A DNA stretch of 62,956 nucleotides from an uncultured Desulfurococcaceae archaeon (lineage in GTDB: Archaea; Thermoproteota; Thermoprotei_A; Sulfolobales; NBVN01): the NCBI GenBank assembly GCA_964636755.1, contig CAZWSU010000066.1:1-62956 (forward strand). Reading direction: 5' to 3'. The notes below the pieces were generated by a model. The model saw only the letters and a program-made list of their open reading frames with translations. It ran no database searches and had not been told where the DNA came from. Below, piece by piece: positions 1 to 62,956 of the stretch; within the stretch, counting starts at the first letter, position 1, and each line of letters begins with the position of its first letter. The position numbers were made by a program, and so were the translations under genes.

Positions 1-60
1 AAGGATGTTGTTGGAACGATCGCTTACTACGCTCACCTAGAGGGAAAGCGGATTGAGTAG
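1..60 (+). CDS. 3' end of an ORF truncated by the window edge (possibly the nucleotidyltransferase partner of the next HEPN gene)
   Basis: Frame 1 is open from the edge to TAG at 58-60 (KDVVGTIAYYAHLEGKRIE*). It overlaps the HEPN start by 8 nt, as in coupled two-gene modules. Too short to identify. Confidence 0.3.
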   Translation, partial: KDVVGTIAYYAHLEGKRIE

Positions 61-451
61 AGAAGAAATCGCTGAGAAATGGTTGAAGAAAGCCCTCGCA
101 GATCTAAGAGTAGCCGAGAAGCTCTTCGAGATTGGCGAGGAACCCTGGATCATAGCATTTCACGCGCAACAAGCCGTTGAGAAAGCACTAAAGGCATATC
201 TCATACTCCATGGCAAGCACTTTGGGAAGACACATAATTTATCTCAGCTCATAGATTTATGTAGCGAGATAGACCAAGAATTCCAACAACTACACGAGCT
301 CAGTATTGACGAGCTATACCCGCTAGCCGTAGGAGCAAGGTACCCAGATACGGGAATAGAAGTGACTATGGATGAAGTAAGAGAAGCGGTAGAGAAAGCC
401 GAGAAAGCCATAGCCTTCATCACAAGGAAGATCAAGCGCGAGAAAAACTAA
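53..451 (+). CDS. HEPN domain protein (HEPN-MNT module 1)
   Basis: 132-aa helical ORF with AQQAVEKALKAYL, GKTHNLSQL and ARYPD segments. The same three hallmarks recur in the other two HEPN ORFs of the window. Confidence 0.85.
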   Translation: MSREEIAEKWLKKALADLRVAEKLFEIGEEPWIIAFHAQQAVEKALKAYLILHGKHFGKTHNLSQLIDLCSEIDQEFQQLHELSIDELYPLAVGARYPDTGIEVTMDEVREAVEKAEKAIAFITRKIKREKN

Positions 452-466
452 GAGAATTCCAATTAG

Positions 467-541
467 CGGGCCCGCCGGGATTTGAACCCGGGACCTCCGG
501 CTCCGCAGGACGGCGCCCTATCCTGGCTAGGCCACGGGCCC
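467..541 (-). tRNA. tRNA-Arg (anticodon GCG)
   Basis: Hand-folded cloverleaf on the minus strand. Acceptor GGGCCCG/CGGGCCC; D stem GCCU/GGGC; anticodon loop CU-GCG-GA; variable loop AGGUC; T arm CCGGG-UUCAAAU-CCCGG; discriminator G. 75 nt, no intron, no encoded CCA. TATA-like ATAAAAA lies about 25 nt upstream. Confidence 0.85.
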
Positions 542-648
542 GTGTCTTAAGTGTTTCTTTGTTTTTATGTGTTTTCCAACTCAATTAGTTTATATTGAAT
601 TATTTTGGTGAGAAGTTATTTAGTGTTACCCCGTACTAGATTTTAGGG

Positions 649-3459
649 TTGGGTATGCCTAGAAATAGTGGGAGGCGTAACTCTGCTGGAGGTCCTCCTA
701 GGAGCGGTTCTAAGAAACTCACTGATTTTGTTAAGAGTGTCCCTAGGGAGAGTCGAGAGGTCTCCGTAGCTTCAGATAAGCTTAGCTCTTCAGGTAGTGG
801 GATTTCAGATTCTGTCGAACCTCCTGCTAGGAAGCCTGATTCCGTCGCGGTGGTCGGGGGTGTTGAATTTGTTGTTTTCTTGAGTTCTATGAGGTCTTCT
901 ACGTACGCGGAGACCCTCAATAACGTCGAGTTTGTTGATGAGGTTCCTGAATCATACTTGCTCGGCTCGTACTATAGTGGGGAGCTTAAGAAAGCTTACT
1001 TGAAGTTTTACGACGACTCTAGCAACAAGACTTACGTGTGGGTTGATAAGACAGGGCATATGCCCTACTTCCTAACCAACACTCCGCCAAACGAGTTGGA
1101 TCAGAAGATAGTTAAGGATAAGTCTTTCGAGAAGGTTGAGATAGTTGAGAAGTACGACCTGCTGAGAGGTAGGGAGGTATCGCTAACTAAGATAGTCGTT
1201 AAAGATCCTCTCGCAGTCCCTCGAATGCGTGGTTTAGTGACGAATGCGTGGGAAGCTAACATAAAATACCATGACTGCTACGTATTCGATAATAAACTCC
1301 TGCCAGGCATGAAGTACAGGATAAACGGCAGGGGAATCACCTTAATACAGCCTAAGCTGGGGGAGGATGTTCTAAGCCTCTACAAGAAAGTCGTTGAGGA
1401 CGAGGAGGAACTCCTAGAACTAGCTCTTAGGATGGCACCCTTATTCGAGGAGAAGCCCCCCAAGATGAAGAGGTTAGCCATAGACATAGAGGTCTATACC
1501 CCGACCAGGCTCAGAATACCTGACCCCTCACACGCGAACTACCCAATAATAAGCGTGGCTCTAGCAAGCACTGATGGTTTGAGGAAGATCTTAATAACGT
1601 TCAGGGAGGGGATGAGTGTTGAGAACGTCGAGAAATTAAGTAGTCTTAACGCTGAGGTCGAGATATTTGATAGTGAGAGAGCCTTAATCCTAGAATTATT
1701 TAGGATAATGAATAACTACCCTCTAATCATAACTTTTAACGGGGACGGATTCGACCTACCATACATATATAACAGGGCTTTAGTTCTGGGCATAGACCCT
1801 GCCTACATACCTATAGAAGAGGTAAGAGACTTCGTTAGCGTTAGACACGGCTTCCACATAGACCTCTACAAATTCTTCAGCATTGAGGCTATACAGAACT
1901 ATGCGTTCAGCCAAGCGTATAAGGAGAAAACCTTGGACGCGATAGCTCAAGCTCTCCTAGGCGAGACTAAAGTCGCTATCGACGTGAGCGTTAGCGACTT
2001 ACCGCTTGATAAGCTAGCGGAGTATAATATGAAGGACGCCGAGTTATCGCTCACGCTAACAACATTCAATAACGAGCTCGTGTGGAAACTCATGGTCTTA
2101 ATAATGCGTTTAGCTAAGATGTCTCTAGAAGACGTTACGAGACGTAAGGTCTCCGCGTGGGTTAAGAACCTGATGTACTGGGAACACAGAAGAAATAATT
2201 ACTTAATCCCTGAGAGGGAAGAGCTGAAGAGGCTGAAAGGTGAGGTAAAGACAGCTGCTAAGATAGGTGGTAAGAGGTACGCTGGCGCCATAGTGATAGA
2301 CCCGATACCGGGGGTTTACTTCAACGTGGTGGTTCTGGACTTCGCTTCCCTATATCCGAGCATAATTAAGGTATGGAACCTTAGTTACGAGACTATAGAC
2401 CCTCCTGAAGGGTGGTGCAGAGATAATAAATTACTGAACGTAATCGATGAGAAGGGTGAGGTGCTGCATAAGGTCTGCGTGTCCAGGAAGGGAATAACGT
2501 CAACCCTAGTCGGTTTGTTAAGAGATTTCAGGGTGAGGGTTTACAAGAGACTTGCTAAGCAAGCGAAGGAAGAGGAGATCAAGAACTGGTACGACGTCGT
2601 CCAGAAAGCTCTTAAGGTGTACGTCAACGCTAGCTACGGCGTCTTCGGTCACGAATCATTCCCGTTCTACACACCTTCGCTAGCTGAGTCCGTAACTGCT
2701 CTCGGGAGGTACGTCATAACGAAAACACTCTCTAAAGCTGAGGAGCTGGGACTCAGAGTTATTTACGGGGATACTGATTCCCTCTTCATATGGAGTCCTG
2801 ACCCCAACGCCTTAAGTAAGCTTAGCGAGTGGGTTGAGAAGGAACTATCTCTAGAGATAGAGCAAGACAAGACCTACAAGTACGTGGCATTCGCTCTCAA
2901 GAAAAACTACGTCGGGGTTTCAGAGAACGGCAAGATCGACGTAAAGGGTCTCGTAGGTAAGAAGAAGAACGTACCTAAAATACTTCAAGACTCTTTCACA
3001 AGAATTCTAGAATTGATTAGCAGTATAGAGGGTACTGCTGAATCACTAGAGGAAGTGAAGAATAAGATAAGGCAGGAGGTCAGGGAACTCTACGTGAGAC
3101 TCAAGAACAAGGACTTCACGTTGGATGACGTAGTATTCAAGACTACGTTAAGTAAGGACTTGGAGGACTACGTCAAGACAACACCTATTCACGTCAAAGC
3201 AGCAATCCATCTTAAGAGGCACGGAATACCTGTGGAGAAAGGCGTTACCATACTGTACGTGAAGGTCAGGAAGTCCGGCGGTGTCAAGCCTGTTCAGCTA
3301 GCTAAGATAGATGAGGTAGACATAGCTGAATACTTGAAAACAGCTAAATCGACGTTCCAGCAACTGCTAATGCCGTTCAATATTTCCTGGGAGGAGGTTG
3401 CTGGAGGGATAGGATTAACGTACTTCACTACGAGCAATAACTCCGCCAACACTCTCTAA
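649..3459 (+). CDS. polB1: Family B DNA polymerase, crenarchaeal PolB1 (Dpo1) type
   Basis: All exonuclease and polymerase motifs are present: Exo I AIDIEVYT, Exo II FNGDGFDLPYIY, Exo III YNMKDAEL, Pol A LDFASLYPSII, Pol B KVYVNASYGVFG, Pol C YGDTDSLF. Blocks I recall from Sulfolobus Dpo1 are also present (TGHxPYFL, LTKIVVxDPLAV, WVKNLxYWEHR, GLLRDFRV, KPVQLAK). The start is uncertain (TTG 649, ATG 655 or ATG 889). No intein. Confidence 0.93.
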   Translation: MGMPRNSGRRNSAGGPPRSGSKKLTDFVKSVPRESREVSVASDKLSSSGSGISDSVEPPARKPDSVAVVGGVEFVVFLSSMRSSTYAETLNNVEFVDEVPESYLLGSYYSGELKKAYLKFYDDSSNKTYVWVDKTGHMPYFLTNTPPNELDQKIVKDKSFEKVEIVEKYDLLRGREVSLTKIVVKDPLAVPRMRGLVTNAWEANIKYHDCYVFDNKLLPGMKYRINGRGITLIQPKLGEDVLSLYKKVVEDEEELLELALRMAPLFEEKPPKMKRLAIDIEVYTPTRLRIPDPSHANYPIISVALASTDGLRKILITFREGMSVENVEKLSSLNAEVEIFDSERALILELFRIMNNYPLIITFNGDGFDLPYIYNRALVLGIDPAYIPIEEVRDFVSVRHGFHIDLYKFFSIEAIQNYAFSQAYKEKTLDAIAQALLGETKVAIDVSVSDLPLDKLAEYNMKDAELSLTLTTFNNELVWKLMVLIMRLAKMSLEDVTRRKVSAWVKNLMYWEHRRNNYLIPEREELKRLKGEVKTAAKIGGKRYAGAIVIDPIPGVYFNVVVLDFASLYPSIIKVWNLSYETIDPPEGWCRDNKLLNVIDEKGEVLHKVCVSRKGITSTLVGLLRDFRVRVYKRLAKQAKEEEIKNWYDVVQKALKVYVNASYGVFGHESFPFYTPSLAESVTALGRYVITKTLSKAEELGLRVIYGDTDSLFIWSPDPNALSKLSEWVEKELSLEIEQDKTYKYVAFALKKNYVGVSENGKIDVKGLVGKKKNVPKILQDSFTRILELISSIEGTAESLEEVKNKIRQEVRELYVRLKNKDFTLDDVVFKTTLSKDLEDYVKTTPIHVKAAIHLKRHGIPVEKGVTILYVKVRKSGGVKPVQLAKIDEVDIAEYLKTAKSTFQQLLMPFNISWEEVAGGIGLTYFTTSNNSANTL

Positions 3460-4230
3460 ACCCTTCTTAAGCTCTTCTAAGACTTCATCAGCTGTTTCCT
3501 CAGCCGTACTTAAGTCATCACTGAATACCTGTACGTAAACCTCGAGTAGGGGGGCGCTTATCTCATGCCCCTTAGGATGTGTTTTTATGTAGGTATTATC
3601 GTACTTACGCAGTATTTCCTTAACAATCTTAGCCGCGGAAGACTCAGGAACTCCTGAAACGATGAAAGATCTTTCAGCGAAGACCCTCCTCACACCAAGC
3701 TGCCTTAATTTCGGCTCAACGTATGATTCCCACATACTCTCAAGTTCTCTCGGAACCCCGGGCAACGAGATAATTAAGGTCTCCCCGCTCCTCACCATAC
3801 ATCCGGGGGCCGTGCCTACGTTATTAGGTATTACCTCACCGCCCTCAGGCATGTAAGCCATCTTAACTCTCTCAGGGGTTAGAGGGAGTTTCAAGACATC
3901 GTATTTCTCCTTAATACTTTTCAGAGCTTCCTCGTTAAGACGTAGCTCAACCCTTAAAGCTTTAGCTAACGCTTCTAGAGTTACGTCATCGTATGTCGGC
4001 CCCAGACCCCCGGTAGTCACTAATAAGTCTGGCTTGCTGGTCAGAACGTAGGATATAAGCTCCGATATGAGCTTAACGTCATCAATTAATGATATGACTC
4101 CTAACACGTTGAAGCCGAGTAACGTGAGTCTCCTGCCGAGGTATGCTGCGTTAGTGTTCACTACCCTACCACTCACTACCTCAGTACCTAACGTGAATAT
4201 CCAGGCTTTCCAAGACCTCATACCACACAC
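3415..4230 (-). CDS. CinA-like molybdopterin-binding (MoCF) domain protein
   Basis: Contains GTEVVSGRVVNTNA, TTGGLGPTYDDVT, NNVGTAPG and LPGVPRE, which match the CinA N-terminal / MoCF-biosynthesis domain signature. The likely ATG start is at 4221. The 3' end overlaps polB1 convergently by 45 nt. Confidence 0.8.
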   Translation of the reverse strand: MCGMRSWKAWIFTLGTEVVSGRVVNTNAAYLGRRLTLLGFNVLGVISLIDDVKLISELISYVLTSKPDLLVTTGGLGPTYDDVTLEALAKALRVELRLNEEALKSIKEKYDVLKLPLTPERVKMAYMPEGGEVIPNNVGTAPGCMVRSGETLIISLPGVPRELESMWESYVEPKLRQLGVRRVFAERSFIVSGVPESSAAKIVKEILRKYDNTYIKTHPKGHEISAPLLEVYVQVFSDDLSTAEETADEVLEELKKGLESVGGVIARSEVR

Positions 4231-4288
4231 CCAACTAATGTCAATATCGTGACGAATATTTTTTAAGTACTTAACTGAGTAATTATAG

Positions 4289-5572
4289 GTGTTTTACATG
4301 GTCACAGTTAAGGAACTCGCGAGAGTAATCGAGTCTTACAGGGATGAGATGGTTAATACGTTAATGAGCTTGATTGAGGTTCCCGCCATAGGACCTGATA
4401 ACGGCGGTGAGGGGGAGTTAGATAAAGCATTAAGGCTTCAGGAATTAATTCGTGAGTGGTCCTTCGACAGAGTTGAACGTATTGACGTGCCTGACCAGAG
4501 AGCTAAGGGTGGTGTCAGACCTAATGTACTAGCGTATTATTATGGGGAGGCTGGTGCGGATTCCCCGAGGCTCTGGATACTCACCCACCTAGACGTGGTA
4601 CCGCCCGGCGACCTCAGTCAGTGGACTGTTACGGAACCCTTCAAACCGTTAGTTAGGGAGGGGAAGGTCTACGGGAGGGGCAGTGAAGATAACGGTCAGA
4701 GCATGGTTGCTTCACTATACGCTGTTAAAGCCTTAATGAGTTTGGGGGTTAGACCTAAGAGAACGGTCGTATTAGCTTTCGTTAGTGACGAGGAAACTGG
4801 AAGTAGGTATGGTTTGGGCTGGTTGGTTAAGGAACGCCCGGATCTCTTTAGGAAGGAAGACTTGGTGTTAGTTCCTGACGCAGGGAATAGTGAGGGGACA
4901 TTCGTTGAAGTCGCGGAGAAAAGTATTTTGTGGTTTAGAGTGAGGGTGAGAGGTAAGCAAGTCCATGCTAGTATGCCGCACCTAGGCTTTAACCCAAACA
5001 ATGTGCTACCTGAGTACGTTAACACTTTATGTAGGGTGCTTCACGAGAAATACTCGTTGAGGGATGACCTATACGAGCCGCCGACAAGCACTTTCGAACC
5101 CACGATGTGGAAGAGCACTAGCAACGCACCAAACATAATACCCGGTGAATGCGAGGTTGTCTTTGATTGTAGGATACTCCCTAATTACAATCTCGACGAC
5201 ATACTAAACGATGCGGAAAGCATGGCTAAGGAACTCGAGAGTAGGTATGGTAGGTTAGTGGGTGGGGAAAGACTCCCCGTAATCAAGGTTGAGGTAGTTG
5301 AGAGGCTTGACGCACCGCCCCCAACACGACCCGACAGCTTAATAGTCAAGTTACTCGTGAGAGCCGTGAGAGAGTTGAGAGGGAAAGAACCTAAGATTGG
5401 TGGCATAGGTGGTGGAACGTTTGCCGCTTACTTTAGGAGACTAGGTATCCCGGCAGTCGTATGGTCTACGATAGATGAGACAGCGCACCAACCTAACGAG
5501 TACTCCAAGATAGATAACATGGTTGAGGATTCTAAGGTTATGGCAGCATTAACAATACTTGAAGAGGGGTAG
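4289..5572 (+). CDS. M20 family metallopeptidase (ArgE/DapE-like deacylase)
   Basis: M20 metal-ligand blocks THLDVVPPGD, GRGSEDNGQS and SDEETGS. 427 aa. The likely ATG start is at 4298. Confidence 0.85.
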   Translation: MFYMVTVKELARVIESYRDEMVNTLMSLIEVPAIGPDNGGEGELDKALRLQELIREWSFDRVERIDVPDQRAKGGVRPNVLAYYYGEAGADSPRLWILTHLDVVPPGDLSQWTVTEPFKPLVREGKVYGRGSEDNGQSMVASLYAVKALMSLGVRPKRTVVLAFVSDEETGSRYGLGWLVKERPDLFRKEDLVLVPDAGNSEGTFVEVAEKSILWFRVRVRGKQVHASMPHLGFNPNNVLPEYVNTLCRVLHEKYSLRDDLYEPPTSTFEPTMWKSTSNAPNIIPGECEVVFDCRILPNYNLDDILNDAESMAKELESRYGRLVGGERLPVIKVEVVERLDAPPPTRPDSLIVKLLVRAVRELRGKEPKIGGIGGGTFAAYFRRLGIPAVVWSTIDETAHQPNEYSKIDNMVEDSKVMAALTILEEG

Positions 5573-5918
5573 GCCGAAGGTGAGCGCCGCCGGGTCTGGC
5601 AAGTTTTTCTTATTCTTCGTCACCGGACCCGAGAATGATATGAAAGAACTAAGTAAGAGATTAGTTGAGGAAAGACTTGCTGCTTGCGTTAACGTGATCG
5701 ACAAGATTAAGTCTGTTTATTGGTGGGAGGGCAGGATTAGTGAAGACGCTGAGTCTTTATTGATAATTAAGACGGAATCTAGTAAGGTTCAAGAACTAAT
5801 AGAATTTGTGAGACGTAATCACCCGTATAAAGTACCTGAAGTGATAGGGATAGAGGTAAGTGTTGGTAATCCCGAATACCTTAACTGGGTACTCGAGTCC
5901 TTGTCAAGCAAAATATAA
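5559..5918 (+). CDS. cutA: CutA divalent-cation tolerance protein
   Basis: Contains RLAACVNVI..SVYWWEGRI..E.LLIIKT and a KVPEVIGI tail typical of CutA1. The start is ambiguous (TTG 5559 or GTG 5580). Confidence 0.85.
   Translation: MKRGRPKVSAAGSGKFFLFFVTGPENDMKELSKRLVEERLAACVNVIDKIKSVYWWEGRISEDAESLLIIKTESSKVQELIEFVRRNHPYKVPEVIGIEVSVGNPEYLNWVLESLSSKI
5911..5918 (+). promoter_or_regulatory. TATA-like box (AAATATAA) positioned for the downstream C/D box sRNA
   Basis: An A/T octamer lies about 25-28 nt upstream of the predicted sRNA 5' end at about 5938. It overlaps the cutA stop codon. Confidence 0.35.
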
Positions 5919-5937
5919 GGGAAATTAACGAGATATT

Positions 5938-5998
5938 GTTTAGATGATGAGGGCAGGTATTTCGGATACGTGACGAGTGACACCGGATCTGACTAACA
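5938..5998 (+). ncRNA. C/D box sRNA (2'-O-methylation guide)
   Basis: Canonical layout read directly. C box AUGAUGA 5944-5950; 12-nt guide GGGCAGGUAUUU; D' CGGA 5963-5966; 3-nt spacer; C' GUGACGA 5970-5976; 12-nt guide GUGACACCGGAU; D CUGA 5989-5992. A closing stem UUAG/CUAA flanks the boxes. Intergenic, with no ORF. Confidence 0.8.
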
Positions 5999-6044
5999 TT
6001 AATGGTTTAAAGAATTACGTAATTATCTAGTTTGAGGGTTTAGG

Positions 6045-6824
6045 TTGATTAACGTAGGAGATTTAGTGTTGGTGTACGTGGATGAGAGAAGATCTAAGAT
6101 TGTTAAAGTAGTTAGGGGTAAGACTCTACACACTGATAGAGGGTATTTGAAACTCGATGATTTAATAGGTCTTGAGTGGGGGTCTAGGGTCAGATTAAGT
6201 ACTGGTGTCACAGCGTACGTCCTGAAGCCTACGCTAGTGGATCTAATGTTTAAGTATTTTAAGAGGGTCACGCAAGTAATATACCCTAAGGACTTAGCTT
6301 ACATGGTGATTCAGTCAGGTATTGGGGAAGGGTCTAGAGTGGCTGAAGCAGGGGTAGGTACGGGCTTCCTGACAGCTCTTATAGCTTGGGTCGTGGGTTC
6401 CAGCGGTCACGTCTACGGCTACGAAATCAATAAAGACTATATAGACATAGCAACAAAAAACTTAGAGGTAGCAGGACTCTCTAGCAGGGTAACAATAAAG
6501 AATAAGGACGTTACGCAAGGAATTGAGGAACACGAATTAGACGCGCTCTTCCTTGACATACCTAACCCGTGGGACGTCTTCCCACACCTACAGAACTCCC
6601 TAAAGTCTTCAGGTAGTGTGGTAATATTCGTTCCAACAGTAAATCAAGTAATAAAAACGCTGAATCACATTAAAGAATTCAAGAAGCTTGTTAACGTTAA
6701 CATATCAGAAATAATGCTGAGAGAGTATCAAGTAAGCCACGAAGCCCTCAGACCTAAATCAATTGGGGTGACACACACAGGCTACATAATTACGTCTCGC
6801 TTCGTTAAAGAAACTTCTGACTAA
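6045..6824 (+). CDS. trmI: tRNA (adenine-N1)-methyltransferase TrmI (GCD14 family)
   Basis: N-terminal beta domain, then VIYPKDLAYMV and the SAM motif AEAGVGTGFLT, then LDIPNPWD. This architecture is typical of the m1A57/58 methyltransferase. Confidence 0.85.
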   Translation: MINVGDLVLVYVDERRSKIVKVVRGKTLHTDRGYLKLDDLIGLEWGSRVRLSTGVTAYVLKPTLVDLMFKYFKRVTQVIYPKDLAYMVIQSGIGEGSRVAEAGVGTGFLTALIAWVVGSSGHVYGYEINKDYIDIATKNLEVAGLSSRVTIKNKDVTQGIEEHELDALFLDIPNPWDVFPHLQNSLKSSGSVVIFVPTVNQVIKTLNHIKEFKKLVNVNISEIMLREYQVSHEALRPKSIGVTHTGYIITSRFVKETSD

Positions 6825-6852
6825 TCCGTCGCGAGAAGATCTTCAGAACCCC

Positions 6853-7770
6853 CTAATGTTTGTGAGTAAAGCGTCTCGCCATGAATACGCCTGCTAATCC
6901 CCACACTAAAGTCGCTAAACATAATATTAGGGGGGTCGCGAAAGCTGTTTGAGGGTACGTACCCCTAGGCGTGAACTCTATCCTCAAGTAACTAAAGGTT
7001 CCTGTTGGGTTAGGTGTTGAGGAGAATAAGTAAATCAGTAATTGCTTGCCGGGAGTCTCATAAAAAGCGGTATTATAGGTTACTTCAGGAATTCCGGTCC
7101 TGTTCAAAACCATTAATGCCAGCGCGTTCTTAACTCTTAACTCTGCGTTTACTAAGGTAATACTGCTAAAGCTATCCTTAAATAAGTAGGCATAACCTAA
7201 CGCGTTCAAGAAAGGTTCTTTAAGACTCGTGAAATTCAGTGAGTTAAGCTCCCTAACTATCTTTGAAGTCTTGTATACGTATCCTAACTCACGACCTGCG
7301 TTAACGTATGGCACGAGAGAAATTGTTGTTGCAAGCACGATGAGGAAGAACCCTAGCACGAACAAGGATAGAACACGTGATGCTGAGTGGATCTTCTTCA
7401 TCAGTAATCTAGAGATTAAAGCATAAAAAGCTGTTGAGAAGACTGTGAGAGCCGCTACGTAATAGTTGTAACCTCGCGCAACAACTACGGCGTAGCCGGA
7501 GGGGTACTCATCAAGTATCACAGACGTGGTAAACCCTTTGCACACGGTTAAGATAGTTACGTTATTTCTTAAATCGACTACGCCAATACCTATCGTTGAT
7601 TTAGGATACCACTCACTCGCTAACACAGGTTTATTAAGTGGGAAAACCCAGTTATAAGAAGTGCTATAATCGACGTAAACTACGTAGGAAGATACACTTA
7701 CCAAGAACACTAAAGAAATGATCCATACAAGATCTTTGAAGGTAAGCTTAATCATAACTTGCCTTTCCAC
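6853..7770 (-). CDS. Membrane protein of unknown function (N- and C-terminal TM helices, basic tail)
   Basis: 305-aa ORF with several hydrophobic segments and the C-terminal tail TYPQTAFATPLILCLATLVWGLAGVFMARRFTHKH. It lies directly downstream of the stalk-protein gene on the same strand. Confidence 0.5.
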   Translation of the reverse strand: MERQVMIKLTFKDLVWIISLVFLVSVSSYVVYVDYSTSYNWVFPLNKPVLASEWYPKSTIGIGVVDLRNNVTILTVCKGFTTSVILDEYPSGYAVVVARGYNYYVAALTVFSTAFYALISRLLMKKIHSASRVLSLFVLGFFLIVLATTISLVPYVNAGRELGYVYKTSKIVRELNSLNFTSLKEPFLNALGYAYLFKDSFSSITLVNAELRVKNALALMVLNRTGIPEVTYNTAFYETPGKQLLIYLFSSTPNPTGTFSYLRIEFTPRGTYPQTAFATPLILCLATLVWGLAGVFMARRFTHKH

Positions 7771-7842
7771 ACATACCCACCTAACTTACTACATGAGAAG
7801 AAAGTTATTTAAGAAAAATAAAAATAGTGTAGTTTAATTATT

Positions 7843-17282: not shown

Positions 17283-17938
17283 AGCTCGAGGACGTGTGGT
17301 TTAGGTATCTGAGTAGGGGGAGGTGGGTCCTTAAAGGAGTGTCCTTAAGCGTCGAGAATAACGAGTTACTCGTGATTACAGGACCTAACGGTAGCGGGAA
17401 GACAACCCTACTCAAGATCATCTCCTTAATTTACGAGCCGTTAAAAGGTGACGTATTAGTAGACCAGAAGAAATTCTGGGAGTTAAGTAATTCTGAAAAA
17501 ACCTTGATACGCAGGAAGATTACATACGTGCACGAGAAACCGGTTCTCTTGAAGGGCTCCGTACTCTATAACGTTGCTTACGGACTCATCCTTAGAGGGT
17601 ACGAAGAAGAGGAAGCGTTCAAGAGATCGGAGGAAATACTTAAAGAGTTAGGTTTAGAAACTCGCGCGTCAGTAAACGCGCAAGAGTTATCAATAGGTGA
17701 GGCGCAATTAGTAGCTCTAGCACGCGCACTCCTTTTGAACCCTGAGATACTAGTCTTGGACGAGCCCTTCGCACACCTAGACGCGAGGAAGAGAGAAATA
17801 TTAATTAATCTTCTTAAAGAGAAGCACAAGAAAGGGGTTGGCATGGTAATATCCTCTCATCAATCAGATTACTTGAAAAATCTTAACGTTTCTAAAACCA
17901 TAAATTTAGAGGACGGGAAGGTCGTGCAAGCATATTGA
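17270..17938 (+). CDS. tupC: Tungstate ABC transporter ATP-binding protein TupC
   Basis: Walker A GPNGSGKTT, signature LSIGEAQLVALARAL, Walker B ILVLDEPFAHLD. Confidence 0.85.
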   Translation: MVRVELEDVWFRYLSRGRWVLKGVSLSVENNELLVITGPNGSGKTTLLKIISLIYEPLKGDVLVDQKKFWELSNSEKTLIRRKITYVHEKPVLLKGSVLYNVAYGLILRGYEEEEAFKRSEEILKELGLETRASVNAQELSIGEAQLVALARALLLNPEILVLDEPFAHLDARKREILINLLKEKHKKGVGMVISSHQSDYLKNLNVSKTINLEDGKVVQAY

Positions 17939-17994
17939 GATTACCTTAACTAAAACTCAATCATTCTTGGGGATTTGGGTGGGGAGCGGCCTTC

Positions 17995-19725
17995 CTAAGA
18001 CTTAATCATTTCTTTAAGTCTCTTATTTATCTCACTTGGCTGAAGTATTTTAGTTAAGTGTGTTACCGTATACCCACTCGTTCTTAGCTTATGGGTTAAG
18101 TAGAGATACTTGACGGTGTGTGCTCTAGGATGCACTATTACGAAACTAGAGTTTTTAGGCAAGCCCTGCCTCTCTAATTCCTCAATTAGTGACTCGGATA
18201 AAACCCTATAGTACCTGTCTATAGATCCTAACGGCTCGTTAGCTACTCTAAGCTCTTCTATTAGGCTCAGCGACCCTTTCCTAACCCAGCTCTCGTAATT
18301 AAACCTTGACTCAATGTCCTCACTACTTATTATGAAATCCAACGCTTTTAGGACGTCGAGTATACCCCCCTTAACTAAGTATATCTTACCGTTAGGTAGC
18401 TTAAGGTAGAGGATTTTCACGTATTTTTCCATTAAGAGAGCGCTGTACGTGGCTTGTATCAAGTTATCTAATTCTACAGGGTTGGACGCGTCCCAGTCAG
18501 CAATGACTAGACTGGACCTCCCGCCACCCCCCTCACCGCTACGGGTGTAGACCTTAACAGCTAACTCGCCGGTACTCACGCTCTTCTTCCAGTGTATGCT
18601 CCTCGGGTGATCACCCGGGTAATACTCTCTAACACCTACGTAATCACCTAAGAAAGTCTTAGAAGTCTGAAGCTCTATGAATTCAAGCACTTTAGCTGGA
18701 ACCGTCCACCTAAACCTATATTTAATCAGGTCTCCGTAAAGTGTTGAAACCCCTGAACCAAACCCTTGACCACCGCTCACGCCCCCCTCACCCACAGCGC
18801 CTCCTGTGAGACCCGCGCTAGGCCCCGCACCACTCACGCCTACGTATCCACTAGCTGACTCACCCCCCAAACCACCCTTAAGCACCGGAACCCGTGGCGA
18901 GATAGCGACTTCGAGTTTGCCGAGATATATGATCGGGGACTTAACAAGCTCTACATACCTATTCAGAATCTCCCTAACACTCCTAACTAAAGTCAGGGAT
19001 TTAGGTACTGTCTTAACTCTGATTGAGTAAGGACCATGCGTAACTCGGGAAAACCCTCTTAAGTCACTTAAGACTACTTTGATTAAGTGCCTCCTAACCC
19101 CGGCTATGTTCGATGATAACTTAATAGTTAAGTGTTTAGAGCCCCTTAAGAACCCCCCTGCGGTAACGTTATCGTCTAGTAAGACCTTATAATACACTTC
19201 ATGCCCGGACTCTATACTTAAAGGAACCTCGACGTAATCGCCCAAATATGCTGAGAACGTTGCCCTGTGTAAGACGACGCGAGACTTAGAGATGCGAACG
19301 TAAGATATGAAGGTCACGACAAGTATGCCGGCTAAATATGAAGTAGCTGTAATTAAGGTTAGCGTTCTCAGTAAGTAAAGCGGGGTGAAAACTAAGGTCA
19401 CGGAAGCTAGCTTGAGAGATAGGTGCGTGTCTGAAGGGGTGTGTGACGCGTCATCGTAAGAGTATGGAAGTAGGAAAGACAGGATAACACTAAGTAGGGT
19501 GGATAATTGTGTGAGGCCTGATGAAAGCAAACACCAGGAAAAAACCGTGAGAAGTCTTGGCATACCCTGCAAGTAGAGGTAGAGAGCCGCGGCAACAACG
19601 CTGTAGAGCATGTGAATAGGGTTGCTCAAGACTAGAGAGTTATAGAAACCGGTAAGCACGATAAGCGGCGAAACCACTAAGTAAGCAGCCCTACCTTTCC
19701 TTAAATACATAATAAGCCACCACAC
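17995..19725 (-). CDS. Polytopic membrane protein with C-terminal DUF58 (vWA-like) domain; MoxR partner
   Basis: N-terminal ~150 aa of TM helices, a beta-rich middle domain, a Gly-rich linker, then the DUF58 signature FLGDYVGVREYYPGDHPRSIHWKKS. It is the last gene of the MoxR operon. Confidence 0.8.
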   Translation of the reverse strand: MWWLIMYLRKGRAAYLVVSPLIVLTGFYNSLVLSNPIHMLYSVVAAALYLYLQGMPRLLTVFSWCLLSSGLTQLSTLLSVILSFLLPYSYDDASHTPSDTHLSLKLASVTLVFTPLYLLRTLTLITATSYLAGILVVTFISYVRISKSRVVLHRATFSAYLGDYVEVPLSIESGHEVYYKVLLDDNVTAGGFLRGSKHLTIKLSSNIAGVRRHLIKVVLSDLRGFSRVTHGPYSIRVKTVPKSLTLVRSVREILNRYVELVKSPIIYLGKLEVAISPRVPVLKGGLGGESASGYVGVSGAGPSAGLTGGAVGEGGVSGGQGFGSGVSTLYGDLIKYRFRWTVPAKVLEFIELQTSKTFLGDYVGVREYYPGDHPRSIHWKKSVSTGELAVKVYTRSGEGGGGRSSLVIADWDASNPVELDNLIQATYSALLMEKYVKILYLKLPNGKIYLVKGGILDVLKALDFIISSEDIESRFNYESWVRKGSLSLIEELRVANEPLGSIDRYYRVLSESLIEELERQGLPKNSSFVIVHPRAHTVKYLYLTHKLRTSGYTVTHLTKILQPSEINKRLKEMIKS

Positions 19726-20530
19726 ATAGCAGGGAAACTAATAAAATAAGTGCTGGGTAAGTAACTTCATATGTGGTAGTTACTAGCCTCAAATACTCGA
19801 TGAAGTCTTTCTTAACCCACGATTGATCAATAACTAATCCCCTATCACTTACGAGGCAATCAATGAAGTCTTTATTAGCCTCAAATAACTCGTTCGTAAA
19901 AACCTGGGGGGAGAAAACAAGGATTAAACGACCCCCGCCATAACTAAGTGAGATCCCTAAAGGAAACGAGCCTAACGGCTCCTCAATATCCATGTAGCCG
20001 TTACCGTTTAAATCAACATAGGAGAAGTTACTGGAATACGCTACCACGTCAGTGTTCTTATCTGTTACGACATAATACGGCGTGTAGGTAGTGAGAGTAC
20101 AATTACAATGGTTTGAGAAGCCTAGCGGGTGAAACCTGTCACCTCCATTATAAATCATGTCGTAAATAACACTACTCGTAACAGTTAAGTTAAGTTTCGC
20201 GTAATGACTTAAGCTCTCAATAGCCCCCCAACCCCCAGAGAATATCACATATCCCCCCTCATTAACCAACCTCAAGATGATCTCTGCCTCACTTGACGTA
20301 ACGTTATCTAAGCGAATGATTAAATACACCGTGTCTCGAGGGCTTATATCACGTAACGTGCTCAGGTCCGTGATCACGAGAGCTTCGTAAGACTCTCTGA
20401 GTTTCGAGATACCGTTATCCCCATAATTAACAACGCTGTAGCTGGTTGTTGAGGGGAGTGTGAACATGATTACCAGCCCCACCATAACCCCTATCAACAA
20501 GCTGACCAAGAGTAGATTACTCACCTTCAT
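19691..20530 (-). CDS. Bitopic envelope protein, DUF4350-like
   Basis: N-terminal TM, then EAEIILRLVNEGGYVIFSGG and SYGGGRLILVFSPQVFTNELFEANKDFIDCLV, which match my recollection of DUF4350. C-terminal TM plus KER. Confidence 0.5.
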   Translation of the reverse strand: MKVSNLLLVSLLIGVMVGLVIMFTLPSTTSYSVVNYGDNGISKLRESYEALVITDLSTLRDISPRDTVYLIIRLDNVTSSEAEIILRLVNEGGYVIFSGGWGAIESLSHYAKLNLTVTSSVIYDMIYNGGDRFHPLGFSNHCNCTLTTYTPYYVVTDKNTDVVAYSSNFSYVDLNGNGYMDIEEPLGSFPLGISLSYGGGRLILVFSPQVFTNELFEANKDFIDCLVSDRGLVIDQSWVKKDFIEYLRLVTTTYEVTYPALILLVSLLCVVAYYVFKER

Positions 20531-22301
20531 GTCTCGTAACCTCCTCAGCTAACTCCACTGCCTCACGATAATCTTGCTTCTTACTAGAGTACAAATCCTT
20601 CTCAGTTATTATCAGTAATTTCCAGAGGGTGTTTCTGAGGAAACCGCTTAAGCCCGCTCTACTGAAATGCTCTCTGAGAGTCTCAGTAACCTTAGGTAAC
20701 GGGATTCCTAGCTTCCTCAGTGTTGCGTAGTAAAGCTCGGCGATCCTCGAGCTTATGGGGTAGGGTGACTTAAGATAAGAACTTACTTCCCGCACCACCC
20801 TCTTTACGGAGGTCTTGCCACCCACTACGTTACCTTTAATGAATATCATGAAGCTTCTCTCCTTATTAGAGACAAGGACTATTAAGAATATTGAGACTAA
20901 ACCCGTCAATAAGGCGGTGACGGGATTGACTACGAAGACCTGTCGTTGGTAGAGGTATGGCTCCTTCAAGTGTTGAGTAGGCTCTACCACTACGTTCAGG
21001 TTCGTAAGAAATGCTGGGAAGAATCCTACGAAAACTCTCGCAACTAAGACGTCGCTTAATGTGTACTCCCCCCTCAGCGCGCCACCAGCGTACACCTTAA
21101 CGCTTAACTGGCTTTCTTCAGGGTCATCGTTAATTAAGAGTATTGTTAAGAAGCCGTCGCCGGTGAAGAAGATCTCAGGAAATACTATTCTTACTTTAGG
21201 TATTCTGGGCAAGACCATGACAGGCTTAGTGATCGTCAGTCCTGCAGAGTCTTGAGTAGGGTGTACGGAAACCTTCAAGAGGCTGACACCAACAGTTAAA
21301 TCAAACGATGAGGTGTTGACGTAGTAGCGTGTTAAGCCGGGAACCAAACTCAAGTAGCCAACCAGTACGTCGCCGAACTCCACAGTAGCGTTATAGTAGT
21401 TGTCCGAGTATAAGTTCAGCTCAATAGAATCCCCCCTATATATGCTTGCAGGACATTCAACCCATACCTTAGGAACTCTATAAACAACTTTAAGTATTTT
21501 ATAATTCACGTAGTTCTCGCTGCTTGAAGTGTTGCGTGCCGCGATGATCAACACGAAAACTCCCTCTGGCCTAGTAGGAGTTTTAACGAATTCAGCGCTT
21601 GGGGTTCTCAGAAAGCCTACATACTTACCCCCACCTAATGACGTGATATTAGCGTATTCAATGAATCTTAGGTCAGGCCACGTGTAAAGGGAGGCACTAC
21701 TCAACGTTAGGGTGGGGTCCCCTAACGTCACCTCAAATTCTACGGGTTCTTCTGGGGTGTAGACTTCTTTATCTAACCTTACGTCAATGAGTCCGTTTGA
21801 CATGAGATATTTCGAGAATATTATTTGAGTTAAGCTCGGGATCAACTCGTCACTAATTTTCTTAACGCTTAACGAGATACTCGTTCTCAAGCTATTGCTT
21901 AATCCTGGGTCGTGTGCGCACGCGGACAATCTATTTACGTACTGACTAATTACGTCAGGTAATTTAGAATGTAGCTCGGAAAGCTCACTCAACATTCTAT
22001 GAGCTTCCTCTTTGGTTAGGGCCTCATCAACGGTCCGTGCGGAGAGGTTATGATATCTTAGTAGTAGGTCGTAGGAGTTCTTATGTAAGTTGCCTATGTC
22101 GCCCGGTATTGAAGCGCTACCTATGGATTGAATCATTCGGTAAGCACTGGGTTCTCCTTCTACCACAGCTCTTAAAGATTTATCGAGAAGTATTAACAGG
22201 TTTGAGCAATCCACTAGCTCAGGTTCTGACGCACTTGTTAAATAAGGCGTGGATATCGCGATCAAGACAACTAAGAATAGCGTTAACCCACCTATTCTCA
22301 T
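20517..22301 (-). CDS. Secreted/anchored protein with cytoplasmic DUF4129-like C-terminal domain
   Basis: Signal peptide, ~440-aa extracytoplasmic region, one TM (ALLTGLVSIFLIVLV), then AELYYATLRKLGIPLPKVTETLREHF...DYREAVELAEEV, which resembles DUF4129. Confidence 0.5.
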   Translation of the reverse strand: MRIGGLTLFLVVLIAISTPYLTSASEPELVDCSNLLILLDKSLRAVVEGEPSAYRMIQSIGSASIPGDIGNLHKNSYDLLLRYHNLSARTVDEALTKEEAHRMLSELSELHSKLPDVISQYVNRLSACAHDPGLSNSLRTSISLSVKKISDELIPSLTQIIFSKYLMSNGLIDVRLDKEVYTPEEPVEFEVTLGDPTLTLSSASLYTWPDLRFIEYANITSLGGGKYVGFLRTPSAEFVKTPTRPEGVFVLIIAARNTSSSENYVNYKILKVVYRVPKVWVECPASIYRGDSIELNLYSDNYYNATVEFGDVLVGYLSLVPGLTRYYVNTSSFDLTVGVSLLKVSVHPTQDSAGLTITKPVMVLPRIPKVRIVFPEIFFTGDGFLTILLINDDPEESQLSVKVYAGGALRGEYTLSDVLVARVFVGFFPAFLTNLNVVVEPTQHLKEPYLYQRQVFVVNPVTALLTGLVSIFLIVLVSNKERSFMIFIKGNVVGGKTSVKRVVREVSSYLKSPYPISSRIAELYYATLRKLGIPLPKVTETLREHFSRAGLSGFLRNTLWKLLIITEKDLYSSKKQDYREAVELAEEVTRHEGE

Positions 22302-22552
22302 CTCATTAAAACCTCATACACTCTACTACCTACTAGGAAGGCAAAGATAGAGAGTAGTAACGCGTGGATTAATCTCACCATCGTAGCTGACTTAGTTGAC
22401 GGTCTTGCAAGAGAGTAACTCACGTAGAAAGAGAGTATGTTGAGGGCTACGTACGCGTCAATCCTAGACTCGCTCAAGAGTAGCAAAGAAATATTGAAAG
22501 CTGATGAGAGCGCTACGTAAAGTAACACAAACCTCTCGGTAACCCCAACCAC
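22298..22552 (-). CDS. Small membrane protein (84 aa, ~3 TM)
   Basis: Hydrophobic ORF with a 4-nt stop/start overlap with the downstream gene, abutting the upstream gene. Confidence 0.5.
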   Translation of the reverse strand: MVGVTERFVLLYVALSSAFNISLLLLSESRIDAYVALNILSFYVSYSLARPSTKSATMVRLIHALLLSIFAFLVGSRVYEVLMR

Positions 22553-23245
22553 CTACTCAATCACCTCGAAAACGTAGTAAACCCCGCTCACAGTGTTTCC
22601 CGAATCACTAAGTTTTAAGTCCTTACCTATCAGTCTAGCAGTAGCTACGGCTGCTAAAGTCTTGAGAGGATCTAACGGCATCTTCTCAAACCTCTTTAAG
22701 ACCTTATTCACGTTTATTAAATCAACTCTGATAAGCTTTTCAGATAATTTAACGGCCACCCTACCGCACAAGCCTAGAGTGTCTACAAGAATTGAATTCA
22801 AGTTAGTCTCAACAACCTTCTCAGTAACCTCATTGACTTGAGTAACTTCCTCAAGAACGTTTTCTGCGGGTATTGCTAGGTAAGGTTCACCAAACTTAAC
22901 ACCTAGTCCCGGAATGACTGCTTCTGGCTTACCTCTCTTAAGCATGACTAACCTTAACTCGTTATCTACCCGCGCCACGTAGAAGTCTGACTCCAGGAGA
23001 TCTATGTTTTCTATGACGCTTGTTAAGGCGTTGTTAGTTAAGCTCAGGTACTCTATGAGGGAATTAATAACTGATTCCGAGACAGCGAAACTAAGCATTA
23101 ATAAGACGAGTCCTGTAAGAATAGACGACAAGGAAACACCTATTAAGGAAGGTTCTTGATTTACCACACCATATAATAAGATTAGGGAAGAGACCACGAG
23201 AATATTAGAACTCAAGATAAGTAGTGACTTACTCAAGCAAACCAC
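22553..23245 (-). CDS. Membrane-anchored protein of unknown function (2 N-terminal TM plus ~150-aa soluble domain)
   Basis: 230-aa ORF inside the MoxR operon. I recognised no motif. Confidence 0.5.
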   Translation of the reverse strand: MVCLSKSLLILSSNILVVSSLILLYGVVNQEPSLIGVSLSSILTGLVLLMLSFAVSESVINSLIEYLSLTNNALTSVIENIDLLESDFYVARVDNELRLVMLKRGKPEAVIPGLGVKFGEPYLAIPAENVLEEVTQVNEVTEKVVETNLNSILVDTLGLCGRVAVKLSEKLIRVDLINVNKVLKRFEKMPLDPLKTLAAVATARLIGKDLKLSDSGNTVSGVYYVFEVIE

Positions 23246-23889
23246 CTCACTACCAAAGGCTTTATGAGTATGTCCAGGTTAATCATGTAAGGAGTTTTAT
23301 TCTTATTTCTCTCATGGAACACCGCCTTAATTAAGAATAAGAAGAGATTACAGCAGAGAACGTAAGCGTTGACGTATAGTGCCGGACTCAAATATATTGT
23401 GAGAAAGCATGGGAAAATAAAGTATTTTAAGACAGTATTCAGGGAATATCGCTCCCTAAACAGCCTGTAAACGATGACATCCACAATAGAAGCTAGTGAG
23501 TACCTAACAGGAGTGGCTAAACCAACCCAAACACCTAGTAAGGCGCTAGCTAGCAAAACAACGGGTGTAGCGTTATTGAACACGTCCCTAACACTCAGGT
23601 AATCCCAGTAAGAACTCAGTAACGCGAGTACAGCAACCAGCAAAACCAAATCAACTAGGTAGTCCGGCAACCCTAAAATCTTGAAGACCGAGTATAATAA
23701 CGCGATAGTGACGTACATGAGGGGAACTAAGGTTGGCTTAACACCCTTGTAAACACCGTATAAGAACACGTTGTACGTAGCTATGAGTAGGAAGAAGAGC
23801 GCGGCCGCGTTAAGCAGGCTCGTACCAGCAACTACTGAGAACAGATTCACTGTAGAGGAGATTAAGTATGTTGTGAGTTCCAATAGCAT
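23233..23889 (-). CDS. Polytopic membrane protein of unknown function (~6-7 TM)
   Basis: 218-aa hydrophobic ORF, 10 nt downstream of moxR and overlapping the next gene by 13 nt. Confidence 0.5.
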   Translation of the reverse strand: MLLELTTYLISSTVNLFSVVAGTSLLNAAALFFLLIATYNVFLYGVYKGVKPTLVPLMYVTIALLYSVFKILGLPDYLVDLVLLVAVLALLSSYWDYLSVRDVFNNATPVVLLASALLGVWVGLATPVRYSLASIVDVIVYRLFRERYSLNTVLKYFIFPCFLTIYLSPALYVNAYVLCCNLFLFLIKAVFHERNKNKTPYMINLDILIKPLVVRWFA

Positions 23890-23899
23890 GATTCATCAA

Positions 23900-24859
23900 C
23901 TATTTAGGTACGGGCACCTTATTGAGTGCTTCCTCAACTAAAGACTCGGGGGTGATTCCCTCGGCTTCATACTCGTCCTTAACCCTAATCTTATGAGCTA
24001 TTACGGGAACCGCCAAGCTCTTCACATCATCCGGTATGACGTAGTCCCTCCCATCCATTAAGGCGTACGCCCTACTAATTATCGCTAAGTGTATTGAAGC
24101 TCTATGAGAAGGTCCGTAAAGAACTGCTTCATGATTCCTTAAATACGTCACCAACCTAACTATGTAGTCGCTTATCGCGTCACTAACGTGAACTAACTCA
24201 TTAATCCTGTTACTTATGTTGAACACAACGTCCGGCGTGGTTACCGGACTCACCGGCGGGTCCACGACCATGGTAGATCTCCTAACGATCTCTACCTCGT
24301 CATCAGGAGGGTTGTAATAGCTTGGAACCCTAACAGCGAATCTGTCCGCAAGGGTTTCCATAATCTGATACGCGCCGGCAGCTATCTTAGGAGAAACCTC
24401 AGTGGCTACAACCATGAAAGGCTTGGGGAGGGAGTAAGGTACGCCGTCTATAGTCACTCTATACTCTTGCATCGCTTCAAGAAGAGCTGCTTGAGATCTA
24501 GTAGGGACTCTGTTAAGCTCGTCAATCATTAATATGTTAGTGAATACCGGGCCCTTAACGAACTCCTTACTCCCGTCCAGCCTATACACGTGGAATCCCA
24601 AGATATCCGTAGGCAGTATGTCTGGATGTCCCTGAACCCTCCTAAATTCCCCTCTGATCACCTTAGAGAGGGATTTGGCTAACAGAGTCTTACCTGTCCC
24701 AGGATAGCCTTCTATCAGTAAGTGACCACCGCTAAACAAAGTGGTCACGGCTAGTTTAACGACCTCAACCTTTCCTACGTAAACCCTCCTCAACTCCTCC
24801 ACAGCATCTCTTAAGACCTGCCCTGCTTCCTCTAACTCCACTTCACGTCCCTCAGTCAC
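23900..24859 (-). CDS. moxR: MoxR-family AAA+ ATPase
   Basis: Walker A GYPGTGKTLLAKSL, Walker B ILMIDELNRVP, and QAALLEAMQEYRVTIDG. 319 aa, typical MoxR size. Confidence 0.92.
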   Translation of the reverse strand: MTEGREVELEEAGQVLRDAVEELRRVYVGKVEVVKLAVTTLFSGGHLLIEGYPGTGKTLLAKSLSKVIRGEFRRVQGHPDILPTDILGFHVYRLDGSKEFVKGPVFTNILMIDELNRVPTRSQAALLEAMQEYRVTIDGVPYSLPKPFMVVATEVSPKIAAGAYQIMETLADRFAVRVPSYYNPPDDEVEIVRRSTMVVDPPVSPVTTPDVVFNISNRINELVHVSDAISDYIVRLVTYLRNHEAVLYGPSHRASIHLAIISRAYALMDGRDYVIPDDVKSLAVPVIAHKIRVKDEYEAEGITPESLVEEALNKVPVPK

Positions 24860-26550
24860 AACCTAATAAACTTAAGGGCTTTCCGTATAAAAATAATTGA
24901 GTTCGGAAGCCAAATCACTATTAAGTAAGCGGTTAAGAACAACGCTAGCGCTTGCGACGTTAGTATAGACCAGTAGAGAACATCCTCAAGAGCTCGGGTC
25001 GAGCCCCCGCTGGCCGAGACCCCCAGAAGCCCTTCCTCAACCTCCTTAATAACTGGGTCAATGCTCGCCTCCCTAGACAACCTCATTAAGGATACCCTAA
25101 CGTATGCTACGACTTTTTCCTCAGGCGCTTTAGTAATGACGGGTATCAAGACGTATCCTAAGACCCCTCTAACCCCCTCTTTCTCAATCTCTATGAAATA
25201 CAGCCTAGTCCCGTTAACTAACTTACTCCAAGAATTAAACACCTCATATCCCTGCAACGTCAAGCATAACTGCCATGTGTGGAGCCTGCCAGGAGTCTCA
25301 ACAACCTCAACATACCCAGTGTAACTCTTGTTTCCTACGACCAAGACATCGTAAACGCTGAAAGCGCCTAGAACCCTAGTTAAGTAGCTGTTATAGGAGT
25401 AGCGAACAAGTCTTAAGTTCTTGCTAGCGTTGAACACATACTTAGGAGGGTAACTCATGAAATCACTTAACTCAGCTAGGTCAACGAATATGCCGTTACC
25501 TAATGAGGAAGTTTCGTGACTAACGATTATCTGAGATAATGTTATGGTGTAAGCAGAAAAGAACACTAGTATGACTACGAAAACCCCGGCTACATACCCC
25601 CACTCAACGTTAACTCTCCTCAGCAAAGGTCTCGGAGTAACGTATCTTAATCCAGCGTATTTGTCTGCTATTATGAAAGCCGTGAGAACTGAAATAGCTG
25701 AGTAAATCGCTGAAGGTAGGTGGTGGAAAAGTCCCATACCCGCTTCGAGGCCGTAACTAGTGCTAGCCAGCACAACCAACGTAACCCTAATCAAATTACC
25801 TAAGAAACCTATGAGGGTAGCTAATGAAAGAGAAGCTAAAATACCTGCTAACTTCCTCCTCATACCGTACGGGCTGAAAACAGCTAAGTACACTATAACT
25901 GGGACCACAGCAAGAACTGAGGACATAGTGACTATCCCGGTACACGCGACTTCCACGTCAAACATCGCCGACCCTGAAGGAGTTTCTATCATTAATCGAG
26001 TGTAAGCCGGGCTCTCAAGGAGGGTTGCTCCAGTCAATAACGCCGCTAACCTACCAACAAGTCTTGAAAGATAAGGGGTTATGAAGTCTATGAAGGAGGT
26101 TGGCAGGGGAACTATAAGGAATAGGGAGAGCAACGGTATTAAGTCTTTCAGGGTTGCCGGACTATAGACTAATATGATTAGAGACAACATAATAAGCACT
26201 AAACTAATGCTCCCGTACTGAATCGAGTGCTCCGCGTCAAAAAGCCTTGAAATATAGAAGACCAAACTCAAGCTAGCTAGCAAGGCTGAAGCCAGAACCT
26301 TGCTGACCCTCACCTCGTAAGACAAGCCTAAATTCCTGAGTAGGTAGTAGAAGAGAACCACTACAGAGAATAACACCACTATCAAGTAACTATACTCTTC
26401 TACCAACGCTAACCTTATGTAGTCTTCGAGAACGCCTCTGTAAAGAGACTCAAAAAGAAAAACCATGATGCCTGTAAGGATTGTGAACCCGGCTACAACG
26501 ACCCTTCTATAATCTTGTAACTCGCTCACGTACATGTACATCCTACCCAC
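24856..26550 (-). CDS. Exosortase/archaeosortase-family transpeptidase fused to an EpsI-like extracytoplasmic domain and a terminal TM
   Basis: ~8 TM N-terminal half carries the family's three signature residues in context: Cys203 (DVEVACTGIV; codon TGT at 25942-25944 on the minus strand), Arg255 (GNLIRV) and His276/277 (GLFHHLP). The C-terminal ~200 aa contain HTWQLCLTLQGYEV, which resembles the EpsI motif H-[ST]-P-x-x-C-L-x-x-x-G-W. Confidence 0.7.
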   Translation of the reverse strand: MGRMYMYVSELQDYRRVVVAGFTILTGIMVFLFESLYRGVLEDYIRLALVEEYSYLIVVLFSVVVLFYYLLRNLGLSYEVRVSKVLASALLASLSLVFYISRLFDAEHSIQYGSISLVLIMLSLIILVYSPATLKDLIPLLSLFLIVPLPTSFIDFITPYLSRLVGRLAALLTGATLLESPAYTRLMIETPSGSAMFDVEVACTGIVTMSSVLAVVPVIVYLAVFSPYGMRRKLAGILASLSLATLIGFLGNLIRVTLVVLASTSYGLEAGMGLFHHLPSAIYSAISVLTAFIIADKYAGLRYVTPRPLLRRVNVEWGYVAGVFVVILVFFSAYTITLSQIIVSHETSSLGNGIFVDLAELSDFMSYPPKYVFNASKNLRLVRYSYNSYLTRVLGAFSVYDVLVVGNKSYTGYVEVVETPGRLHTWQLCLTLQGYEVFNSWSKLVNGTRLYFIEIEKEGVRGVLGYVLIPVITKAPEEKVVAYVRVSLMRLSREASIDPVIKEVEEGLLGVSASGGSTRALEDVLYWSILTSQALALFLTAYLIVIWLPNSIIFIRKALKFIRL

Positions 26551-26609
26551 GATTTACTAGAGATATCAAGCCAAAATAAAGTAGTGATTCTAACCTCCTT
26601 GAAGGCCGC

Positions 26610-27269
26610 TTAAACGAGCTTGCCGCGTACTAGGAACTTACTAATTCCTATGCCGTAGTCCGCGCTTAAGTCTGTAGTGGTTATGAGTATTGCAGTCTCT
26701 GGAAGCAGTGTCTTAAGTAAGCTCACGATTTTAGATGTGGTGATCTCGTCTAAGTTTGAGAACGGCTCGTCAGCAACCAGCAGCTTAGGCTTCTTAACCA
26801 ACGCTCTAGCTATAGCTACCCTTTGCCTCTCACCACCACTTAACTCAGTAGGGTACCTATTCTCCAATCCTCCTAAACCAACCTGGTCTAAAACATACCT
26901 AACCCTATCCTCCCTCTCTTTCTTCGGAATCCCCAGCAAAGCCAGAGGTAACTCAACGTTCTCGTAAATCGTGAGCTTCGATAAAAGAACATATTCTTGA
27001 TCAACATACCCTATATACTTGAGCCTCAAAAGCGACCTGAGGTCATCTTTTGAGTTAGTTAAGTCAATACCCATGAATCTCACGGAACCCTCGTCAGGAA
27101 CTAACTGAAGTGAGGCTATCTTAGCCAGAGTCGTCTTACCAACACCGCTCCTCCCCCTCACCACCAAGACATCACCACTCTTCAGGCTGAGAGACACATC
27201 CACTAAAACGAACTCGTTACCTACCACCTTACTAACATTCCTTAACTCAAGCAACTCCAAACCCATCAC
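26610..27269 (-). CDS. ABC transporter ATP-binding protein (MacB/LolD/FtsE-like)
   Basis: Walker A GRSGVGKTTLAK, signature LSGGERQRVAIARAL, Walker B LLVADEPFSNLD. 219 aa. Confidence 0.9.
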   Translation of the reverse strand: MMGLELLELRNVSKVVGNEFVLVDVSLSLKSGDVLVVRGRSGVGKTTLAKIASLQLVPDEGSVRFMGIDLTNSKDDLRSLLRLKYIGYVDQEYVLLSKLTIYENVELPLALLGIPKKEREDRVRYVLDQVGLGGLENRYPTELSGGERQRVAIARALVKKPKLLVADEPFSNLDEITTSKIVSLLKTLLPETAILITTTDLSADYGIGISKFLVRGKLV

Positions 27270-28762
27270 CTCATAACGTAGACAGCACCGTTATTGTAAA
27301 TGAAGTCCTTAACCAAATTCAGCGAACTCAATCCTCGTATCATGTAGATATCAATAGGTGATAAGACGTACCCAAACCTGAAGTTATCAGAGTAGAACAC
27401 CGTCGGCGAACCCCTGCTAGTCTCAGTTAACTCAAGACCGCAAAAGAGATCCACAGTCACGGCATCACCTACTAAATACTTTACCTTAACGTCACCACAT
27501 AGCTTCCCGCTACCGAGGTGTTTGATTAAATTACTCAACCCGACTACCTCACGCTCACCATACTTCCAGTAATAAGTAATTGAGTCACCGCAGAAGATTA
27601 AGTTAATCAGTAATGTTGCCGTGATTATCGTGGAGATAATGAGTGCGGACGCCGCGTATCTTTCAGTACTTGCTCGACGCACATTCAGAGAAGCCGTAAT
27701 CGCTATAGCGGTGAAGAACAGGTAGTTAAGTATTCTGTGCAATATAGTCATGAGAGGTGGGGAATATATAGCGATATATTGGAGTCCCACCGATATCGGG
27801 AGGAGTGTAGACGGTATCAGAAGTTTGTGATCTTCTCCTCCCTTATCTCGTGTTGGGAGGGAAGACAAGATGATGACGGGAACCACGTACAAGAGTGTAG
27901 GGAATATCCCTAGAAGCTTAGAATTCGATACTAAGATTGCCGTAATCCCCGGAATTAAGATCAGTAAGGTCTTGGTGAAATCTCCTCCTACGAGCGCGTA
28001 CCAGCCATACGTCGCAGTACTCAAAACAAATAATATTAGGAAGTCAATTAATTCAAACCTAATCATCAACCCTCTCCAACCGTAAGAAGCCATGTAGGTA
28101 AAGTAGGTAAGAGTGAGTAGCGAGAACGCGAGAACACATCTCCTAATACTCACGACATGAGAGGAGCCCTCTAAACGCTTCACCAAAGTTGTGAATATGT
28201 AACTGCCGATGAAAACGATTATCATTAAGGGAGTTAAAGGGTGTGAGATCGTTAGCGAGAAAGCCACTAAAAGAGCTAGTACGGAAGTACTCAAATAACA
28301 TCCAGTAATCACTAAAGCAATAAACAATAAGGCTAAGGGGTATGCGTAAACTTCCTTTAAAGTAGTTGACGTGAAAATAACTAGAGACGGTATGGAAGTG
28401 AAAACTAGCGTGCTTAGCAAAGCCGAGTGTGTTCCTCTATACTTCTTGACTATGACGTAGGTAGTAACTAATGCTGAGGCTTGAGTAATGATGACTCCCG
28501 CGAATCTAAAGAAGTAAGTTGCTTCCAAACCTGTGAGCACTTCATACAAAGCACTCTCAAGAATTACCGCAGGCCATTTGTTGTGATACCCACCTAATAT
28601 GGAGTCATCCCATACCCTATACTCAGGGCTTGAGAGGATAGTTCTGCTTAACCTTATTAAAGGCCACGTATCCGTTGAGAAGGGCTGGTTAGTTATTAAG
28701 GTCGGTGTTAACCTAATCAATAATGCTGCGAGAATAACCAAGAATAAGGCTTTATTCCTCAC
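27266..28762 (-). CDS. Polytopic membrane protein (~11-12 TM plus C-terminal soluble domain), possibly GT-C-type glycosyltransferase or polymerase
   Basis: 498 aa. The first extracytoplasmic loop has an acidic motif (PFSTDTWP). The overall layout resembles GT-C / PMT-like enzymes. This assignment is a guess. Confidence 0.4.
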   Translation of the reverse strand: MRNKALFLVILAALLIRLTPTLITNQPFSTDTWPLIRLSRTILSSPEYRVWDDSILGGYHNKWPAVILESALYEVLTGLEATYFFRFAGVIITQASALVTTYVIVKKYRGTHSALLSTLVFTSIPSLVIFTSTTLKEVYAYPLALLFIALVITGCYLSTSVLALLVAFSLTISHPLTPLMIIVFIGSYIFTTLVKRLEGSSHVVSIRRCVLAFSLLTLTYFTYMASYGWRGLMIRFELIDFLILFVLSTATYGWYALVGGDFTKTLLILIPGITAILVSNSKLLGIFPTLLYVVPVIILSSLPTRDKGGEDHKLLIPSTLLPISVGLQYIAIYSPPLMTILHRILNYLFFTAIAITASLNVRRASTERYAASALIISTIITATLLINLIFCGDSITYYWKYGEREVVGLSNLIKHLGSGKLCGDVKVKYLVGDAVTVDLFCGLELTETSRGSPTVFYSDNFRFGYVLSPIDIYMIRGLSSLNLVKDFIYNNGAVYVMR

Positions 28763-29894
28763 TCCTCACGAACCCCCATGAAACACCTACAAGTAGTAAG
28801 GAAGTCTTAGAAGAGAACACGAATAGCGTATCATAAAGAGACATCTGCGGACTCATGCGATGGCTGAGTACCTCCAGCTTAATTAAATCATTAAAGTATT
28901 GAAGTATTGTGAAAGCAACTAAGACAGCTACTGCAACGTAAGTCAGGGTCTGTAGAGTTAAGAGTGCGAAGACCCTCTTCCTGGAAATCCCTAGGTATCT
29001 TAACACCGCAATAGCCTTCTTAGCTGACCTAAAGATATGTTCGCCGATAAGTATGTCGCTGATTATCACTAAAGCCGCGACGGTGTAGGATAGGGAGAAA
29101 ATGAAGTCTCTATGTATTCCTAGCTTAGCTACGTATATTTCCGGGATATCACCATGCAACTCGTGAACTAAGATATTACCTCGCTGTGATAAAACTAGTA
29201 AAGCTTTTTGAAGTAGCTTTATGTCTTCAGGATTGAGACCTATCCTCGCACTTATACTGCTTAAGATGCTCAAGTTCTTTGCTCGAAGAATTACGACCGA
29301 GTATTGATTGTTGCTTATTCCTCTAATAGTCCTAGATAACTCAATACTAGCTATGATCTCATAGTTTAGGAGTGAGTGGAATTGCTTAACACCACAAACC
29401 GTTACGAGAACAGGTTCTTTAATGAATGGCGAGTATAGCGCGAGCGTCTCTCCCTCACTAAGATTTAATTCTCTCGCTAGACCCTCACCGACGACGACGC
29501 AGGAAATATTGCTTCCTGAGCCATGATAATGATGAAAACTAGAGAACTCGGTTTTTTCAATCCCCCTAATAACTACGGTCTTACCCTTGAAGTACGCGAT
29601 GGAGAACACCAATGATTCCACGCTAATACCTTCTAAGTCGTTCACTAAATTTCTCACGTATTCCTCACTAACTACGGAAGTTAGTGGGGATATGGCGTAA
29701 CTAGAGATGACTAGACCTTCACCGTTAGTTAAGAGAAGGTTCTCGTAAAAGTTGTAGAGTGAGGTGAAAATACCTAAAATACTTAAAGAAATAGTTGATA
29801 GCAGGACTAGCAAGACTATAAAGCTTGCGTGCGTAATTATGGTGAGTGATTTAACGGTTGCTCTAAAACAACTAATTACTAACACGTCAATCAC
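28752..29894 (-). CDS. FtsX/MacB-type ABC permease (paralogue 1)
   Basis: Layout is 1 TM, a ~230-aa extracytoplasmic domain, then 3 TM. The FtsX-family loop RSAKKAIAVLRYLGISRKRVFALLTLQTL is present. Confidence 0.7.
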   Translation of the reverse strand: MIDVLVISCFRATVKSLTIITHASFIVLLVLLSTISLSILGIFTSLYNFYENLLLTNGEGLVISSYAISPLTSVVSEEYVRNLVNDLEGISVESLVFSIAYFKGKTVVIRGIEKTEFSSFHHYHGSGSNISCVVVGEGLARELNLSEGETLALYSPFIKEPVLVTVCGVKQFHSLLNYEIIASIELSRTIRGISNNQYSVVILRAKNLSILSSISARIGLNPEDIKLLQKALLVLSQRGNILVHELHGDIPEIYVAKLGIHRDFIFSLSYTVAALVIISDILIGEHIFRSAKKAIAVLRYLGISRKRVFALLTLQTLTYVAVAVLVAFTILQYFNDLIKLEVLSHRMSPQMSLYDTLFVFSSKTSLLLVGVSWGFVRSEE

Positions 29895-30855
29895 CTAACG
29901 TGAAAGCTAGGTAACCTATCGGGAAGTTTAAGAGGGAGATGAGAGCTGCTAGCACTAAGTATCCTGCGTGTGGTTCAGGCATTGGTAGCACAGGGTTCAT
30001 CAGAATCTTCATCACAGCGATTCCAGCACCCACTATTAAGTAGCTTAACGCGATAGTGTATAGAGTTACTAGCCCGGCAATCATCGATGTAGATAACGTG
30101 AAGACTAAGCGTATATTAGAGGTGCTTAGACCTTGCATACTAAGGATTCTTAATTCTTCGTCCAGTCTTTCAAGTAGTTTTGTGTTAGCTAGGTAGAGCA
30201 CAGGTATGTAAGACAAGAAGATTATCAATGCATAGCCTTCAGAAAACTCAGTAAGCTCCCTGATTAAGGATCCTATGACGAATTCACTAACTTCCCTGGC
30301 ATTACGCACGCATATAAATCCCCTATTCAGTCCTGCAATCTCGTTAATCCCTTCTAATATCAGGAAATTCTCTAGTTTCTCGTCGTGGGAGTACGTCACG
30401 CAGGCTGTAATACATTCCTTACCCACACATACCTCAATAAACTCTCCTAGAGATGTATTCAGTTCTTTCAACAACGCAGAACTTGCTGAGACTCTCGCAT
30501 ACCTGCAGTAGTCTTCGGAGACTTTCAGGCGTATGTTTGTGAGATTCTTTAACCCTATCACATCGCTTACTACGATGACTTGCGTCTGCAGCAGAGTTTC
30601 ATGATGAATTATAGTCACTAAACCGTACTTTATCGGAAGGCAACAGTTACTTGGGTCTATATTTTCGTCTATCGTTATGGAAGTACCGTTAACGTAGCCT
30701 AGCAATCTTTCTGAGTAAGCCGCGACAGAGTTGACTGTAAGAGATAAAGTGAGGAAGATGAGTGTGGGAGGTAACACAACCAGCAAAACAATCATGGATA
30801 ACCGCTTTCTAATAATAGAAAGCAACAAGATAGTGAGTCCGTGTCTCCTCTTCAT
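29887..30855 (-). CDS. FtsX/MacB-type ABC permease (paralogue 2)
   Basis: Same 1+3 TM topology, with EELRILSMQGLSTSNIRLVFTLSTSMIAG. Highly diverged from paralogue 1. Confidence 0.65.
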   Translation of the reverse strand: MKRRHGLTILLLSIIRKRLSMIVLLVVLPPTLIFLTLSLTVNSVAAYSERLLGYVNGTSITIDENIDPSNCCLPIKYGLVTIIHHETLLQTQVIVVSDVIGLKNLTNIRLKVSEDYCRYARVSASSALLKELNTSLGEFIEVCVGKECITACVTYSHDEKLENFLILEGINEIAGLNRGFICVRNAREVSEFVIGSLIRELTEFSEGYALIIFLSYIPVLYLANTKLLERLDEELRILSMQGLSTSNIRLVFTLSTSMIAGLVTLYTIALSYLIVGAGIAVMKILMNPVLPMPEPHAGYLVLAALISLLNFPIGYLAFTLGD

Positions 30856-31382
30856 GATCTCATCTTTGCCTGTTTAACGTGTCTGTATTTCCTGTAAGCT
30901 GCTCCAAAACCCCCGGTGATTGAGTAAACAAGTAACGTTACTAGAACAGGGGTTAGTCTTATCCCCCAAGGAGTGTAGTTAAGTATTAAACCTAGTAAGG
31001 GAACGATAGCTAGTGAGAGCCCTATTGAGAGAGCCAGTCTCTCTAAATCACTTAAGGATCCCTCGTCAGGGTAAAGTAGCTCAACCGTGACGTAACCGAC
31101 TAGGAAGAGAACTAGTATAGATCCGGCAACATACCTTAAGTAAATAATCTGAGGTATTAGATCTGTGAGGTAAACAGATACCACGGAGATAGCGACTAAA
31201 GCAATCGTGGTCCAGAGCCAGGAAGAGTAATCAGGTCTCAGTAAATATTCTGCGAAGACTTTCGGGGGGTTAGGATCAATTATCTCTATCTTACCTTCTA
31301 AAACCTCATCATAAACCTTCTTCAAAACCCTGTAGTTGTAGCCTAAAGACTTGACGTATTCCTCGAGTGTTTTGTTAGGCAA
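30852..31382 (-). CDS. DUF1616-like membrane protein (TM half), with short N-terminal soluble segment
   Basis: LERLALSIGLSLAIVPLLGLILNYTPWGIRLTPVLV matches the DUF1616 membrane-core signature as I recall it. Confidence 0.6.
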   Translation of the reverse strand: MPNKTLEEYVKSLGYNYRVLKKVYDEVLEGKIEIIDPNPPKVFAEYLLRPDYSSWLWTTIALVAISVVSVYLTDLIPQIIYLRYVAGSILVLFLVGYVTVELLYPDEGSLSDLERLALSIGLSLAIVPLLGLILNYTPWGIRLTPVLVTLLVYSITGGFGAAYRKYRHVKQAKMRS

Positions 31383-31383
31383 T

Positions 31384-31884
31384 TTAATGAACCCCCGCTA
31401 CCTTGACATGTAAGTGAGTCCATATCCCGCTGTAGACCCACACACCCCTACTTGCTTCATAGACCCATAACTCGAAGATTAAGGTAATGTTACCCCCGAC
31501 TAACGACTCATTAATTATCACAGGAACTCTAGTTCTTATTAATACCTCCTCGTTGTGATCAAGGAGTCTAGTAAAATTCATTAAGGTCTTTAAGTCAGCT
31601 GAGGTAGTGTTAGTGGGTAGTTCGTTGTTTTTACCTATTTTATACCTGACTTGAGCTAGTACTGGGTAACCCTTATAGTTAAAGATGGAGAGACATAAGT
31701 CTACGTCACTCCCAGCTACCACGAACTCAGGATAACTACCTATCTTGCAATCCTTGTCTAGCAGACCCAGAGCTACGAAAGGTTCTGTGACTTCAGGTCT
31801 TAACAAAGTAGCTACTGAGATCACCGAACCAATCACTACTATGGCGAGAATTACCGCGAATACCTCATCGTTTACTACGTTCAT
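31384..31884 (-). CDS. DUF1616-like extracytoplasmic beta-domain protein with its own N-terminal TM
   Basis: TEPFVALGLLDKDCKIGSYPEFVVAGSDVDLCLSIFNYKGYPV...YKIG resembles the C-terminal half of DUF1616 proteins. Confidence 0.5.
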   Translation of the reverse strand: MNVVNDEVFAVILAIVVIGSVISVATLLRPEVTEPFVALGLLDKDCKIGSYPEFVVAGSDVDLCLSIFNYKGYPVLAQVRYKIGKNNELPTNTTSADLKTLMNFTRLLDHNEEVLIRTRVPVIINESLVGGNITLIFELWVYEASRGVWVYSGIWTHLHVKVAGVH

Positions 31885-32302
31885 TAATTAAAACCCACCT
31901 CTTCCTACTCTTAAACCATACGTAAACGTAGAGTCTGGGGAGCAGTAAGTAGACTAGCGCTGGCAGAGAAAGTATTGCTGCTGCCGTGGCGTACTTGATC
32001 ACGGTTTGCGAGAAAACTATGTTATCGGCCTTAGACTCAAGCTCACTTAAGTTAGCCTCGATTCCGATCATCAACTCCATCGCTTCTTCAGACCTATTCG
32101 CTTCAAGAAGTTGCAGGACGTTTTTTAAGACCGTGACATATTGACTCACGTTAATTCCTTTCAAAGCTAAGTCCACGATCCTACCGTATAAATCAAGAAA
32201 CTTCTCGTAAGGATCCCCGCATGAGACTATGGCTGACTGAAGAACTATACTTGTTAGCAAGGTGAGCAAAATCAGCAACGCGAAGGTCCTCAACGAATGC
32301 AT
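31865..32302 (-). CDS. Small secreted helical protein with C-terminal TM anchor and basic tail; first gene of the cluster
   Basis: Signal peptide MHSLRTFALLILLTLLTSIVLQSA, ~90 helical residues, a TM, then KSRKRWVLINERSKR. ATG at 32302. Confidence 0.45.
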   Translation of the reverse strand: MHSLRTFALLILLTLLTSIVLQSAIVSCGDPYEKFLDLYGRIVDLALKGINVSQYVTVLKNVLQLLEANRSEEAMELMIGIEANLSELESKADNIVFSQTVIKYATAAAILSLPALVYLLLPRLYVYVWFKSRKRWVLINERSKR

Positions 32303-32343
32303 TCCGCATCATCTAATTTATTAACCTGAAGTTTTTATTATAT

Positions 32344-33300
32344 TTGTTGGTGTTAGGGACGCCCTACGACGACCTAACAATAATTATACCAACCCTTAAG
32401 GAAGCCGAGAGCATAGGTCTGGTTCTAGATGAGTTATTCTCAGTAGGCATTCCGCCAGACAAGATATTAGTTGTTGACGGCTACAGCGATGACGGAACAC
32501 GTGAGATAGCTGAGAGCAAGGGCGTGAAGGTAGTCTTACAGGAAGGTTTTGGTAAGGCAGACGCTATTAAGACGGGTTCTAAGCTGGTTAAGACAACCTA
32601 CGCTCTAGTAATGGATGGAGATTACACATACCCAGCGACGCGCGTACCTGAACTCTACAGCAAGATTTGCGAGGGCTACGACCTAGTCTTAGGTTATAGG
32701 AAGTACGTGGAGAAGGGAGCTATGAATAACCTCTTCAAGTTCGGGAACAAAATAATAACGACGTTCGTTAACGTTCTCTACGGTACTAAGGTTTCCGATG
32801 TCTTAACAGGTATGTATGTGGTTAGATCGAGTGTTCTGAAGGAGATTTTTTACGAGGCGAGAGACTTCAGCATAGAGATAGAGATCTTCTCTCACGTAGC
32901 TAACACAACAGGCAGAATCTCTGAGGTCCCTATCGAGTACAGGAAGAGGAGAGGTGTTAAGAAACTGAGAGTCTCACACGGCTTTAAGATAGCCTGGGAT
33001 TTAATCAGGTTAACATGGAGGTATAACCCCAGCTACTTAATATTCCTGCTAGGCGCTGCTCTCTTAATTCCGGGACTCACCTTAGGAGCTTACGTAGCTT
33101 ATCATTACTTCTTCACAGGAATCAAATACTATCTTAAAGGGCTAGTAGCAATACTACTAACTCTAGCAGGTTTCCAATCCTTATTAATGGCTATCATGTC
33201 TATCTACACTAAGAGGATAGAGATGAGGACAATACATAAAATTAATGAGTTAAAGATGTGTATTGACGAGTTAAGAGCGAGTCTTGAGAAGACTAGATGA
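32344..33300 (+). CDS. GT2-family glycosyltransferase (dolichyl-phosphate sugar synthase-like) with two C-terminal TM helices
   Basis: Contains IIIPTLKEAESIG, VVDGYSDDGT and MDGDYTY (DxD), which are GT-A/GT2 hallmarks. It diverges from the envelope cluster across a 41-nt A/T-rich spacer. Confidence 0.85.
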   Translation: MLVLGTPYDDLTIIIPTLKEAESIGLVLDELFSVGIPPDKILVVDGYSDDGTREIAESKGVKVVLQEGFGKADAIKTGSKLVKTTYALVMDGDYTYPATRVPELYSKICEGYDLVLGYRKYVEKGAMNNLFKFGNKIITTFVNVLYGTKVSDVLTGMYVVRSSVLKEIFYEARDFSIEIEIFSHVANTTGRISEVPIEYRKRRGVKKLRVSHGFKIAWDLIRLTWRYNPSYLIFLLGAALLIPGLTLGAYVAYHYFFTGIKYYLKGLVAILLTLAGFQSLLMAIMSIYTKRIEMRTIHKINELKMCIDELRASLEKTR

Positions 33301-33360
33301 GAAAGTTGTTTTAAGATCTCATGATCCCCAAACAGTTTTTCAGGTGAAATAAAGCAATAG

Positions 33361-33663
33361 TTAAGACTTCTCTTCAGAACCTCCAGCGCTAGTTACTCCC
33401 TTCCCTGCAACTTCACTCTCAAGCTTCTTTAACTCTTCCTCTATCTCTTTCTCTATCTCTTCTATAGGCTTCGGTGGAGGGGTCGTAGCTAGCGTATACC
33501 CGATCCAAGCAAGAATTCCGAAGACCCCGGCCACTGCTACGAAACCCGTAATCTGTAGAATCAGCAAAGAGTACTCACTCATGAAAACTAACCACCCGTA
33601 AACTACTATCACGACCACGGAAACTACGAGGAGTAGGTACCCTATTACCTGATCCCTACTCAA
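33361..33663 (-). CDS. Small membrane protein (2 TM plus acidic coiled tail)
   Basis: 100-aa ORF with two hydrophobic helices followed by PPPKPIEEIEKEIEEELKKLESE. Confidence 0.5.
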   Translation of the reverse strand: MSRDQVIGYLLLVVSVVVIVVYGWLVFMSEYSLLILQITGFVAVAGVFGILAWIGYTLATTPPPKPIEEIEKEIEEELKKLESEVAGKGVTSAGGSEEKS

Positions 33664-33696
33664 TAGACCACCTCACAATAATATGTTTGAGGTAAC

Positions 33697-33706
33697 TTAT
33701 ATAAAT
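33697..33706. promoter_or_regulatory. Near-palindromic TATA element (TTATATAAAT), candidate bidirectional promoter
   Basis: It lies about 35 nt upstream of the minus-strand 100-aa gene. It is also positioned to start a plus-strand transcript at about 33725-33730. Confidence 0.35.
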
Positions 33707-33898
33707 CTGACCTTCTCTCCGCCTTTAAAGGCGAGGCTTTCGGTTATCAATTCTGTTCAGTCACACTAAGATCGCTTAGGTACGTGCCGTGTTGCATGTT
33801 TGGGTTCCATATTGGTTTATGTGAGGTCTTCTACTCCGCGAAATATTTTCAAAGCTCTGGAATATAGGGATACCGAAATCTCCGTGGGCGGGGTGGAA

Positions 33899-33951
33899 GT
33901 CCCTAGATGCAGCGAATAGAAATGAACTAATGAGAATGGACATTTAGGGAC
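33899..33951. repeat. 11-bp inverted repeat (GTCCCTAGATG / CATTTAGGGAC, one G-T pair) enclosing a 31-nt loop
   Basis: Read directly from the sequence. It lies in the 417-nt ORF-free spacer downstream of glnA. Confidence 0.9.
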
Positions 33952-34080
33952 AAACGGTCTGGGGTGCCCCTGAAAGCCTCCGAGCAGATGTAAACCCAGG
34001 AAGCGATGAGGGGGAACAAAGATGAGATGAGGTGGTGAATCATATCAAACCATATAAACCCGCATGAGAGCTGAACCTCT

Positions 34081-35442
34081 TTAGAGATCTAGGTAATGGT
34101 AAAATTCCGCGGGTGATGGGTAAGACTGGAGTAATCTTGATTCTCTTCTCTTTATTTCGATATAGGTTTCCAGGAGTTCCTTAGGGAATACAGGGCTAAG
34201 CCAGTTACTATCCGACTCAAGCTCGTCTAACGCTTCGTCAAGATTCTTAGGTAAGCTTATAATACTATTGCGTCTCGTTGTTAGTTCCTCATACATGTTT
34301 TCCTTAACTGGGTCCCCAGGATCTAGCTTTTTCTTAATGCCGTCAAGACCTGCTAGAACTATGGCTGTTGTCGCTAGGTAGGGGTTAGCGCTTGGGTCCG
34401 GAGGCCTATACTCTACCCTCACAGACTTACTGCACTTCTCGTACGCCGGTATTCTTATAGCCACACTCCTATTACCCGCTCCCCAAGCCAAGTACGTTGG
34501 AGCTTCATAGCCTGGAACAAGCCTTTTGTAGCTGTTAGTTGTGGGGCTGACTATAGCTGATAGCGCTCTACCATGTTCTATTAGCCCACCTATGAAATAC
34601 CTTGCCTCTTGACTTAAGCACGCGTACTCGCCGTTAGGATCATAAAATATGTTTTCGCCACCCTCCCATAAACTTACGTGTACGTGCATGCCGTTACCGT
34701 TGTCACCGTAGACGGGTTTAGGCATAAAATTGGCTACGTACCCCTTCAGGGAAGCAAGAGTTCTGGTAACATACTTAACTGTCTGGATAGAGTCAGAGAC
34801 GTGCGTTAAGGAACCACCCTCAAAAGATATCTCATGTTGTGATGCCGCGGCGACCTCGTGGTGTAGTGCTTCTACAGCTAAACCAAAGTAATTGATTAAG
34901 GTTTCTGCAAGCTCTGTCTTAAAATCAATGAATTTATCTTTAGGGTACGTCACGTAATACCCTTCCTTAACTCTATTAATGAACGGGAGATCCTCCCACG
35001 ACGCTTCAGTACTGCTAATCTCAAAAAATTGTTTTTGAGGACTTACCTTAACAGATACCTTATCAAACACGAAGAACTCTAGTTCAGCGGAAACGAAAGG
35101 TTTTATGTTGGTAGACGTGAGTAGGTCGTCGAGTTTTTCAGCTACGTATCTCGGGTCCCTAACAAACCTCTCGCTATCGAGGTAAACACGGCAGATGAGT
35201 CTACCGATGGTATTACTCCAAGGAAGTCTCGCGAATGTCTTAATATCGGGTTTAAGGAGTAAATCACTCTCTTCTACGCCAGTAAATCCCTTAACACTAC
35301 TCCCATCAAGCTTACTAACGAGTTCCTCGAGAGACTTACCACCAGGCTTGACCCGCACAATGACCTGCCTGAAGAAACCAGCTAGATCCGTGAACTGCAA
35401 GCTAGCCCATCTCAAGTCTTTAATCTCAGCATTACTACTCAT
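34081..35442 (-). CDS. glnA: Glutamine synthetase type I
   Basis: Contains FMPKPVYGDNGNGMHVHVSLW, NSYKRLVPGYEAP and RIPA...VRVEYR blocks. 453 aa. Confidence 0.95.
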   Translation of the reverse strand: MSSNAEIKDLRWASLQFTDLAGFFRQVIVRVKPGGKSLEELVSKLDGSSVKGFTGVEESDLLLKPDIKTFARLPWSNTIGRLICRVYLDSERFVRDPRYVAEKLDDLLTSTNIKPFVSAELEFFVFDKVSVKVSPQKQFFEISSTEASWEDLPFINRVKEGYYVTYPKDKFIDFKTELAETLINYFGLAVEALHHEVAAASQHEISFEGGSLTHVSDSIQTVKYVTRTLASLKGYVANFMPKPVYGDNGNGMHVHVSLWEGGENIFYDPNGEYACLSQEARYFIGGLIEHGRALSAIVSPTTNSYKRLVPGYEAPTYLAWGAGNRSVAIRIPAYEKCSKSVRVEYRPPDPSANPYLATTAIVLAGLDGIKKKLDPGDPVKENMYEELTTRRNSIISLPKNLDEALDELESDSNWLSPVFPKELLETYIEIKRRESRLLQSYPSPAEFYHYLDL

Positions 35443-35618
35443 TAAGTACTACCTCAACAAAAAATAATAATAGTTAGACACGTATAAAAACGCTGTTTAG
35501 AATAATATGTTAGTTAGTCAAACATGGTATAGGAAAGCAGGGACTCCTAAGTCAATACGTTAAGTATTTTAATAATTAAGTGACATAAAGACTAAAACGC
35601 TGAGTCAGATAATGCTGG

Positions 35619-35688
35619 GTTTGAGCGAATTTCAGTGAAGTACGCTTTCATCACGTATTCAGATCCCGGATTCCTCATCTTCTCAAAC
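35619..35688 (-). ncRNA. Candidate C/D box sRNA
   Basis: Read on the minus strand. Closing stem GUUUGAG/CUCAAAC; C AAGAUGA (one deviation); 12-nt guide GGAAUCCGGGAU; D' CUGA; spacer AUAC; C' GUGAUGA; 12-nt guide AAGCGUACUUCA; D CUGA. Both guide spacings are exactly 12 nt. Confidence 0.55.
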
Positions 35689-35957
35689 GCTTCTTGCTAT
35701 GCTTGAACCCAAAAACTCTACTATATGGAGCTTATTAAATATAATGGGTGTTCGGCTGGGAGGAGATCAGAAAATGTTGTTTAGTAAGAGGTGATTAATA
35801 GAAGTCTTTTAATAGGTTTTAGTTTTTAGTTAATTTTTCGCATGGTGTGATAGGTCTGCTTCATTATTTCTATGATGGGTGAGCGTGTTCGCTCTTCAAA
35901 AGTTTGCGTGAAAAGTTTTTAAACCCTTAGAGATAACTTCATGCGGTGACGTGAAGA

Positions 35958-37577
35958 GTGCAGAGATATGTTTTCTTAAGTGTCATCATTCTTTTCTTAC
36001 TCACCATAGTAGGCTTACTTGCCTACTATGTCCTCACACCACCGCCGTCTAAACAGAAAGTGGTTGTTTACGCATATAATGATAGAATCACGGGCATAGA
36101 TCCGAGTATAGAGGATGATACAGGTCTAGTCATCATAGGCTTAGTTTACGAGCAATTAATTCGTTACAACCCTCTCACCAATAAGTTAGAGCCCGTGCTC
36201 GCTGTCACGTGGAATAGCAGTGAGGACGGTACTGAGTGGGTTTTCCGCCTTAGGGAGGGGGTGGTATTCCACGATAATACACCGTTCAACGCTACCGCGG
36301 TTAAGCTAAGTATTGAGAGAGCTAGAGACGTGTATAGAGAGACGGGTAGGGGTGCTGGCTATATCTGGGAAGCCGTGACAAGCATAGAAGTAGTTGATGA
36401 GTACACCATCAAGATAAAACTCGAGTATCCGCAAAGACTGGATCTCTTAGTAGCAGCTACCTACGCTGCCTACGTCTTCTCCCCTAAAGCTCTCTCATAT
36501 AGTGGGGCTTCATCATATCTAGACAAAAAACTTGAGGATTGGTTTAACAGAGGGAATGAAGTCGGTTCAGGACCTTACATGATAGAATATTACAGACCTG
36601 ACTCGGAAGTAAGACTTAAGAAGTTTGATAAATGGTGGGGTTGGTCCTTAGTGAATAACACTCAAGCTCCTGACTACATCATCGTGAAGATATTGCCAGA
36701 CCCTCAATCACAATACAACGGCTTAATCTCCGGCGAGATAGACATAGCTTCCAGCGTGCCTAGAGACTACGTGAGCTTATTGCTGAGTAAGGGCTTCAGA
36801 ATTTATAACCTGACATCATACCATAACTACCTGCTGTTCTTCAACGTCAAGAGATACCCAACGAACATAACCGAGTTCAGGAAAGCGATTGCGTGCTCGC
36901 TTAATTTAGATGAGGCCGTGAAGCTAGCTATGAAAGGGTTTGGTCTGAAAGGGAGTGGTATAGTGCCCCACGGCTTCCCAGGATTCACGGAGGGACTGTA
37001 TTATGAGTGTGGATTAAGTGAAGCCATGCAGTACCTTGAGGAATCAGGTGTTCAAGTACCCGTTAGAATAGAACTACTATATCAAGTAGACTACGAAGAA
37101 ACAAGAATATTTGCGGAGATGCTGCAGTCGAGGCTGAAAGACCTAAACATAGACTTAGTTCTCAACCCGCAACCCTGGTCGCAGCTTAAGGAGATAGCTA
37201 AGAGTGTTTGGGATGACCCTGATGGAGCCCCGCACCTAGTAATAGCTGATTGGTGGCCTACGATACCGTCGCCCTACGACTACCTCTACATAATGTTCCA
37301 CAGCGAGTCAAAAGAATGGAATTTCGCGGGATACGAGGACGAGGAATTCGAGGACCTAATAGATCAGGCTTGGGAGTTAGAAGGGAGTAATTACTCTGAA
37401 GCTTTAAATCTCTACAGGGAGGCTCAAATAAAGCTCTTCGATGAGGTAATAGGGATTAACTTATGGGATGAAATAAGGCCTTTCATTTATAATGCCAGGG
37501 TAGAACTACGTGATGAGTGTATGAATCCTTTATATATGTACGTAATATACTTCCAGTATGTGAGAGTGGGAACATAG
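35958..37577 (+). CDS. ABC peptide/nickel-type (family 5) substrate-binding protein
   Basis: N-terminal anchor helix and 539 aa with family-5 SBP blocks (VTWNSSEDGTEWVFRLREGVVFHDNTPFNA, SGPYMI). First gene of a five-gene Opp/Dpp-type operon. Confidence 0.85.
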   Translation: MQRYVFLSVIILFLLTIVGLLAYYVLTPPPSKQKVVVYAYNDRITGIDPSIEDDTGLVIIGLVYEQLIRYNPLTNKLEPVLAVTWNSSEDGTEWVFRLREGVVFHDNTPFNATAVKLSIERARDVYRETGRGAGYIWEAVTSIEVVDEYTIKIKLEYPQRLDLLVAATYAAYVFSPKALSYSGASSYLDKKLEDWFNRGNEVGSGPYMIEYYRPDSEVRLKKFDKWWGWSLVNNTQAPDYIIVKILPDPQSQYNGLISGEIDIASSVPRDYVSLLLSKGFRIYNLTSYHNYLLFFNVKRYPTNITEFRKAIACSLNLDEAVKLAMKGFGLKGSGIVPHGFPGFTEGLYYECGLSEAMQYLEESGVQVPVRIELLYQVDYEETRIFAEMLQSRLKDLNIDLVLNPQPWSQLKEIAKSVWDDPDGAPHLVIADWWPTIPSPYDYLYIMFHSESKEWNFAGYEDEEFEDLIDQAWELEGSNYSEALNLYREAQIKLFDEVIGINLWDEIRPFIYNARVELRDECMNPLYMYVIYFQYVRVGT

Positions 37578-37578
37578 A

Positions 37579-38607
37579 TTGCCCCTCAGTCTAAACTACC
37601 TATTGAAGAGGACCGCCTGGATTTTCTTGGTAGTAGTGGGTGTAGTGATTTTCTCCTACATGGCGATAATCTTATCTCCCGGGGACCCGGCAGTCAAGTG
37701 GGCTGGTAACCCGAGAGGACCTAACGCCTCACTAGCTATAGAGTTAGCTCGTAAAGAGCTAGGATTAGATAAACCGCTGTTTATTCAGGTGTTTAAATTC
37801 ATCACAGATGTCTTCACGGGCAACATAGGATTAAGTATTGCTTATAAGATCCCTGTTTTTGATGTCATACTGAGGCGTTTGGTGGCAACGCTAGAGCTCC
37901 TCTTCGTAGCTTACTTAATAGCTATACCCCTAGGGGTCTTCCTAGGGATTAGATCAGCGATCCGCAGGAACGGGGCGCTGGACACAGCGTTGCAGTCCTT
38001 AGGTACAGTACTGGCTAACACACCGACATTCTGGCTTGGTGCGTGGTTATTCCTCACTCTAGTGCTCCTAGGCGCGTACCCGTACGGCAGGGTGGATCCC
38101 AAGATAGCTACGTCAACAGGTTTCCACCCCATAACAGGGTTTTACTTAATCGATAGCTTGATTGAGGGTAACCTACTAGTCTTCACGAACGTCTTAAGTA
38201 AGATCATCCCTCCAGCGATAGCCATATCTATCTACCCGCTAGGAGTACTGATTAGGCTTACGAGAGCTTTAGCTTCTGACGCATTGTTAGAGGACTACAT
38301 AAGAGCTTCCGTAGCGTGGGGTGTTAGCAGGTCTGTCATAATATGGAGGTATGCTCTGAAAGCTATAACGCCCGGCTTAGTGCAGGTTATCGGCTTAGCC
38401 TTTGCGTACAGCTTGGTCGACGCCATGGCCGTCGAGTACGTAGTCTTCGGGAGAGAGGGTCTTGGTAGCTTACTAGTAGACTCATTAAACTACAGTGATT
38501 TCAGGTTAGCGGTAGGTCTAGTCATAGTTGTCGCGGTATTTTACTTACTGATCAACACGTTGACAGACATCATACAAGCTCTGATAGATCCTAAGGTGAG
38601 GTTGTAG
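37579..38607 (+). CDS. Opp/Dpp-type ABC permease (B-type)
   Basis: 342 aa, 6 TM, with the start abutting the previous stop. Confidence 0.9.
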   Translation: MPLSLNYLLKRTAWIFLVVVGVVIFSYMAIILSPGDPAVKWAGNPRGPNASLAIELARKELGLDKPLFIQVFKFITDVFTGNIGLSIAYKIPVFDVILRRLVATLELLFVAYLIAIPLGVFLGIRSAIRRNGALDTALQSLGTVLANTPTFWLGAWLFLTLVLLGAYPYGRVDPKIATSTGFHPITGFYLIDSLIEGNLLVFTNVLSKIIPPAIAISIYPLGVLIRLTRALASDALLEDYIRASVAWGVSRSVIIWRYALKAITPGLVQVIGLAFAYSLVDAMAVEYVVFGREGLGSLLVDSLNYSDFRLAVGLVIVVAVFYLLINTLTDIIQALIDPKVRL

Positions 38608-38608
38608 G

Positions 38609-39541
38609 TTGAGCGCCTCAATCAAAGAATTTATGAAGCCGCTTGAGTCTTCCGGTAAGAGGCTCTACGGCGATTTATCTAAGAGTTTCAAGAGGTACCT
38701 TAAGAGAACTAGGTTTAAGGTAGGTCTCGCGATAACGGTGGTTATACTCTTCCTAGCGCTAGTAGGTCCTTGGATAGTTCCTTACCCTGATGAGGGTGAG
38801 GGGTACGTACCGCCTGAAGCGTCGCAGAGAGAGAAACAACCCCCTAGCCTTAAGTTCTTATTCGGTACTGACACGAGGGGCCGGGACCTATTCTCGAGAG
38901 TTATCCTAGGTGCTAGGTCAGCTGTTCTACAAATAACTACGGTGATTTCGCTGAGCTTGGTGATAGGCTTAGTCGTAGGCATTCTAGCCGCTTACTTCAG
39001 GGGGGTTGTGGAGACAGTCCTCAATTACTTAGTTGAGTTATTCATCAGTATCCCTGCAGTCATAGTAGCGCTGGTCTTGAGGCTGGCGTTAGGTCCCGGA
39101 TTACTCACCATAATAACCAGCTTAGTGATTACTTGGTGGTCTTGGTACGCGCGGGTCACCTACGTCTACGCTAGAAGCATTATGGAGATGGATTACGTGA
39201 CGTTAGCTAGGCTCAGCGGGTTAAGCCCTGTGAAGATAATGACTAGACACGTCATGAGGAATGTCTTAACGCCTGTCTTGGTTCAGGCAGTGACTGATAT
39301 GGGTAGCGTGCTCCTAGAAGCGAGCACTATAAACTTCCTCGGTTTGGGCTTACCTTTAAACTCTCCTGAGTGGGGAGTGATAATGTTTGAGGGGTTAGGC
39401 GTTCTCGAGATCGCGCCGTGGATAAGTGCTTACCCAGGCCTCTTCCTACTCATAACCGCGTTAGGTTTCAGCTTAGTCGGTGACACACTACGTGAGGAAA
39501 TGGATCCGAGACTGAGGAGGAGGTGGAGGTTATGGTTCTAG
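38609..39541 (+). CDS. Opp/Dpp-type ABC permease (C-type)
   Basis: 310 aa, with GTDTRGRDLFSRVILGARSA typical of OppC/DppC. Confidence 0.9.
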   Translation: MSASIKEFMKPLESSGKRLYGDLSKSFKRYLKRTRFKVGLAITVVILFLALVGPWIVPYPDEGEGYVPPEASQREKQPPSLKFLFGTDTRGRDLFSRVILGARSAVLQITTVISLSLVIGLVVGILAAYFRGVVETVLNYLVELFISIPAVIVALVLRLALGPGLLTIITSLVITWWSWYARVTYVYARSIMEMDYVTLARLSGLSPVKIMTRHVMRNVLTPVLVQAVTDMGSVLLEASTINFLGLGLPLNSPEWGVIMFEGLGVLEIAPWISAYPGLFLLITALGFSLVGDTLREEMDPRLRRRWRLWF

Positions 39542-40497
39542 CTGTTAAAGCCAAGGACCTCAGAGTAGGTTACATGGACGAGGAAGAGAACATATTATGG
39601 GCTGTTAAAGGGGTTTCCTTCGAGGTCAAGCAAGGAGAAGTGTTTTGCTTAGTCGGCGAGTCCGGGTGTGGTAAGTCAACCATAGGGAACACTATAATCG
39701 GTATACTACCTCCTTACGCAGTTACTGAGGGGGAGCTCTACGTCTTCAATAAGCCTGTAGTCGTGGGTAACCTAAGAGATTACACAGGTATTAGAGGGAG
39801 AGTTGTTTCTTACGTTCCCCAAAACCCCGGCACTAGCTTAAACCCTTACCAAACGATAGGGACGCAGCTTTACTACGTGTTAAACAGCGTGTACGGGTGG
39901 GACAAAAAGAAGTCTCTTGAAGTAGCTAAGAAGTACTTATCTCTCGTTGAGTTGGATCCGGAAAGCGTGATTGATTACTACCCACACGAGCTCAGTGGGG
40001 GGATGCAGCAGAGAGCAGCTATAGCCATAGCTCTCTCAACAGGCGCTAAAATCCTAGTAGCTGATGAGCCTACCTCAGCTCTAGACGCACATCTAAGACT
40101 ACAACTAATCAAGCTCTTGATGAAACTTAGGGACACCGAGTCACTAACCCTCATACTAATAACTCACGACCTCGTATCGACAGGCAAGATATGCGATACC
40201 ATAGCAGTTGTTTACTCCGGTAAGATTGTTGAGAAGTGTTCAGGAAGTAACGTGATAATTGAGCCATTACACCCCTACACGCAAATGCTAGCTGACGCCG
40301 TACCGCTTCTAGGGATTAAAAGACCCCTCAAATCAATACCCGGCGAACCCCCGAAACCCGGCGAGGAAATCGCTGGTTGCGTGTTCGCACCCAGATGCCC
40401 CCTAGTATTCGAGAAATGCGTTGAGGCCCCGCCCTCCTTCAACGTATATAATGGCGAGGTAGCTTGCTGGAGGTACGTTAACATTGCCAGACAATAA
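39523..40497 (+). CDS. Opp/Dpp-type ABC ATPase (D-type) with C-terminal oligopeptide-transporter extension
   Basis: Walker A GESGCGKST, signature LSGGMQQRAAIAIAL, Walker B ILVADEPTSALD, and HPYT plus a Cys-containing tail. Confidence 0.9.
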   Translation: MEVMVLAVKAKDLRVGYMDEEENILWAVKGVSFEVKQGEVFCLVGESGCGKSTIGNTIIGILPPYAVTEGELYVFNKPVVVGNLRDYTGIRGRVVSYVPQNPGTSLNPYQTIGTQLYYVLNSVYGWDKKKSLEVAKKYLSLVELDPESVIDYYPHELSGGMQQRAAIAIALSTGAKILVADEPTSALDAHLRLQLIKLLMKLRDTESLTLILITHDLVSTGKICDTIAVVYSGKIVEKCSGSNVIIEPLHPYTQMLADAVPLLGIKRPLKSIPGEPPKPGEEIAGCVFAPRCPLVFEKCVEAPPSFNVYNGEVACWRYVNIARQ

Positions 40498-41281
40498 CAT
40501 AATAGTTTTGCTCAAGGACGTCGTAGCCGGTTACCAGACCACCGGCAGGGGCTGGAGATCCCTATTCAAGCACGTTAACGTCGTGTTAAGGAATGTGAAT
40601 TTAAGAGTGTATGATGGTGAGAGGGTAGCTATAATAGGTGAGAGTGGTTCTGGGAAGACAACCTTACTTAAGGTGATTCTAGGACTACTTAAACCTGTGA
40701 AGGGTAGTGTAGAGGTTTTAGGTAAAGAGATCTATAAGCTCCCTCGGAGAGAACGCGTGAACGTGCTTAAGCAAGTGGGTTACGTACCACAAGACCCGTA
40801 CAAGGCGTTGAACCCCAAACTACGTGTCAGGACTATATTGAGTGAGCCGCTGGAATCCACCAAAGCTAATCTGGAAGAAATTGAGGAGAGGGTTAGGGAA
40901 GTCGCGAAGATGGTTCAATTAAGTGATAAGATCCTGGATAAGTATCCTAGCGAGCTCAGCGGCGGGATGATGCAGAGAGTGTTGATAGCTCGCTCCATAA
41001 TACACGACCCCGAAATCTTAATACTTGACGAACCTACGTCAGCACTTGACGTCTCTATTCAGGCACAGATCATAGAACTAATTAACAACATACACAAGAA
41101 ACTAGAACTAGCTATTTTAACGGTGACGCATGATTTAGGCGTAGCGCAATACCTGAGCGATAGAGCCGTAATATTGTATAAGGGAGAAGTGATTGAGGAG
41201 GGTCACACAGACGACATAATCGCGAAACCGAAACACGAGTACACGAATTTACTGATAGCTAGCTATAAAGCGAGCATATAG
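40484..41281 (+). CDS. Opp/Dpp-type ABC ATPase (F-type)
   Basis: Walker A GESGSGKTT, signature LSGGMMQRVLIARSI, Walker B ILILDEPTSALD. Confidence 0.9.
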   Translation: MPDNNIIVLLKDVVAGYQTTGRGWRSLFKHVNVVLRNVNLRVYDGERVAIIGESGSGKTTLLKVILGLLKPVKGSVEVLGKEIYKLPRRERVNVLKQVGYVPQDPYKALNPKLRVRTILSEPLESTKANLEEIEERVREVAKMVQLSDKILDKYPSELSGGMMQRVLIARSIIHDPEILILDEPTSALDVSIQAQIIELINNIHKKLELAILTVTHDLGVAQYLSDRAVILYKGEVIEEGHTDDIIAKPKHEYTNLLIASYKASI

Positions 41282-41348
41282 TAGTGCTTAAGGCACTACC
41301 TAAGCATTAAATAAATATTCCTTGGAATGAGTATTCCTAGGATGCGTA

Positions 41349-41939
41349 ATGCTCACTAAGATTAGGGGTGCCATAACGCCGTTCCTGAAGCGTTTAGGAG
41401 TCTTCCTCTGGAAACACGGGATATCCCCTGATATGCTCACGCTAGGCGGGCTAGTACTGAGTTTAGTAGCGCCTGCTTTCGCGTTTTTTAAGGTTATTCC
41501 AGCGGTTTTGATATTGATGATATTAAGTCTCGTTTGCGACGCTCTCGACGGGGCCGTAGCCAAAGCATCCGGTTCAACAACTCCTAGAGGGGCGCTCTTA
41601 GATTCCTTTAGTGACAGAGTTGAGGAACTAATGTTTGTCTTGAGCTTGGGTTTAATGAGGGTTGAGTGGGTAATACTGACTTTGTTCCTTGGAACGTCCT
41701 TCCTCATAAGCTACTTAAGGTCCATAGCCGCACAACACAGGATAAACTTGGAAGGAGTTGGTTTAATGGAAAGGGGAGAGAGGGGATTACTATTAGTTCT
41801 CTCAACAACCCTACTAATGTTTAATGGGGGGCAATACGCAGAGTTATTGATTGCCGTAGGTATAGTATTGAACGCTGTGACAGTAATTCAGCGTATCACA
41901 AAGCTAATCAGCTTACTCAATGAATCGCCCAAGGTTTAA
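41349..41939 (+). CDS. CDP-alcohol phosphatidyltransferase family protein (size fits archaetidylinositol-phosphate synthase type)
   Basis: Signature D-x2-D-G-x2-A-[RK]...G-x3-D-x3-D is seen as CDALDGAVAK...GALLDSFSD. 196 aa, ~6 TM. Confidence 0.8.
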   Translation: MLTKIRGAITPFLKRLGVFLWKHGISPDMLTLGGLVLSLVAPAFAFFKVIPAVLILMILSLVCDALDGAVAKASGSTTPRGALLDSFSDRVEELMFVLSLGLMRVEWVILTLFLGTSFLISYLRSIAAQHRINLEGVGLMERGERGLLLVLSTTLLMFNGGQYAELLIAVGIVLNAVTVIQRITKLISLLNESPKV

Positions 41940-42022
41940 ACAGCGAGTTAATCCCTCCCCAACCTATTTATTTGCTGTCACATAGTATCTATTGGTGAGT
42001 AAAGCTGGCTAAGGTTAAGAAG

Positions 42023-42325
42023 TTGGTTCTAGTTACGGATAAAGATCACGCACTACACAAACACTTCAGTGAAATATCCGAGAAGTTATCTAAAGAGCTC
42101 AACATCCCTCTCGAATATAAGTGGGGTGATTACGTCTACGTATCACAATACGGTGATTCCGACGAGTTAGGCATTACTTGGCTACCTCAATTATTCGCGG
42201 AATTAGAGGATGGGACCGTGATCAAGGTCTTGACACAGCCTAACTTAAGTGAGGCAGGCTACCTAGATCAAGAAAGGGATTATAAAGCGTCTTTAGAGAC
42301 GCTGAAGAATTACTTGAGTGGGTAG
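42023..42325 (+). CDS. Hypothetical protein (100 aa)
   Basis: ORF with ordinary composition. I recognised no motif. Confidence 0.4.
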   Translation: MVLVTDKDHALHKHFSEISEKLSKELNIPLEYKWGDYVYVSQYGDSDELGITWLPQLFAELEDGTVIKVLTQPNLSEAGYLDQERDYKASLETLKNYLSG

Positions 42326-42336
42326 GTGTGTAATGC

Positions 42337-42681
42337 TTGAGTGTGAGGACAGTAATAGCTAGAATAGTTGAGGGAGAGGTTAAGTCGGTAGATGTTGTAG
42401 AAGTTGGGAGTGTTGGGGAAGCCGTCAAGAAGGTGGTTTCTGAAGTACTTGAAAAATGGGATCCCGAGAAGCACGACTTAATAATAACCAGGCATGAGTC
42501 TAGCGAGATAAGCGAGTCCGAAAAATCAGTCCCCATTTACGTGTTGAGTCCCTCCAGTGAATGGATAGGTGAGGAACTAGTAGAGAAGGAAATAATAGCT
42601 GTGTTTCCATACGTCAGCGAGAAGCTAACGAACGAGATCCTGCGAGTATTTAGTGAGTATAGTAAGAGTAGCAGTACTTAA
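42337..42681 (+). CDS. Hypothetical protein (114 aa)
   Basis: ORF 11 nt downstream of the previous one. I recognised no motif. Confidence 0.4.
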   Translation: MSVRTVIARIVEGEVKSVDVVEVGSVGEAVKKVVSEVLEKWDPEKHDLIITRHESSEISESEKSVPIYVLSPSSEWIGEELVEKEIIAVFPYVSEKLTNEILRVFSEYSKSSST

Positions 42682-42720
42682 AATTACCAGTACAACACGT
42701 TAAAGTTTTTCCTGCTTAAT

Positions 42721-42780
42721 CGTGAGTGATGAGTGGTGTCCTGTCTGAACGATGATTGAAGGACCACAAACTGATTAATT
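42721..42780 (+). ncRNA. Candidate C/D box sRNA
   Basis: C GUGAUGA 42726-42732; 12-nt guide GUGGUGUCCUGU; D' CUGA 42745-42748; degenerate C' (A)UGAUUGA 42752-42759; 11-nt guide AGGACCACAAA; D CUGA 42771-42774. It lies in the spacer between convergent genes. Confidence 0.55.
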
Positions 42781-42792
42781 CCTTCAATCATC
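42751..42792. repeat. Perfect 12-bp inverted repeat GATGATTGAAGG / CCTTCAATCATC with 18-nt loop
   Basis: Read directly. The 5' arm covers the C' box of the sRNA candidate, and the loop contains its D box. Confidence 0.95.
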
Positions 42793-42837
42793 ATTGAGAC
42801 TCCTATACATAATTAACAACTCTGCTTCTAGACTAAG

Positions 42838-44889
42838 TCAAGATCCCTCATCTTTAGAGCTCAATTTGATGTGTTCAAGAAAATCTGCTAAATTCCTTAA
42901 TCCTTCCTCAACGCTAGGGGGCTCCATTCCCTCACCCCCAATTTCCTTCCTACCTAAAATCGAGACTAATTTCGTTGTTACGTCTTTCTTCCTACCTCTG
43001 CTTTTAGACTTCCCAAGTATTTGAGTAACTATATTCTTCTCGACCAGCATCTCAGCTATTGGGCACACGTCAACACATACTTTACAGCCTGAACACATAG
43101 AGGGATTCACGTAAGGTCTTCCGTCGAGGATTTTAATAGCGTTACGAGGACACCAATTAACACAACTTAAGCAATTAACGCACTTAAGCCACCTGACGCC
43201 GAGCTTCACAGCTGTAATAACTTCCTCGAGCGCGTTACTTGAGATAGCTCTTATGACACCTTCCGCACTTACCTGTATTATGCCGTCAAAGGACTTAATC
43301 TCCAGTAATTCGTTAGTGATCATCGAGTGTTTATATCCTAGAACCCTCCACTGACTTAAGAAGGAATCTAGCGGTAATTTGGGGGTAATCTTAACAGAGA
43401 CTTCCTCACCGCTTCGAGGACCGCCTAACAAAGTTGCTTCAAAACCTGATCTCTTAATGAATTCCGCGACCCATGAAGTGGTGGTGATGCCGGCCCATCT
43501 CTCAACCCTCTTCCTTCCCTGAGCCTCTGGGTTATGCCATCTCCACAAATGTCTTGAAACATAACATTCAGGCAGTCCGCGCTCGGCAGACCACCCCTTT
43601 AGGAAATCCTCCCATCTACACCATAACTCCGGATATTTCTTCCTAACCTCGTAATACTCAGCAACATTAGCCGCTGGACACAAGTAACAACCGAGCCTCT
43701 CAAAGCCCTCGAAATAGAGTGGATTAACCGGCAATTTATTGATATATATGTATGACCAAACACTTATTTGATCCCAATCTTGCACTGGCGACATAGATAA
43801 GACTTCAGGTAACCACCTATTCCTCCATACACTACCTGAAAGAGACCTGTCGATGGACTCAAAAGCTCTCTGCCCAACGACTGATAAGACGTTCCCCCGG
43901 AAATTCTTTTTGTAAGCTCTAGATATGGGAACCAGCTTTATCACCTTACAACACCACCTATAATCTTTCCCTGGAGGACCGAAGACCTTCACCGCCTCCC
44001 AGAACTTATTGTCCGCGTTCGCGTTGATTAATCTCAAGCCGTAAATCTCGCTGACTTCATTAACATTCTTAACCGTCTCAGGTAATTCAAGACCTGTATC
44101 GTTGAATAACATCGCTGGCTCTATACCAGCCCTAAGAACCAGGTGGAGAGCTACTAACGAGTCCTTACCACCAGAATATGAGACAACTACGGGCAACTTG
44201 GTTTTTTCAGACATTATAGCGACGTTCTTCACCCCTCTGGAGATTCTTGACCTAATCCAGAGCTCATTACTCTTCATTAAGTCCTCCAACGTAGCTTTCT
44301 TCCTCACCGGTTCCTCAGAACCTTTCTTAAATAATGTCTGCACCCTAAACTTGCCTCTCTTCGTTAAAGCTAGGGCCACAGGCTCCCCGGACCTATCAAC
44401 AACGACTGCTTGCTCACCCTCCCTACCACCATCACCTAAGGGTTCCAGAGGCTTGGGCTTGTCTACAACGAACCTCCTAACTAGCCCCTCGTTGAGTGCT
44501 ACCACCGAACTATACCTGCTTAACCTCCACCTCCAACACATTGAGTCGAGATCGAAGTGGAGTCTCCCGACGATAACCCCGCCGACTATGACTTCCCTCA
44601 TATCGTCTACGTGGGGCACCTTATTTAGGAAGAACAGGCTCGAGTTTAGGTCAAGGAGCTTCGTTAACTTAGGCGTGCCGAATTCATTCTCAATCCCTTC
44701 CTCAATTATCCTTAAATCGCCGGGAAAGCCGGGTCTTATGTCCCCGGGCTCCCCCACATGTAGTTCAACGCCTTCACCCCCGCATCTACCGCATGTTTTC
44801 TCTCTGAGAGGGACGTTACAGTTATTACACCAGTACAGCTTGAGCTTCACACCCCACCTCCTCATTAAGACCCTCACCCCCCGCAACAC
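42838..44889 (-). CDS. PAPS-reductase-family PP-loop protein with N-terminal zinc ribbon and C-terminal 2x[4Fe-4S] ferredoxin domain
   Basis: Zinc ribbon CNNCNVPL...CGRCGG; PP-loop VVVSYSGGKDSLVAL; CysH/DndC-family blocks (DYRWCCKV, GQRAFES, RLGCYLCP); ferredoxin motifs CVNCLSCVNWCP and CSGCKVCVDVCP. The likely start is at the internal MRRWG. Confidence 0.8.
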   Translation of the reverse strand: MLRGVRVLMRRWGVKLKLYWCNNCNVPLREKTCGRCGGEGVELHVGEPGDIRPGFPGDLRIIEEGIENEFGTPKLTKLLDLNSSLFFLNKVPHVDDMREVIVGGVIVGRLHFDLDSMCWRWRLSRYSSVVALNEGLVRRFVVDKPKPLEPLGDGGREGEQAVVVDRSGEPVALALTKRGKFRVQTLFKKGSEEPVRKKATLEDLMKSNELWIRSRISRGVKNVAIMSEKTKLPVVVSYSGGKDSLVALHLVLRAGIEPAMLFNDTGLELPETVKNVNEVSEIYGLRLINANADNKFWEAVKVFGPPGKDYRWCCKVIKLVPISRAYKKNFRGNVLSVVGQRAFESIDRSLSGSVWRNRWLPEVLSMSPVQDWDQISVWSYIYINKLPVNPLYFEGFERLGCYLCPAANVAEYYEVRKKYPELWCRWEDFLKGWSAERGLPECYVSRHLWRWHNPEAQGRKRVERWAGITTTSWVAEFIKRSGFEATLLGGPRSGEEVSVKITPKLPLDSFLSQWRVLGYKHSMITNELLEIKSFDGIIQVSAEGVIRAISSNALEEVITAVKLGVRWLKCVNCLSCVNWCPRNAIKILDGRPYVNPSMCSGCKVCVDVCPIAEMLVEKNIVTQILGKSKSRGRKKDVTTKLVSILGRKEIGGEGMEPPSVEEGLRNLADFLEHIKLSSKDEGS

Positions 44890-44915
44890 TCAAGTCGCTG
44901 TAATCGTTACATCCC

Positions 44916-45947
44916 CTAAAGAGACCTCATTTTGTAAAACTCGTGACTCCTGTCCTTAATCCACTCTAGTAAAGAGTCTATGCCGATCCCTTTAAGCGCG
45001 CTTATCTTGTATGGTTCGCCGTCATAAACCTCTTTAACTAGCTTTGAGACCTCAGCTAATCTCTCCTCAGAGGTCTCATCTATTTTATTTATAGCTACTA
45101 AGATGGGTTTGTCACTGAACATCGTCTTAATCATTTGGAGTAAATCGATCTGTTGTTCTATGGTGTAGTAGCCGGAGGGTCTGGGATCAATCAAGTATAT
45201 TAGCGCGTCTGCAAGGAACTTAATAGCTACTAAGGCTCTCTTCTCTATTTCGTTAAGCTCTGAGATTGGTCTATCAAGTATTCCCGGGGTATCGAAGACT
45301 TGCACCCTCATGTGATCTATTTGGAGATGACCGGAAATAATGTTTTTGGTGGTGAAGGGGAAGGGCGATACCTCAGGTTTTGATGATGAGATCCTACCCA
45401 CCAGAGTTGACTTACCCACTTGAGGCATCCCTGAAACAACTACCTTAAGGTTGTTGAAGTCTATGCAAGGTAACTTCCTCAACTCGTTGATAGCTACCTC
45501 AAGCTTCTTTAAATCCTTGTTGAGCCTCCTAATCACCGATAAAGACCTACCGATAAATTCCCTCAAATCTTTCTTAGCTTCCTCAGTGGTTAGAGCTAGC
45601 CTTACGCGGATTCTGTAATACCTCCACAACTTTCTAATAACTTTCTTAAACCCCCTTAATCTTGCGTAGAGGGTCTTGTAATCTGTTATCCCTGAGATAG
45701 CTAAGAGTTCGGCGTAGAAAGGATTCAGTGTGTCCGGATTAGGCAAGGCGTTCAATACTTCAAAAACCTTATTGAGGGTTTCGTAAGTCTTATCAACCCT
45801 GACCAAATACTTCATTAAGTTCTTCTTTCTTACTTTCTTAGCTAGAGTGACGGGCTCTGAGTAAACACTCATTAACGCTTCCCTAACCTCGGCGTAATCC
45901 CATATCCTAACGTTCCTTAAGGCCTTACTTAAGCACCCCTCCTCCAC
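44916..45947 (-). CDS. NOG1-type (Obg/DRG-related) GTP-binding protein
   Basis: G1 GMPQVGKST, G3 DTPGILDR, G4 NKID, plus a long helical N-terminal domain as in archaeal NOG1 homologues. Confidence 0.85.
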   Translation of the reverse strand: MEEGCLSKALRNVRIWDYAEVREALMSVYSEPVTLAKKVRKKNLMKYLVRVDKTYETLNKVFEVLNALPNPDTLNPFYAELLAISGITDYKTLYARLRGFKKVIRKLWRYYRIRVRLALTTEEAKKDLREFIGRSLSVIRRLNKDLKKLEVAINELRKLPCIDFNNLKVVVSGMPQVGKSTLVGRISSSKPEVSPFPFTTKNIISGHLQIDHMRVQVFDTPGILDRPISELNEIEKRALVAIKFLADALIYLIDPRPSGYYTIEQQIDLLQMIKTMFSDKPILVAINKIDETSEERLAEVSKLVKEVYDGEPYKISALKGIGIDSLLEWIKDRSHEFYKMRSL

Positions 45948-46198
45948 AAAACTTCACCACGTCTCCTAATCTCGACCACTCTGTGGAGGGGGATCACAGC
46001 ATCCCCCAAGATCAGCCTATCCTTCATTAATTTAGTGATTTCACTGGCTTTAATCTCCTTCAAAGAGCTAATCGTTTTCCTGTCTAGGACTACGATGACG
46101 TAATCCCCCAACTCCTCAGCCGGTGTTGTGTGGATTATTTTCTTGATCAACTCGTAGTTTTCTAATCTCTTAATCGCCAGCACCCCTACCTTAAACAC
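45929..46198 (-). CDS. DUF504 / MJ1316-type RNA-end-recognition domain protein
   Basis: 89 aa ending IPLHRVVEIRRRGEVLWRR, the family hallmark as I recall it. Overlaps the GTPase gene by 19 nt. Confidence 0.6.
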   Translation of the reverse strand: MFKVGVLAIKRLENYELIKKIIHTTPAEELGDYVIVVLDRKTISSLKEIKASEITKLMKDRLILGDAVIPLHRVVEIRRRGEVLWRRGA

Positions 46199-46261
46199 TC
46201 ATTTCTCTACACCGTATTAAACCTTATATTATGTGTTTGACTCAATTAATTAGGTGTTTGT

Positions 46262-46870
46262 ATGTCGTACGAGAGGATAGGTACAGGCGCTACGGCAGTC
46301 GGCATCAAGACTGGGGAAGGTGTGGTTTTAGCTGCTGAGAAGAGGGTGTCTTACGGCGGATTCGTGATGAGCAGGGGTGGTAAGAAGGTATTCACTATTA
46401 AGGATAGGTTTGGCTTAGCATTCGCAGGCCTCTTCTCCGATATTCAGACACTAAACAGGACCATGAACGTGTTAATACATTCATACGAGTTAGAGAATAA
46501 TAGACCTATAAGTGTTTACTCGGCTGCGAGACTACTCTCAATCATCTTATACCAGAATAAGTGGTTGCCTTACATATCTGAAGTGATTTTCGGCGGGGTT
46601 GATGAGACAGGAACTCACCTGTACGTGATGGACATGCTTGGGTCGCTAATAGAGGACGTGTACGCGGCTATAGGTTCTGGAGCGCCGATAGCCATAGGTA
46701 TCATAGAGTCTAAGTATAGGGACGACATCTCCTTAGATGAAGCAACGCAGATAGCTGTGGAAGCCGTCTCAGCAGCTATAAAGAGAGACGCCCTCTCAGG
46801 AGACGGTGTGGACGTGGTGACTATAAGACCTGGTAAAGTAACTGAGAAATTCGTGAGTCTCATAACGTAA
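46262..46870 (+). CDS. psmB: Proteasome beta subunit (apparently lacking the Thr1 nucleophile)
   Basis: Aligns by hand to Thermoplasma and M. jannaschii beta subunits. E17, R19 and K33 are conserved (LAAEKRVS...GGKKVF). The mature N-terminus reads G-A-T-A-V-G instead of G-T-T-T-V-G. Confidence 0.88.
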   Translation: MSYERIGTGATAVGIKTGEGVVLAAEKRVSYGGFVMSRGGKKVFTIKDRFGLAFAGLFSDIQTLNRTMNVLIHSYELENNRPISVYSAARLLSIILYQNKWLPYISEVIFGGVDETGTHLYVMDMLGSLIEDVYAAIGSGAPIAIGIIESKYRDDISLDEATQIAVEAVSAAIKRDALSGDGVDVVTIRPGKVTEKFVSLIT

Positions 46871-46881
46871 GGAGGCCTCAC

Positions 46882-47529
46882 ATGTCCTTTTTCGATCATG
46901 TCAGGGCGTCAGCACTGCAGGAGAGACTTTCTAGGCTCGTTAATACCTCGCACGAACCGCTCAAGATCGACGAGGTTGTCGGGCTAGACTTGTCGTACGT
47001 TGGTAACACCGGAGTGGCCGTAGCCACACTACACAGGTACCCTGACATGAGTTTAGTGAGGTATGCCATAGCCTCTGACGAGGTTTCAGTTCCTTACGTG
47101 CCAGGACTCCTAGCTTTCAGGGAAGCACCGCTTATGTTCGTTGCTTACGAATTGCTGGGTACGGACCCAGACCTGATCCTAGTTAACGGGCACGGCATAA
47201 CACACCCGAGGTCTTTCGGCATAGCGTCACACGTGGGTGTGGTTCTTGACAAGCCCACGATAGGCGTTGCTAAGAAAATCCTCTCGGGAAGGGAGGTATT
47301 TGTCGATGGTGAGAGGTACTTAGAGAATAACGGGGTTTTAGGAGCTTACGTAGTTGTGAAGGGTGCTACGAAGGTGTACATGAGTATAGGTAATAAAGTG
47401 AGTTTGAGATTCGTGGTCGAGATTACGCCGAAGTTATTCAAGAATAACGTGTTGCCAGAACCAATATATACCGCCGATAAAATTTCTAAGCAGGTGAGGA
47501 GTAAGATTGCACGTGATAGTAGAAGGTAA
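46882..47529 (+). CDS. nfi: Endonuclease V
   Basis: Contains VGLDLSY, PYVPGLLAFREAP and LVNGHGITHPRSFGIASHVGV...TIGVAKK, which are the Nfi catalytic blocks. Confidence 0.9.
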   Translation: MSFFDHVRASALQERLSRLVNTSHEPLKIDEVVGLDLSYVGNTGVAVATLHRYPDMSLVRYAIASDEVSVPYVPGLLAFREAPLMFVAYELLGTDPDLILVNGHGITHPRSFGIASHVGVVLDKPTIGVAKKILSGREVFVDGERYLENNGVLGAYVVVKGATKVYMSIGNKVSLRFVVEITPKLFKNNVLPEPIYTADKISKQVRSKIARDSRR

Positions 47530-47920
47530 GGTAATCACGGGCTTCGGTGTTGGAGCTAAGTACGTCGCTATGCCCCCATACAACATAATCTTGACTGAGT
47601 TAATCGACGAGGAACCGTACCCAGGAACCCTTAATCTAGAGATAAACAAGACATACGAGGAGTTAATCAAGGAATGTGCTCCGTCAATAATAAGGAGTCT
47701 CATAGTTAACGGGGTTGAGAGAGGAGGCTTCTACTACTGGTTCGGTAAGATTCCTGAACTTCCGGGAGAATGGGTTCTAATAATCAGACCTTACCTGAGC
47801 AAACACAAACCAAACGTCATAGAAATAATCTCTGGGCATAACCTAAGAGAAAAACTCTCCCTAGAAGATGGGAAGTTGCTAAATGTTAAGATATACTGTG
47901 CTGACTTGATCCCTTCATAA
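47507..47920 (+). CDS. ribK: CTP-dependent riboflavin kinase (archaeal RibK)
   Basis: GKVITGFGVGAKYV...PYPGTLNLE matches the MJ0056-type riboflavin kinase signature. Overlaps nfi by 23 nt. Confidence 0.8.
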   Translation: MHVIVEGKVITGFGVGAKYVAMPPYNIILTELIDEEPYPGTLNLEINKTYEELIKECAPSIIRSLIVNGVERGGFYYWFGKIPELPGEWVLIIRPYLSKHKPNVIEIISGHNLREKLSLEDGKLLNVKIYCADLIPS

Positions 47921-47963
47921 AACATCGAATAACTAATTATTGAAAACATAATGCTTTTTAACT

Positions 47964-48239
47964 TTGATTACATTATATATATTGTGGGCTAGTATGCCTG
48001 TAGCTATAGTTCTTATAAATACTGAGATAGGTTCTGAAGCTGACGTACTAAACGCTCTTGCCAACATAGAAGGAGTTAAGGAAATTTACGAGGTTTACGG
48101 CATGTATGACGTGGTAGTCAAGATAGAAGCTCCTACTCACGAGGCACTCAGAGACTTAATAATAAACAAGATTAGGAAGATACCTCAAGTTCGAGGAACT
48201 ACTACAATGATAGTGGTGGAGCAGAGGATAGTTTCTTAA
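47964..48239 (+). CDS. Stand-alone Lrp/AsnC-type ligand-binding (RAM) domain protein
   Basis: About 80 aa with a beta-alpha-beta-beta-alpha-beta pattern (AIVLINTE...VKEIYEVYGMYDVVVKIEAP...TTTMIVVE). The likely ATG start is at 47994. Confidence 0.7.
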   Translation: MITLYILWASMPVAIVLINTEIGSEADVLNALANIEGVKEIYEVYGMYDVVVKIEAPTHEALRDLIINKIRKIPQVRGTTTMIVVEQRIVS

Positions 48240-48433
48240 GAGTAACGAATTTAAACGTTTTTTGTTTATTTCTTGTAACCCTAGGAACAGTTTAAAAGAT
48301 CATCTATGATTGACTAGTCCGGCAGCTCTCGAGATTACGTAGGCTAATCATTATGGCGGGAGTTAAGATAATAAAGGGTTTCATGAAATAATAAAAAGTT
48401 AATGCTTGGATACGTATATTCTTTGGGGATTAC

Positions 48434-49132
48434 GTGCCCGAGGTCTTCGTAGGCACTAGTGGCTGGGTTTACGACTGGAACTTAGGAGGTACTCTAGAGT
48501 GGTACACTAAGTTCTCAGGTCTTAACGCAGTGGAGCTTAACGCAAGCTTTTATAGATTCCCCTACAAGAATCAAGTCATTGGTTGGTCGAGGAGAGGTAG
48601 TAAGCTCAGGTGGTCTATTAAGGTTCATAAAAGCGTAACTCACGCAAGTAAGATGAGTGAGAGAGCCCTAGACACGTGGTCCAGGTTCCACGAGTTATTT
48701 AAACCGTTAGAAGGAAACATCGATTTCTTCTTATTTCAGCTACCACCGAACTTTTCTTGCCGTAATGAGTTACTACGGAGAATCGAAGTCTTCTACGAGA
48801 AATCAAGACTTGAACAAAGACTTGCTGTGGAATTCAGACATCCTTCCTGCTTTACTGATGAAATAGTTGAGTGGGCTCGTGGTCTAGGGTTGACTTTAGT
48901 ATCCGTAGACTCCCCGATTATTTCCTGGGTTGTTAAGAGTAATTCCAACTTATACTTGAGACTACACGGTCGTGAGGAATGGTATGCCTATGAGTATAGT
49001 GAGGAGGAGCTTAAAGAACTGGCTAGGAGGATGATCTCTCTGAACCCTGAGAAGATCTACGTGTTCTTCAATAATAATCACTGGATGCTTGAGAACGCTA
49101 GAGTTATGTTAAGCATGCTCAAGACTTTCTAA
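48434..49132 (+). CDS. DUF72 (UPF0759) family protein, paralogue 1
   Basis: Contains VGTSGWVYDWN, NAVELNASFYRFP, FQLPPNF and LRLHGR, the DUF72 pattern. Confidence 0.85.
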   Translation: MPEVFVGTSGWVYDWNLGGTLEWYTKFSGLNAVELNASFYRFPYKNQVIGWSRRGSKLRWSIKVHKSVTHASKMSERALDTWSRFHELFKPLEGNIDFFLFQLPPNFSCRNELLRRIEVFYEKSRLEQRLAVEFRHPSCFTDEIVEWARGLGLTLVSVDSPIISWVVKSNSNLYLRLHGREEWYAYEYSEEELKELARRMISLNPEKIYVFFNNNHWMLENARVMLSMLKTF

Positions 49133-49516
49133 CTCGAGTTTCAATACGCTTAACTTATCTACTAAAAACACTCCTTTTTCTATCGCCTCAATTACTAATG
49201 GGTTTTTCTTGATTAGTAGCTTAATGAATTCTTGGTACGTGATTACTACAGGCTCTATGAGAGGATTATTCTTCACGCACTCGTGCAAAATCTCGAGCCT
49301 GTCCACAGGTTTTGGAGGTATTTTCTCTGCTGTTATTACTAAGACGTCTACATCACTCCACTCGTTATAGTCCCCCCTAGCCACACTACCGTAAACTATT
49401 ATTGTTGAATTACTTAGCTTACGTAGCACGCACTCAGCGAACCCATGTGCTCTCTCAAGATATTCTTCACGCTTCCTTATCCTCTCTTCAATAATTCCCA
49501 GACCTTCCTCACCCAA
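49109..49516 (-). CDS. Minimal nucleotidyltransferase (MNT), HEPN-MNT module 2
   Basis: Motif G-S-x2-R-G-x5-S-D-x-D is seen as VYGSVARGDYNEWSDVDVLVI. Overlaps the upstream HEPN gene by 40 nt. Confidence 0.85.
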   Translation of the reverse strand: MGEEGLGIIEERIRKREEYLERAHGFAECVLRKLSNSTIIVYGSVARGDYNEWSDVDVLVITAEKIPPKPVDRLEILHECVKNNPLIEPVVITYQEFIKLLIKKNPLVIEAIEKGVFLVDKLSVLKLELESLEHA

Positions 49517-49896
49517 TTCAATACATTCTCAGCCATGCTTATAGCTTCCAGAGATTCCTTCTCAGTATACTGTTCCTCGGGGATTCCCTCACTCCAGACG
49601 TCAGGATACCTAGTCGGTACGTAATACTTGTTTAACCTCATACAAAACTCCACGATATCTTCCGGAACCTCGCCCACGATAACTCGTAATTCTGAAAGAA
49701 GCGCTGGTAATGAGTGCCCCGCACGCGGCTTCCCAACACCCCATAGGATGGCTTTAACTGCTTTCTCAGCTGCTTGATGCGATTTGAAGCAGGCCCAACT
49801 ATAGAACCCATGCGCGTGATCTACCCTAGCAGACTCAAGAGTCCTTAAAGCGCTCTCAACCCATCTCCTAAACTCCCCCTCATCAAGCACGCACAA
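49477..49896 (-). CDS. HEPN domain protein, module 2
   Basis: Contains HQAAEKAVKAIL, AGHSLPALL and PTRYPD. Confidence 0.85.
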   Translation of the reverse strand: MCVLDEGEFRRWVESALRTLESARVDHAHGFYSWACFKSHQAAEKAVKAILWGVGKPRAGHSLPALLSELRVIVGEVPEDIVEFCMRLNKYYVPTRYPDVWSEGIPEEQYTEKESLEAISMAENVLNWVRKVWELLKRG

Positions 49897-50106
49897 CTAC
49901 CTAAAAGTTTATAACGATTACCGATTAAAATATCTAACAAAAACTATTTAGCAAGACCCTCTAGGAAAAGGTCTTTCCTATTAATCTCAAAACCTAAAGT
50001 TTAAAGGTGTTTTAGGAAATCTCTTAATTAAGACCTCCAACCCCTGCTCAACCGAGGATCATTAACCGTTAAAGTATTTATTGGTTATTACCGTATTTAG
50101 TGTGGT

Positions 50107-50634
50107 GTGTGCTTAATGGTTAATAAAGTTTTAATGATAGTAGGTCCTGAATTCGAGGATATTGAGGTTTTATACCCCTATTATAGGCTCATCGAGGAAG
50201 GTTTTGAGGTAATCATAGCAGCTCCTTCTGAGGGTAGGGTTGAGGGTAAGCACGGCTACGTTGTGAGCGCCGTGGCTTTAAGCAAGGTGAATCCTGAGGA
50301 ATACGTGGCTCTAGTAATTCCTGGTGGTAGAGGACCTGAGAGGATTAGGGCTTCAGCTAGGGAGGAAGCAATTAGGATAGTGAAGCACTTCGCTGATGCG
50401 GGGAAGCCTATCGCGGCCATATGCCACGGCCCCCAACTACTGATATCGGCAGGAGTTACTAGAGGGTTAAGGCTTACTAGCTATGTGGGGATAGCCGACG
50501 ATGTTAGGGCATCAGGTGGTGAATGGGTTGATCAACCGGTCGTTGTAGATAAGAACTTCGTGACCGCGAGAATACCACCAGACCTACCTTACTGGATGAG
50601 AGAATTCATTAAGTTACTTACTAAACAAAGATGA
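50107..50634 (+). CDS. pfpI: DJ-1/PfpI family intracellular protease/deglycase
   Basis: Nucleophile elbow AAICHGPQLL, VIPGGRGPE, and 166-175 aa in size. The likely ATG start is at 50116. Confidence 0.9.
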   Translation: MCLMVNKVLMIVGPEFEDIEVLYPYYRLIEEGFEVIIAAPSEGRVEGKHGYVVSAVALSKVNPEEYVALVIPGGRGPERIRASAREEAIRIVKHFADAGKPIAAICHGPQLLISAGVTRGLRLTSYVGIADDVRASGGEWVDQPVVVDKNFVTARIPPDLPYWMREFIKLLTKQR

Positions 50635-50668
50635 GCCCAGCCCTACCAGATCAAAAAACTTTCATGAA

Positions 50669-51073
50669 TTAAGTTTTTATAAATTGAGTTGAGAAAAGTT
50701 CGGGACATATCCTACATCTCGCAGGATCTATTATCGGTTGGAGCTTGTGGTGAAACTCACATAAGTATTTTCTACTCATAGCTAGCAAGGATATCTTGAG
50801 GAGCCTAGTCTCTATAGTCAGCCAGTCTAGGTCTTGGGTTGCTAGATCCCTGGCTAGCGCCATGACCTCACCATCTATGTCTGGGAATCTATTTACTTCC
50901 ACGGCTACCCCCCTCTCACGACTCAGGTATCTGGACACCGCTGACGGGGTTATCTTTAGTTTCTTAGCGATCTCCACCTCACTCATCTTAAACTCGCTAC
51001 TCATTAGCTCTGCTAGCCTCCTCTTCAGCGACGGGATTAAGTACCTATACCCTAACTCAAAAACCGAAGACAT
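50669..51073 (-). CDS. HTH transcriptional regulator with C-terminal Cys/His cluster
   Basis: HTH MSEVEIAKKLKITPSAVSRYLS. The C-terminal CEFHH...CRIC suggests a metal site. It is located to be co-transcribed downstream of the DUF438 gene. Confidence 0.6.
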   Translation of the reverse strand: MSSVFELGYRYLIPSLKRRLAELMSSEFKMSEVEIAKKLKITPSAVSRYLSRERGVAVEVNRFPDIDGEVMALARDLATQDLDWLTIETRLLKISLLAMSRKYLCEFHHKLQPIIDPARCRICPELFSTQFIKT

Positions 51074-52378
51074 TTAAAGTACCATCACCTTCTTTATTAT
51101 CTCCTCAGGATTCTTAATAACTTCAGTTAGGTCCTCAACAACCTCAAGGGTACCTAGGTATTTCCCTTCCCCATCCCTGACAGCCACTACGAGCACCCTA
51201 ATTATCCTATCACCTTGTTTAGTCCAGTACTCCCTGAACTCCTCACCTTTCTTGAGTCTCTCAACGTTGACTTTAACCATGCCCTCAAGTCTTGGCGGGT
51301 GGCAGAAAAGCAGTCTACGACCTATTATCGTCTTAGTCCTTACGAACCCCTTAGAAAACTTGCTCTTGGTGTAGAACCTCACCCTATCGTTTTCGTCAGC
51401 GTAGGTTAGTTCTAGAGGTAAGGACTCGAAAATAGCTTCTACCTCCTCCTTGCTTAAGAAGCCCGTGCTGAGTTCTATATCTCCTTCCTTCCTAACCTCG
51501 TAGGTATCTGCCTCAAGCTTCTTAAGAGCTAACTCCCTGAACTCCGGTGGTAACGCCTCAGCCTGCTCCTTAGTTACTGCGGGGGTTATCTCGTAAGGCA
51601 TTAAAGGCTTTGCAGCAGGCTTCCACTCCACGCTGACAGGCACTAAGTAACCGATATCCCTACCTATCTCTCCTATAGCTGCCCACTCACCCTCAGTGAA
51701 TAAGACCCAGACAGCCGGGAACAATATCTTGTTCTCCCTAAACACCAACTCACTAATCTCTCTGGAAATCTCTACAGCCTTGCTCGCTACCTCCTTAATT
51801 AATTTCTCATCACCTTGAGCTTTTTCAGTAAGCGCTCTGAGCTCTCTTATTTTTTGAATTACCTGGTCTTCACGCCCCCACAAGACTCTGGGCACTGCCA
51901 CGATCCCCCTCCTCTCTAGGTAAGGGAATATCAGCATCTGCACCTTCCTGTAATGCAATCTCACGTTCCTTAAGCTCTCTAGCACCCTCAGCAACTGCTG
52001 GAAAGCGTCTTTAAGATCCTCACCCTCAGACCTAAGAATAGCGCTCGCGTAAACCCCGAGAACCTCACCCCACTTAAGAATCAACTCATTTTCCTTAAGC
52101 AGGAGATCGAGCGGGTGCCCTTCAGGAACACCCCTTAACTCTCTAGAAGCTAGGTACTCTCTGAAAAGCTGAACATGTAGGTCACAAAGCTTAAGAATCT
52201 CACTCACACCCAGACCTTCCTTAACTAGCTGTTGCTCAATCAAAGCTATCTCGAAAGGAGATACTTGCTTCAAGATATCGCTAAACTCCTTACTCAGCTC
52301 CTCGGGCTTAACACCCTCATGAAGTTTCCTGATTAAGTTCTTAACAAGCTCTACTTTCCTTTCTTCAATATTTGACAC
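51074..52378 (-). CDS. DUF438 / hemerythrin-like / PAS-domain sensor protein
   Basis: 434 aa. The N-terminal DUF438-like block (LIRKLHEGVKPEEL...VSPFEIALIEQQL), a central helical His-containing region and a C-terminal PAS-like fold (FCHPP...) fit the family from memory. Confidence 0.6.
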   Translation of the reverse strand: MSNIEERKVELVKNLIRKLHEGVKPEELSKEFSDILKQVSPFEIALIEQQLVKEGLGVSEILKLCDLHVQLFREYLASRELRGVPEGHPLDLLLKENELILKWGEVLGVYASAILRSEGEDLKDAFQQLLRVLESLRNVRLHYRKVQMLIFPYLERRGIVAVPRVLWGREDQVIQKIRELRALTEKAQGDEKLIKEVASKAVEISREISELVFRENKILFPAVWVLFTEGEWAAIGEIGRDIGYLVPVSVEWKPAAKPLMPYEITPAVTKEQAEALPPEFRELALKKLEADTYEVRKEGDIELSTGFLSKEEVEAIFESLPLELTYADENDRVRFYTKSKFSKGFVRTKTIIGRRLLFCHPPRLEGMVKVNVERLKKGEEFREYWTKQGDRIIRVLVVAVRDGEGKYLGTLEVVEDLTEVIKNPEEIIKKVMVL

Positions 52379-52559
52379 GTGTCACACCAAGAAGAAATCC
52401 TTTTCAGAGCTTATAAGCTTTTTCAAGTGAAAGCCCCTCTTTAGGATGGGGATGTAGAGGAGAGTAGGAACCACGTTATGTGATTTCTAGCGGGATCTTG
52501 GTGATGAGGTCTAGATCATGTTCGGGATTATTTTAAGATGTGCCTTAGGTTGGGGATCT

Positions 52560-52892
52560 TCAATATAATTCCCCGTCCACCCTGATTAGCTTCGATTTCT
52601 TCTCATAAGTTTCTAGCATGTTTCTCGTTACGACATGTATTTCGAATGGTTCTTTGATCCCGGCTAGCCACAACTCAGCTAGGACTCTGCCCGGGTGCGT
52701 ATTCGTTACTACTAGGATGTCTACATCGCTTGATAGGAAGTGTTTTCCTTCCGCGACACTCCCGAATAAGTAGATCTCGGCGCTTGGGTCAAGTTTTCTC
52801 GTTACTTCTACTATTTTCTTAATGTATGTCTTAAGGTTCTTGAATACCTTCTTTCTCTCCTCAGCTTCCTCTATTAACAACTCCTCCCACAA
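52560..52892 (-). CDS. Minimal nucleotidyltransferase (MNT), module 3
   Basis: Contains LFGSVAEGKHFLSSDVDILVV. Overlaps the upstream HEPN gene by 32 nt. Confidence 0.85.
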   Translation of the reverse strand: MWEELLIEEAEERKKVFKNLKTYIKKIVEVTRKLDPSAEIYLFGSVAEGKHFLSSDVDILVVTNTHPGRVLAELWLAGIKEPFEIHVVTRNMLETYEKKSKLIRVDGELY

Positions 52893-53292
52893 TATCCATC
52901 AACCTCATGACGACTTGACGTAGTCTCCTAGCTTCCTCCTCGCTATACTCTCTCGCGACATATCTGGACGTGATGTACGCGTCCTCAAGCGAGCCGAGCT
53001 CGACAGCGTAGTCTACGAGAATTCTCTTAATTTCTTCAGCGCTTGTGAGCTTGTAAGCGAGTTCGAGAAGTTTCCTAACGCTGTGTGTCCTTGGGTAATC
53101 GACTCCGAGCTTGAGGAGGCATGCCTTCAAGTAGAGCTGGAGAGCTTGCTCAAGACTGAAAACAGCTAGGTCATGGAAACCTCTCTCAAACTGCATTTCC
53201 GCGGTCTCAAGAAATTTCCTAGACCTTTCTAGGAGGTAATTATATTCCTCGAAGCGAGTCACTAAGCAACACCCCACCTCAAATAACTTCAC
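52861..53292 (-). CDS. HEPN domain protein, module 3
   Basis: Contains LEQALQLYLKACL, PRTHSVRKLL and ITSRYVARE. Confidence 0.8.
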   Translation of the reverse strand: MKLFEVGCCLVTRFEEYNYLLERSRKFLETAEMQFERGFHDLAVFSLEQALQLYLKACLLKLGVDYPRTHSVRKLLELAYKLTSAEEIKRILVDYAVELGSLEDAYITSRYVAREYSEEEARRLRQVVMRLMDIVGGVVNRGS

Positions 53293-53309
53293 GTTAACAA
53301 TAAATTAAG

Positions 53310-53849
53310 TTATGTGTTCTTCGACATCAACATCTTAAATAATAGGATTGTTAGCAATGTTTTAGCGTCTACGTGCTTAGACTTAAGCAAGGTCTTAAGT
53401 GCTTCGTCAACACTTAACTCAACAGTTCTCACGATCTCGCCGGGTTCTGGTGACGCGCCAACGAACCTTAGTTTTCTAGCTATGAGGATGTGCAGTACTT
53501 CGTCGCTGTAGCCGGGCGCTGTGTAAATCGAGGCAACCTTAATTAGCTCGCTGGCCTCATACCCCACCTCCTCCCTCAACTCCCTCCTCGCGGCGCTGAC
53601 CACGTCTTCCCCTAACTCAACCCTGCCTGCAGGGACTTCCAGAACCCAGTCATTAACGGGAACCCTGAATTGATTTACTAAGACCACGCTACCGTCATCT
53701 TTGACTGGCAGTATAGCTACTGCCTCACCAAACCTGACCACATCTCTTAACACGGTTCTGCCCGAATGTAAGTAAGTCTTCTGAATGAGTGTAACCCTCC
53801 TACCACTACATAGGACGGATTCGCCGATAGGGATTAATTCCTCCACCAC
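53310..53849 (-). CDS. NUDIX hydrolase (ADP-ribose pyrophosphatase-like)
   Basis: Nudix box GRVELGEDVVSAARRELREEVGY. Confidence 0.9.
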   Translation of the reverse strand: MVEELIPIGESVLCSGRRVTLIQKTYLHSGRTVLRDVVRFGEAVAILPVKDDGSVVLVNQFRVPVNDWVLEVPAGRVELGEDVVSAARRELREEVGYEASELIKVASIYTAPGYSDEVLHILIARKLRFVGASPEPGEIVRTVELSVDEALKTLLKSKHVDAKTLLTILLFKMLMSKNT

Positions 53850-53882
53850 GAGAGAGCACCGGACATTACGTTCCCTGAGTAA

Positions 53883-54764
53883 TTAAAGGTCTTCTTCCCT
53901 TACCAAATCTCTTGCTAGAGGTATGTTGAGGATTAGCTTCGCTTTAATTGATTCCCGTGCGTATCCTGAGATGTGTGGGTAGTTAGTGATTCCTAAGTGT
54001 TCACTCAGCTTTCTTAAGTTTATGTTGTTTAGGTGTTCTATGATTATTTTCCTTTCTTTAAGTCCTTCTAACTCCCTCACCGCCTCATCACCTGGTTTCT
54101 CGATTTTGAGGGCGTTTACGCAGAACTCTCCTGCGAGGGGTGTCTGAGGCTTGACACACAGCTTAACCACAGCGTTCCTCGCCTTACTCCTCGTGTCAGG
54201 TTCTGAGATTATCGTGTGCACTCCTTTCTTCTCGTCGTACACGACCCTCCACTGCTTGAGACCGCTAACGGTCCATGAAGCCTTGATTAAGTACCTACCG
54301 TCAGTCATCCTTATCTCAGACTTCACGAGGGTTTGAGGCTCGGCGATCTCAAGTGTCTTACTTAGTTTCGGGGTTTTTGACGGGTCTAGACACGCGATGA
54401 TCACGTTTCTTCCAACACGTGAGTTAATCTTAGCTGCTGGTGCTATTAGGTAGCCAATACCCCGCTCATCCACTGCTAGTAAGTACGCGTCACTACATAA
54501 GTCCTCGTAACGAATCTTACTCACGAAAGCGCTACCAGTGCTCGTGAATTCCGCGGTGACGTGATAGCCTCTGCTGTAGTAGCCTCGAGCTCTCAAAAAA
54601 CCTAGCTCAACCTGCACGGGCTTATTCAGTGAGATGCCGTCATCATGAAGTGTTGTAAAGCTCTTAACTCTTAACGCGGATCTAGAGATACTCACACGAT
54701 ACGCTAACAGTGAAGCAAAGAAAGCAACGTAGAACACTACTATCACATATATAAACCAGTCCAA
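53883..54764 (-). CDS. Hypothetical N-terminally anchored protein (293 aa)
   Basis: One N-terminal TM, a beta-rich body, and a possible C-terminal HTH-like segment (LRKLSEHLGITNYPHISGYARE). I recognised no family. Confidence 0.45.
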   Translation of the reverse strand: MDWFIYVIVVFYVAFFASLLAYRVSISRSALRVKSFTTLHDDGISLNKPVQVELGFLRARGYYSRGYHVTAEFTSTGSAFVSKIRYEDLCSDAYLLAVDERGIGYLIAPAAKINSRVGRNVIIACLDPSKTPKLSKTLEIAEPQTLVKSEIRMTDGRYLIKASWTVSGLKQWRVVYDEKKGVHTIISEPDTRSKARNAVVKLCVKPQTPLAGEFCVNALKIEKPGDEAVRELEGLKERKIIIEHLNNINLRKLSEHLGITNYPHISGYARESIKAKLILNIPLARDLVREEDL

Positions 54765-54931
54765 CCCCCAACCCCCGATAAATTAGGAGCCCACAACAAA
54801 TAAGTGTCGCTAGCCTGGAAGACTTAACCCGCGCGAGGGCAGGGTGCTTTGCCAGCTCCAGGCGGTGGATAGACCTACAAACCTATTTTCCGAGTTCTCT
54901 TGTTTGAGGTTTTGGTTTCGAGGGTTGTTTT

Positions 54932-54975
54932 CGGTGTAGTTAACATGCACTTAACTTTACTGCGGTGTAGTTAAC
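54932..54975. repeat. Perfect 13-nt direct repeat CGGTGTAGTTAAC x2, 31-nt period
   Basis: Copies at 54932-54944 and 54963-54975, with a partial third TTAAC between them. Confidence 0.95.
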
Positions 54976-55178
54976 TCCCCGGCTCATTACCTACTTAGAG
55001 AATTCTCGAAGTATAGAATGGAATAACAAAACAACACCGTGTTGAGATCGAAAGACCTAAGTCAAAGCCCTCGGAAACCCCCCTATTAAGATACTTAAGA
55101 ACGAGGATCACCAACCACACTAGATGATCAACGAGTTGATACACTAATTACTCACTGCCCACGCCCCAGCTTCTCAGC

Positions 55179-55204
55179 TTGGAGAAATGCGCGCGTTTCT
55201 CCAA
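55179..55204. repeat. Perfect 9-bp inverted repeat TTGGAGAAA / TTTCTCCAA around a TGCGCGCG loop
   Basis: Read directly. It lies about 90 nt beyond the TctA-type gene stop, so it may be a 3'-end hairpin. Confidence 0.95.
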
Positions 55205-55205
55205 C

Positions 55206-55234
55206 TGTAGAATATCGTTCTACATATGTAGAAT
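55206..55234. repeat. Triple TGTAGAA/TTCTACA element (two direct copies of TGTAGAAT flanking one inverted copy; includes the 16-nt palindrome TTCTACATATGTAGAA)
   Basis: Read directly. The middle copy can pair with either flanking copy. Confidence 0.95.
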
Positions 55235-55292
55235 GAGGACCCAACATTATAGGTTTTCTAAAAAGGGTTTACGTGTGGGGAAGGTTTCCTCC

Positions 55293-56669
55293 CTATATGG
55301 GTAGCCCCATAAGCATCGCTACCAGGGTTGGCGCTGCTACTAAGGTCATGAAGAGTACTCCTAATGATACGCCCAGCTTCCATAACGCTCCCGATACTAT
55401 GCTGATTATGAGGGTTCCGAAAACACCCGTTATTCTGGCGTCGTAGTAGGAGAGCATTATTACTATGGCTATGAATAGTCCGTAGAGTGCTTCCGCGGGC
55501 ACCCTCCTGAAAACTGCTAGCGTTATCTTCCTGGAGTACCTCACTAGTATTGGGTATGCTATGAGGAAAGCTATTAGTGAGGCACCTACTAGGGAGAGAG
55601 CTATGGTGAGGTAGTCGTAGTTTGTTACTAGGTAATCCCTAGCGCTCATACCGAGGTTTTCTAGTTTCTGGAAGAAAGGCATTGCGGGGCCGGCTGCCAT
55701 GGGTCCTGTCGGCTGCCCGATCACCAGCAAAGGTATTATGGTGCCGCCGATGTAGGTGGCGTTCTTAACCGCGTCTCTAACAGTGTAGGCTAGTATGGAG
55801 CCTCTCACCTTATCTTTCTTACTCTCCCTGAGTAGGTCTCCTATGAGTATCGTTAGTCCTACGGGGGACATGACTGTCGCCAGGATTGATGTTATAGCGG
55901 ACCATAGAGTGCTTTGAGCTGCCTCCTCCCTCGTAAGTATCTTGAGGGGGTTTAGAGGTATCTTACCGATCCTGGCTAACTTAACCTCCTTAAGACCTCT
56001 CCTCTCATACGTTTTCTTGAGTTCTGCGTGAAGCATTGAGAGTAGCTCGAACATCATGGGGCCTATCGTTATCCCTAGGAAGAAGCTTATGTAGACAGAC
56101 TTCCCGTAAACAGCTCTGAGACCCTGAATACCTAGAGCGAATGCAGGTATTGAGAGTAACGCAAGACCCTTATTCCTAGACGTGAGAGCTAACACGAGTA
56201 AACCGATTAAGAGTATCCAGAACCACCTAGCAACCTTAACGTTAGGTAATACCTCGTCAGTAGCCCTCAACCAATCACCTAAGGGCATTAAGTAGTAGGA
56301 GATCGTTAAGGTAGTCACTAAAGCCACGAACTGACCCACAACACTCGCCGCGATCCCCTTCCTCAATATAGTGTCAGCCAACCCAGCCTCCTTAGCAGTG
56401 AGAGCGTCGGGAACTTGAGGAACAGCCATAACACCACCGGGAATCCCTGCTAGAGCTACGGGGATACTGTCAGCCATCTTGAAAGCAGCTATGCTAGCAA
56501 TAAACCATACCAGAGCGAGTAGTGGGTCAACACCCACGAGCAGGAGAGTCAAGAGTATTGGAGCCATGGTAGCCGTCTCGTCCGTCCCGGGCAGTATGCC
56601 TATGAATATGTAGAGGATTGTTGAGAGAGCTGAGAGGAGGATCACTAACAACACGGTGAGTGGGTCCAT
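55293..56669 (-). CDS. TctA-family (tripartite tricarboxylate transporter large subunit-like) permease
   Basis: 458 aa, ~12 TM. GILPGTDETATMAPILL and ALAGIPGGVMAVPQVPDALTAKEAG resemble the duplicated TctA motifs. Confidence 0.6.
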   Translation of the reverse strand: MDPLTVLLVILLSALSTILYIFIGILPGTDETATMAPILLTLLLVGVDPLLALVWFIASIAAFKMADSIPVALAGIPGGVMAVPQVPDALTAKEAGLADTILRKGIAASVVGQFVALVTTLTISYYLMPLGDWLRATDEVLPNVKVARWFWILLIGLLVLALTSRNKGLALLSIPAFALGIQGLRAVYGKSVYISFFLGITIGPMMFELLSMLHAELKKTYERRGLKEVKLARIGKIPLNPLKILTREEAAQSTLWSAITSILATVMSPVGLTILIGDLLRESKKDKVRGSILAYTVRDAVKNATYIGGTIIPLLVIGQPTGPMAAGPAMPFFQKLENLGMSARDYLVTNYDYLTIALSLVGASLIAFLIAYPILVRYSRKITLAVFRRVPAEALYGLFIAIVIMLSYYDARITGVFGTLIISIVSGALWKLGVSLGVLFMTLVAAPTLVAMLMGLPI

Positions 56670-56672
56670 GAA

Positions 56673-56990
56673 TCACACCTCCCTAATAACGCGCTTAACC
56701 TTGGTGAAGAACACGCTTACCGCGAACCCTACTGAAGCCCCCACAGCACCTAGAGTGATGGAGAGTCCTGTCGCCGGCACGCCAACCAAGCTAGCTATGT
56801 GTGGGCTCACGAAGTAGAACGCTAAAGCTAAGATCGTGGAGATCAAGGTAGCTACCCCGAACTCCCTCAATGACACGTACTCACCATATAACTCATAATA
56901 TACCTCCTCATCCCCCATAAATAACACCACATCATAAAACACGCTGGAAGGGATTTTATTGTTTAACACAGAAAACAGTACATCAATCAA
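56673..56990 (-). CDS. Small membrane protein upstream of the TctA-type gene (TctB-like role possible)
   Basis: 105 aa with two C-terminal TM helices, 3 nt from the permease start. Confidence 0.4.
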   Translation of the reverse strand: MIDVLFSVLNNKIPSSVFYDVVLFMGDEEVYYELYGEYVSLREFGVATLISTILALAFYFVSPHIASLVGVPATGLSITLGAVGASVGFAVSVFFTKVKRVIREV

Positions 56991-57112
56991 TACATCAAGT
57001 TAAGAATCCTAACAAAATAACTCGCAAACCCCGGAGAGCAAAACATAACCAAGAAAGCCTCAACGACCTCATCAAATAGATTTATATTTTACGAAAACGA
57101 TAACTAAACGCG

Positions 57113-57976
57113 GTGTTAATTTTGGTCGAATATATCCCTAGAAAGAAGATTCTAGAAGAAATGCATAGTAAGGTAGCTAGGGGGGAGCCGATAATAGGTG
57201 TTGGTGCCGGGGTAGGCATAATAGCTAAGGTAGCTGAGTTAGCTGGTGCTGACTTAATCATAATATATAATTCGGGAAGGTATAGGATGGCTGGCTTCGG
57301 CTCCTTAGCGGGTCTCATGCCTTACGGTGACGCGCATCAAGTCCTCCTAGAGTTAGCTCCTGAAGTACTTAGTGTGGTTAAGTACACGCCTGTCCTAGCC
57401 GGGGTGACAGGCACACACCCGTTCTACCAAGGGTACAGGATGAGGAAGTTCCTCCAGGAACTTAAGGAGATGGGGTTCTCAGGAATCCAGAACTTCCCGA
57501 CAGTGGGGCTCATAGATAAGAACTCGCTGTTCAGGAGGAACTTAGAAGAGACTGGGATGGGTTACGACAAGGAGGTTGAGGCGGTTAGGATAGCTCACGA
57601 ACTTGACATGCTCACAACCCCGTACGTGTTCGACGAGGAAAACCTCATCGACATGCTGAAGGCCGGTGCTGACGTCCTAGTCCTGCACTTCGGCTTAACA
57701 GCTAAGGGCACCGTAGGAGCTAGAACCACGATCTCCCTAGAAGAAGCAACTAAGAAAACACAGGAGTGGTCTGAGCTAGCGAGGAGTCAGAAACCCGACG
57801 TGCTAGTCCTGATCCACGGAGGGCCCGTAGCAGACCTTGAAGACTGGAAATACGTAGCTGAGAGAGTTAAGGGGGTTCACGGATTCTTCGGAGCCACAAC
57901 ATTCGAGAGGTTGCCTACGGAGAAAGCAGTGGCGGAGCAGATAAGAGCCTTCAAAGCAGTACGTATAAGAACTTAG
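57113..57976 (+). CDS. PEP-hydrolase-like TIM-barrel protein (homologue of the C-terminal half of plant Tm-1)
   Basis: PIIGVGAGVGIIAKVAELAGADLIIIYNSGRYRMAGFGSLAGLMPYGDA matches the family's N-terminal signature. Confidence 0.8.
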   Translation: MLILVEYIPRKKILEEMHSKVARGEPIIGVGAGVGIIAKVAELAGADLIIIYNSGRYRMAGFGSLAGLMPYGDAHQVLLELAPEVLSVVKYTPVLAGVTGTHPFYQGYRMRKFLQELKEMGFSGIQNFPTVGLIDKNSLFRRNLEETGMGYDKEVEAVRIAHELDMLTTPYVFDEENLIDMLKAGADVLVLHFGLTAKGTVGARTTISLEEATKKTQEWSELARSQKPDVLVLIHGGPVADLEDWKYVAERVKGVHGFFGATTFERLPTEKAVAEQIRAFKAVRIRT

Positions 57977-57988
57977 GGGTCTCGTAAA

Positions 57989-59425
57989 ATGGTTAAGAAA
58001 CCCACGATAGCAATCCTAGTAACCCTAGACACTAAAGAGTGTGAGGGCTACTACCTGAAGGAGAGGGTGGAAGCACACGGCGGTAGGGGATTACTGGTAG
58101 ACCTATCAATGCGTAAATACACCCCTAAGCTAGGCAAGCCAGACATAAGCAACGAGGAGATTGCTAGAGCCGCAGACACCACCATGGACTACGTGAGCAG
58201 ACTCGACAGAGCGAAAGCTCAGGAAGTCATGGCTCGAGGAGCCATCAAGATACTCAAGGAATTCCTAGCAAGAGGGGAGCTAGACGGGGCCATAGGCCTC
58301 GGAGGATCCACAGGCTTCTCCCTAGTAGTCTCAGTAATGCGGGAACTACCTATGTTCCTACCTAAGTTCGCCTTAACCACGGTCATAACTGAGGCTGGCC
58401 CCATCATAGCCGGAGCAGACATAACGCCCGTCTGGTCTATCTCAGACCTAGCCGGCGGCGAGAGAGTTAACGCTATAGAAGCTGAAGTACTTAACAGAGT
58501 AGCTGCCGCGGCGGTCGCCGCAGCCTCACCAACCCCCTACACCGTCGAGAAACGCCCGACAATACTCTCCACACAATTCGGTAACACAACCCCGCACCTC
58601 ATAGTAGCTAAAGACTACCTGACTAAGGAAGGCTACGACGTAATACCGTTCCACGCTCTTGGGAGGACAGGCGGGTACACCATGGAGAGATTAGTGGAGG
58701 CAGGACTAGCTGCGGGAGTTCTAGACCTAACCACACACGAGCTTGTGGACGAGGTTGCTGGAGGAGCTCTCAGCGCCAGCTTCGGAGGCAAGTTAAGGCT
58801 GACCGCGGCAGGACTTAAGGGGGTGCCACAGGTGATCCTACCGGGAGCTCTCGACATGATAAACTTCTGGGGTCCTGCGACGGTCCCAGAGAAATTCCGT
58901 GAAAGATGCGTCTACGAACACAGTAGGGGGTTAGTCACCTTAATTAGAGCAACAGCTGAGGAACTCTACGCTACAGGTAAGTTAATGGCTGAGAGACTTA
59001 ATGCAGCAGTAGGTCCTACAGCCGTGATCTTCCCGCTCAGAGGCTTCAGCATAATAGATAACGACCCCAACGCAAAACCGAAGAACGCCCCTCCCGGAGC
59101 TTACTGCCAGAAAATGGTGTTCAAGAATGGCGAGGTAGTGTTCGAGAAGACCTCCAAGCCATGGCATGACCCGGCGGCAGACCTCCAACTACTGAAGGCC
59201 CTACTAGAGCATCTAGACCTCTCAAAACCAAACATAGATCTAATAGTGGTTGATCACAACCTAAACGACCCTGAGGTAGCCCTTCTCAGCGCTAAAATAC
59301 TGGACGCCATGATTAAAGGCACTTGGAAGAAAGGCTACATCCCGGAAGTACCGGAACTAGAACCTCATAAAGTCCTCAAAGACCCGGAGAAAATCAAGGA
59401 ACTCCTGAAAGAGAGACTCGGCTGA
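57989..59425 (+). CDS. UPF0261 / Tm-1-like ATP-binding domain protein
   Basis: Contains IAILVTLDTKECEGYYLKERVEAHG, GLGGSTG, FGNTTP and TTHELVDE, the UPF0261 pattern. It lies 12 nt downstream of the TIM-barrel partner. Confidence 0.8.
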   Translation: MVKKPTIAILVTLDTKECEGYYLKERVEAHGGRGLLVDLSMRKYTPKLGKPDISNEEIARAADTTMDYVSRLDRAKAQEVMARGAIKILKEFLARGELDGAIGLGGSTGFSLVVSVMRELPMFLPKFALTTVITEAGPIIAGADITPVWSISDLAGGERVNAIEAEVLNRVAAAAVAAASPTPYTVEKRPTILSTQFGNTTPHLIVAKDYLTKEGYDVIPFHALGRTGGYTMERLVEAGLAAGVLDLTTHELVDEVAGGALSASFGGKLRLTAAGLKGVPQVILPGALDMINFWGPATVPEKFRERCVYEHSRGLVTLIRATAEELYATGKLMAERLNAAVGPTAVIFPLRGFSIIDNDPNAKPKNAPPGAYCQKMVFKNGEVVFEKTSKPWHDPAADLQLLKALLEHLDLSKPNIDLIVVDHNLNDPEVALLSAKILDAMIKGTWKKGYIPEVPELEPHKVLKDPEKIKELLKERLG

Positions 59426-59768
59426 ACTCCAAACCTGAGGGTTAAAAAGAAAATGCGTTTTTCACGTTAAGATCATCGTAAATACTTAAAAACAATCAAC
59501 ATTTCTTAGCTTTCTTCTTTTCCTCCTTTTTCTTCCCTTCCTTCTTGCTCATAGGGGTTTATCCCCATGATATATTCTGCGGAAAGACTTTTAAACGATT
59601 TCTCCAAGCCTTAAGAATGTCGTAAATTGATGTTTAGTTTGGGTTAGTCTAGCGGGCTCATTGCCCACGCCTCCGGAGCCGGCGGCAGAACCTGATCCCG
59701 CAATACCACACCTGTGAGGAACGCCGGAAAATGATGGGGGTTTCGGGAGGTGCGGAACCCCGCCTTAA

Positions 59769-60083
59769 ATGACGAGGCCGTCAGTAAGTATGTTAAAGTC
59801 TTTATTTACGGCTTTAGCGGAATTAGGTTGGGTGGGTGCTTTGAGTAAGGCCGGCTTGAAAGGGTACGTGAAAACTAACATATTTCTTACCGCATACGAT
59901 GAGTCCTTCGTTAAGGAATTACTTAAGGAGCTTGAGAAGAAACATAGGATCCTTGAGTTTAGCAAGAGTGAGGTGGTTGACCACTTCTATTACATATCCG
60001 TTGAGGGGGACGCGAAAGAGTTTGAGGTCATCCTTAAAGATAGGACCTCGTGGTATAAGGTAGAAGTACTTGAGTTTAGTTAA
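59769..60083 (+). CDS. Hypothetical protein (104 aa)
   Basis: ORF with ordinary composition. I recognised no motif. Confidence 0.4.
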   Translation: MTRPSVSMLKSLFTALAELGWVGALSKAGLKGYVKTNIFLTAYDESFVKELLKELEKKHRILEFSKSEVVDHFYYISVEGDAKEFEVILKDRTSWYKVEVLEFS

Positions 60084-60217
60084 GGTTTTAAGGAATAAAG
60101 CGATTTATATGTTGATGAGGAGCGGACCACGGACTGAGTAGTGATGTGATAACGCATTACTGATTCACGAAGTAGTGAACATGTGCATCCTTAAATGTGC
60201 TCGACCCTCATTAATAC

Positions 60218-60616
60218 TTGGGGTGGTTAGCCATAAACTCTTTTCGCACAGTCGTTAGGGTTGATGGGAAGGGCCGGATCACATTACCTCTCTACATCAG
60301 GAGGGAGTTAGGTATTGAGGAATTTTCCTCAGTTGAGTTGATAGTGGATCAAGTGAGGAGAGAACTGGTAATAAGACCCATAACATCATCCGGCGAGTAC
60401 CTAATGAACCTCGAGGTACAGCTCGAGAGCCCTGAGAAAGTGAGTGAGTTAGTTAACTTGATAGTCGAGAGCGGGAGTGAGTTAAAGATAATTAACTGCA
60501 TCCCTAATCCAAGTAAATGCTTGGTCTCCGTAAGCGTGGCTGACTCAACAGCAGGGGAGAGACTAGTTGAGGCTTTATCGAGTAAGGGCTTCTCAGTCAA
60601 GGTCGTGGAGGAGTGA
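60218..60616 (+). CDS. AbrB/SpoVT-type DNA-binding domain protein with ACT-like C-terminal domain
   Basis: VRVDGKGRITLPLYIRRELGI is the swapped-hairpin AbrB/MazE signature. The C-terminal ~70 aa have a beta-alpha-beta-beta-alpha-beta pattern. Confidence 0.7.
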   Translation: MGWLAINSFRTVVRVDGKGRITLPLYIRRELGIEEFSSVELIVDQVRRELVIRPITSSGEYLMNLEVQLESPEKVSELVNLIVESGSELKIINCIPNPSKCLVSVSVADSTAGERLVEALSSKGFSVKVVEE

Positions 60617-60620
60617 AAGC

Positions 60621-61388
60621 GTGGCTGAAATAATAGTGGGTTGCTGCGGTTTCCCCACCTCAAGAAAAGAATACTATACCGCATTCAAAGCCGTGGAACT
60701 ACAAGACACTTTCTATAACCCGCCGAACCCTGAGAAACTGAGGAGGTTGCGTGAGGAAGCGCCTGAGAACTTCATCTTCACTATGAAGGCTTGGCAAGCC
60801 ATAACACACCCTCCCGACTCCCCCACATGGCGTAAGTCTAGGTTTAAGCCGCCTGATGAGGTAAAAAGTAATTACGGCTACCTAAAACCGACTAAAGAGA
60901 ATCTTGACGCGTGGGAGTTGGTGAGGAAATCTGCTAAAGCTTTGGGAGCTACGTACGTGATACTTCAGATGCCGCCTTCATTTACCTACAGCTCGGAGAA
61001 CTTAAGGAACCTCAAGAACTTCCTGGACATAACACGTGAGAGAGATTTCAGGATAGGCTTAGAATTGAGGGGGGATTGGCATAACCACGCAGAGGAACTA
61101 AGGAAAATCCTCGAAAATTATGAGGTAGTAACACACGTGACCGACCCCTTCAGATGGTTCCCGCCAGAAACGAGAACTAATAGCTACTACTTTAGATTAC
61201 ACGGTATAGGGCCTCGTGAGGTAAATTACGGGTATAAATATACCGCGGAAGACTTACTGAAGCTCAAGAACCTGATAGGGGTTTTGGGGAGCGTTAAAGA
61301 AGTCTACGTCATGTTCAACAACGTTTACATGAGGGATGACGCACAGAACTTCATGAGACTACTTCGTGAGAATTATTTAAGTCCTTAA
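60621..61388 (+). CDS. DUF72 (UPF0759) family protein, paralogue 2
   Basis: Contains [28 protein letters not shown] and FRLHG. I place the start at GTG 60621, just after the AbrB stop. The ORF-track start at 60567 overlaps the AbrB gene. Confidence 0.85.
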
Positions 61389-61405
61389 TCTTTTTAAGCT
61401 CACTA

Positions 61406-61648
61406 ATGTTTCTTTCTAGGTGTTACGTGATGGCTCAAGTAAGCGAGTTTAGGAGTAGAGGGCCTGTGATAGTGGAGGCTGCAACGCCACCTACTTGTAG
61501 TAGTTGCGGCAAGCTGATATCCCCCAACGAGAAAGCCACTAAGTTCGTGTGCCCTAACTGCGGCGTGGTAGTTATTTGGAGATGTAGTAAGTGTAGGGAG
61601 CTCTCAAACCCGTATAAATGCCCTAACTGCTGGTTTGAGGGCCCGTGA
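61406..61648 (+). CDS. Zinc-ribbon protein (translation-associated, DUF1610-like)
   Basis: Four CxxC pairs (CSSC, CPNC, CSKC, CPNC). It sits in the usual archaeal position just upstream of aEF-1beta. The likely ATG start is at 61430. Confidence 0.75.
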
Positions 61649-61652
61649 TGAG

Positions 61653-61940
61653 GTGGGTTGGTTGGGCAAGGTAATAGTATCGCTGCGAGTAAATCCTGAA
61701 AGTGATGAAGTAGACCTGGATAAGTTGATAAGCGATATTAAGTCTAAGCTACCATCGTACTACGAGATCTTAAGGTACGAGAAGGAGTACGTGGCGTTCG
61801 GGCTCTACGCCCTAAGACTCTACATCGCGATGCCAGAGAACTTTGAGGGGGGTACTGACGAACTAGAGAGGAGTCTCACTGAGTTAAGCGGGGTATCATC
61901 CGTCGACGTAGACTTCGTTACTAGAACGGACGCTCTATGA
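61653..61940 (+). CDS. ef1b: Elongation factor 1-beta (aEF-1beta)
   Basis: GKVIVSLRVNPESDEVDLDKL...VAFGLYALRLYIAMPE.EGGTDELE..L..LSGVSSVDV aligns with archaeal EF-1beta. The start is GTG 61653 or TTG 61662. Confidence 0.85.
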   Translation: MGWLGKVIVSLRVNPESDEVDLDKLISDIKSKLPSYYEILRYEKEYVAFGLYALRLYIAMPENFEGGTDELERSLTELSGVSSVDVDFVTRTDAL

Positions 61941-62083
61941 ACCAAACACCGTATTATTGTTTTTGCTTTTAATACTGAGGTCGTGAACACTCTTGAGGAG
62001 CTACTCAAGACTTAAACACTGGGCTCGTAATACGGTGCTCGCACACATTATAAGCGCTGTAAGGTATAGTGTTGTGAGGGTGG

Positions 62084-62956
62084 ATGATGTACAGTAAGAG
62101 CAAGGAAGTCATGGTGAGGGTCGCTGAAATAAGTAAGAACGACGCATTCAGAGGTAAGGTCAGAGTACCCACAAAAATCTTGGATTCTATCGGTGCTGAG
62201 GAAGGTGACGTTATAGAGATAATAGGTAGGAGGAACACGGTAGCTATCGCGTGGCCGGCACTACCGGAGGACGAGGAGAAGGACGTGGTGAGGATGGACG
62301 GGGTCATAAGGAAGAACGCAGGGGTAAGCATAGGTGATAGGGTTATCATCAGGCGTGTTGAGGTTAAGCCAGCAACTTCTGTTAAGCTAGCTCTAACAGA
62401 TTCTTCTAATCAAATAAGCGGCGGTGAGTCAACGCTTAAGATGATTAAGAGGAGATTACTTAATTACGCTGTCATTGAGGGGGATCTAGTACCTTTCCAG
62501 CTATTGGGTTCAGTAATATTCCTGCAAGTCATATCCACCAGGCCTGCAGGCCCGGTAATAATTGATGAGTCAACCAGGCTGGTTCTGATCAATAAGCCTG
62601 CACAGACTCTCAGGATGATGCGCGTCACCTACGAAGACGTGGGGGGAATGAAGGAGGTGGTAGAGAGGGTTAGGGAATTGATAGAGTTGCCTCTCAAGCA
62701 CCCCGAGCTCTTCAGGAAGCTAGGTATCGAGCCCCCCAAGGGCGTCTTGCTCTACGGCCCTCCCGGCTGCGGCAAGACCTTACTCGCTAAGGCCGTAGCA
62801 ACCGAGGCTGACGCTTACTTCATAGCTATTAATGGTCCTGAGATTATGAGTAAGTATTATGGTGAGTCTGAGCAGAGGTTGAGGGAGATTTTCGAGGAAG
62901 CTAGGAAGAACGCTCCAGCAATAATATTCATAGACGAAATAGACTCAATAGCACCA
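62084..62956 (+). CDS. cdc48: CDC48/VCP-type AAA+ ATPase, N-terminal 291 codons (truncated by window end)
   Basis: Not in the ORF track because it has no stop; I translated it by hand. The N-domain is [28 protein letters not shown]...[16 protein letters not shown]. It is followed by [18 protein letters not shown] and Walker [16 protein letters not shown]. Confidence 0.92.

Follow-up and report, generated by a model that had tools for sequence, protein, structure and literature searches.

A predicted new archaeosortase subfamily linked to a MoxR/DUF58/DUF4350 membrane block in Thermoproteota

What brings an archaeosortase, an enzyme that re-anchors surface proteins, together with a cytoplasmic AAA+ ATPase and a long train of membrane proteins on one strand of an archaeal genome? 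In the window (the whole 62,956-nt stretch of DNA analyzed, from a hot-spring archaeon), the ORF listing places 15 consecutive minus-strand ORFs at positions 17995 to 32302, and the original prediction read them as a fifteen-gene supercluster. Recomputing the run reproduced 14 of 14 junctions: in order of transcription, an overlap of 20 nt, a gap of 1 nt, overlaps of 4, 8, 11, and 4 nt, a gap of 59 nt (26551 to 26609), an overlap of 4 nt, a gap of 10 nt, an overlap of 13 nt, an abutting pair, and overlaps of 4, 14, and 35 nt. A crude hydropathy scan found no membrane segment in the MoxR and ABC ATPases and one or more in each of the other products, in agreement with the earlier view of these two as the sole soluble products, and the divergent GT2 gene does lie across a 41-nt spacer (32303 to 32343). 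The unity of the "supercluster" was overstated, because the tight core comprises 8 genes and the other 7, with GT2, are recurrent but movable neighbors. Most of the motif-based domain calls held: HMM searches confirmed MoxR, DUF4350, the exosortase/archaeosortase core, the ABC ATPase, the N-terminal half of DUF1616, and GT2; support for DUF58, DUF4129, both FtsX permeases, and the C-terminal half of DUF1616 was subthreshold, and the EpsI call failed.

Recurrent linkage of the archaeosortase and the MoxR block

The archaeosortase gene stands inside or beside a MoxR block in 16 distinct related loci from Desulfurococcaceae, Acidilobales, and Geoarchaeota, with archaeosortase identity down to ~25%, so that the adjacency to moxR/DUF58 suggested from the window recurs in these other archaea. 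The block runs MoxR, 218 aa, 230 aa, 84 aa, ~600 aa, DUF4350, and DUF58, and the archaeosortase occupies three positions relative to it: before MoxR in most loci, between MoxR and the rest of the block (L012 and L016), or after DUF58 (Geoarchaeota L006/L017 and Acidilobales L024). Retention in an operon despite a change of position is classically taken to indicate that genes are functionally coupled, which argues for coupling of the archaeosortase to the MoxR block. Since the same genes occur together in 16 distinct loci of other archaea, the arrangement is more than chance; it is conservation, not statistics on the window, that excludes chance. The linkage is recurrent, not universal. A divergent family member, TCELL_0112 of Thermogladius calderae (L023), stands alone, the gene downstream of the archaeosortase in L018 is not MoxR, and L021 has block genes with no MoxR in the part of the sequence covered. 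The original prediction knew of no description of this linkage, and a literature search found no paper describing it.

Other genes recur nearby less tightly, namely a DUF1616 pair, a 145-aa protein, an AglJ-like GT2, and an ABC/GT-C/FtsX set, so the anticipated adjacency to the FtsX pair stands in a looser form than that to the MoxR block. The ABC/GT-C and DUF1616/145-aa sets change place among loci, and the former is sometimes absent (L003/L004 and L008). The suggestion that transcription is split at the 59-nt gap fits these comparisons because the archaeosortase leads the block where ABC genes are absent and because A/T-rich boxes precede it in four loci, the window and L009, L010, and L003. 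In the window, the TATA-like TTTATTTT (26573 to 26580) lies ~23 to 30 nt 5' of the archaeosortase GTG at 26550, and the gap that holds it is probably the promoter of an 8-gene archaeosortase-MoxR unit. Unit A would then span 17995 to 26550 under its own TATA-like box, and unit B would comprise 26610 to 32302 plus the divergent GT2.

The archaeosortase and its block partners

The archaeosortase (564 aa; 24856 to 26550) consists of a multipass exosortase core (residues ~15 to 300), an extra membrane helix, an α+β ectodomain (~345 to 515), and a C-terminal membrane helix. It passed PF09721 (63.4 bits; cutoff, 25.7) and TIGR04178 (27; cutoff, 23), and in the HMM search none of the ArtA-G or Xrt subfamily models passed; on sequence grounds, we class it as a new subfamily in Thermoproteota. 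Among 132 family members, Cys203 is kept in 118, Arg255 in 126, and His276 in 110. The protein had been described as an archaeosortase-EpsI fusion, of which the core stands, with HMM scores above threshold, while the EpsI-like domain failed every test, giving no Pfam or NCBIfam match at permissive thresholds. In a profile search of 1.84 billion proteins, the ectodomain was almost confined to the same archaeosortase architecture; it is family specific, with its own near-invariant Glu415, His424, Cys429, and Gln433. The protein, modeled with AlphaFold2 (pLDDT, 86.5; pTM, 0.86), had no PDB relative, by sequence or by fold.

The 319-aa cytoplasmic AAA+ ATPase (23900 to 24859) is strongly supported as MoxR proper (AAA_3, E = 1e-41; AAA_lid_2, E = 4e-20); its closest solved structure is MoxR protein 2r44 (E = 1e-60), and identity across related loci is 46 to 73%. 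Three small membrane proteins follow. The polytopic 218-aa protein (23233 to 23889) is assigned to the block by synteny, with a similar-sized gene at the same position in most loci, and neither it nor five orthologs matched Pfam, NCBIfam, or PADLOC. Tblastn placed orthologs of the 230-aa protein (22553 to 23245; an N-terminal membrane hairpin and a ~165-aa soluble domain) and of the 84-aa protein (22298 to 22552) in every near-family locus whose sequence spans their positions. HMM searches gave no consistent family match for the former; orthologs of the latter in L020 and L022 have a weak precomputed match to DUF8044.

The single-pass 594-aa protein (20517 to 22301) has a signal peptide, a ~430-aa ectodomain with no invariant Cys or His in the ortholog alignment, one membrane helix, and, on the cytoplasmic side, a tail resembling DUF4129 (ETLREHF...EKDLYS). 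Two of its six orthologs match DUF4129 (E = 0.0036), the window protein itself gives no DUF4129 HMM match, and it has no PDB relative. The DUF4350 protein (279 aa; 19691 to 20530; PF14258, E = 6e-10, 40.1 bits against a cutoff of 30.4) has an N-terminal anchor, an extracytoplasmic DUF4350 domain, and a C-terminal membrane helix. The divergent DUF58-like protein (576 aa; 17995 to 19725) scores 16.1 bits against PF01882 (cutoff, 23.4), and all five orthologs match PF01882 at the same motif, GDYxGxREYxPGDxxRxIHWKKS, which lies in a C-terminal domain behind an N-terminal membrane region and a Gly-rich linker. L020, L022, and L024 encode DUF4350-DUF58 fusion proteins of 758 to 824 aa, an arrangement that fits a complex running from outside through the membrane to the inside.

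Neighboring genes and competing explanations

Unit B opens toward the archaeosortase with an ABC ATPase of FtsE/LolD/MacB type (219 aa; 26610 to 27269; ABC_tran, E = 1e-32), whose top NCBIfam matches (FtsE, bacteriocin export, LolD, and DevA) all fall under their equivalog cutoffs. The adjoining polytopic protein (498 aa; 27266 to 28762) gave no HMM match, nor did three orthologs, and its earlier GT-C-like assignment is borne out by fold: the top 26 Foldseek PDB matches of its AlphaFold2 model, which is of moderate confidence only (pLDDT, 68), are all GT-C enzymes (probability, 0.96 to 1.00), 24 of them with E values between 9e-5 and 6e-3, and include STT3, PglB, AglB, DPY19, ALG9/12, AftA, and ArnT. 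Asp31, in the first outer loop (PFSTDTWP), is invariant. In L005, L009, L011, and L012, the order is again ABC ATPase, GT-C gene, and FtsX genes, and in the truncated L010 the GT-C gene adjoins the ATPase gene. FtsX/MacB-type permease 1 (380 aa; 28752 to 29894; FtsX, E = 2.4e-5, 24.8 bits against 25.5; lolCE, E = 4e-5) has one membrane helix, a ~215-aa ectodomain, and a C-terminal FtsX bundle in the hydropathy scan. The next protein (322 aa; 29887 to 30855) shares this layout of helix, ectodomain, and helix bundle, with no HMM match of its own and no pairwise similarity to permease 1; the C-terminal 110 residues of its L011 ortholog match FtsX (E = 0.003), and it is probably a second, divergent FtsX-type permease.

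DUF1616 is split between a 176-aa membrane half (30852 to 31382; PF07760, E = 1e-26, profile positions 3 to 121 of 307) and, from the gene upstream, a 166-aa C-terminal ectodomain half (31384 to 31884; E = 1e-5, 25 bits against 31.6, positions 151 to 263), a split and order shared by L003, L005, L011, and L024. The run begins with a secreted 145-aa protein (31865 to 32302) whose gene directly adjoins the archaeosortase in L003/L004 and L024. Conservation is stronger in its C-terminal anchor (S-[ILV]-P-x-L...LLPR...W..R[KR].W) than in the ectodomain, and it is the best candidate substrate of the archaeosortase. Against this candidate, the alignment comprises six sequences, and the conserved S-x-P falls inside the hydrophobic stretch, not clearly ahead of it. 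GT2, on the plus strand (32344 to 33300; Glycos_transf_2, E = 3e-20), resembles AglJ-like enzymes of the dolichyl-phosphate-sugar synthase type (TIGR04182, 199 bits, under the 325 cutoff), has two C-terminal membrane helices, and adjoins the module in five loci (L001, L009, L020, L022, and L024).

We propose, giving the idea an even chance, that the region comprises two linked, conserved units that mature surface (glyco)proteins in hyperthermophilic Thermoproteota, unit A by sorting and unit B by glycosylation. Unit A would combine the new archaeosortase with three small membrane proteins and an archaeal counterpart of the prokaryote-wide MoxR/DUF58/DUF4350/DUF4129 membrane module. The archaeosortase, as an outward-facing membrane cysteine transpeptidase with Cys/Arg/His intact, would cleave the C-terminal anchor from a single surface protein or a small set, perhaps including its 145-aa neighbor, and then re-attach what it has cut. 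We infer that the DUF58 domain is cytoplasmic and that, with the DUF4129 tail, it would hold a MoxR hexamer at the inner membrane face, where MoxR could use ATP to assemble, activate, or reset an outward-facing complex of the DUF4350 domain and the ectodomains of the 594-aa protein and the archaeosortase. Unit B would act in extracytoplasmic glycosylation: GT2 may charge dolichyl phosphate with a sugar, which the GT-C enzyme may transfer at the outer face, and the LolCDE/MacB-like ABC system, with one ATPase and two unlike FtsX permeases, may do mechanical work in or outside the membrane. Against sorting, no cognate C-terminal sorting signal was definable from the 63-kb window, and we also count against the mechanism that the DUF58, DUF4129, and FtsX assignments fall below curated cutoffs.

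The missing signal would suit a system that builds a glycan, exopolysaccharide, or matrix. Like EpsH of bacterial EPS loci, the exosortase-like enzyme would then act on a secreted polymer or in concert with it, and assembly or export of that polymer would be under the control of the MoxR block. Glycosylation genes, the AglJ-like GT2 and the GT-C fold protein, are constant companions of the family, with Rml and GT1/GT4 genes near the block in L020 and L021 (dTDP-rhamnose pathway genes in L020; GT1/GT4 genes within the L021 block), and records of the family include the species name Thermosphaera aggregans, an organism reported to be without an S-layer. Yet GT2 and GT-C pairs glycosylate proteins too, the archaeosortase keeps its Cys/Arg/His set, and the gene beside it encodes a candidate protein substrate whose C-terminal anchor is strongly conserved; to our knowledge, all characterized family members (ArtA, and exosortases as now understood) act on protein C termini. 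We hold polymer synthesis to be possible but unlikely.

The original prediction saw instead a dedicated machine for processing, anchoring, extracting, or quality-controlling envelope (S-layer) proteins, which we take to mean the tetrabrachion-like stalk protein and its subtilase. Their location was given correctly: a 1,121-aa coiled-coil protein whose C terminus carries an anchor and a basic tail (7843 to 11208) and a 1,409-aa S8 subtilase (11271 to 15500) are encoded 2.5 kb from the cluster, on the far side of three genes for a binding-protein ABC importer, and in Haloferax the S-layer glycoprotein is indeed processed by ArtA (PMC5744192). In the other loci examined, homologs of the stalk protein, subtilase, and binding protein are all absent from the 10 kb around the archaeosortase, which leaves a dedicated S-layer role unsupported; the Thermosphaera aggregans record also speaks against it, as does the stalk C terminus, which shares no motif with the conserved 145-aa protein anchor. 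We consider this role improbable.

A MoxR-vWA type NTP-dependent conflict or defense system that merely sits beside envelope genes is more improbable still and largely refuted: PF20030 (bpMoxR), the profile from MoxR-vWA-β-propeller ternary systems, does match the ATPase (32 bits; cutoff, 27), but AAA_3 matches far more strongly (142 bits), there is no β-propeller or canonical vWA partner, the partners are all membrane or ectodomain proteins, and synteny of the block is stable from order to order, unlike the patchy distribution of defense islands. PADLOC found no defense family among 10 proteins (the eight block proteins, the GT-C protein, and permease 1) except a P-loop-level match of MoxR to mad8 (E = 3e-5). 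Incidental codirectional packing of unrelated membrane genes is scarcely credible, and for the 8-gene core it is refuted by recurrence in 16 distinct loci, at archaeosortase identities down to ~25%, with three gene orders and a gene fusion, although long same-strand runs are common in compact archaeal genomes and the ABC/GT-C and DUF1616/145-aa sets do shift, the former dropping out of some loci.

Comparison with known systems

Like ArtA of Haloferax volcanii and the wider exosortase/archaeosortase superfamily, the enzyme of the proposed sorting unit has a multipass core above family HMM thresholds and conserved Cys, Arg, and His at helix ends, and the expected chemistry is the same, in that a protein would lose its C-terminal anchor and be re-attached. 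It differs from ArtA in being ~250 residues longer, with the extra membrane helix, family-specific ectodomain, and final membrane helix, in its host (Thermoproteota, not Euryarchaeota), in its place within a MoxR operon, and in that no PGF-CTERM-like signal was found. The putative unit B shares with LolCDE and MacB (type VII) systems one FtsE/LolD-like ATPase and, as in LolCDE, two unlike four-helix FtsX permeases with large ectodomains; in contrast to those systems, its permease HMM scores are below cutoffs, archaea have no outer membrane for Lol-type hand-over, and a GT-C gene is wedged between the ATPase and permease genes, an arrangement of which we know no description. Its polyprenyl-phosphate-sugar GT2 paired with a GT-C enzyme recalls ArnC/ArnT and CsbB/YfhO (GT2, flippase, and GT-C).

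We know of no assigned function for the actinobacterial Rv3689-Rv3695-type module (MoxR2), which likewise contains MoxR, DUF58, DUF4350, and small polytopic membrane proteins but has no reported sortase-type enzyme. In Mycobacterium chelonae, DUF58, MoxR, DUF4350, SpoIIM-like, and RDD genes have adjacent locus tags, were all downregulated in one comparison, and have M. tuberculosis counterparts listed as Rv3689-Rv3695 (PMC8191103). The archaeal small membrane proteins gave no SpoIIM or RDD HMM match, so their equivalence is only positional. In Pseudomonas aeruginosa, we take PA2875 to be MoxR, PA2874 a DUF58 protein, and TgpA to carry DUF4129, presumably the cytoplasmic tail of TgpA-type proteins. 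PA2875, PA2874, and tgpA are cotranscribed, and tgpA is essential (PMC3507681); the bifidobacterial PFNA cluster runs fn3, aaa-atp (MoxR), duf58, and tgm (PMC8430577, PMC12067865) and also has a large protein with Ig/FN3-type ectodomains. These bacterial operons and the archaeal block alike set MoxR proper and DUF58 beside an outward-facing membrane cysteine enzyme, cotranscribed in bacteria. The archaeal block differs in having an archaeosortase where the bacterial operons have a transglutaminase-fold protein, in carrying DUF4129 on a separate 594-aa protein that is apparently noncatalytic, and in its additional DUF4350 protein and three small membrane proteins. By analogy with the bacterial MoxR-DUF58-transglutaminase operons, a cytoplasmic MoxR-DUF58 motor may thus serve an outward cysteine transpeptidase in these archaea, and the linkage offers a first functional clue to a widespread, unexplained MoxR ATPase module.

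Genomic linkage of the archaeosortase with a MoxR block

Fifteen consecutive ORFs occupy the minus strand from 17995 to 32302, as an ORF listing confirmed, and recomputation of all 14 junctions reproduced the earlier values exactly (in transcription order: an overlap of 20 nt, a gap of 1, overlaps of 4, 8, 11 and 4, a gap of 59, an overlap of 4, a gap of 10, an overlap of 13, one abutting pair, and overlaps of 4, 14 and 35). The GT2 gene does diverge from the cluster across a 41-nt spacer, and a crude hydropathy scan placed at least one membrane segment in all of the products but the two ATPases. Neighborhoods were fetched for members of the archaeosortase family ranging in identity from 99% down to about 25%, and the window's 16 proteins were mapped onto these loci (L001 to L024) by tblastn. 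The archaeosortase of 16 distinct loci is located within, or next to, a block encoding MoxR, proteins of ~218, ~230, ~84 and ~600 aa (the last DUF4129-like), DUF4350 and a DUF58-like protein, so that the conserved adjacency of the archaeosortase and the MoxR/DUF58 block is borne out. Linked loci were found in Desulfurococcaceae (Zestosphaera, Thermosphaera, Thermogladius and Ignisphaera), an Acidilobales MAG, a "Sulfolobales archaeon" MAG, Geoarchaeota and further MAGs.

The position of the archaeosortase varies: it is first in the block in most loci, between MoxR and the remaining genes in L012 and L016, and last in L006/L017 and L024. Furthermore, DUF4350 and DUF58 are fused into single proteins of 758 to 824 aa in three distant loci (L020, 15543-17819; L022, 16398-18791; L024, 7530-10004), a Rosetta-stone arrangement which implies that the separate DUF4350 and DUF58-like proteins of the window interact. 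Movement within the operon together with gene fusion provides strong evidence that the core is a physical and functional unit. The "supercluster" of the original prediction therefore survives as a conserved core and not as a single 15-gene machine, the other sets being recurrent but movable: the cluster is better described as a tight eight-gene core (17995-26550) plus accessory sets (26610-32302) that recur and move. The gene-cluster finding itself is real and sturdier than a reading of the sequence by itself could show. The 59-nt gap contains TTTATTTT (26573-26580), about 25 nt upstream of the archaeosortase start, and comparable A/T-rich boxes lie upstream of the archaeosortase in L009, L010 and L003, which fits a separate predicted core transcript that is probably leaderless.

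Two loci depart from this pattern: in L018 the gene downstream of the archaeosortase is not MoxR, and in L021 the block genes are present and MoxR was not seen in the portion of sequence covered. The cultured isolate Thermogladius calderae 1633 (CP003531) encodes a lone, divergent family member, TCELL_0112 (L023, 10001-11668), with no MoxR block within 10 kb, and the linked version is present in Thermogladius MAGs (L014, L015), which suggests archaeosortase paralogs with different partnerships. In L003, a ~44-nt direct repeat (4797-4841 and 4862-4905) stands immediately upstream of the archaeosortase. The repeat unit spans a TATA-like GATATAAAT as well as the gene's start codon and opening codons, and reflects either genuine duplication or an artefact of assembly. 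The flank of L001 (2148-6064) is dense in toxin-antitoxin-type genes (HEPN/nucleotidyltransferase pairs, PIN/RHH) unrelated to the module.

Archaeosortase and block proteins

The archaeosortase (564 aa; 24856-26550, minus strand) belongs to the exosortase/archaeosortase superfamily by its scores against PF09721 (63.4 bits against a curated threshold of 25.7) and the TIGR04178 signature (27 bits against 23). No ArtA-ArtG or Xrt subfamily model of NCBIfam matched it; the matches there were generic models and weak XrtN/XrtS exception models far under their cut-offs, and public sources give the protein only a generic name. Cys203 is kept in 118 of 132 family members, Arg255 in 126 and His276 in 110. 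We take the catalytic set to be the Cys, Arg and His residues conserved where membrane helices reach the outer side (from TIGR04178 and ArtA mutagenesis), the equivalence to ArtA residues being made by motif, not by direct alignment. Because these three residues are kept across the 132 members, the enzyme is predicted to be active, and probably is. To our knowledge, archaeosortases have been characterized only in Euryarchaeota and work without dedicated partners; the present family forms a new subfamily, with a MoxR module dedicated to it.

The predicted structure is confident (pLDDT 86.5, pTM 0.86) and comprises four parts. The helical core is followed by an additional long membrane helix (317-352), then by an alpha+beta ectodomain (about 354-511), and the chain closes with one more membrane helix (518-563). 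The family-specific ectodomain (residues ~345-500 at 25051-25518, minus strand) carries the motif GYVEVVDTPARLHTWQLCLTLQGY, in which Glu415, His424, Cys429 and Gln433 are near-invariant (116 to 129 of 132 members); these may constitute another site, for catalysis or for metal binding, or may partner the catalytic Cys203. This domain had been called EpsI-like, and the call failed in every test run. EpsI (PF11984/TIGR02914) was not matched by Pfam in 11 full-length members at E ≤ 5 nor by NCBIfam in 15 ectodomain sequences at E ≤ 10, and an ectodomain profile run against 1.84 billion proteins returned 96 matches, nearly all archaeosortase fusions of 500 to 590 aa. A PDB sequence search found no EpsI link, and Foldseek found no significant structural neighbor of the ectodomain in the PDB, the best resemblances being non-significant (E ≥ 0.014) and to PsbP, MTC28, DcrB and START-like alpha+beta folds. 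A tblastn search with the archaeosortase core for bacterial exosortase/EpsI loci on plasmids also found nothing. An EpsI identity thus finds no HMM, profile or PDB support and, as the fold libraries compared contain no EpsI structure, the call is either wrong or untestable.

Profile HMMs upheld the calls of MoxR, DUF4350, the exosortase core, the ABC ATPase, the N-terminal half of DUF1616 and GT2, whereas for DUF58, DUF4129, FtsX permease 1 and the C-terminal half of DUF1616 the window proteins scored below cut-off or not at all. The MoxR ATPase matches AAA_3 (E = 1e-41) and AAA_lid_2 (E = 4e-20) in Pfam, and its nearest solved structure is a MoxR protein (PDB 2r44; E = 1e-60). With an AAA_3 core, an AAA_lid_2 and a DUF58-like gene in the same operon, it falls within MoxR-proper (MRP). 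The DUF4350 protein scores 40.1 bits against PF14258 (gathering score 30.4) over profile positions 7-169 of 181. For the DUF58-like protein, PF01882 gives 16.1 bits against 23.4, with the match confined to profile positions 2-33; the same site matched in five of five orthologs and the motif REYxPGD...HWK is invariant. Between its first soluble domain and the DUF58-motif domain lies a low-complexity linker rich in Gly (residues ~285-335; 18730-18880, minus strand), whose length differs greatly among the aligned orthologs. The 594-aa protein of the window has no match to DUF4129 (PF13559), which was found in two of six orthologs at E = 0.0036; a conserved tail, ETLREHF...[EA][KR]DLYS, follows its last membrane helix, and a homolog search returned only seven close relatives. 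No consistent Pfam family was found for the 218-, 230- and 84-aa proteins across 10 orthologs scanned, and their correspondence to the mycobacterial SpoIIM and RDD proteins is therefore unproven. A match of the MoxR ATPase to the bpMoxR model, just above cut-off (32 bits against 27), prompted a reading of the cluster as a defense system, which is contradicted by the absence of the vWA (MIDAS) and beta-propeller partners of the MoxR-vWA-beta-propeller ternary system and by a PADLOC scan of 10 cluster proteins, negative for defense families apart from a P-loop-level match of MoxR to mad8.

Accessory genes and candidate substrates

The GT2 protein scores 199 bits against TIGR04182 (AglJ), for which the equivalog cut-off is 325; this places it among GT2 enzymes of the Dol-P-sugar synthase type without establishing it as an AglJ. 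The GT-C-like call for the 498-aa protein had no sequence support, with no HMM match, but was supported by the fold of its AlphaFold2 model (pLDDT 68). All of the top 26 Foldseek matches in the PDB are GT-C enzymes, including STT3, PglB, AglB, DPY19, ALG9/12, AftA and ArnT (probability 0.96 to 1.00; query-normalized TM-score 0.27 to 0.49; E between 9e-5 and 6e-3 in 24 of the 26), and Asp31 in the first outer loop is invariant, as for a GT-C enzyme; on the model, a GT-C fold is accepted. The ABC ATPase is of the FtsE/LolD type (best matches FtsE, LolD and DevA). Permease 1 scores 24.8 bits against FtsX (cut-off 25.5), and FtsX support for permease 2 comes solely via its L011 ortholog (E = 0.003); by hydropathy, the permease topology fits the MacB/LolCDE type VII plan, in which a single membrane helix is followed by a large ectodomain and an FtsX bundle at the C-terminus. 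The internal order of the ATPase/GT-C/FtsX/FtsX set is kept in L005, L009, L011 and L012; the set is partial in the incomplete L010, lies 5.5 kb off in L024, and is not found next to the block in L003/L004 or L008. A GT-C glycosyltransferase accompanied by a LolCDE-like ABC system is an unusual combination, and this could bear on the glycosylation and positioning of archaeal envelope proteins at very high temperature. An AglJ-like GT2 adjoins the block in L001, L009, L020, L022 and L024.

DUF1616 is split into two genes (30852-31884, minus strand), the N-terminal half matching at E = 1e-26 and the C-terminal half at 25 bits against 31.6. In transcription order the gene for the C-terminal ectodomain half comes first and that for the N-terminal membrane half second, a split and order also seen in L003, L005, L011 and L024; L020 and L022 carry a full-length DUF1616 of 302 to 336 aa. 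Both halves adjoin the block together with the 145-aa protein in L001, L003, L005, L006, L009 and L024; in L011, tblastn detected the halves and not the 145-aa protein. This secreted neighbor (31865-32302, minus strand) ends in a conserved S-x-P, a hydrophobic stretch and a basic (Arg-Lys) tail, and in ortholog alignments this whole C-terminal segment is conserved more strongly than its ectodomain. It is the best candidate substrate of the archaeosortase. It is also the one candidate for a cognate tripartite sorting signal within the 63-kb window. Apart from a handful of improbable ORFs, a scan for C-terminal anchors returned only the stalk protein, the 305-aa neighbor and the DUF4350 protein, too few anchored proteins in the window for a motif to be definable.

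The original prediction had placed the cluster in the service of the S-layer. By Pfam and reading of the sequence, a 1,121-aa stalk protein with a beta-rich head, a coiled-coil stalk of about 400 residues and a C-terminal anchor, and a 1,409-aa S8 subtilase (together 7843-15500, minus strand), appear to resemble the tetrabrachion/STABLE protease pair of Staphylothermus. Directly downstream of the tetrabrachion-like gene, a 305-aa protein (6853-7770, minus strand) with no Pfam match begins with a signal-like segment and ends in a membrane helix and basic tail (...TAFATPLILCLATLVWGLAGVFMARRFTHKH), and may be a further anchored envelope protein. Searches of all fetched loci by tblastn with the stalk protein, subtilase, binding protein and 305-aa neighbor gave no matches, and homologs of the first three were absent within 10 kb of the archaeosortase in other loci. 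The archaeosortase family is recorded under the species name Thermosphaera aggregans, a species reported to be without an S-layer (PMC5744192). That stalk and subtilase lie so near in the window therefore appears to be incidental, and the idea of a dedicated S-layer role lacks support.

Proposed mechanism and relation to known systems

The MoxR/DUF58/DUF4350/DUF4129 module is often found in bacteria, mycobacteria and Pseudomonas among them, and we know of no role assigned to it in bacteria or archaea, nor of any function assigned to modules of the Rv3689-Rv3695 type. Here, a distinct archaeosortase subfamily in hyperthermophilic Thermoproteota is genetically tied to this AAA+ chaperone module, and a partner enzyme of known chemistry offers a functional handle on a widespread orphan. 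From predicted topology, the cytoplasmic side would hold both ATPases (MoxR and that of the ABC system), the C-terminal domain of the DUF58-like protein, the DUF4129 tail and the catalytic domain of GT2, and the outer face would hold the DUF4350 domain, the ~430-aa ectodomain of the 594-aa protein, and the archaeosortase, FtsX and DUF1616 ectodomains. As the most likely arrangement we infer a trans-membrane complex in which a MoxR ring, docked via DUF58 and DUF4129, would spend ATP on assembling, activating or resetting an outward-facing station for transpeptidation built around the archaeosortase, while the GT2, GT-C and ABC unit might glycosylate the same client proteins or their acceptor.

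More broadly, we advance as a possibility, less likely than not, that MoxR/DUF58/DUF4350/DUF4129 is an ATP-driven trans-membrane controller of outward-facing cysteine transpeptidases, an archaeosortase here and transglutaminase-like enzymes in bacteria. If true, a surface-anchoring reaction of the sortase type would for the first time be seen coupled to ATP hydrolysis in the cytoplasm, and the Rv3689-Rv3695 and TgpA modules would gain a function open to testing. The module's role becomes experimentally addressable through C-terminal processing, lipid anchoring and ATP dependence. Literature searches found no paper joining DUF4129 with MoxR and none joining an archaeosortase with MoxR, the founding paper (Haft et al. 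2012) lying outside the search.

Among known systems, Mycobacterium chelonae encodes MoxR, DUF58, DUF4350 and small polytopic membrane proteins side by side, in a module whose genes were reported to change expression together, with Rv3689-Rv3695 listed as their M. tuberculosis counterparts (PMC8191103); these are the same kinds of parts as in the archaeal block. In function, the closest counterpart is found in bacterial operons where MoxR and DUF58 genes are followed, in last place, by the gene for a membrane transglutaminase-like cysteine enzyme. In the Pseudomonas aeruginosa example, PA2875 is presumably the MoxR protein and PA2874 the DUF58 protein. PA2875-PA2874-tgpA are co-transcribed and tgpA is essential (PMC3507681), and the bifidobacterial PFNA cluster has the same MoxR-DUF58-transglutaminase arrangement (PMC8430577, PMC12067865). 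Compared with these operons, the archaeal cluster carries an archaeosortase in the place of the transglutaminase-type enzyme.

Follow-up and report, generated by a model that had tools for sequence, protein, structure and literature searches.

Does an exosortase-like gene of an uncultured Desulfurococcaceae archaeon encode a genuine sorting enzyme, and if so, which proteins would it process? A 2018 review assigned archaeosortases to a subset of the Euryarchaeota. EpsI, the bacterial domain that the carboxy-terminal part of this protein resembles, was described in fusions with EpsH in 2006 (Haft 2006), and no function has become known for it since then. The gene lies in a stretch of 62,956 nt (positions 1 to 62,956 of contig CAZWSU010000066.1, assembly GCA_964636755.1), called the window here. 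An initial annotation, made from the sequence of the window, had proposed an archaeosortase-family protein fused to an EpsI-like domain and translationally coupled to a moxR gene. The reading frame of 564 residues was present as annotated, and its stop codon does overlap the moxR start by 4 nt (Table 1). The listed start is the GTG at 26550. Because the homologues begin with 'MY', the real start codon is probably the ATG at 26541 or 26535. The nearest relative of the protein is 99% identical; an exact-sequence look-up found no identical sequence, and phmmer gave no match to the PDB sequences. Among complete genomes, those of Thermosphaera aggregans and Desulfurococcaceae archaeon MEX13E-LK6-19 have the gene.

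The family assignment was examined with profile HMMs. Against PF09721 (Exosortase_EpsH, Pfam), the protein scored 63.4 bits (cut-off 25.7, E = 2.8e-17), and TIGR04178 matched residues 197-293 with 27 bits at a cut-off of 23. By these profile matches, the protein is a member of the exosortase/archaeosortase superfamily, which upholds the proposed identity. The same classification assigned no named archaeosortase or exosortase subfamily, since none of the Art and Xrt models reached its cut-off. Of the Art models, ArtC came closest, with 11.2 bits where the cut-off is 100, and XrtN and XrtS scored far under their cut-offs. Cys203, Arg255 and His276/277, named before as the defining residues, were located at these positions, all within the TIGR04178 match, and their equivalence was seen by alignment to the bacterial exosortase XrtD. 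These three residues are suspected to form the catalytic triad of the exosortase/archaeosortase family (Haft preprint). Among 60 close homologues, Cys203 and Arg255 were each kept in 59 and His276 in 54, and 60 of 81 cluster representatives kept all three. When the 81-member alignment was used for a word-indexed database profile search, only the close family was recovered and the bacterial exosortases were not reached. The retention of the three residues in the window protein, in these 60 representatives and in 90-98% of the close homologues argues for selection for catalysis. The sequence features are far beyond the level of chance, and the gene encodes a genuine enzyme that is probably active.

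ArtA of Haloferax volcanii and ArtB-ArtE share with the window protein the superfamily (PF09721/TIGR04178), a polytopic core, the conserved Cys and Arg and the presumed processing of TM-proximal signals on surface proteins. They differ in that the window protein stays below all Art model cut-offs, with ArtC closest, has an ectodomain fused to its core as well as a tenth helix and belongs to a crenarchaeon. To our knowledge, archaeosortases have been studied in haloarchaea only. In ArtA, Cys173, Arg214 and Arg253 are critical by experiment. A counterpart of Arg253 was not located in the window protein, and the residue equivalence rests on the XrtD alignment.

The architecture was derived from hydropathy and an AlphaFold2 model (pLDDT 83.9, pTM 0.84), which divide the protein into four parts: a core up to about residue 298, a TM segment at 316-351, an alpha/beta domain at 352-516 and a closing TM segment at 517-562. 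The layout of core, TM helix, ectodomain and final TM helix had been recognised in the initial annotation and agrees with the model. The single helix leading to the ectodomain was correct; the size of the domain, given as about 200 residues, is nearer 165-185. In the model, the basic loops 228-233 and 299-315 place the Cys, Arg and His and the C-domain on a common outer side, and the protein's three N-x-S/T sequons all fall into the C-domain. From the fit of the predicted helices and the positive-inside rule, we infer a core of about eight TM helices in which the catalytic residues lie towards the outside of the membrane.

Table 1. Features of the archaeosortase-family gene and its surroundings in the window (positions of the contig).
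Feature	Position	Strand	Basis or remark
Archaeosortase-family gene	24856..26550	-	564 aa as listed, GTG start
Polytopic core, exosortase/archaeosortase, aa 32-284	25699..26457	-	PF09721 63.4 bits; TIGR04178 aa 197-293
Cys203 codon, putative nucleophile, VEVACTGIV (motif from aa 199)	25942..25944	-	aligns with the ACSG Cys of XrtD
Arg255 codon, GNLIRV (motif from aa 251)	25786..25788	-	aligns with NSVRI of XrtD
His276 codon, GLFHHLP (motif from aa 273; His276/277)	25723..25725	-	aligns with GFLHF of XrtD
TM helix 9, aa 316-351	25498..25605	-	after Arg-rich, presumably cytoplasmic loop; leads out to the ectodomain
Extracytoplasmic alpha/beta domain, EpsI-like, aa 352-516	25003..25497	-	AlphaFold2, XrtD comparison
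Motif HTWQLCLTLQGY (HTWQLCLTLQGYEV at aa 424), best-conserved block of the family	25246..25281	-	spacing as in the EpsI motif HSPEVCLPVGGW
TM helix 10, aa 517-562, basic tail RKALKFIRL	24865..25002	-	hydropathy, AlphaFold2
Stop/start overlap GTGA (archaeosortase TGA stop, moxR GTG start)	24856-24859	-	4 nt
MoxR-type AAA+ ATPase, 319 aa	23900..24859	-	Pfam AAA_3 9.7e-42, AAA_lid_2
Polytopic membrane protein of the module, 218 aa	23233..23889	-	locus comparison
Module protein, 230 aa, two N-terminal TM helices and soluble domain	22553..23245	-	
Two-TM protein of the module, 84 aa	22298..22552	-	
DUF4129-like protein, 594 aa: signal peptide, large ectodomain, TM, DUF4129-like cytoplasmic tail	20517..22301	-	candidate substrate
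DUF4350 (arCOG01314-type) protein: signal peptide, ectodomain, C-terminal TM, short tail	19691..20530	-	Pfam DUF4350 6e-10; PMC5898192; candidate substrate
DUF58-like (vWA-type) membrane protein, 576 aa	17995..19725	-	weak DUF58 matches in 8/8 orthologues, best E 5.5e-4
Upstream ABC set	26610..30855	-	Pfam, locus comparison
ABC ATPase of the set	26610-27269	-	
Polytopic protein of the set, 498 aa	27266-28762	-	
FtsX-type permease of the set	28752-29894	-	
Permease-like protein of the set, 322 aa	29887-30855	-	
Split DUF1616 pair (176 and 166 aa) and 145-aa secreted protein	30852..32302	-	
Family 2 glycosyltransferase beside the cluster	32344..33300	+	recurs in L002, L009, L019

The gene neighbourhood was compared in 17 loci that had enough flanking sequence, with an archaeosortase identity of 18-54% and four gene orders. 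In all 17, module genes (MoxR and/or DUF58-like, DUF4350, DUF4129-like) stood beside the archaeosortase gene, a tie that is new. MoxR was encoded in 16 of the loci and adjoined the archaeosortase gene in 15; in one (L004) it lay at the opposite end of the module, and it was not found in another, which had DUF4350 only (L020). A separate locus search with the C-domain alignment gave 8 loci. Judged by this gene order, the archaeosortase gene is part of a conserved module of about eight genes, which the initial annotation had not recognised. The ABC set adjoins the archaeosortase gene in three further loci (L007, L009 and L022), and the trio of the DUF1616 pair and the 145-aa secreted protein, which has a conserved C-terminal TM helix and a basic tail, was found near the module in most loci. 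The DUF1616, glycosyltransferase and ABC genes are usual close neighbours of the module.

In gene content, the operon matches the 'arCOG01314-associated' module, which was predicted to be an envelope or secretion system (Makarova et al. 2015). Both have DUF4350/arCOG01314, MoxR, a vWA/DUF58-type protein and small proteins with 2-5 TM helices, and pfam07760 (DUF1616) is encoded nearby. The present loci differ in having the archaeosortase-EpsI-like fusion as a constant member; an exosortase or archaeosortase is absent from the component table of Makarova et al. (2015), and the word does not occur in the text.

The proteins of the window were then scanned for sorting signals. No PGF, PEF, PIP or VPXXXP signal with a TM helix was found within the window, as had been claimed, and the known CTERM models had no match there. 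The only PEP followed by a TM helix is located C-terminally in the 322-aa permease (29887-30855). It was rejected as a PEP-CTERM signal because the protein is polytopic and has no basic tail and the motif is absent in the orthologues. None of the module proteins has a textbook tripartite signal, and the C-terminal-TM proteins of the window have no motif in common. DUF4350 was considered as a substrate; in the DUF4350 proteins no conserved motif precedes the TM helix. In the 594-aa protein, a conserved V-x-N abuts the TM helix and EKxF follows it (12 sequences), a pattern that could be purely structural.

Is the attached ectodomain related to EpsI? The reference was XrtD, the VPLPA-CTERM-specific exosortase of Aliiroseovarius sp. 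M344 (NZ_CP081154, 533 aa), which matches PF09721 and PF11984. In XrtD, too, one TM helix follows the core and leads to a domain of about 180-200 aa that faces outward. The pairwise alignment was collinear from the Arg motif through the EpsI motif, with the Cys, Arg and His aligned and H-x4-C-L-x3-G-aromatic at the equivalent place. The AlphaFold2 models of both proteins have the eight elements beta-alpha-beta-beta-[motif helix]-beta-beta-beta in the same order, and Foldseek returned the same weak PDB neighbours for both (Eag/DUF1795, PsbP and PYL/START, all with E >= 0.009). The H, C, L, G and aromatic residue keep the EpsI spacing, whereas the S-P-E and P of H-S-P-E-V-C-L-P-x-G-G-W are not kept. 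Distant family members carry HSWPVCL, a form between HTWQLCL and the HSPEVCL of EpsI. XrtD differs in its bacterial host, the window protein coming from the archaeal Thermoproteota, and in lacking the additional C-terminal TM helix. Its exopolysaccharide loci have an adjacent sorting-signal protein, whereas the window gene stands in the MoxR/DUF58/DUF4350 context with no PEP-CTERM or VPLPA-CTERM proteins near it.

The profile comparisons did not reach significance. The EpsI models PF11984 and TIGR02914 did not match the window protein even at E <= 10. Within the family, PF11984 was the sole recurring second Pfam match, sub-threshold in 4 of the 81 members (best E 0.02). With hhalign, the C-domain and EpsI gave non-significant alignments (P 0.83, 0.018 and 0.0028; probability 0.05-11%), all in a constant register over 85-86 columns, and the comparison with the single XrtD sequence was uninformative (probability 0.15%). 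HMM cross-scores were above those of shuffled controls, yet near 0 bits. An exhaustive HMM search of 1.84 billion representatives found the C-domain profile only fused to the archaeosortase core (97 clusters) and no free-standing EpsI protein. These negative results, together with the extra terminal helix, would fit an ectodomain specific to the lineage, with a likeness to EpsI in the H-x4-C-L motif and in fold that arose by convergence or is due to chance. We consider such an origin possible, though the less probable one, because position, topology, motif spacing and element order agree with EpsI, the register was the same in each comparison, the intermediate motif forms and the fold neighbours are held in common, and the motif pattern was restricted to archaeosortase genes within 123,844 residues translated from the ORFs of the window and the loci. 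On fusion layout, motif spacing, predicted element order and fold neighbours, the C-domain looks EpsI-like; this part of the initial annotation is partly supported, with no match to the EpsI models and no significant hhalign alignment.

Degenerate relatives bear on the role of both domains. The core Cys is absent in 14 of the 81 cluster representatives. In 12 of these 14, Cys429 of the C-domain is gone as well, whereas it is retained in 63 of the 67 members with the core Cys. Since the H-x4-C motif is lost alongside the catalytic residues, the EpsI-like domain probably aids substrate binding or the shape of the active site. One Cys-less lineage, with Tyr for Cys in three independent assemblies, retains the ABC and archaeosortase-MoxR context. 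Because some relatives in the same operon are without the catalytic Cys, the module does not always need catalysis. The protein could then be a scaffold, a structural or recognition subunit of a MoxR/DUF58/DUF4350 membrane complex with a dispensable peptidase activity, and it would fit that the best-conserved block of the family is in the ectodomain and not in the core. For the window protein, with its Cys, Arg and His in place as in most of the family, this is very unlikely. More plausible than the scaffold, if still rather improbable, is a general housekeeping archaeosortase that would act on unlinked S-layer or surface proteins with an undescribed C-terminal signal, its operon with MoxR reflecting envelope co-regulation only. 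ArtA works on many unlinked substrates and is able to cleave a tripartite signal at an internal site too. The lack of a textbook signal in the module proteins is in line with such an enzyme, and outside the module, 6853..7770 and 7843..11208 encode secreted proteins that end in a TM helix and a basic tail. The latter, a 1121-aa coiled-coil protein, would be an example of a substrate. However, no motif unites the C-terminal-TM proteins of the window, and the linkage survives down to 18-22% identity across four gene orders, which is tighter than mere co-regulation would lead one to expect. The 1121-aa protein was also considered as a tetrabrachion homologue; it had no PDB tetrabrachion match, and the likeness is an analogy only.

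We therefore favour, as the somewhat more probable reading, a ten-helix membrane enzyme that is a core component of the operon of about eight genes and cleaves a TM-proximal signal of a module-linked surface protein. Helices 1-8 would form the exosortase/archaeosortase core, an intramembrane cysteine endopeptidase and possibly a transpeptidase, with Cys203, Arg255 and His276 on the outer side of the membrane. Helix 9 would take the chain outside, where the EpsI-like domain of about 165 aa would lie on the side of the active site, probably for substrate binding or shaping of the active site, and helix 10 would bring the C-terminus back to the cytoplasm. The operon further encodes MoxR, three small membrane proteins, the DUF4129-like protein (about 595 aa), DUF4350 and the DUF58-like protein. 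Most likely the enzyme would act on a surface protein made by or with the module and cut it at a signal close to the membrane, where a TM helix has its outer end; the ectodomain of that protein would be released or re-anchored. The customary partner of MoxR is a DUF58/vWA-type protein. An action of the cytoplasmic MoxR on the DUF58-like protein is more probable than one on the sortase, to which the initial annotation had linked it. A more specific version of this proposal is a dedicated crenarchaeal sorting system in which the fusion cuts a new type of signal, either the internal V-x-N, TM helix and EKxF of the ~595-aa protein or the C-terminal anchor of DUF4350, with the H-x4-C as part of the active site. 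In this detailed form we regard it as unlikely.

Taken together, our results suggest that the exosortase plus EpsI-type architecture extends to hyperthermophilic Thermoproteota, and they indicate that heat-loving archaea may have a system for processing surface proteins that has not been studied so far. There, the gene goes with a single specific and conserved operon, that of MoxR, DUF58 and DUF4350, for which a role in secretion or in the envelope had been predicted before; substrates can thus be sought first among a handful of proteins encoded together with the enzyme. The joint loss of the ectodomain motif and the catalytic residues hints at an action of EpsI-type domains in the active site; a dedicated sorting system, if true, would give the first functional clue to the bacterial EpsI. 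Should this be confirmed, two systems that are both uncharacterised would be connected, and each would gain a biochemical handle.

The open reading frame for the archaeosortase-family protein matched PF09721 (Exosortase_EpsH, Pfam) over aa 32-284, scoring 63.4 bits (gathering score 25.7). TIGR04178 (NCBIfam), the exosortase/archaeosortase signature model, matched aa 197-293, a stretch spanning Cys203, Arg255 and His276, at 27 bits (cut-off 23). Membership in the exosortase/archaeosortase family, as proposed in the initial annotation, is therefore sound, and the named NCBIfam subfamily models stayed far below their cut-offs (ArtC 11 vs 100, XrtN 20 vs 200, XrtS 18 vs 145). The quoted motifs and residue numbers were all reproduced by script: VEVACTGIV at 199 (Cys203), GNLIRV at 251 (Arg255), GLFHHLP at 273 (His276/277) and HTWQLCLTLQGYEV at 424. 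Of 60 close homologues, all 530-610 aa long and sharing 35-99% identity, 59 kept the Cys, 59 the Arg and 54 the His. For comparison with a bona fide bacterial exosortase, the protein was aligned with XrtD, the VPLPA-CTERM-specific enzyme of Aliiroseovarius sp. M344. Local and global alignment paired Cys203, Arg255 and His276 with ACSG, NSVRI and GFLHF, so that the three residues are equivalent in position to those of XrtD. [quoted passage not shown]

Features of the window discussed in the text, with coordinates and strand
Feature	Coordinates	Strand	Properties
Archaeosortase-family ORF	24856..26550	-	564 aa, GTG start
Archaeosortase stop codon and adjoining moxR codons, altered in P0002, P0005 and P0007	24830-24859	-	
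Gap upstream of the archaeosortase gene	26551-26609		59 nt
Gene for the ~595-aa module protein	20517-22301	-	
Gene for the 1121-aa protein	7843-11208	-	signal peptide, coiled-coil stalk ~900-1070, C-terminal TM anchor
Gene for the S8 subtilase	11271-15500	-	1409 aa, without C-terminal anchor
Gene for the 498-aa polytopic membrane protein	27266-28762	-	between the ABC ATPase and FtsX-type permease genes
Gene for the 145-aa secreted protein	31865-32302	-	

Since homologues open with 'MY', translation of the gene probably begins at ATG 26541 or 26535. Its stop codon and the GTG start of the following gene share the sequence GTGA, the 4-nt overlap noted before, and this following gene encodes a MoxR-type AAA+ ATPase (AAA_3, E = 9.7e-42). 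In the relatives P0002, P0005 and P0007 the stop is replaced by a sense codon (TGA to TGG), and the frame extends at least 9 codons into moxR (…RLWLRDVEWS), giving a longer overlap. Some 30 nt ahead of the start, the upstream gap contains a T/A-rich box, TTTATTTT, which could be an archaeal promoter separating the archaeosortase-MoxR operon from the ABC genes. At several loci the genes upstream of the archaeosortase are unrelated.

The architecture was analysed with an AlphaFold2 model built from 23 homologues (mean pLDDT 83.9, pTM 0.84). In the model a helical core extends to about residue 298, its beta-hairpin insert (175-197) lying just ahead of Cys203; a helix (316-351), an alpha/beta domain (352-516) and a final helix (517-562) follow. 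Basic loops lie at 228-233 (MRRK) and 299-315 (five Arg), and the positive-inside rule would therefore place the alpha/beta domain on the outside together with Cys203, Arg255 and His276. The three N-x-S/T sequons of the protein all fall within the alpha/beta domain, a placement that would fit its facing outward.

The initial annotation had called this ectodomain EpsI-like. By curated threshold it is not an EpsI member: the models PF11984 and TIGR02914 gave no match to the window protein at E <= 10. Profile-profile comparison (hhalign) with EpsI alignments was not significant either (P 0.83, 0.018 and 0.0028, the last with the more diverse half of the archaeosortase family; probabilities 0.05-11%). 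However, every run returned an identical register over ~85 columns, and this register matched the pairwise alignment with XrtD. A tblastn search of 72,556 plasmids gave one record only, its hit lying in an XrtD gene, and XrtD has the same layout as the window protein, with PF09721 at 34-283 and PF11984 at 327-530 (E 1e-53). The collinear alignment of the two proteins begins at the Arg motif, takes in the His motif and the linker helix and continues into the ectodomain, pairing LTRVLGA with VEKVLGA and GRLHTWQLCLTLQGYEVFN with SGIHSPEVCLPVGGWEVFS. The invariant H, C, L, G and W of EpsI share their spacing with the most conserved residues of our family, H424, C429, L430, G434 and Y435, and distant members carry HSWPVCL or HNWPVCL, between the window-type and the EpsI form of the motif. 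When the ORF translations of all loci (123,844 residues) were scanned, H-x4-C-L-x3-G-[WYF] was confined to the archaeosortase genes. Besides PF09721, the sole Pfam family recurring among the 81 representatives of the wide family alignment was PF11984 (4 of 81, best E 0.02), whose match in one relative, P0133, covers the motif region.

The predicted folds were also compared. An AlphaFold2 model of a genuine EpsI protein (pLDDT 88) runs TM, beta, alpha, beta, beta, short motif helix, beta, beta, beta, and the window ectodomain has the same order of elements. Neither model had a PDB fold neighbour at E < 0.001; the weak neighbours common to both were Eag/DUF1795 chaperones (1tu1 and 6xrf for one model, 6xrr and 6xrb for the other), PsbP, PYR/PYL-START proteins and kojibiose phosphorylase. 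An exhaustive HMMER search of 1.84 billion representatives with the ectodomain profile yielded 97 proteins and among them no free-standing EpsI protein. Since almost all are 500-595 aa long with the domain at ~residues 340-520, the ectodomain occurs only fused to an archaeosortase core. Taken together, the EpsI-like call is probably right on the strength of architecture, motif and predicted fold rather than of significant model scores, and we consider remote homology to EpsI the likely origin of the likeness.

Cys, Arg and His are all kept in 60 of the 81 representatives, and the core Cys is missing in 14. These include P0060/P0283/P0284 (L022:8710-10437), P0090 and P0119. Cys429 of the ectodomain was lost in 12 of the 14 and kept in 63 of the 67 Cys-bearing members (alignment columns 203 and 429), counts from mutually related proteins that are not a formal statistic. 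Because the two cysteines are lost together, the alignment suggests that the H-x4-C motif may work together with the active site. A Cys-to-Tyr lineage, found in three independent assemblies, retains Arg, His and an HTWQLCL motif in the same ABC/archaeosortase-MoxR context. With the operon context thus unchanged, the archaeosortase may serve the module in a non-catalytic way as well.

Classic sorting signals were then sought in the window. None of the NCBIfam CTERM sorting-domain models matched ten candidate proteins. A regex scan of 114 ORFs for PGF, PEF, PIP, VPxxxP, PEP and similar motifs ahead of a hydrophobic stretch gave one case, a PEP within the final helix of a polytopic permease; it was discounted, having no basic tail and no conservation in orthologues. 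The reported absence of a classic signal from the window was thus borne out, and the enzyme may, as had been suggested, recognise a new one. A signal peptide, C-terminal TM helix and short basic tail occur in the 305-aa, 1121-aa, DUF4350 and 145-aa proteins, and the DUF4350 orthologues show no common motif ahead of the TM helix. In the ~595-aa protein (orthologues in loci L001-L017), V-x-N abuts the single TM helix in 12 of 12 sequences and EKxF follows it directly in 10 of 12, ahead of a conserved cytoplasmic tail (ETLREH...ERDLYS); 3 of 10 orthologues have weak DUF4129 matches. Because ArtA cuts one substrate at an internal tripartite signal, we infer by analogy that the ~595-aa protein is a candidate substrate.

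The 1121-aa protein lies beside the S8 subtilase, an arrangement reminiscent of Staphylothermus tetrabrachion and its STABLE protease; no tetrabrachion sequence match was found for it in the PDB. The 145-aa protein ends in a strongly conserved LLPR[LV]Y.Y.W[FY]+.R+KW, comprising a TM helix and a basic, Trp-rich tail. It and its orthologues always adjoin a split DUF1616 pair, and at L019 a single 319-aa DUF1616 protein includes the corresponding region.

HMMs of the genes neighbouring the archaeosortase in the window were run against the loci of homologues with 18-85% identity. All 17 loci with enough flanking sequence, nearly all from Desulfurococcaceae, Zestosphaera, Thermogladius, Thermosphaera, Ignisphaera or 'Geoarchaeota' MAGs, had the archaeosortase gene together with a complete or partial module of MoxR, a ~218-aa polytopic protein, ~230-aa, ~84-aa and ~595-aa proteins, DUF4350 and a ~565-aa DUF58-like protein (weak DUF58 matches in 8 of 8 orthologues). 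Contigs L011, L012, L019 and L022 end before the full module can be read. The archaeosortase comes first at most loci, MoxR at L016 and L017; the archaeosortase is last at L004, and L020 has a fourth order. At L020, the locus of P0139, model searches detected DUF4350 alone, other module-sized genes being assigned by size only, and MoxR was not detected in the available stretch. Two glycosyltransferase genes, GT1 and GT4, are inserted there, suggesting that the module is connected with glycosylation. Recurring near the module are the DUF1616 pair with the 145-aa protein, a GT2 gene and an ABC set of ATPase, ~500-aa polytopic protein and two FtsX/MacB-like permeases. The 498-aa protein of the window had no Pfam or NCBIfam match, and L007, L009 and L022 carry 500-516-aa proteins in its place.

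The overlap with moxR had been read as a chaperone step linked to sorting. MoxR was found in 16 of the 17 loci, and as a matter of conserved gene linkage the connection holds; the DUF58-like protein is the more plausible partner for MoxR to act on. The module corresponds to the arCOG01314 module of Makarova et al. (2015), whose component list has no exosortase, whereas here an archaeosortase-EpsI-type fusion is built in, and a full-text literature search found no paper tying an exosortase to MoxR, DUF4350, DUF58 or DUF1616 in the present sense. The main new point is thus the conserved gene context that joins the archaeosortase to the MoxR module: the protein is an archaeal archaeosortase with an EpsI-type ectodomain and part of the arCOG01314 envelope module.
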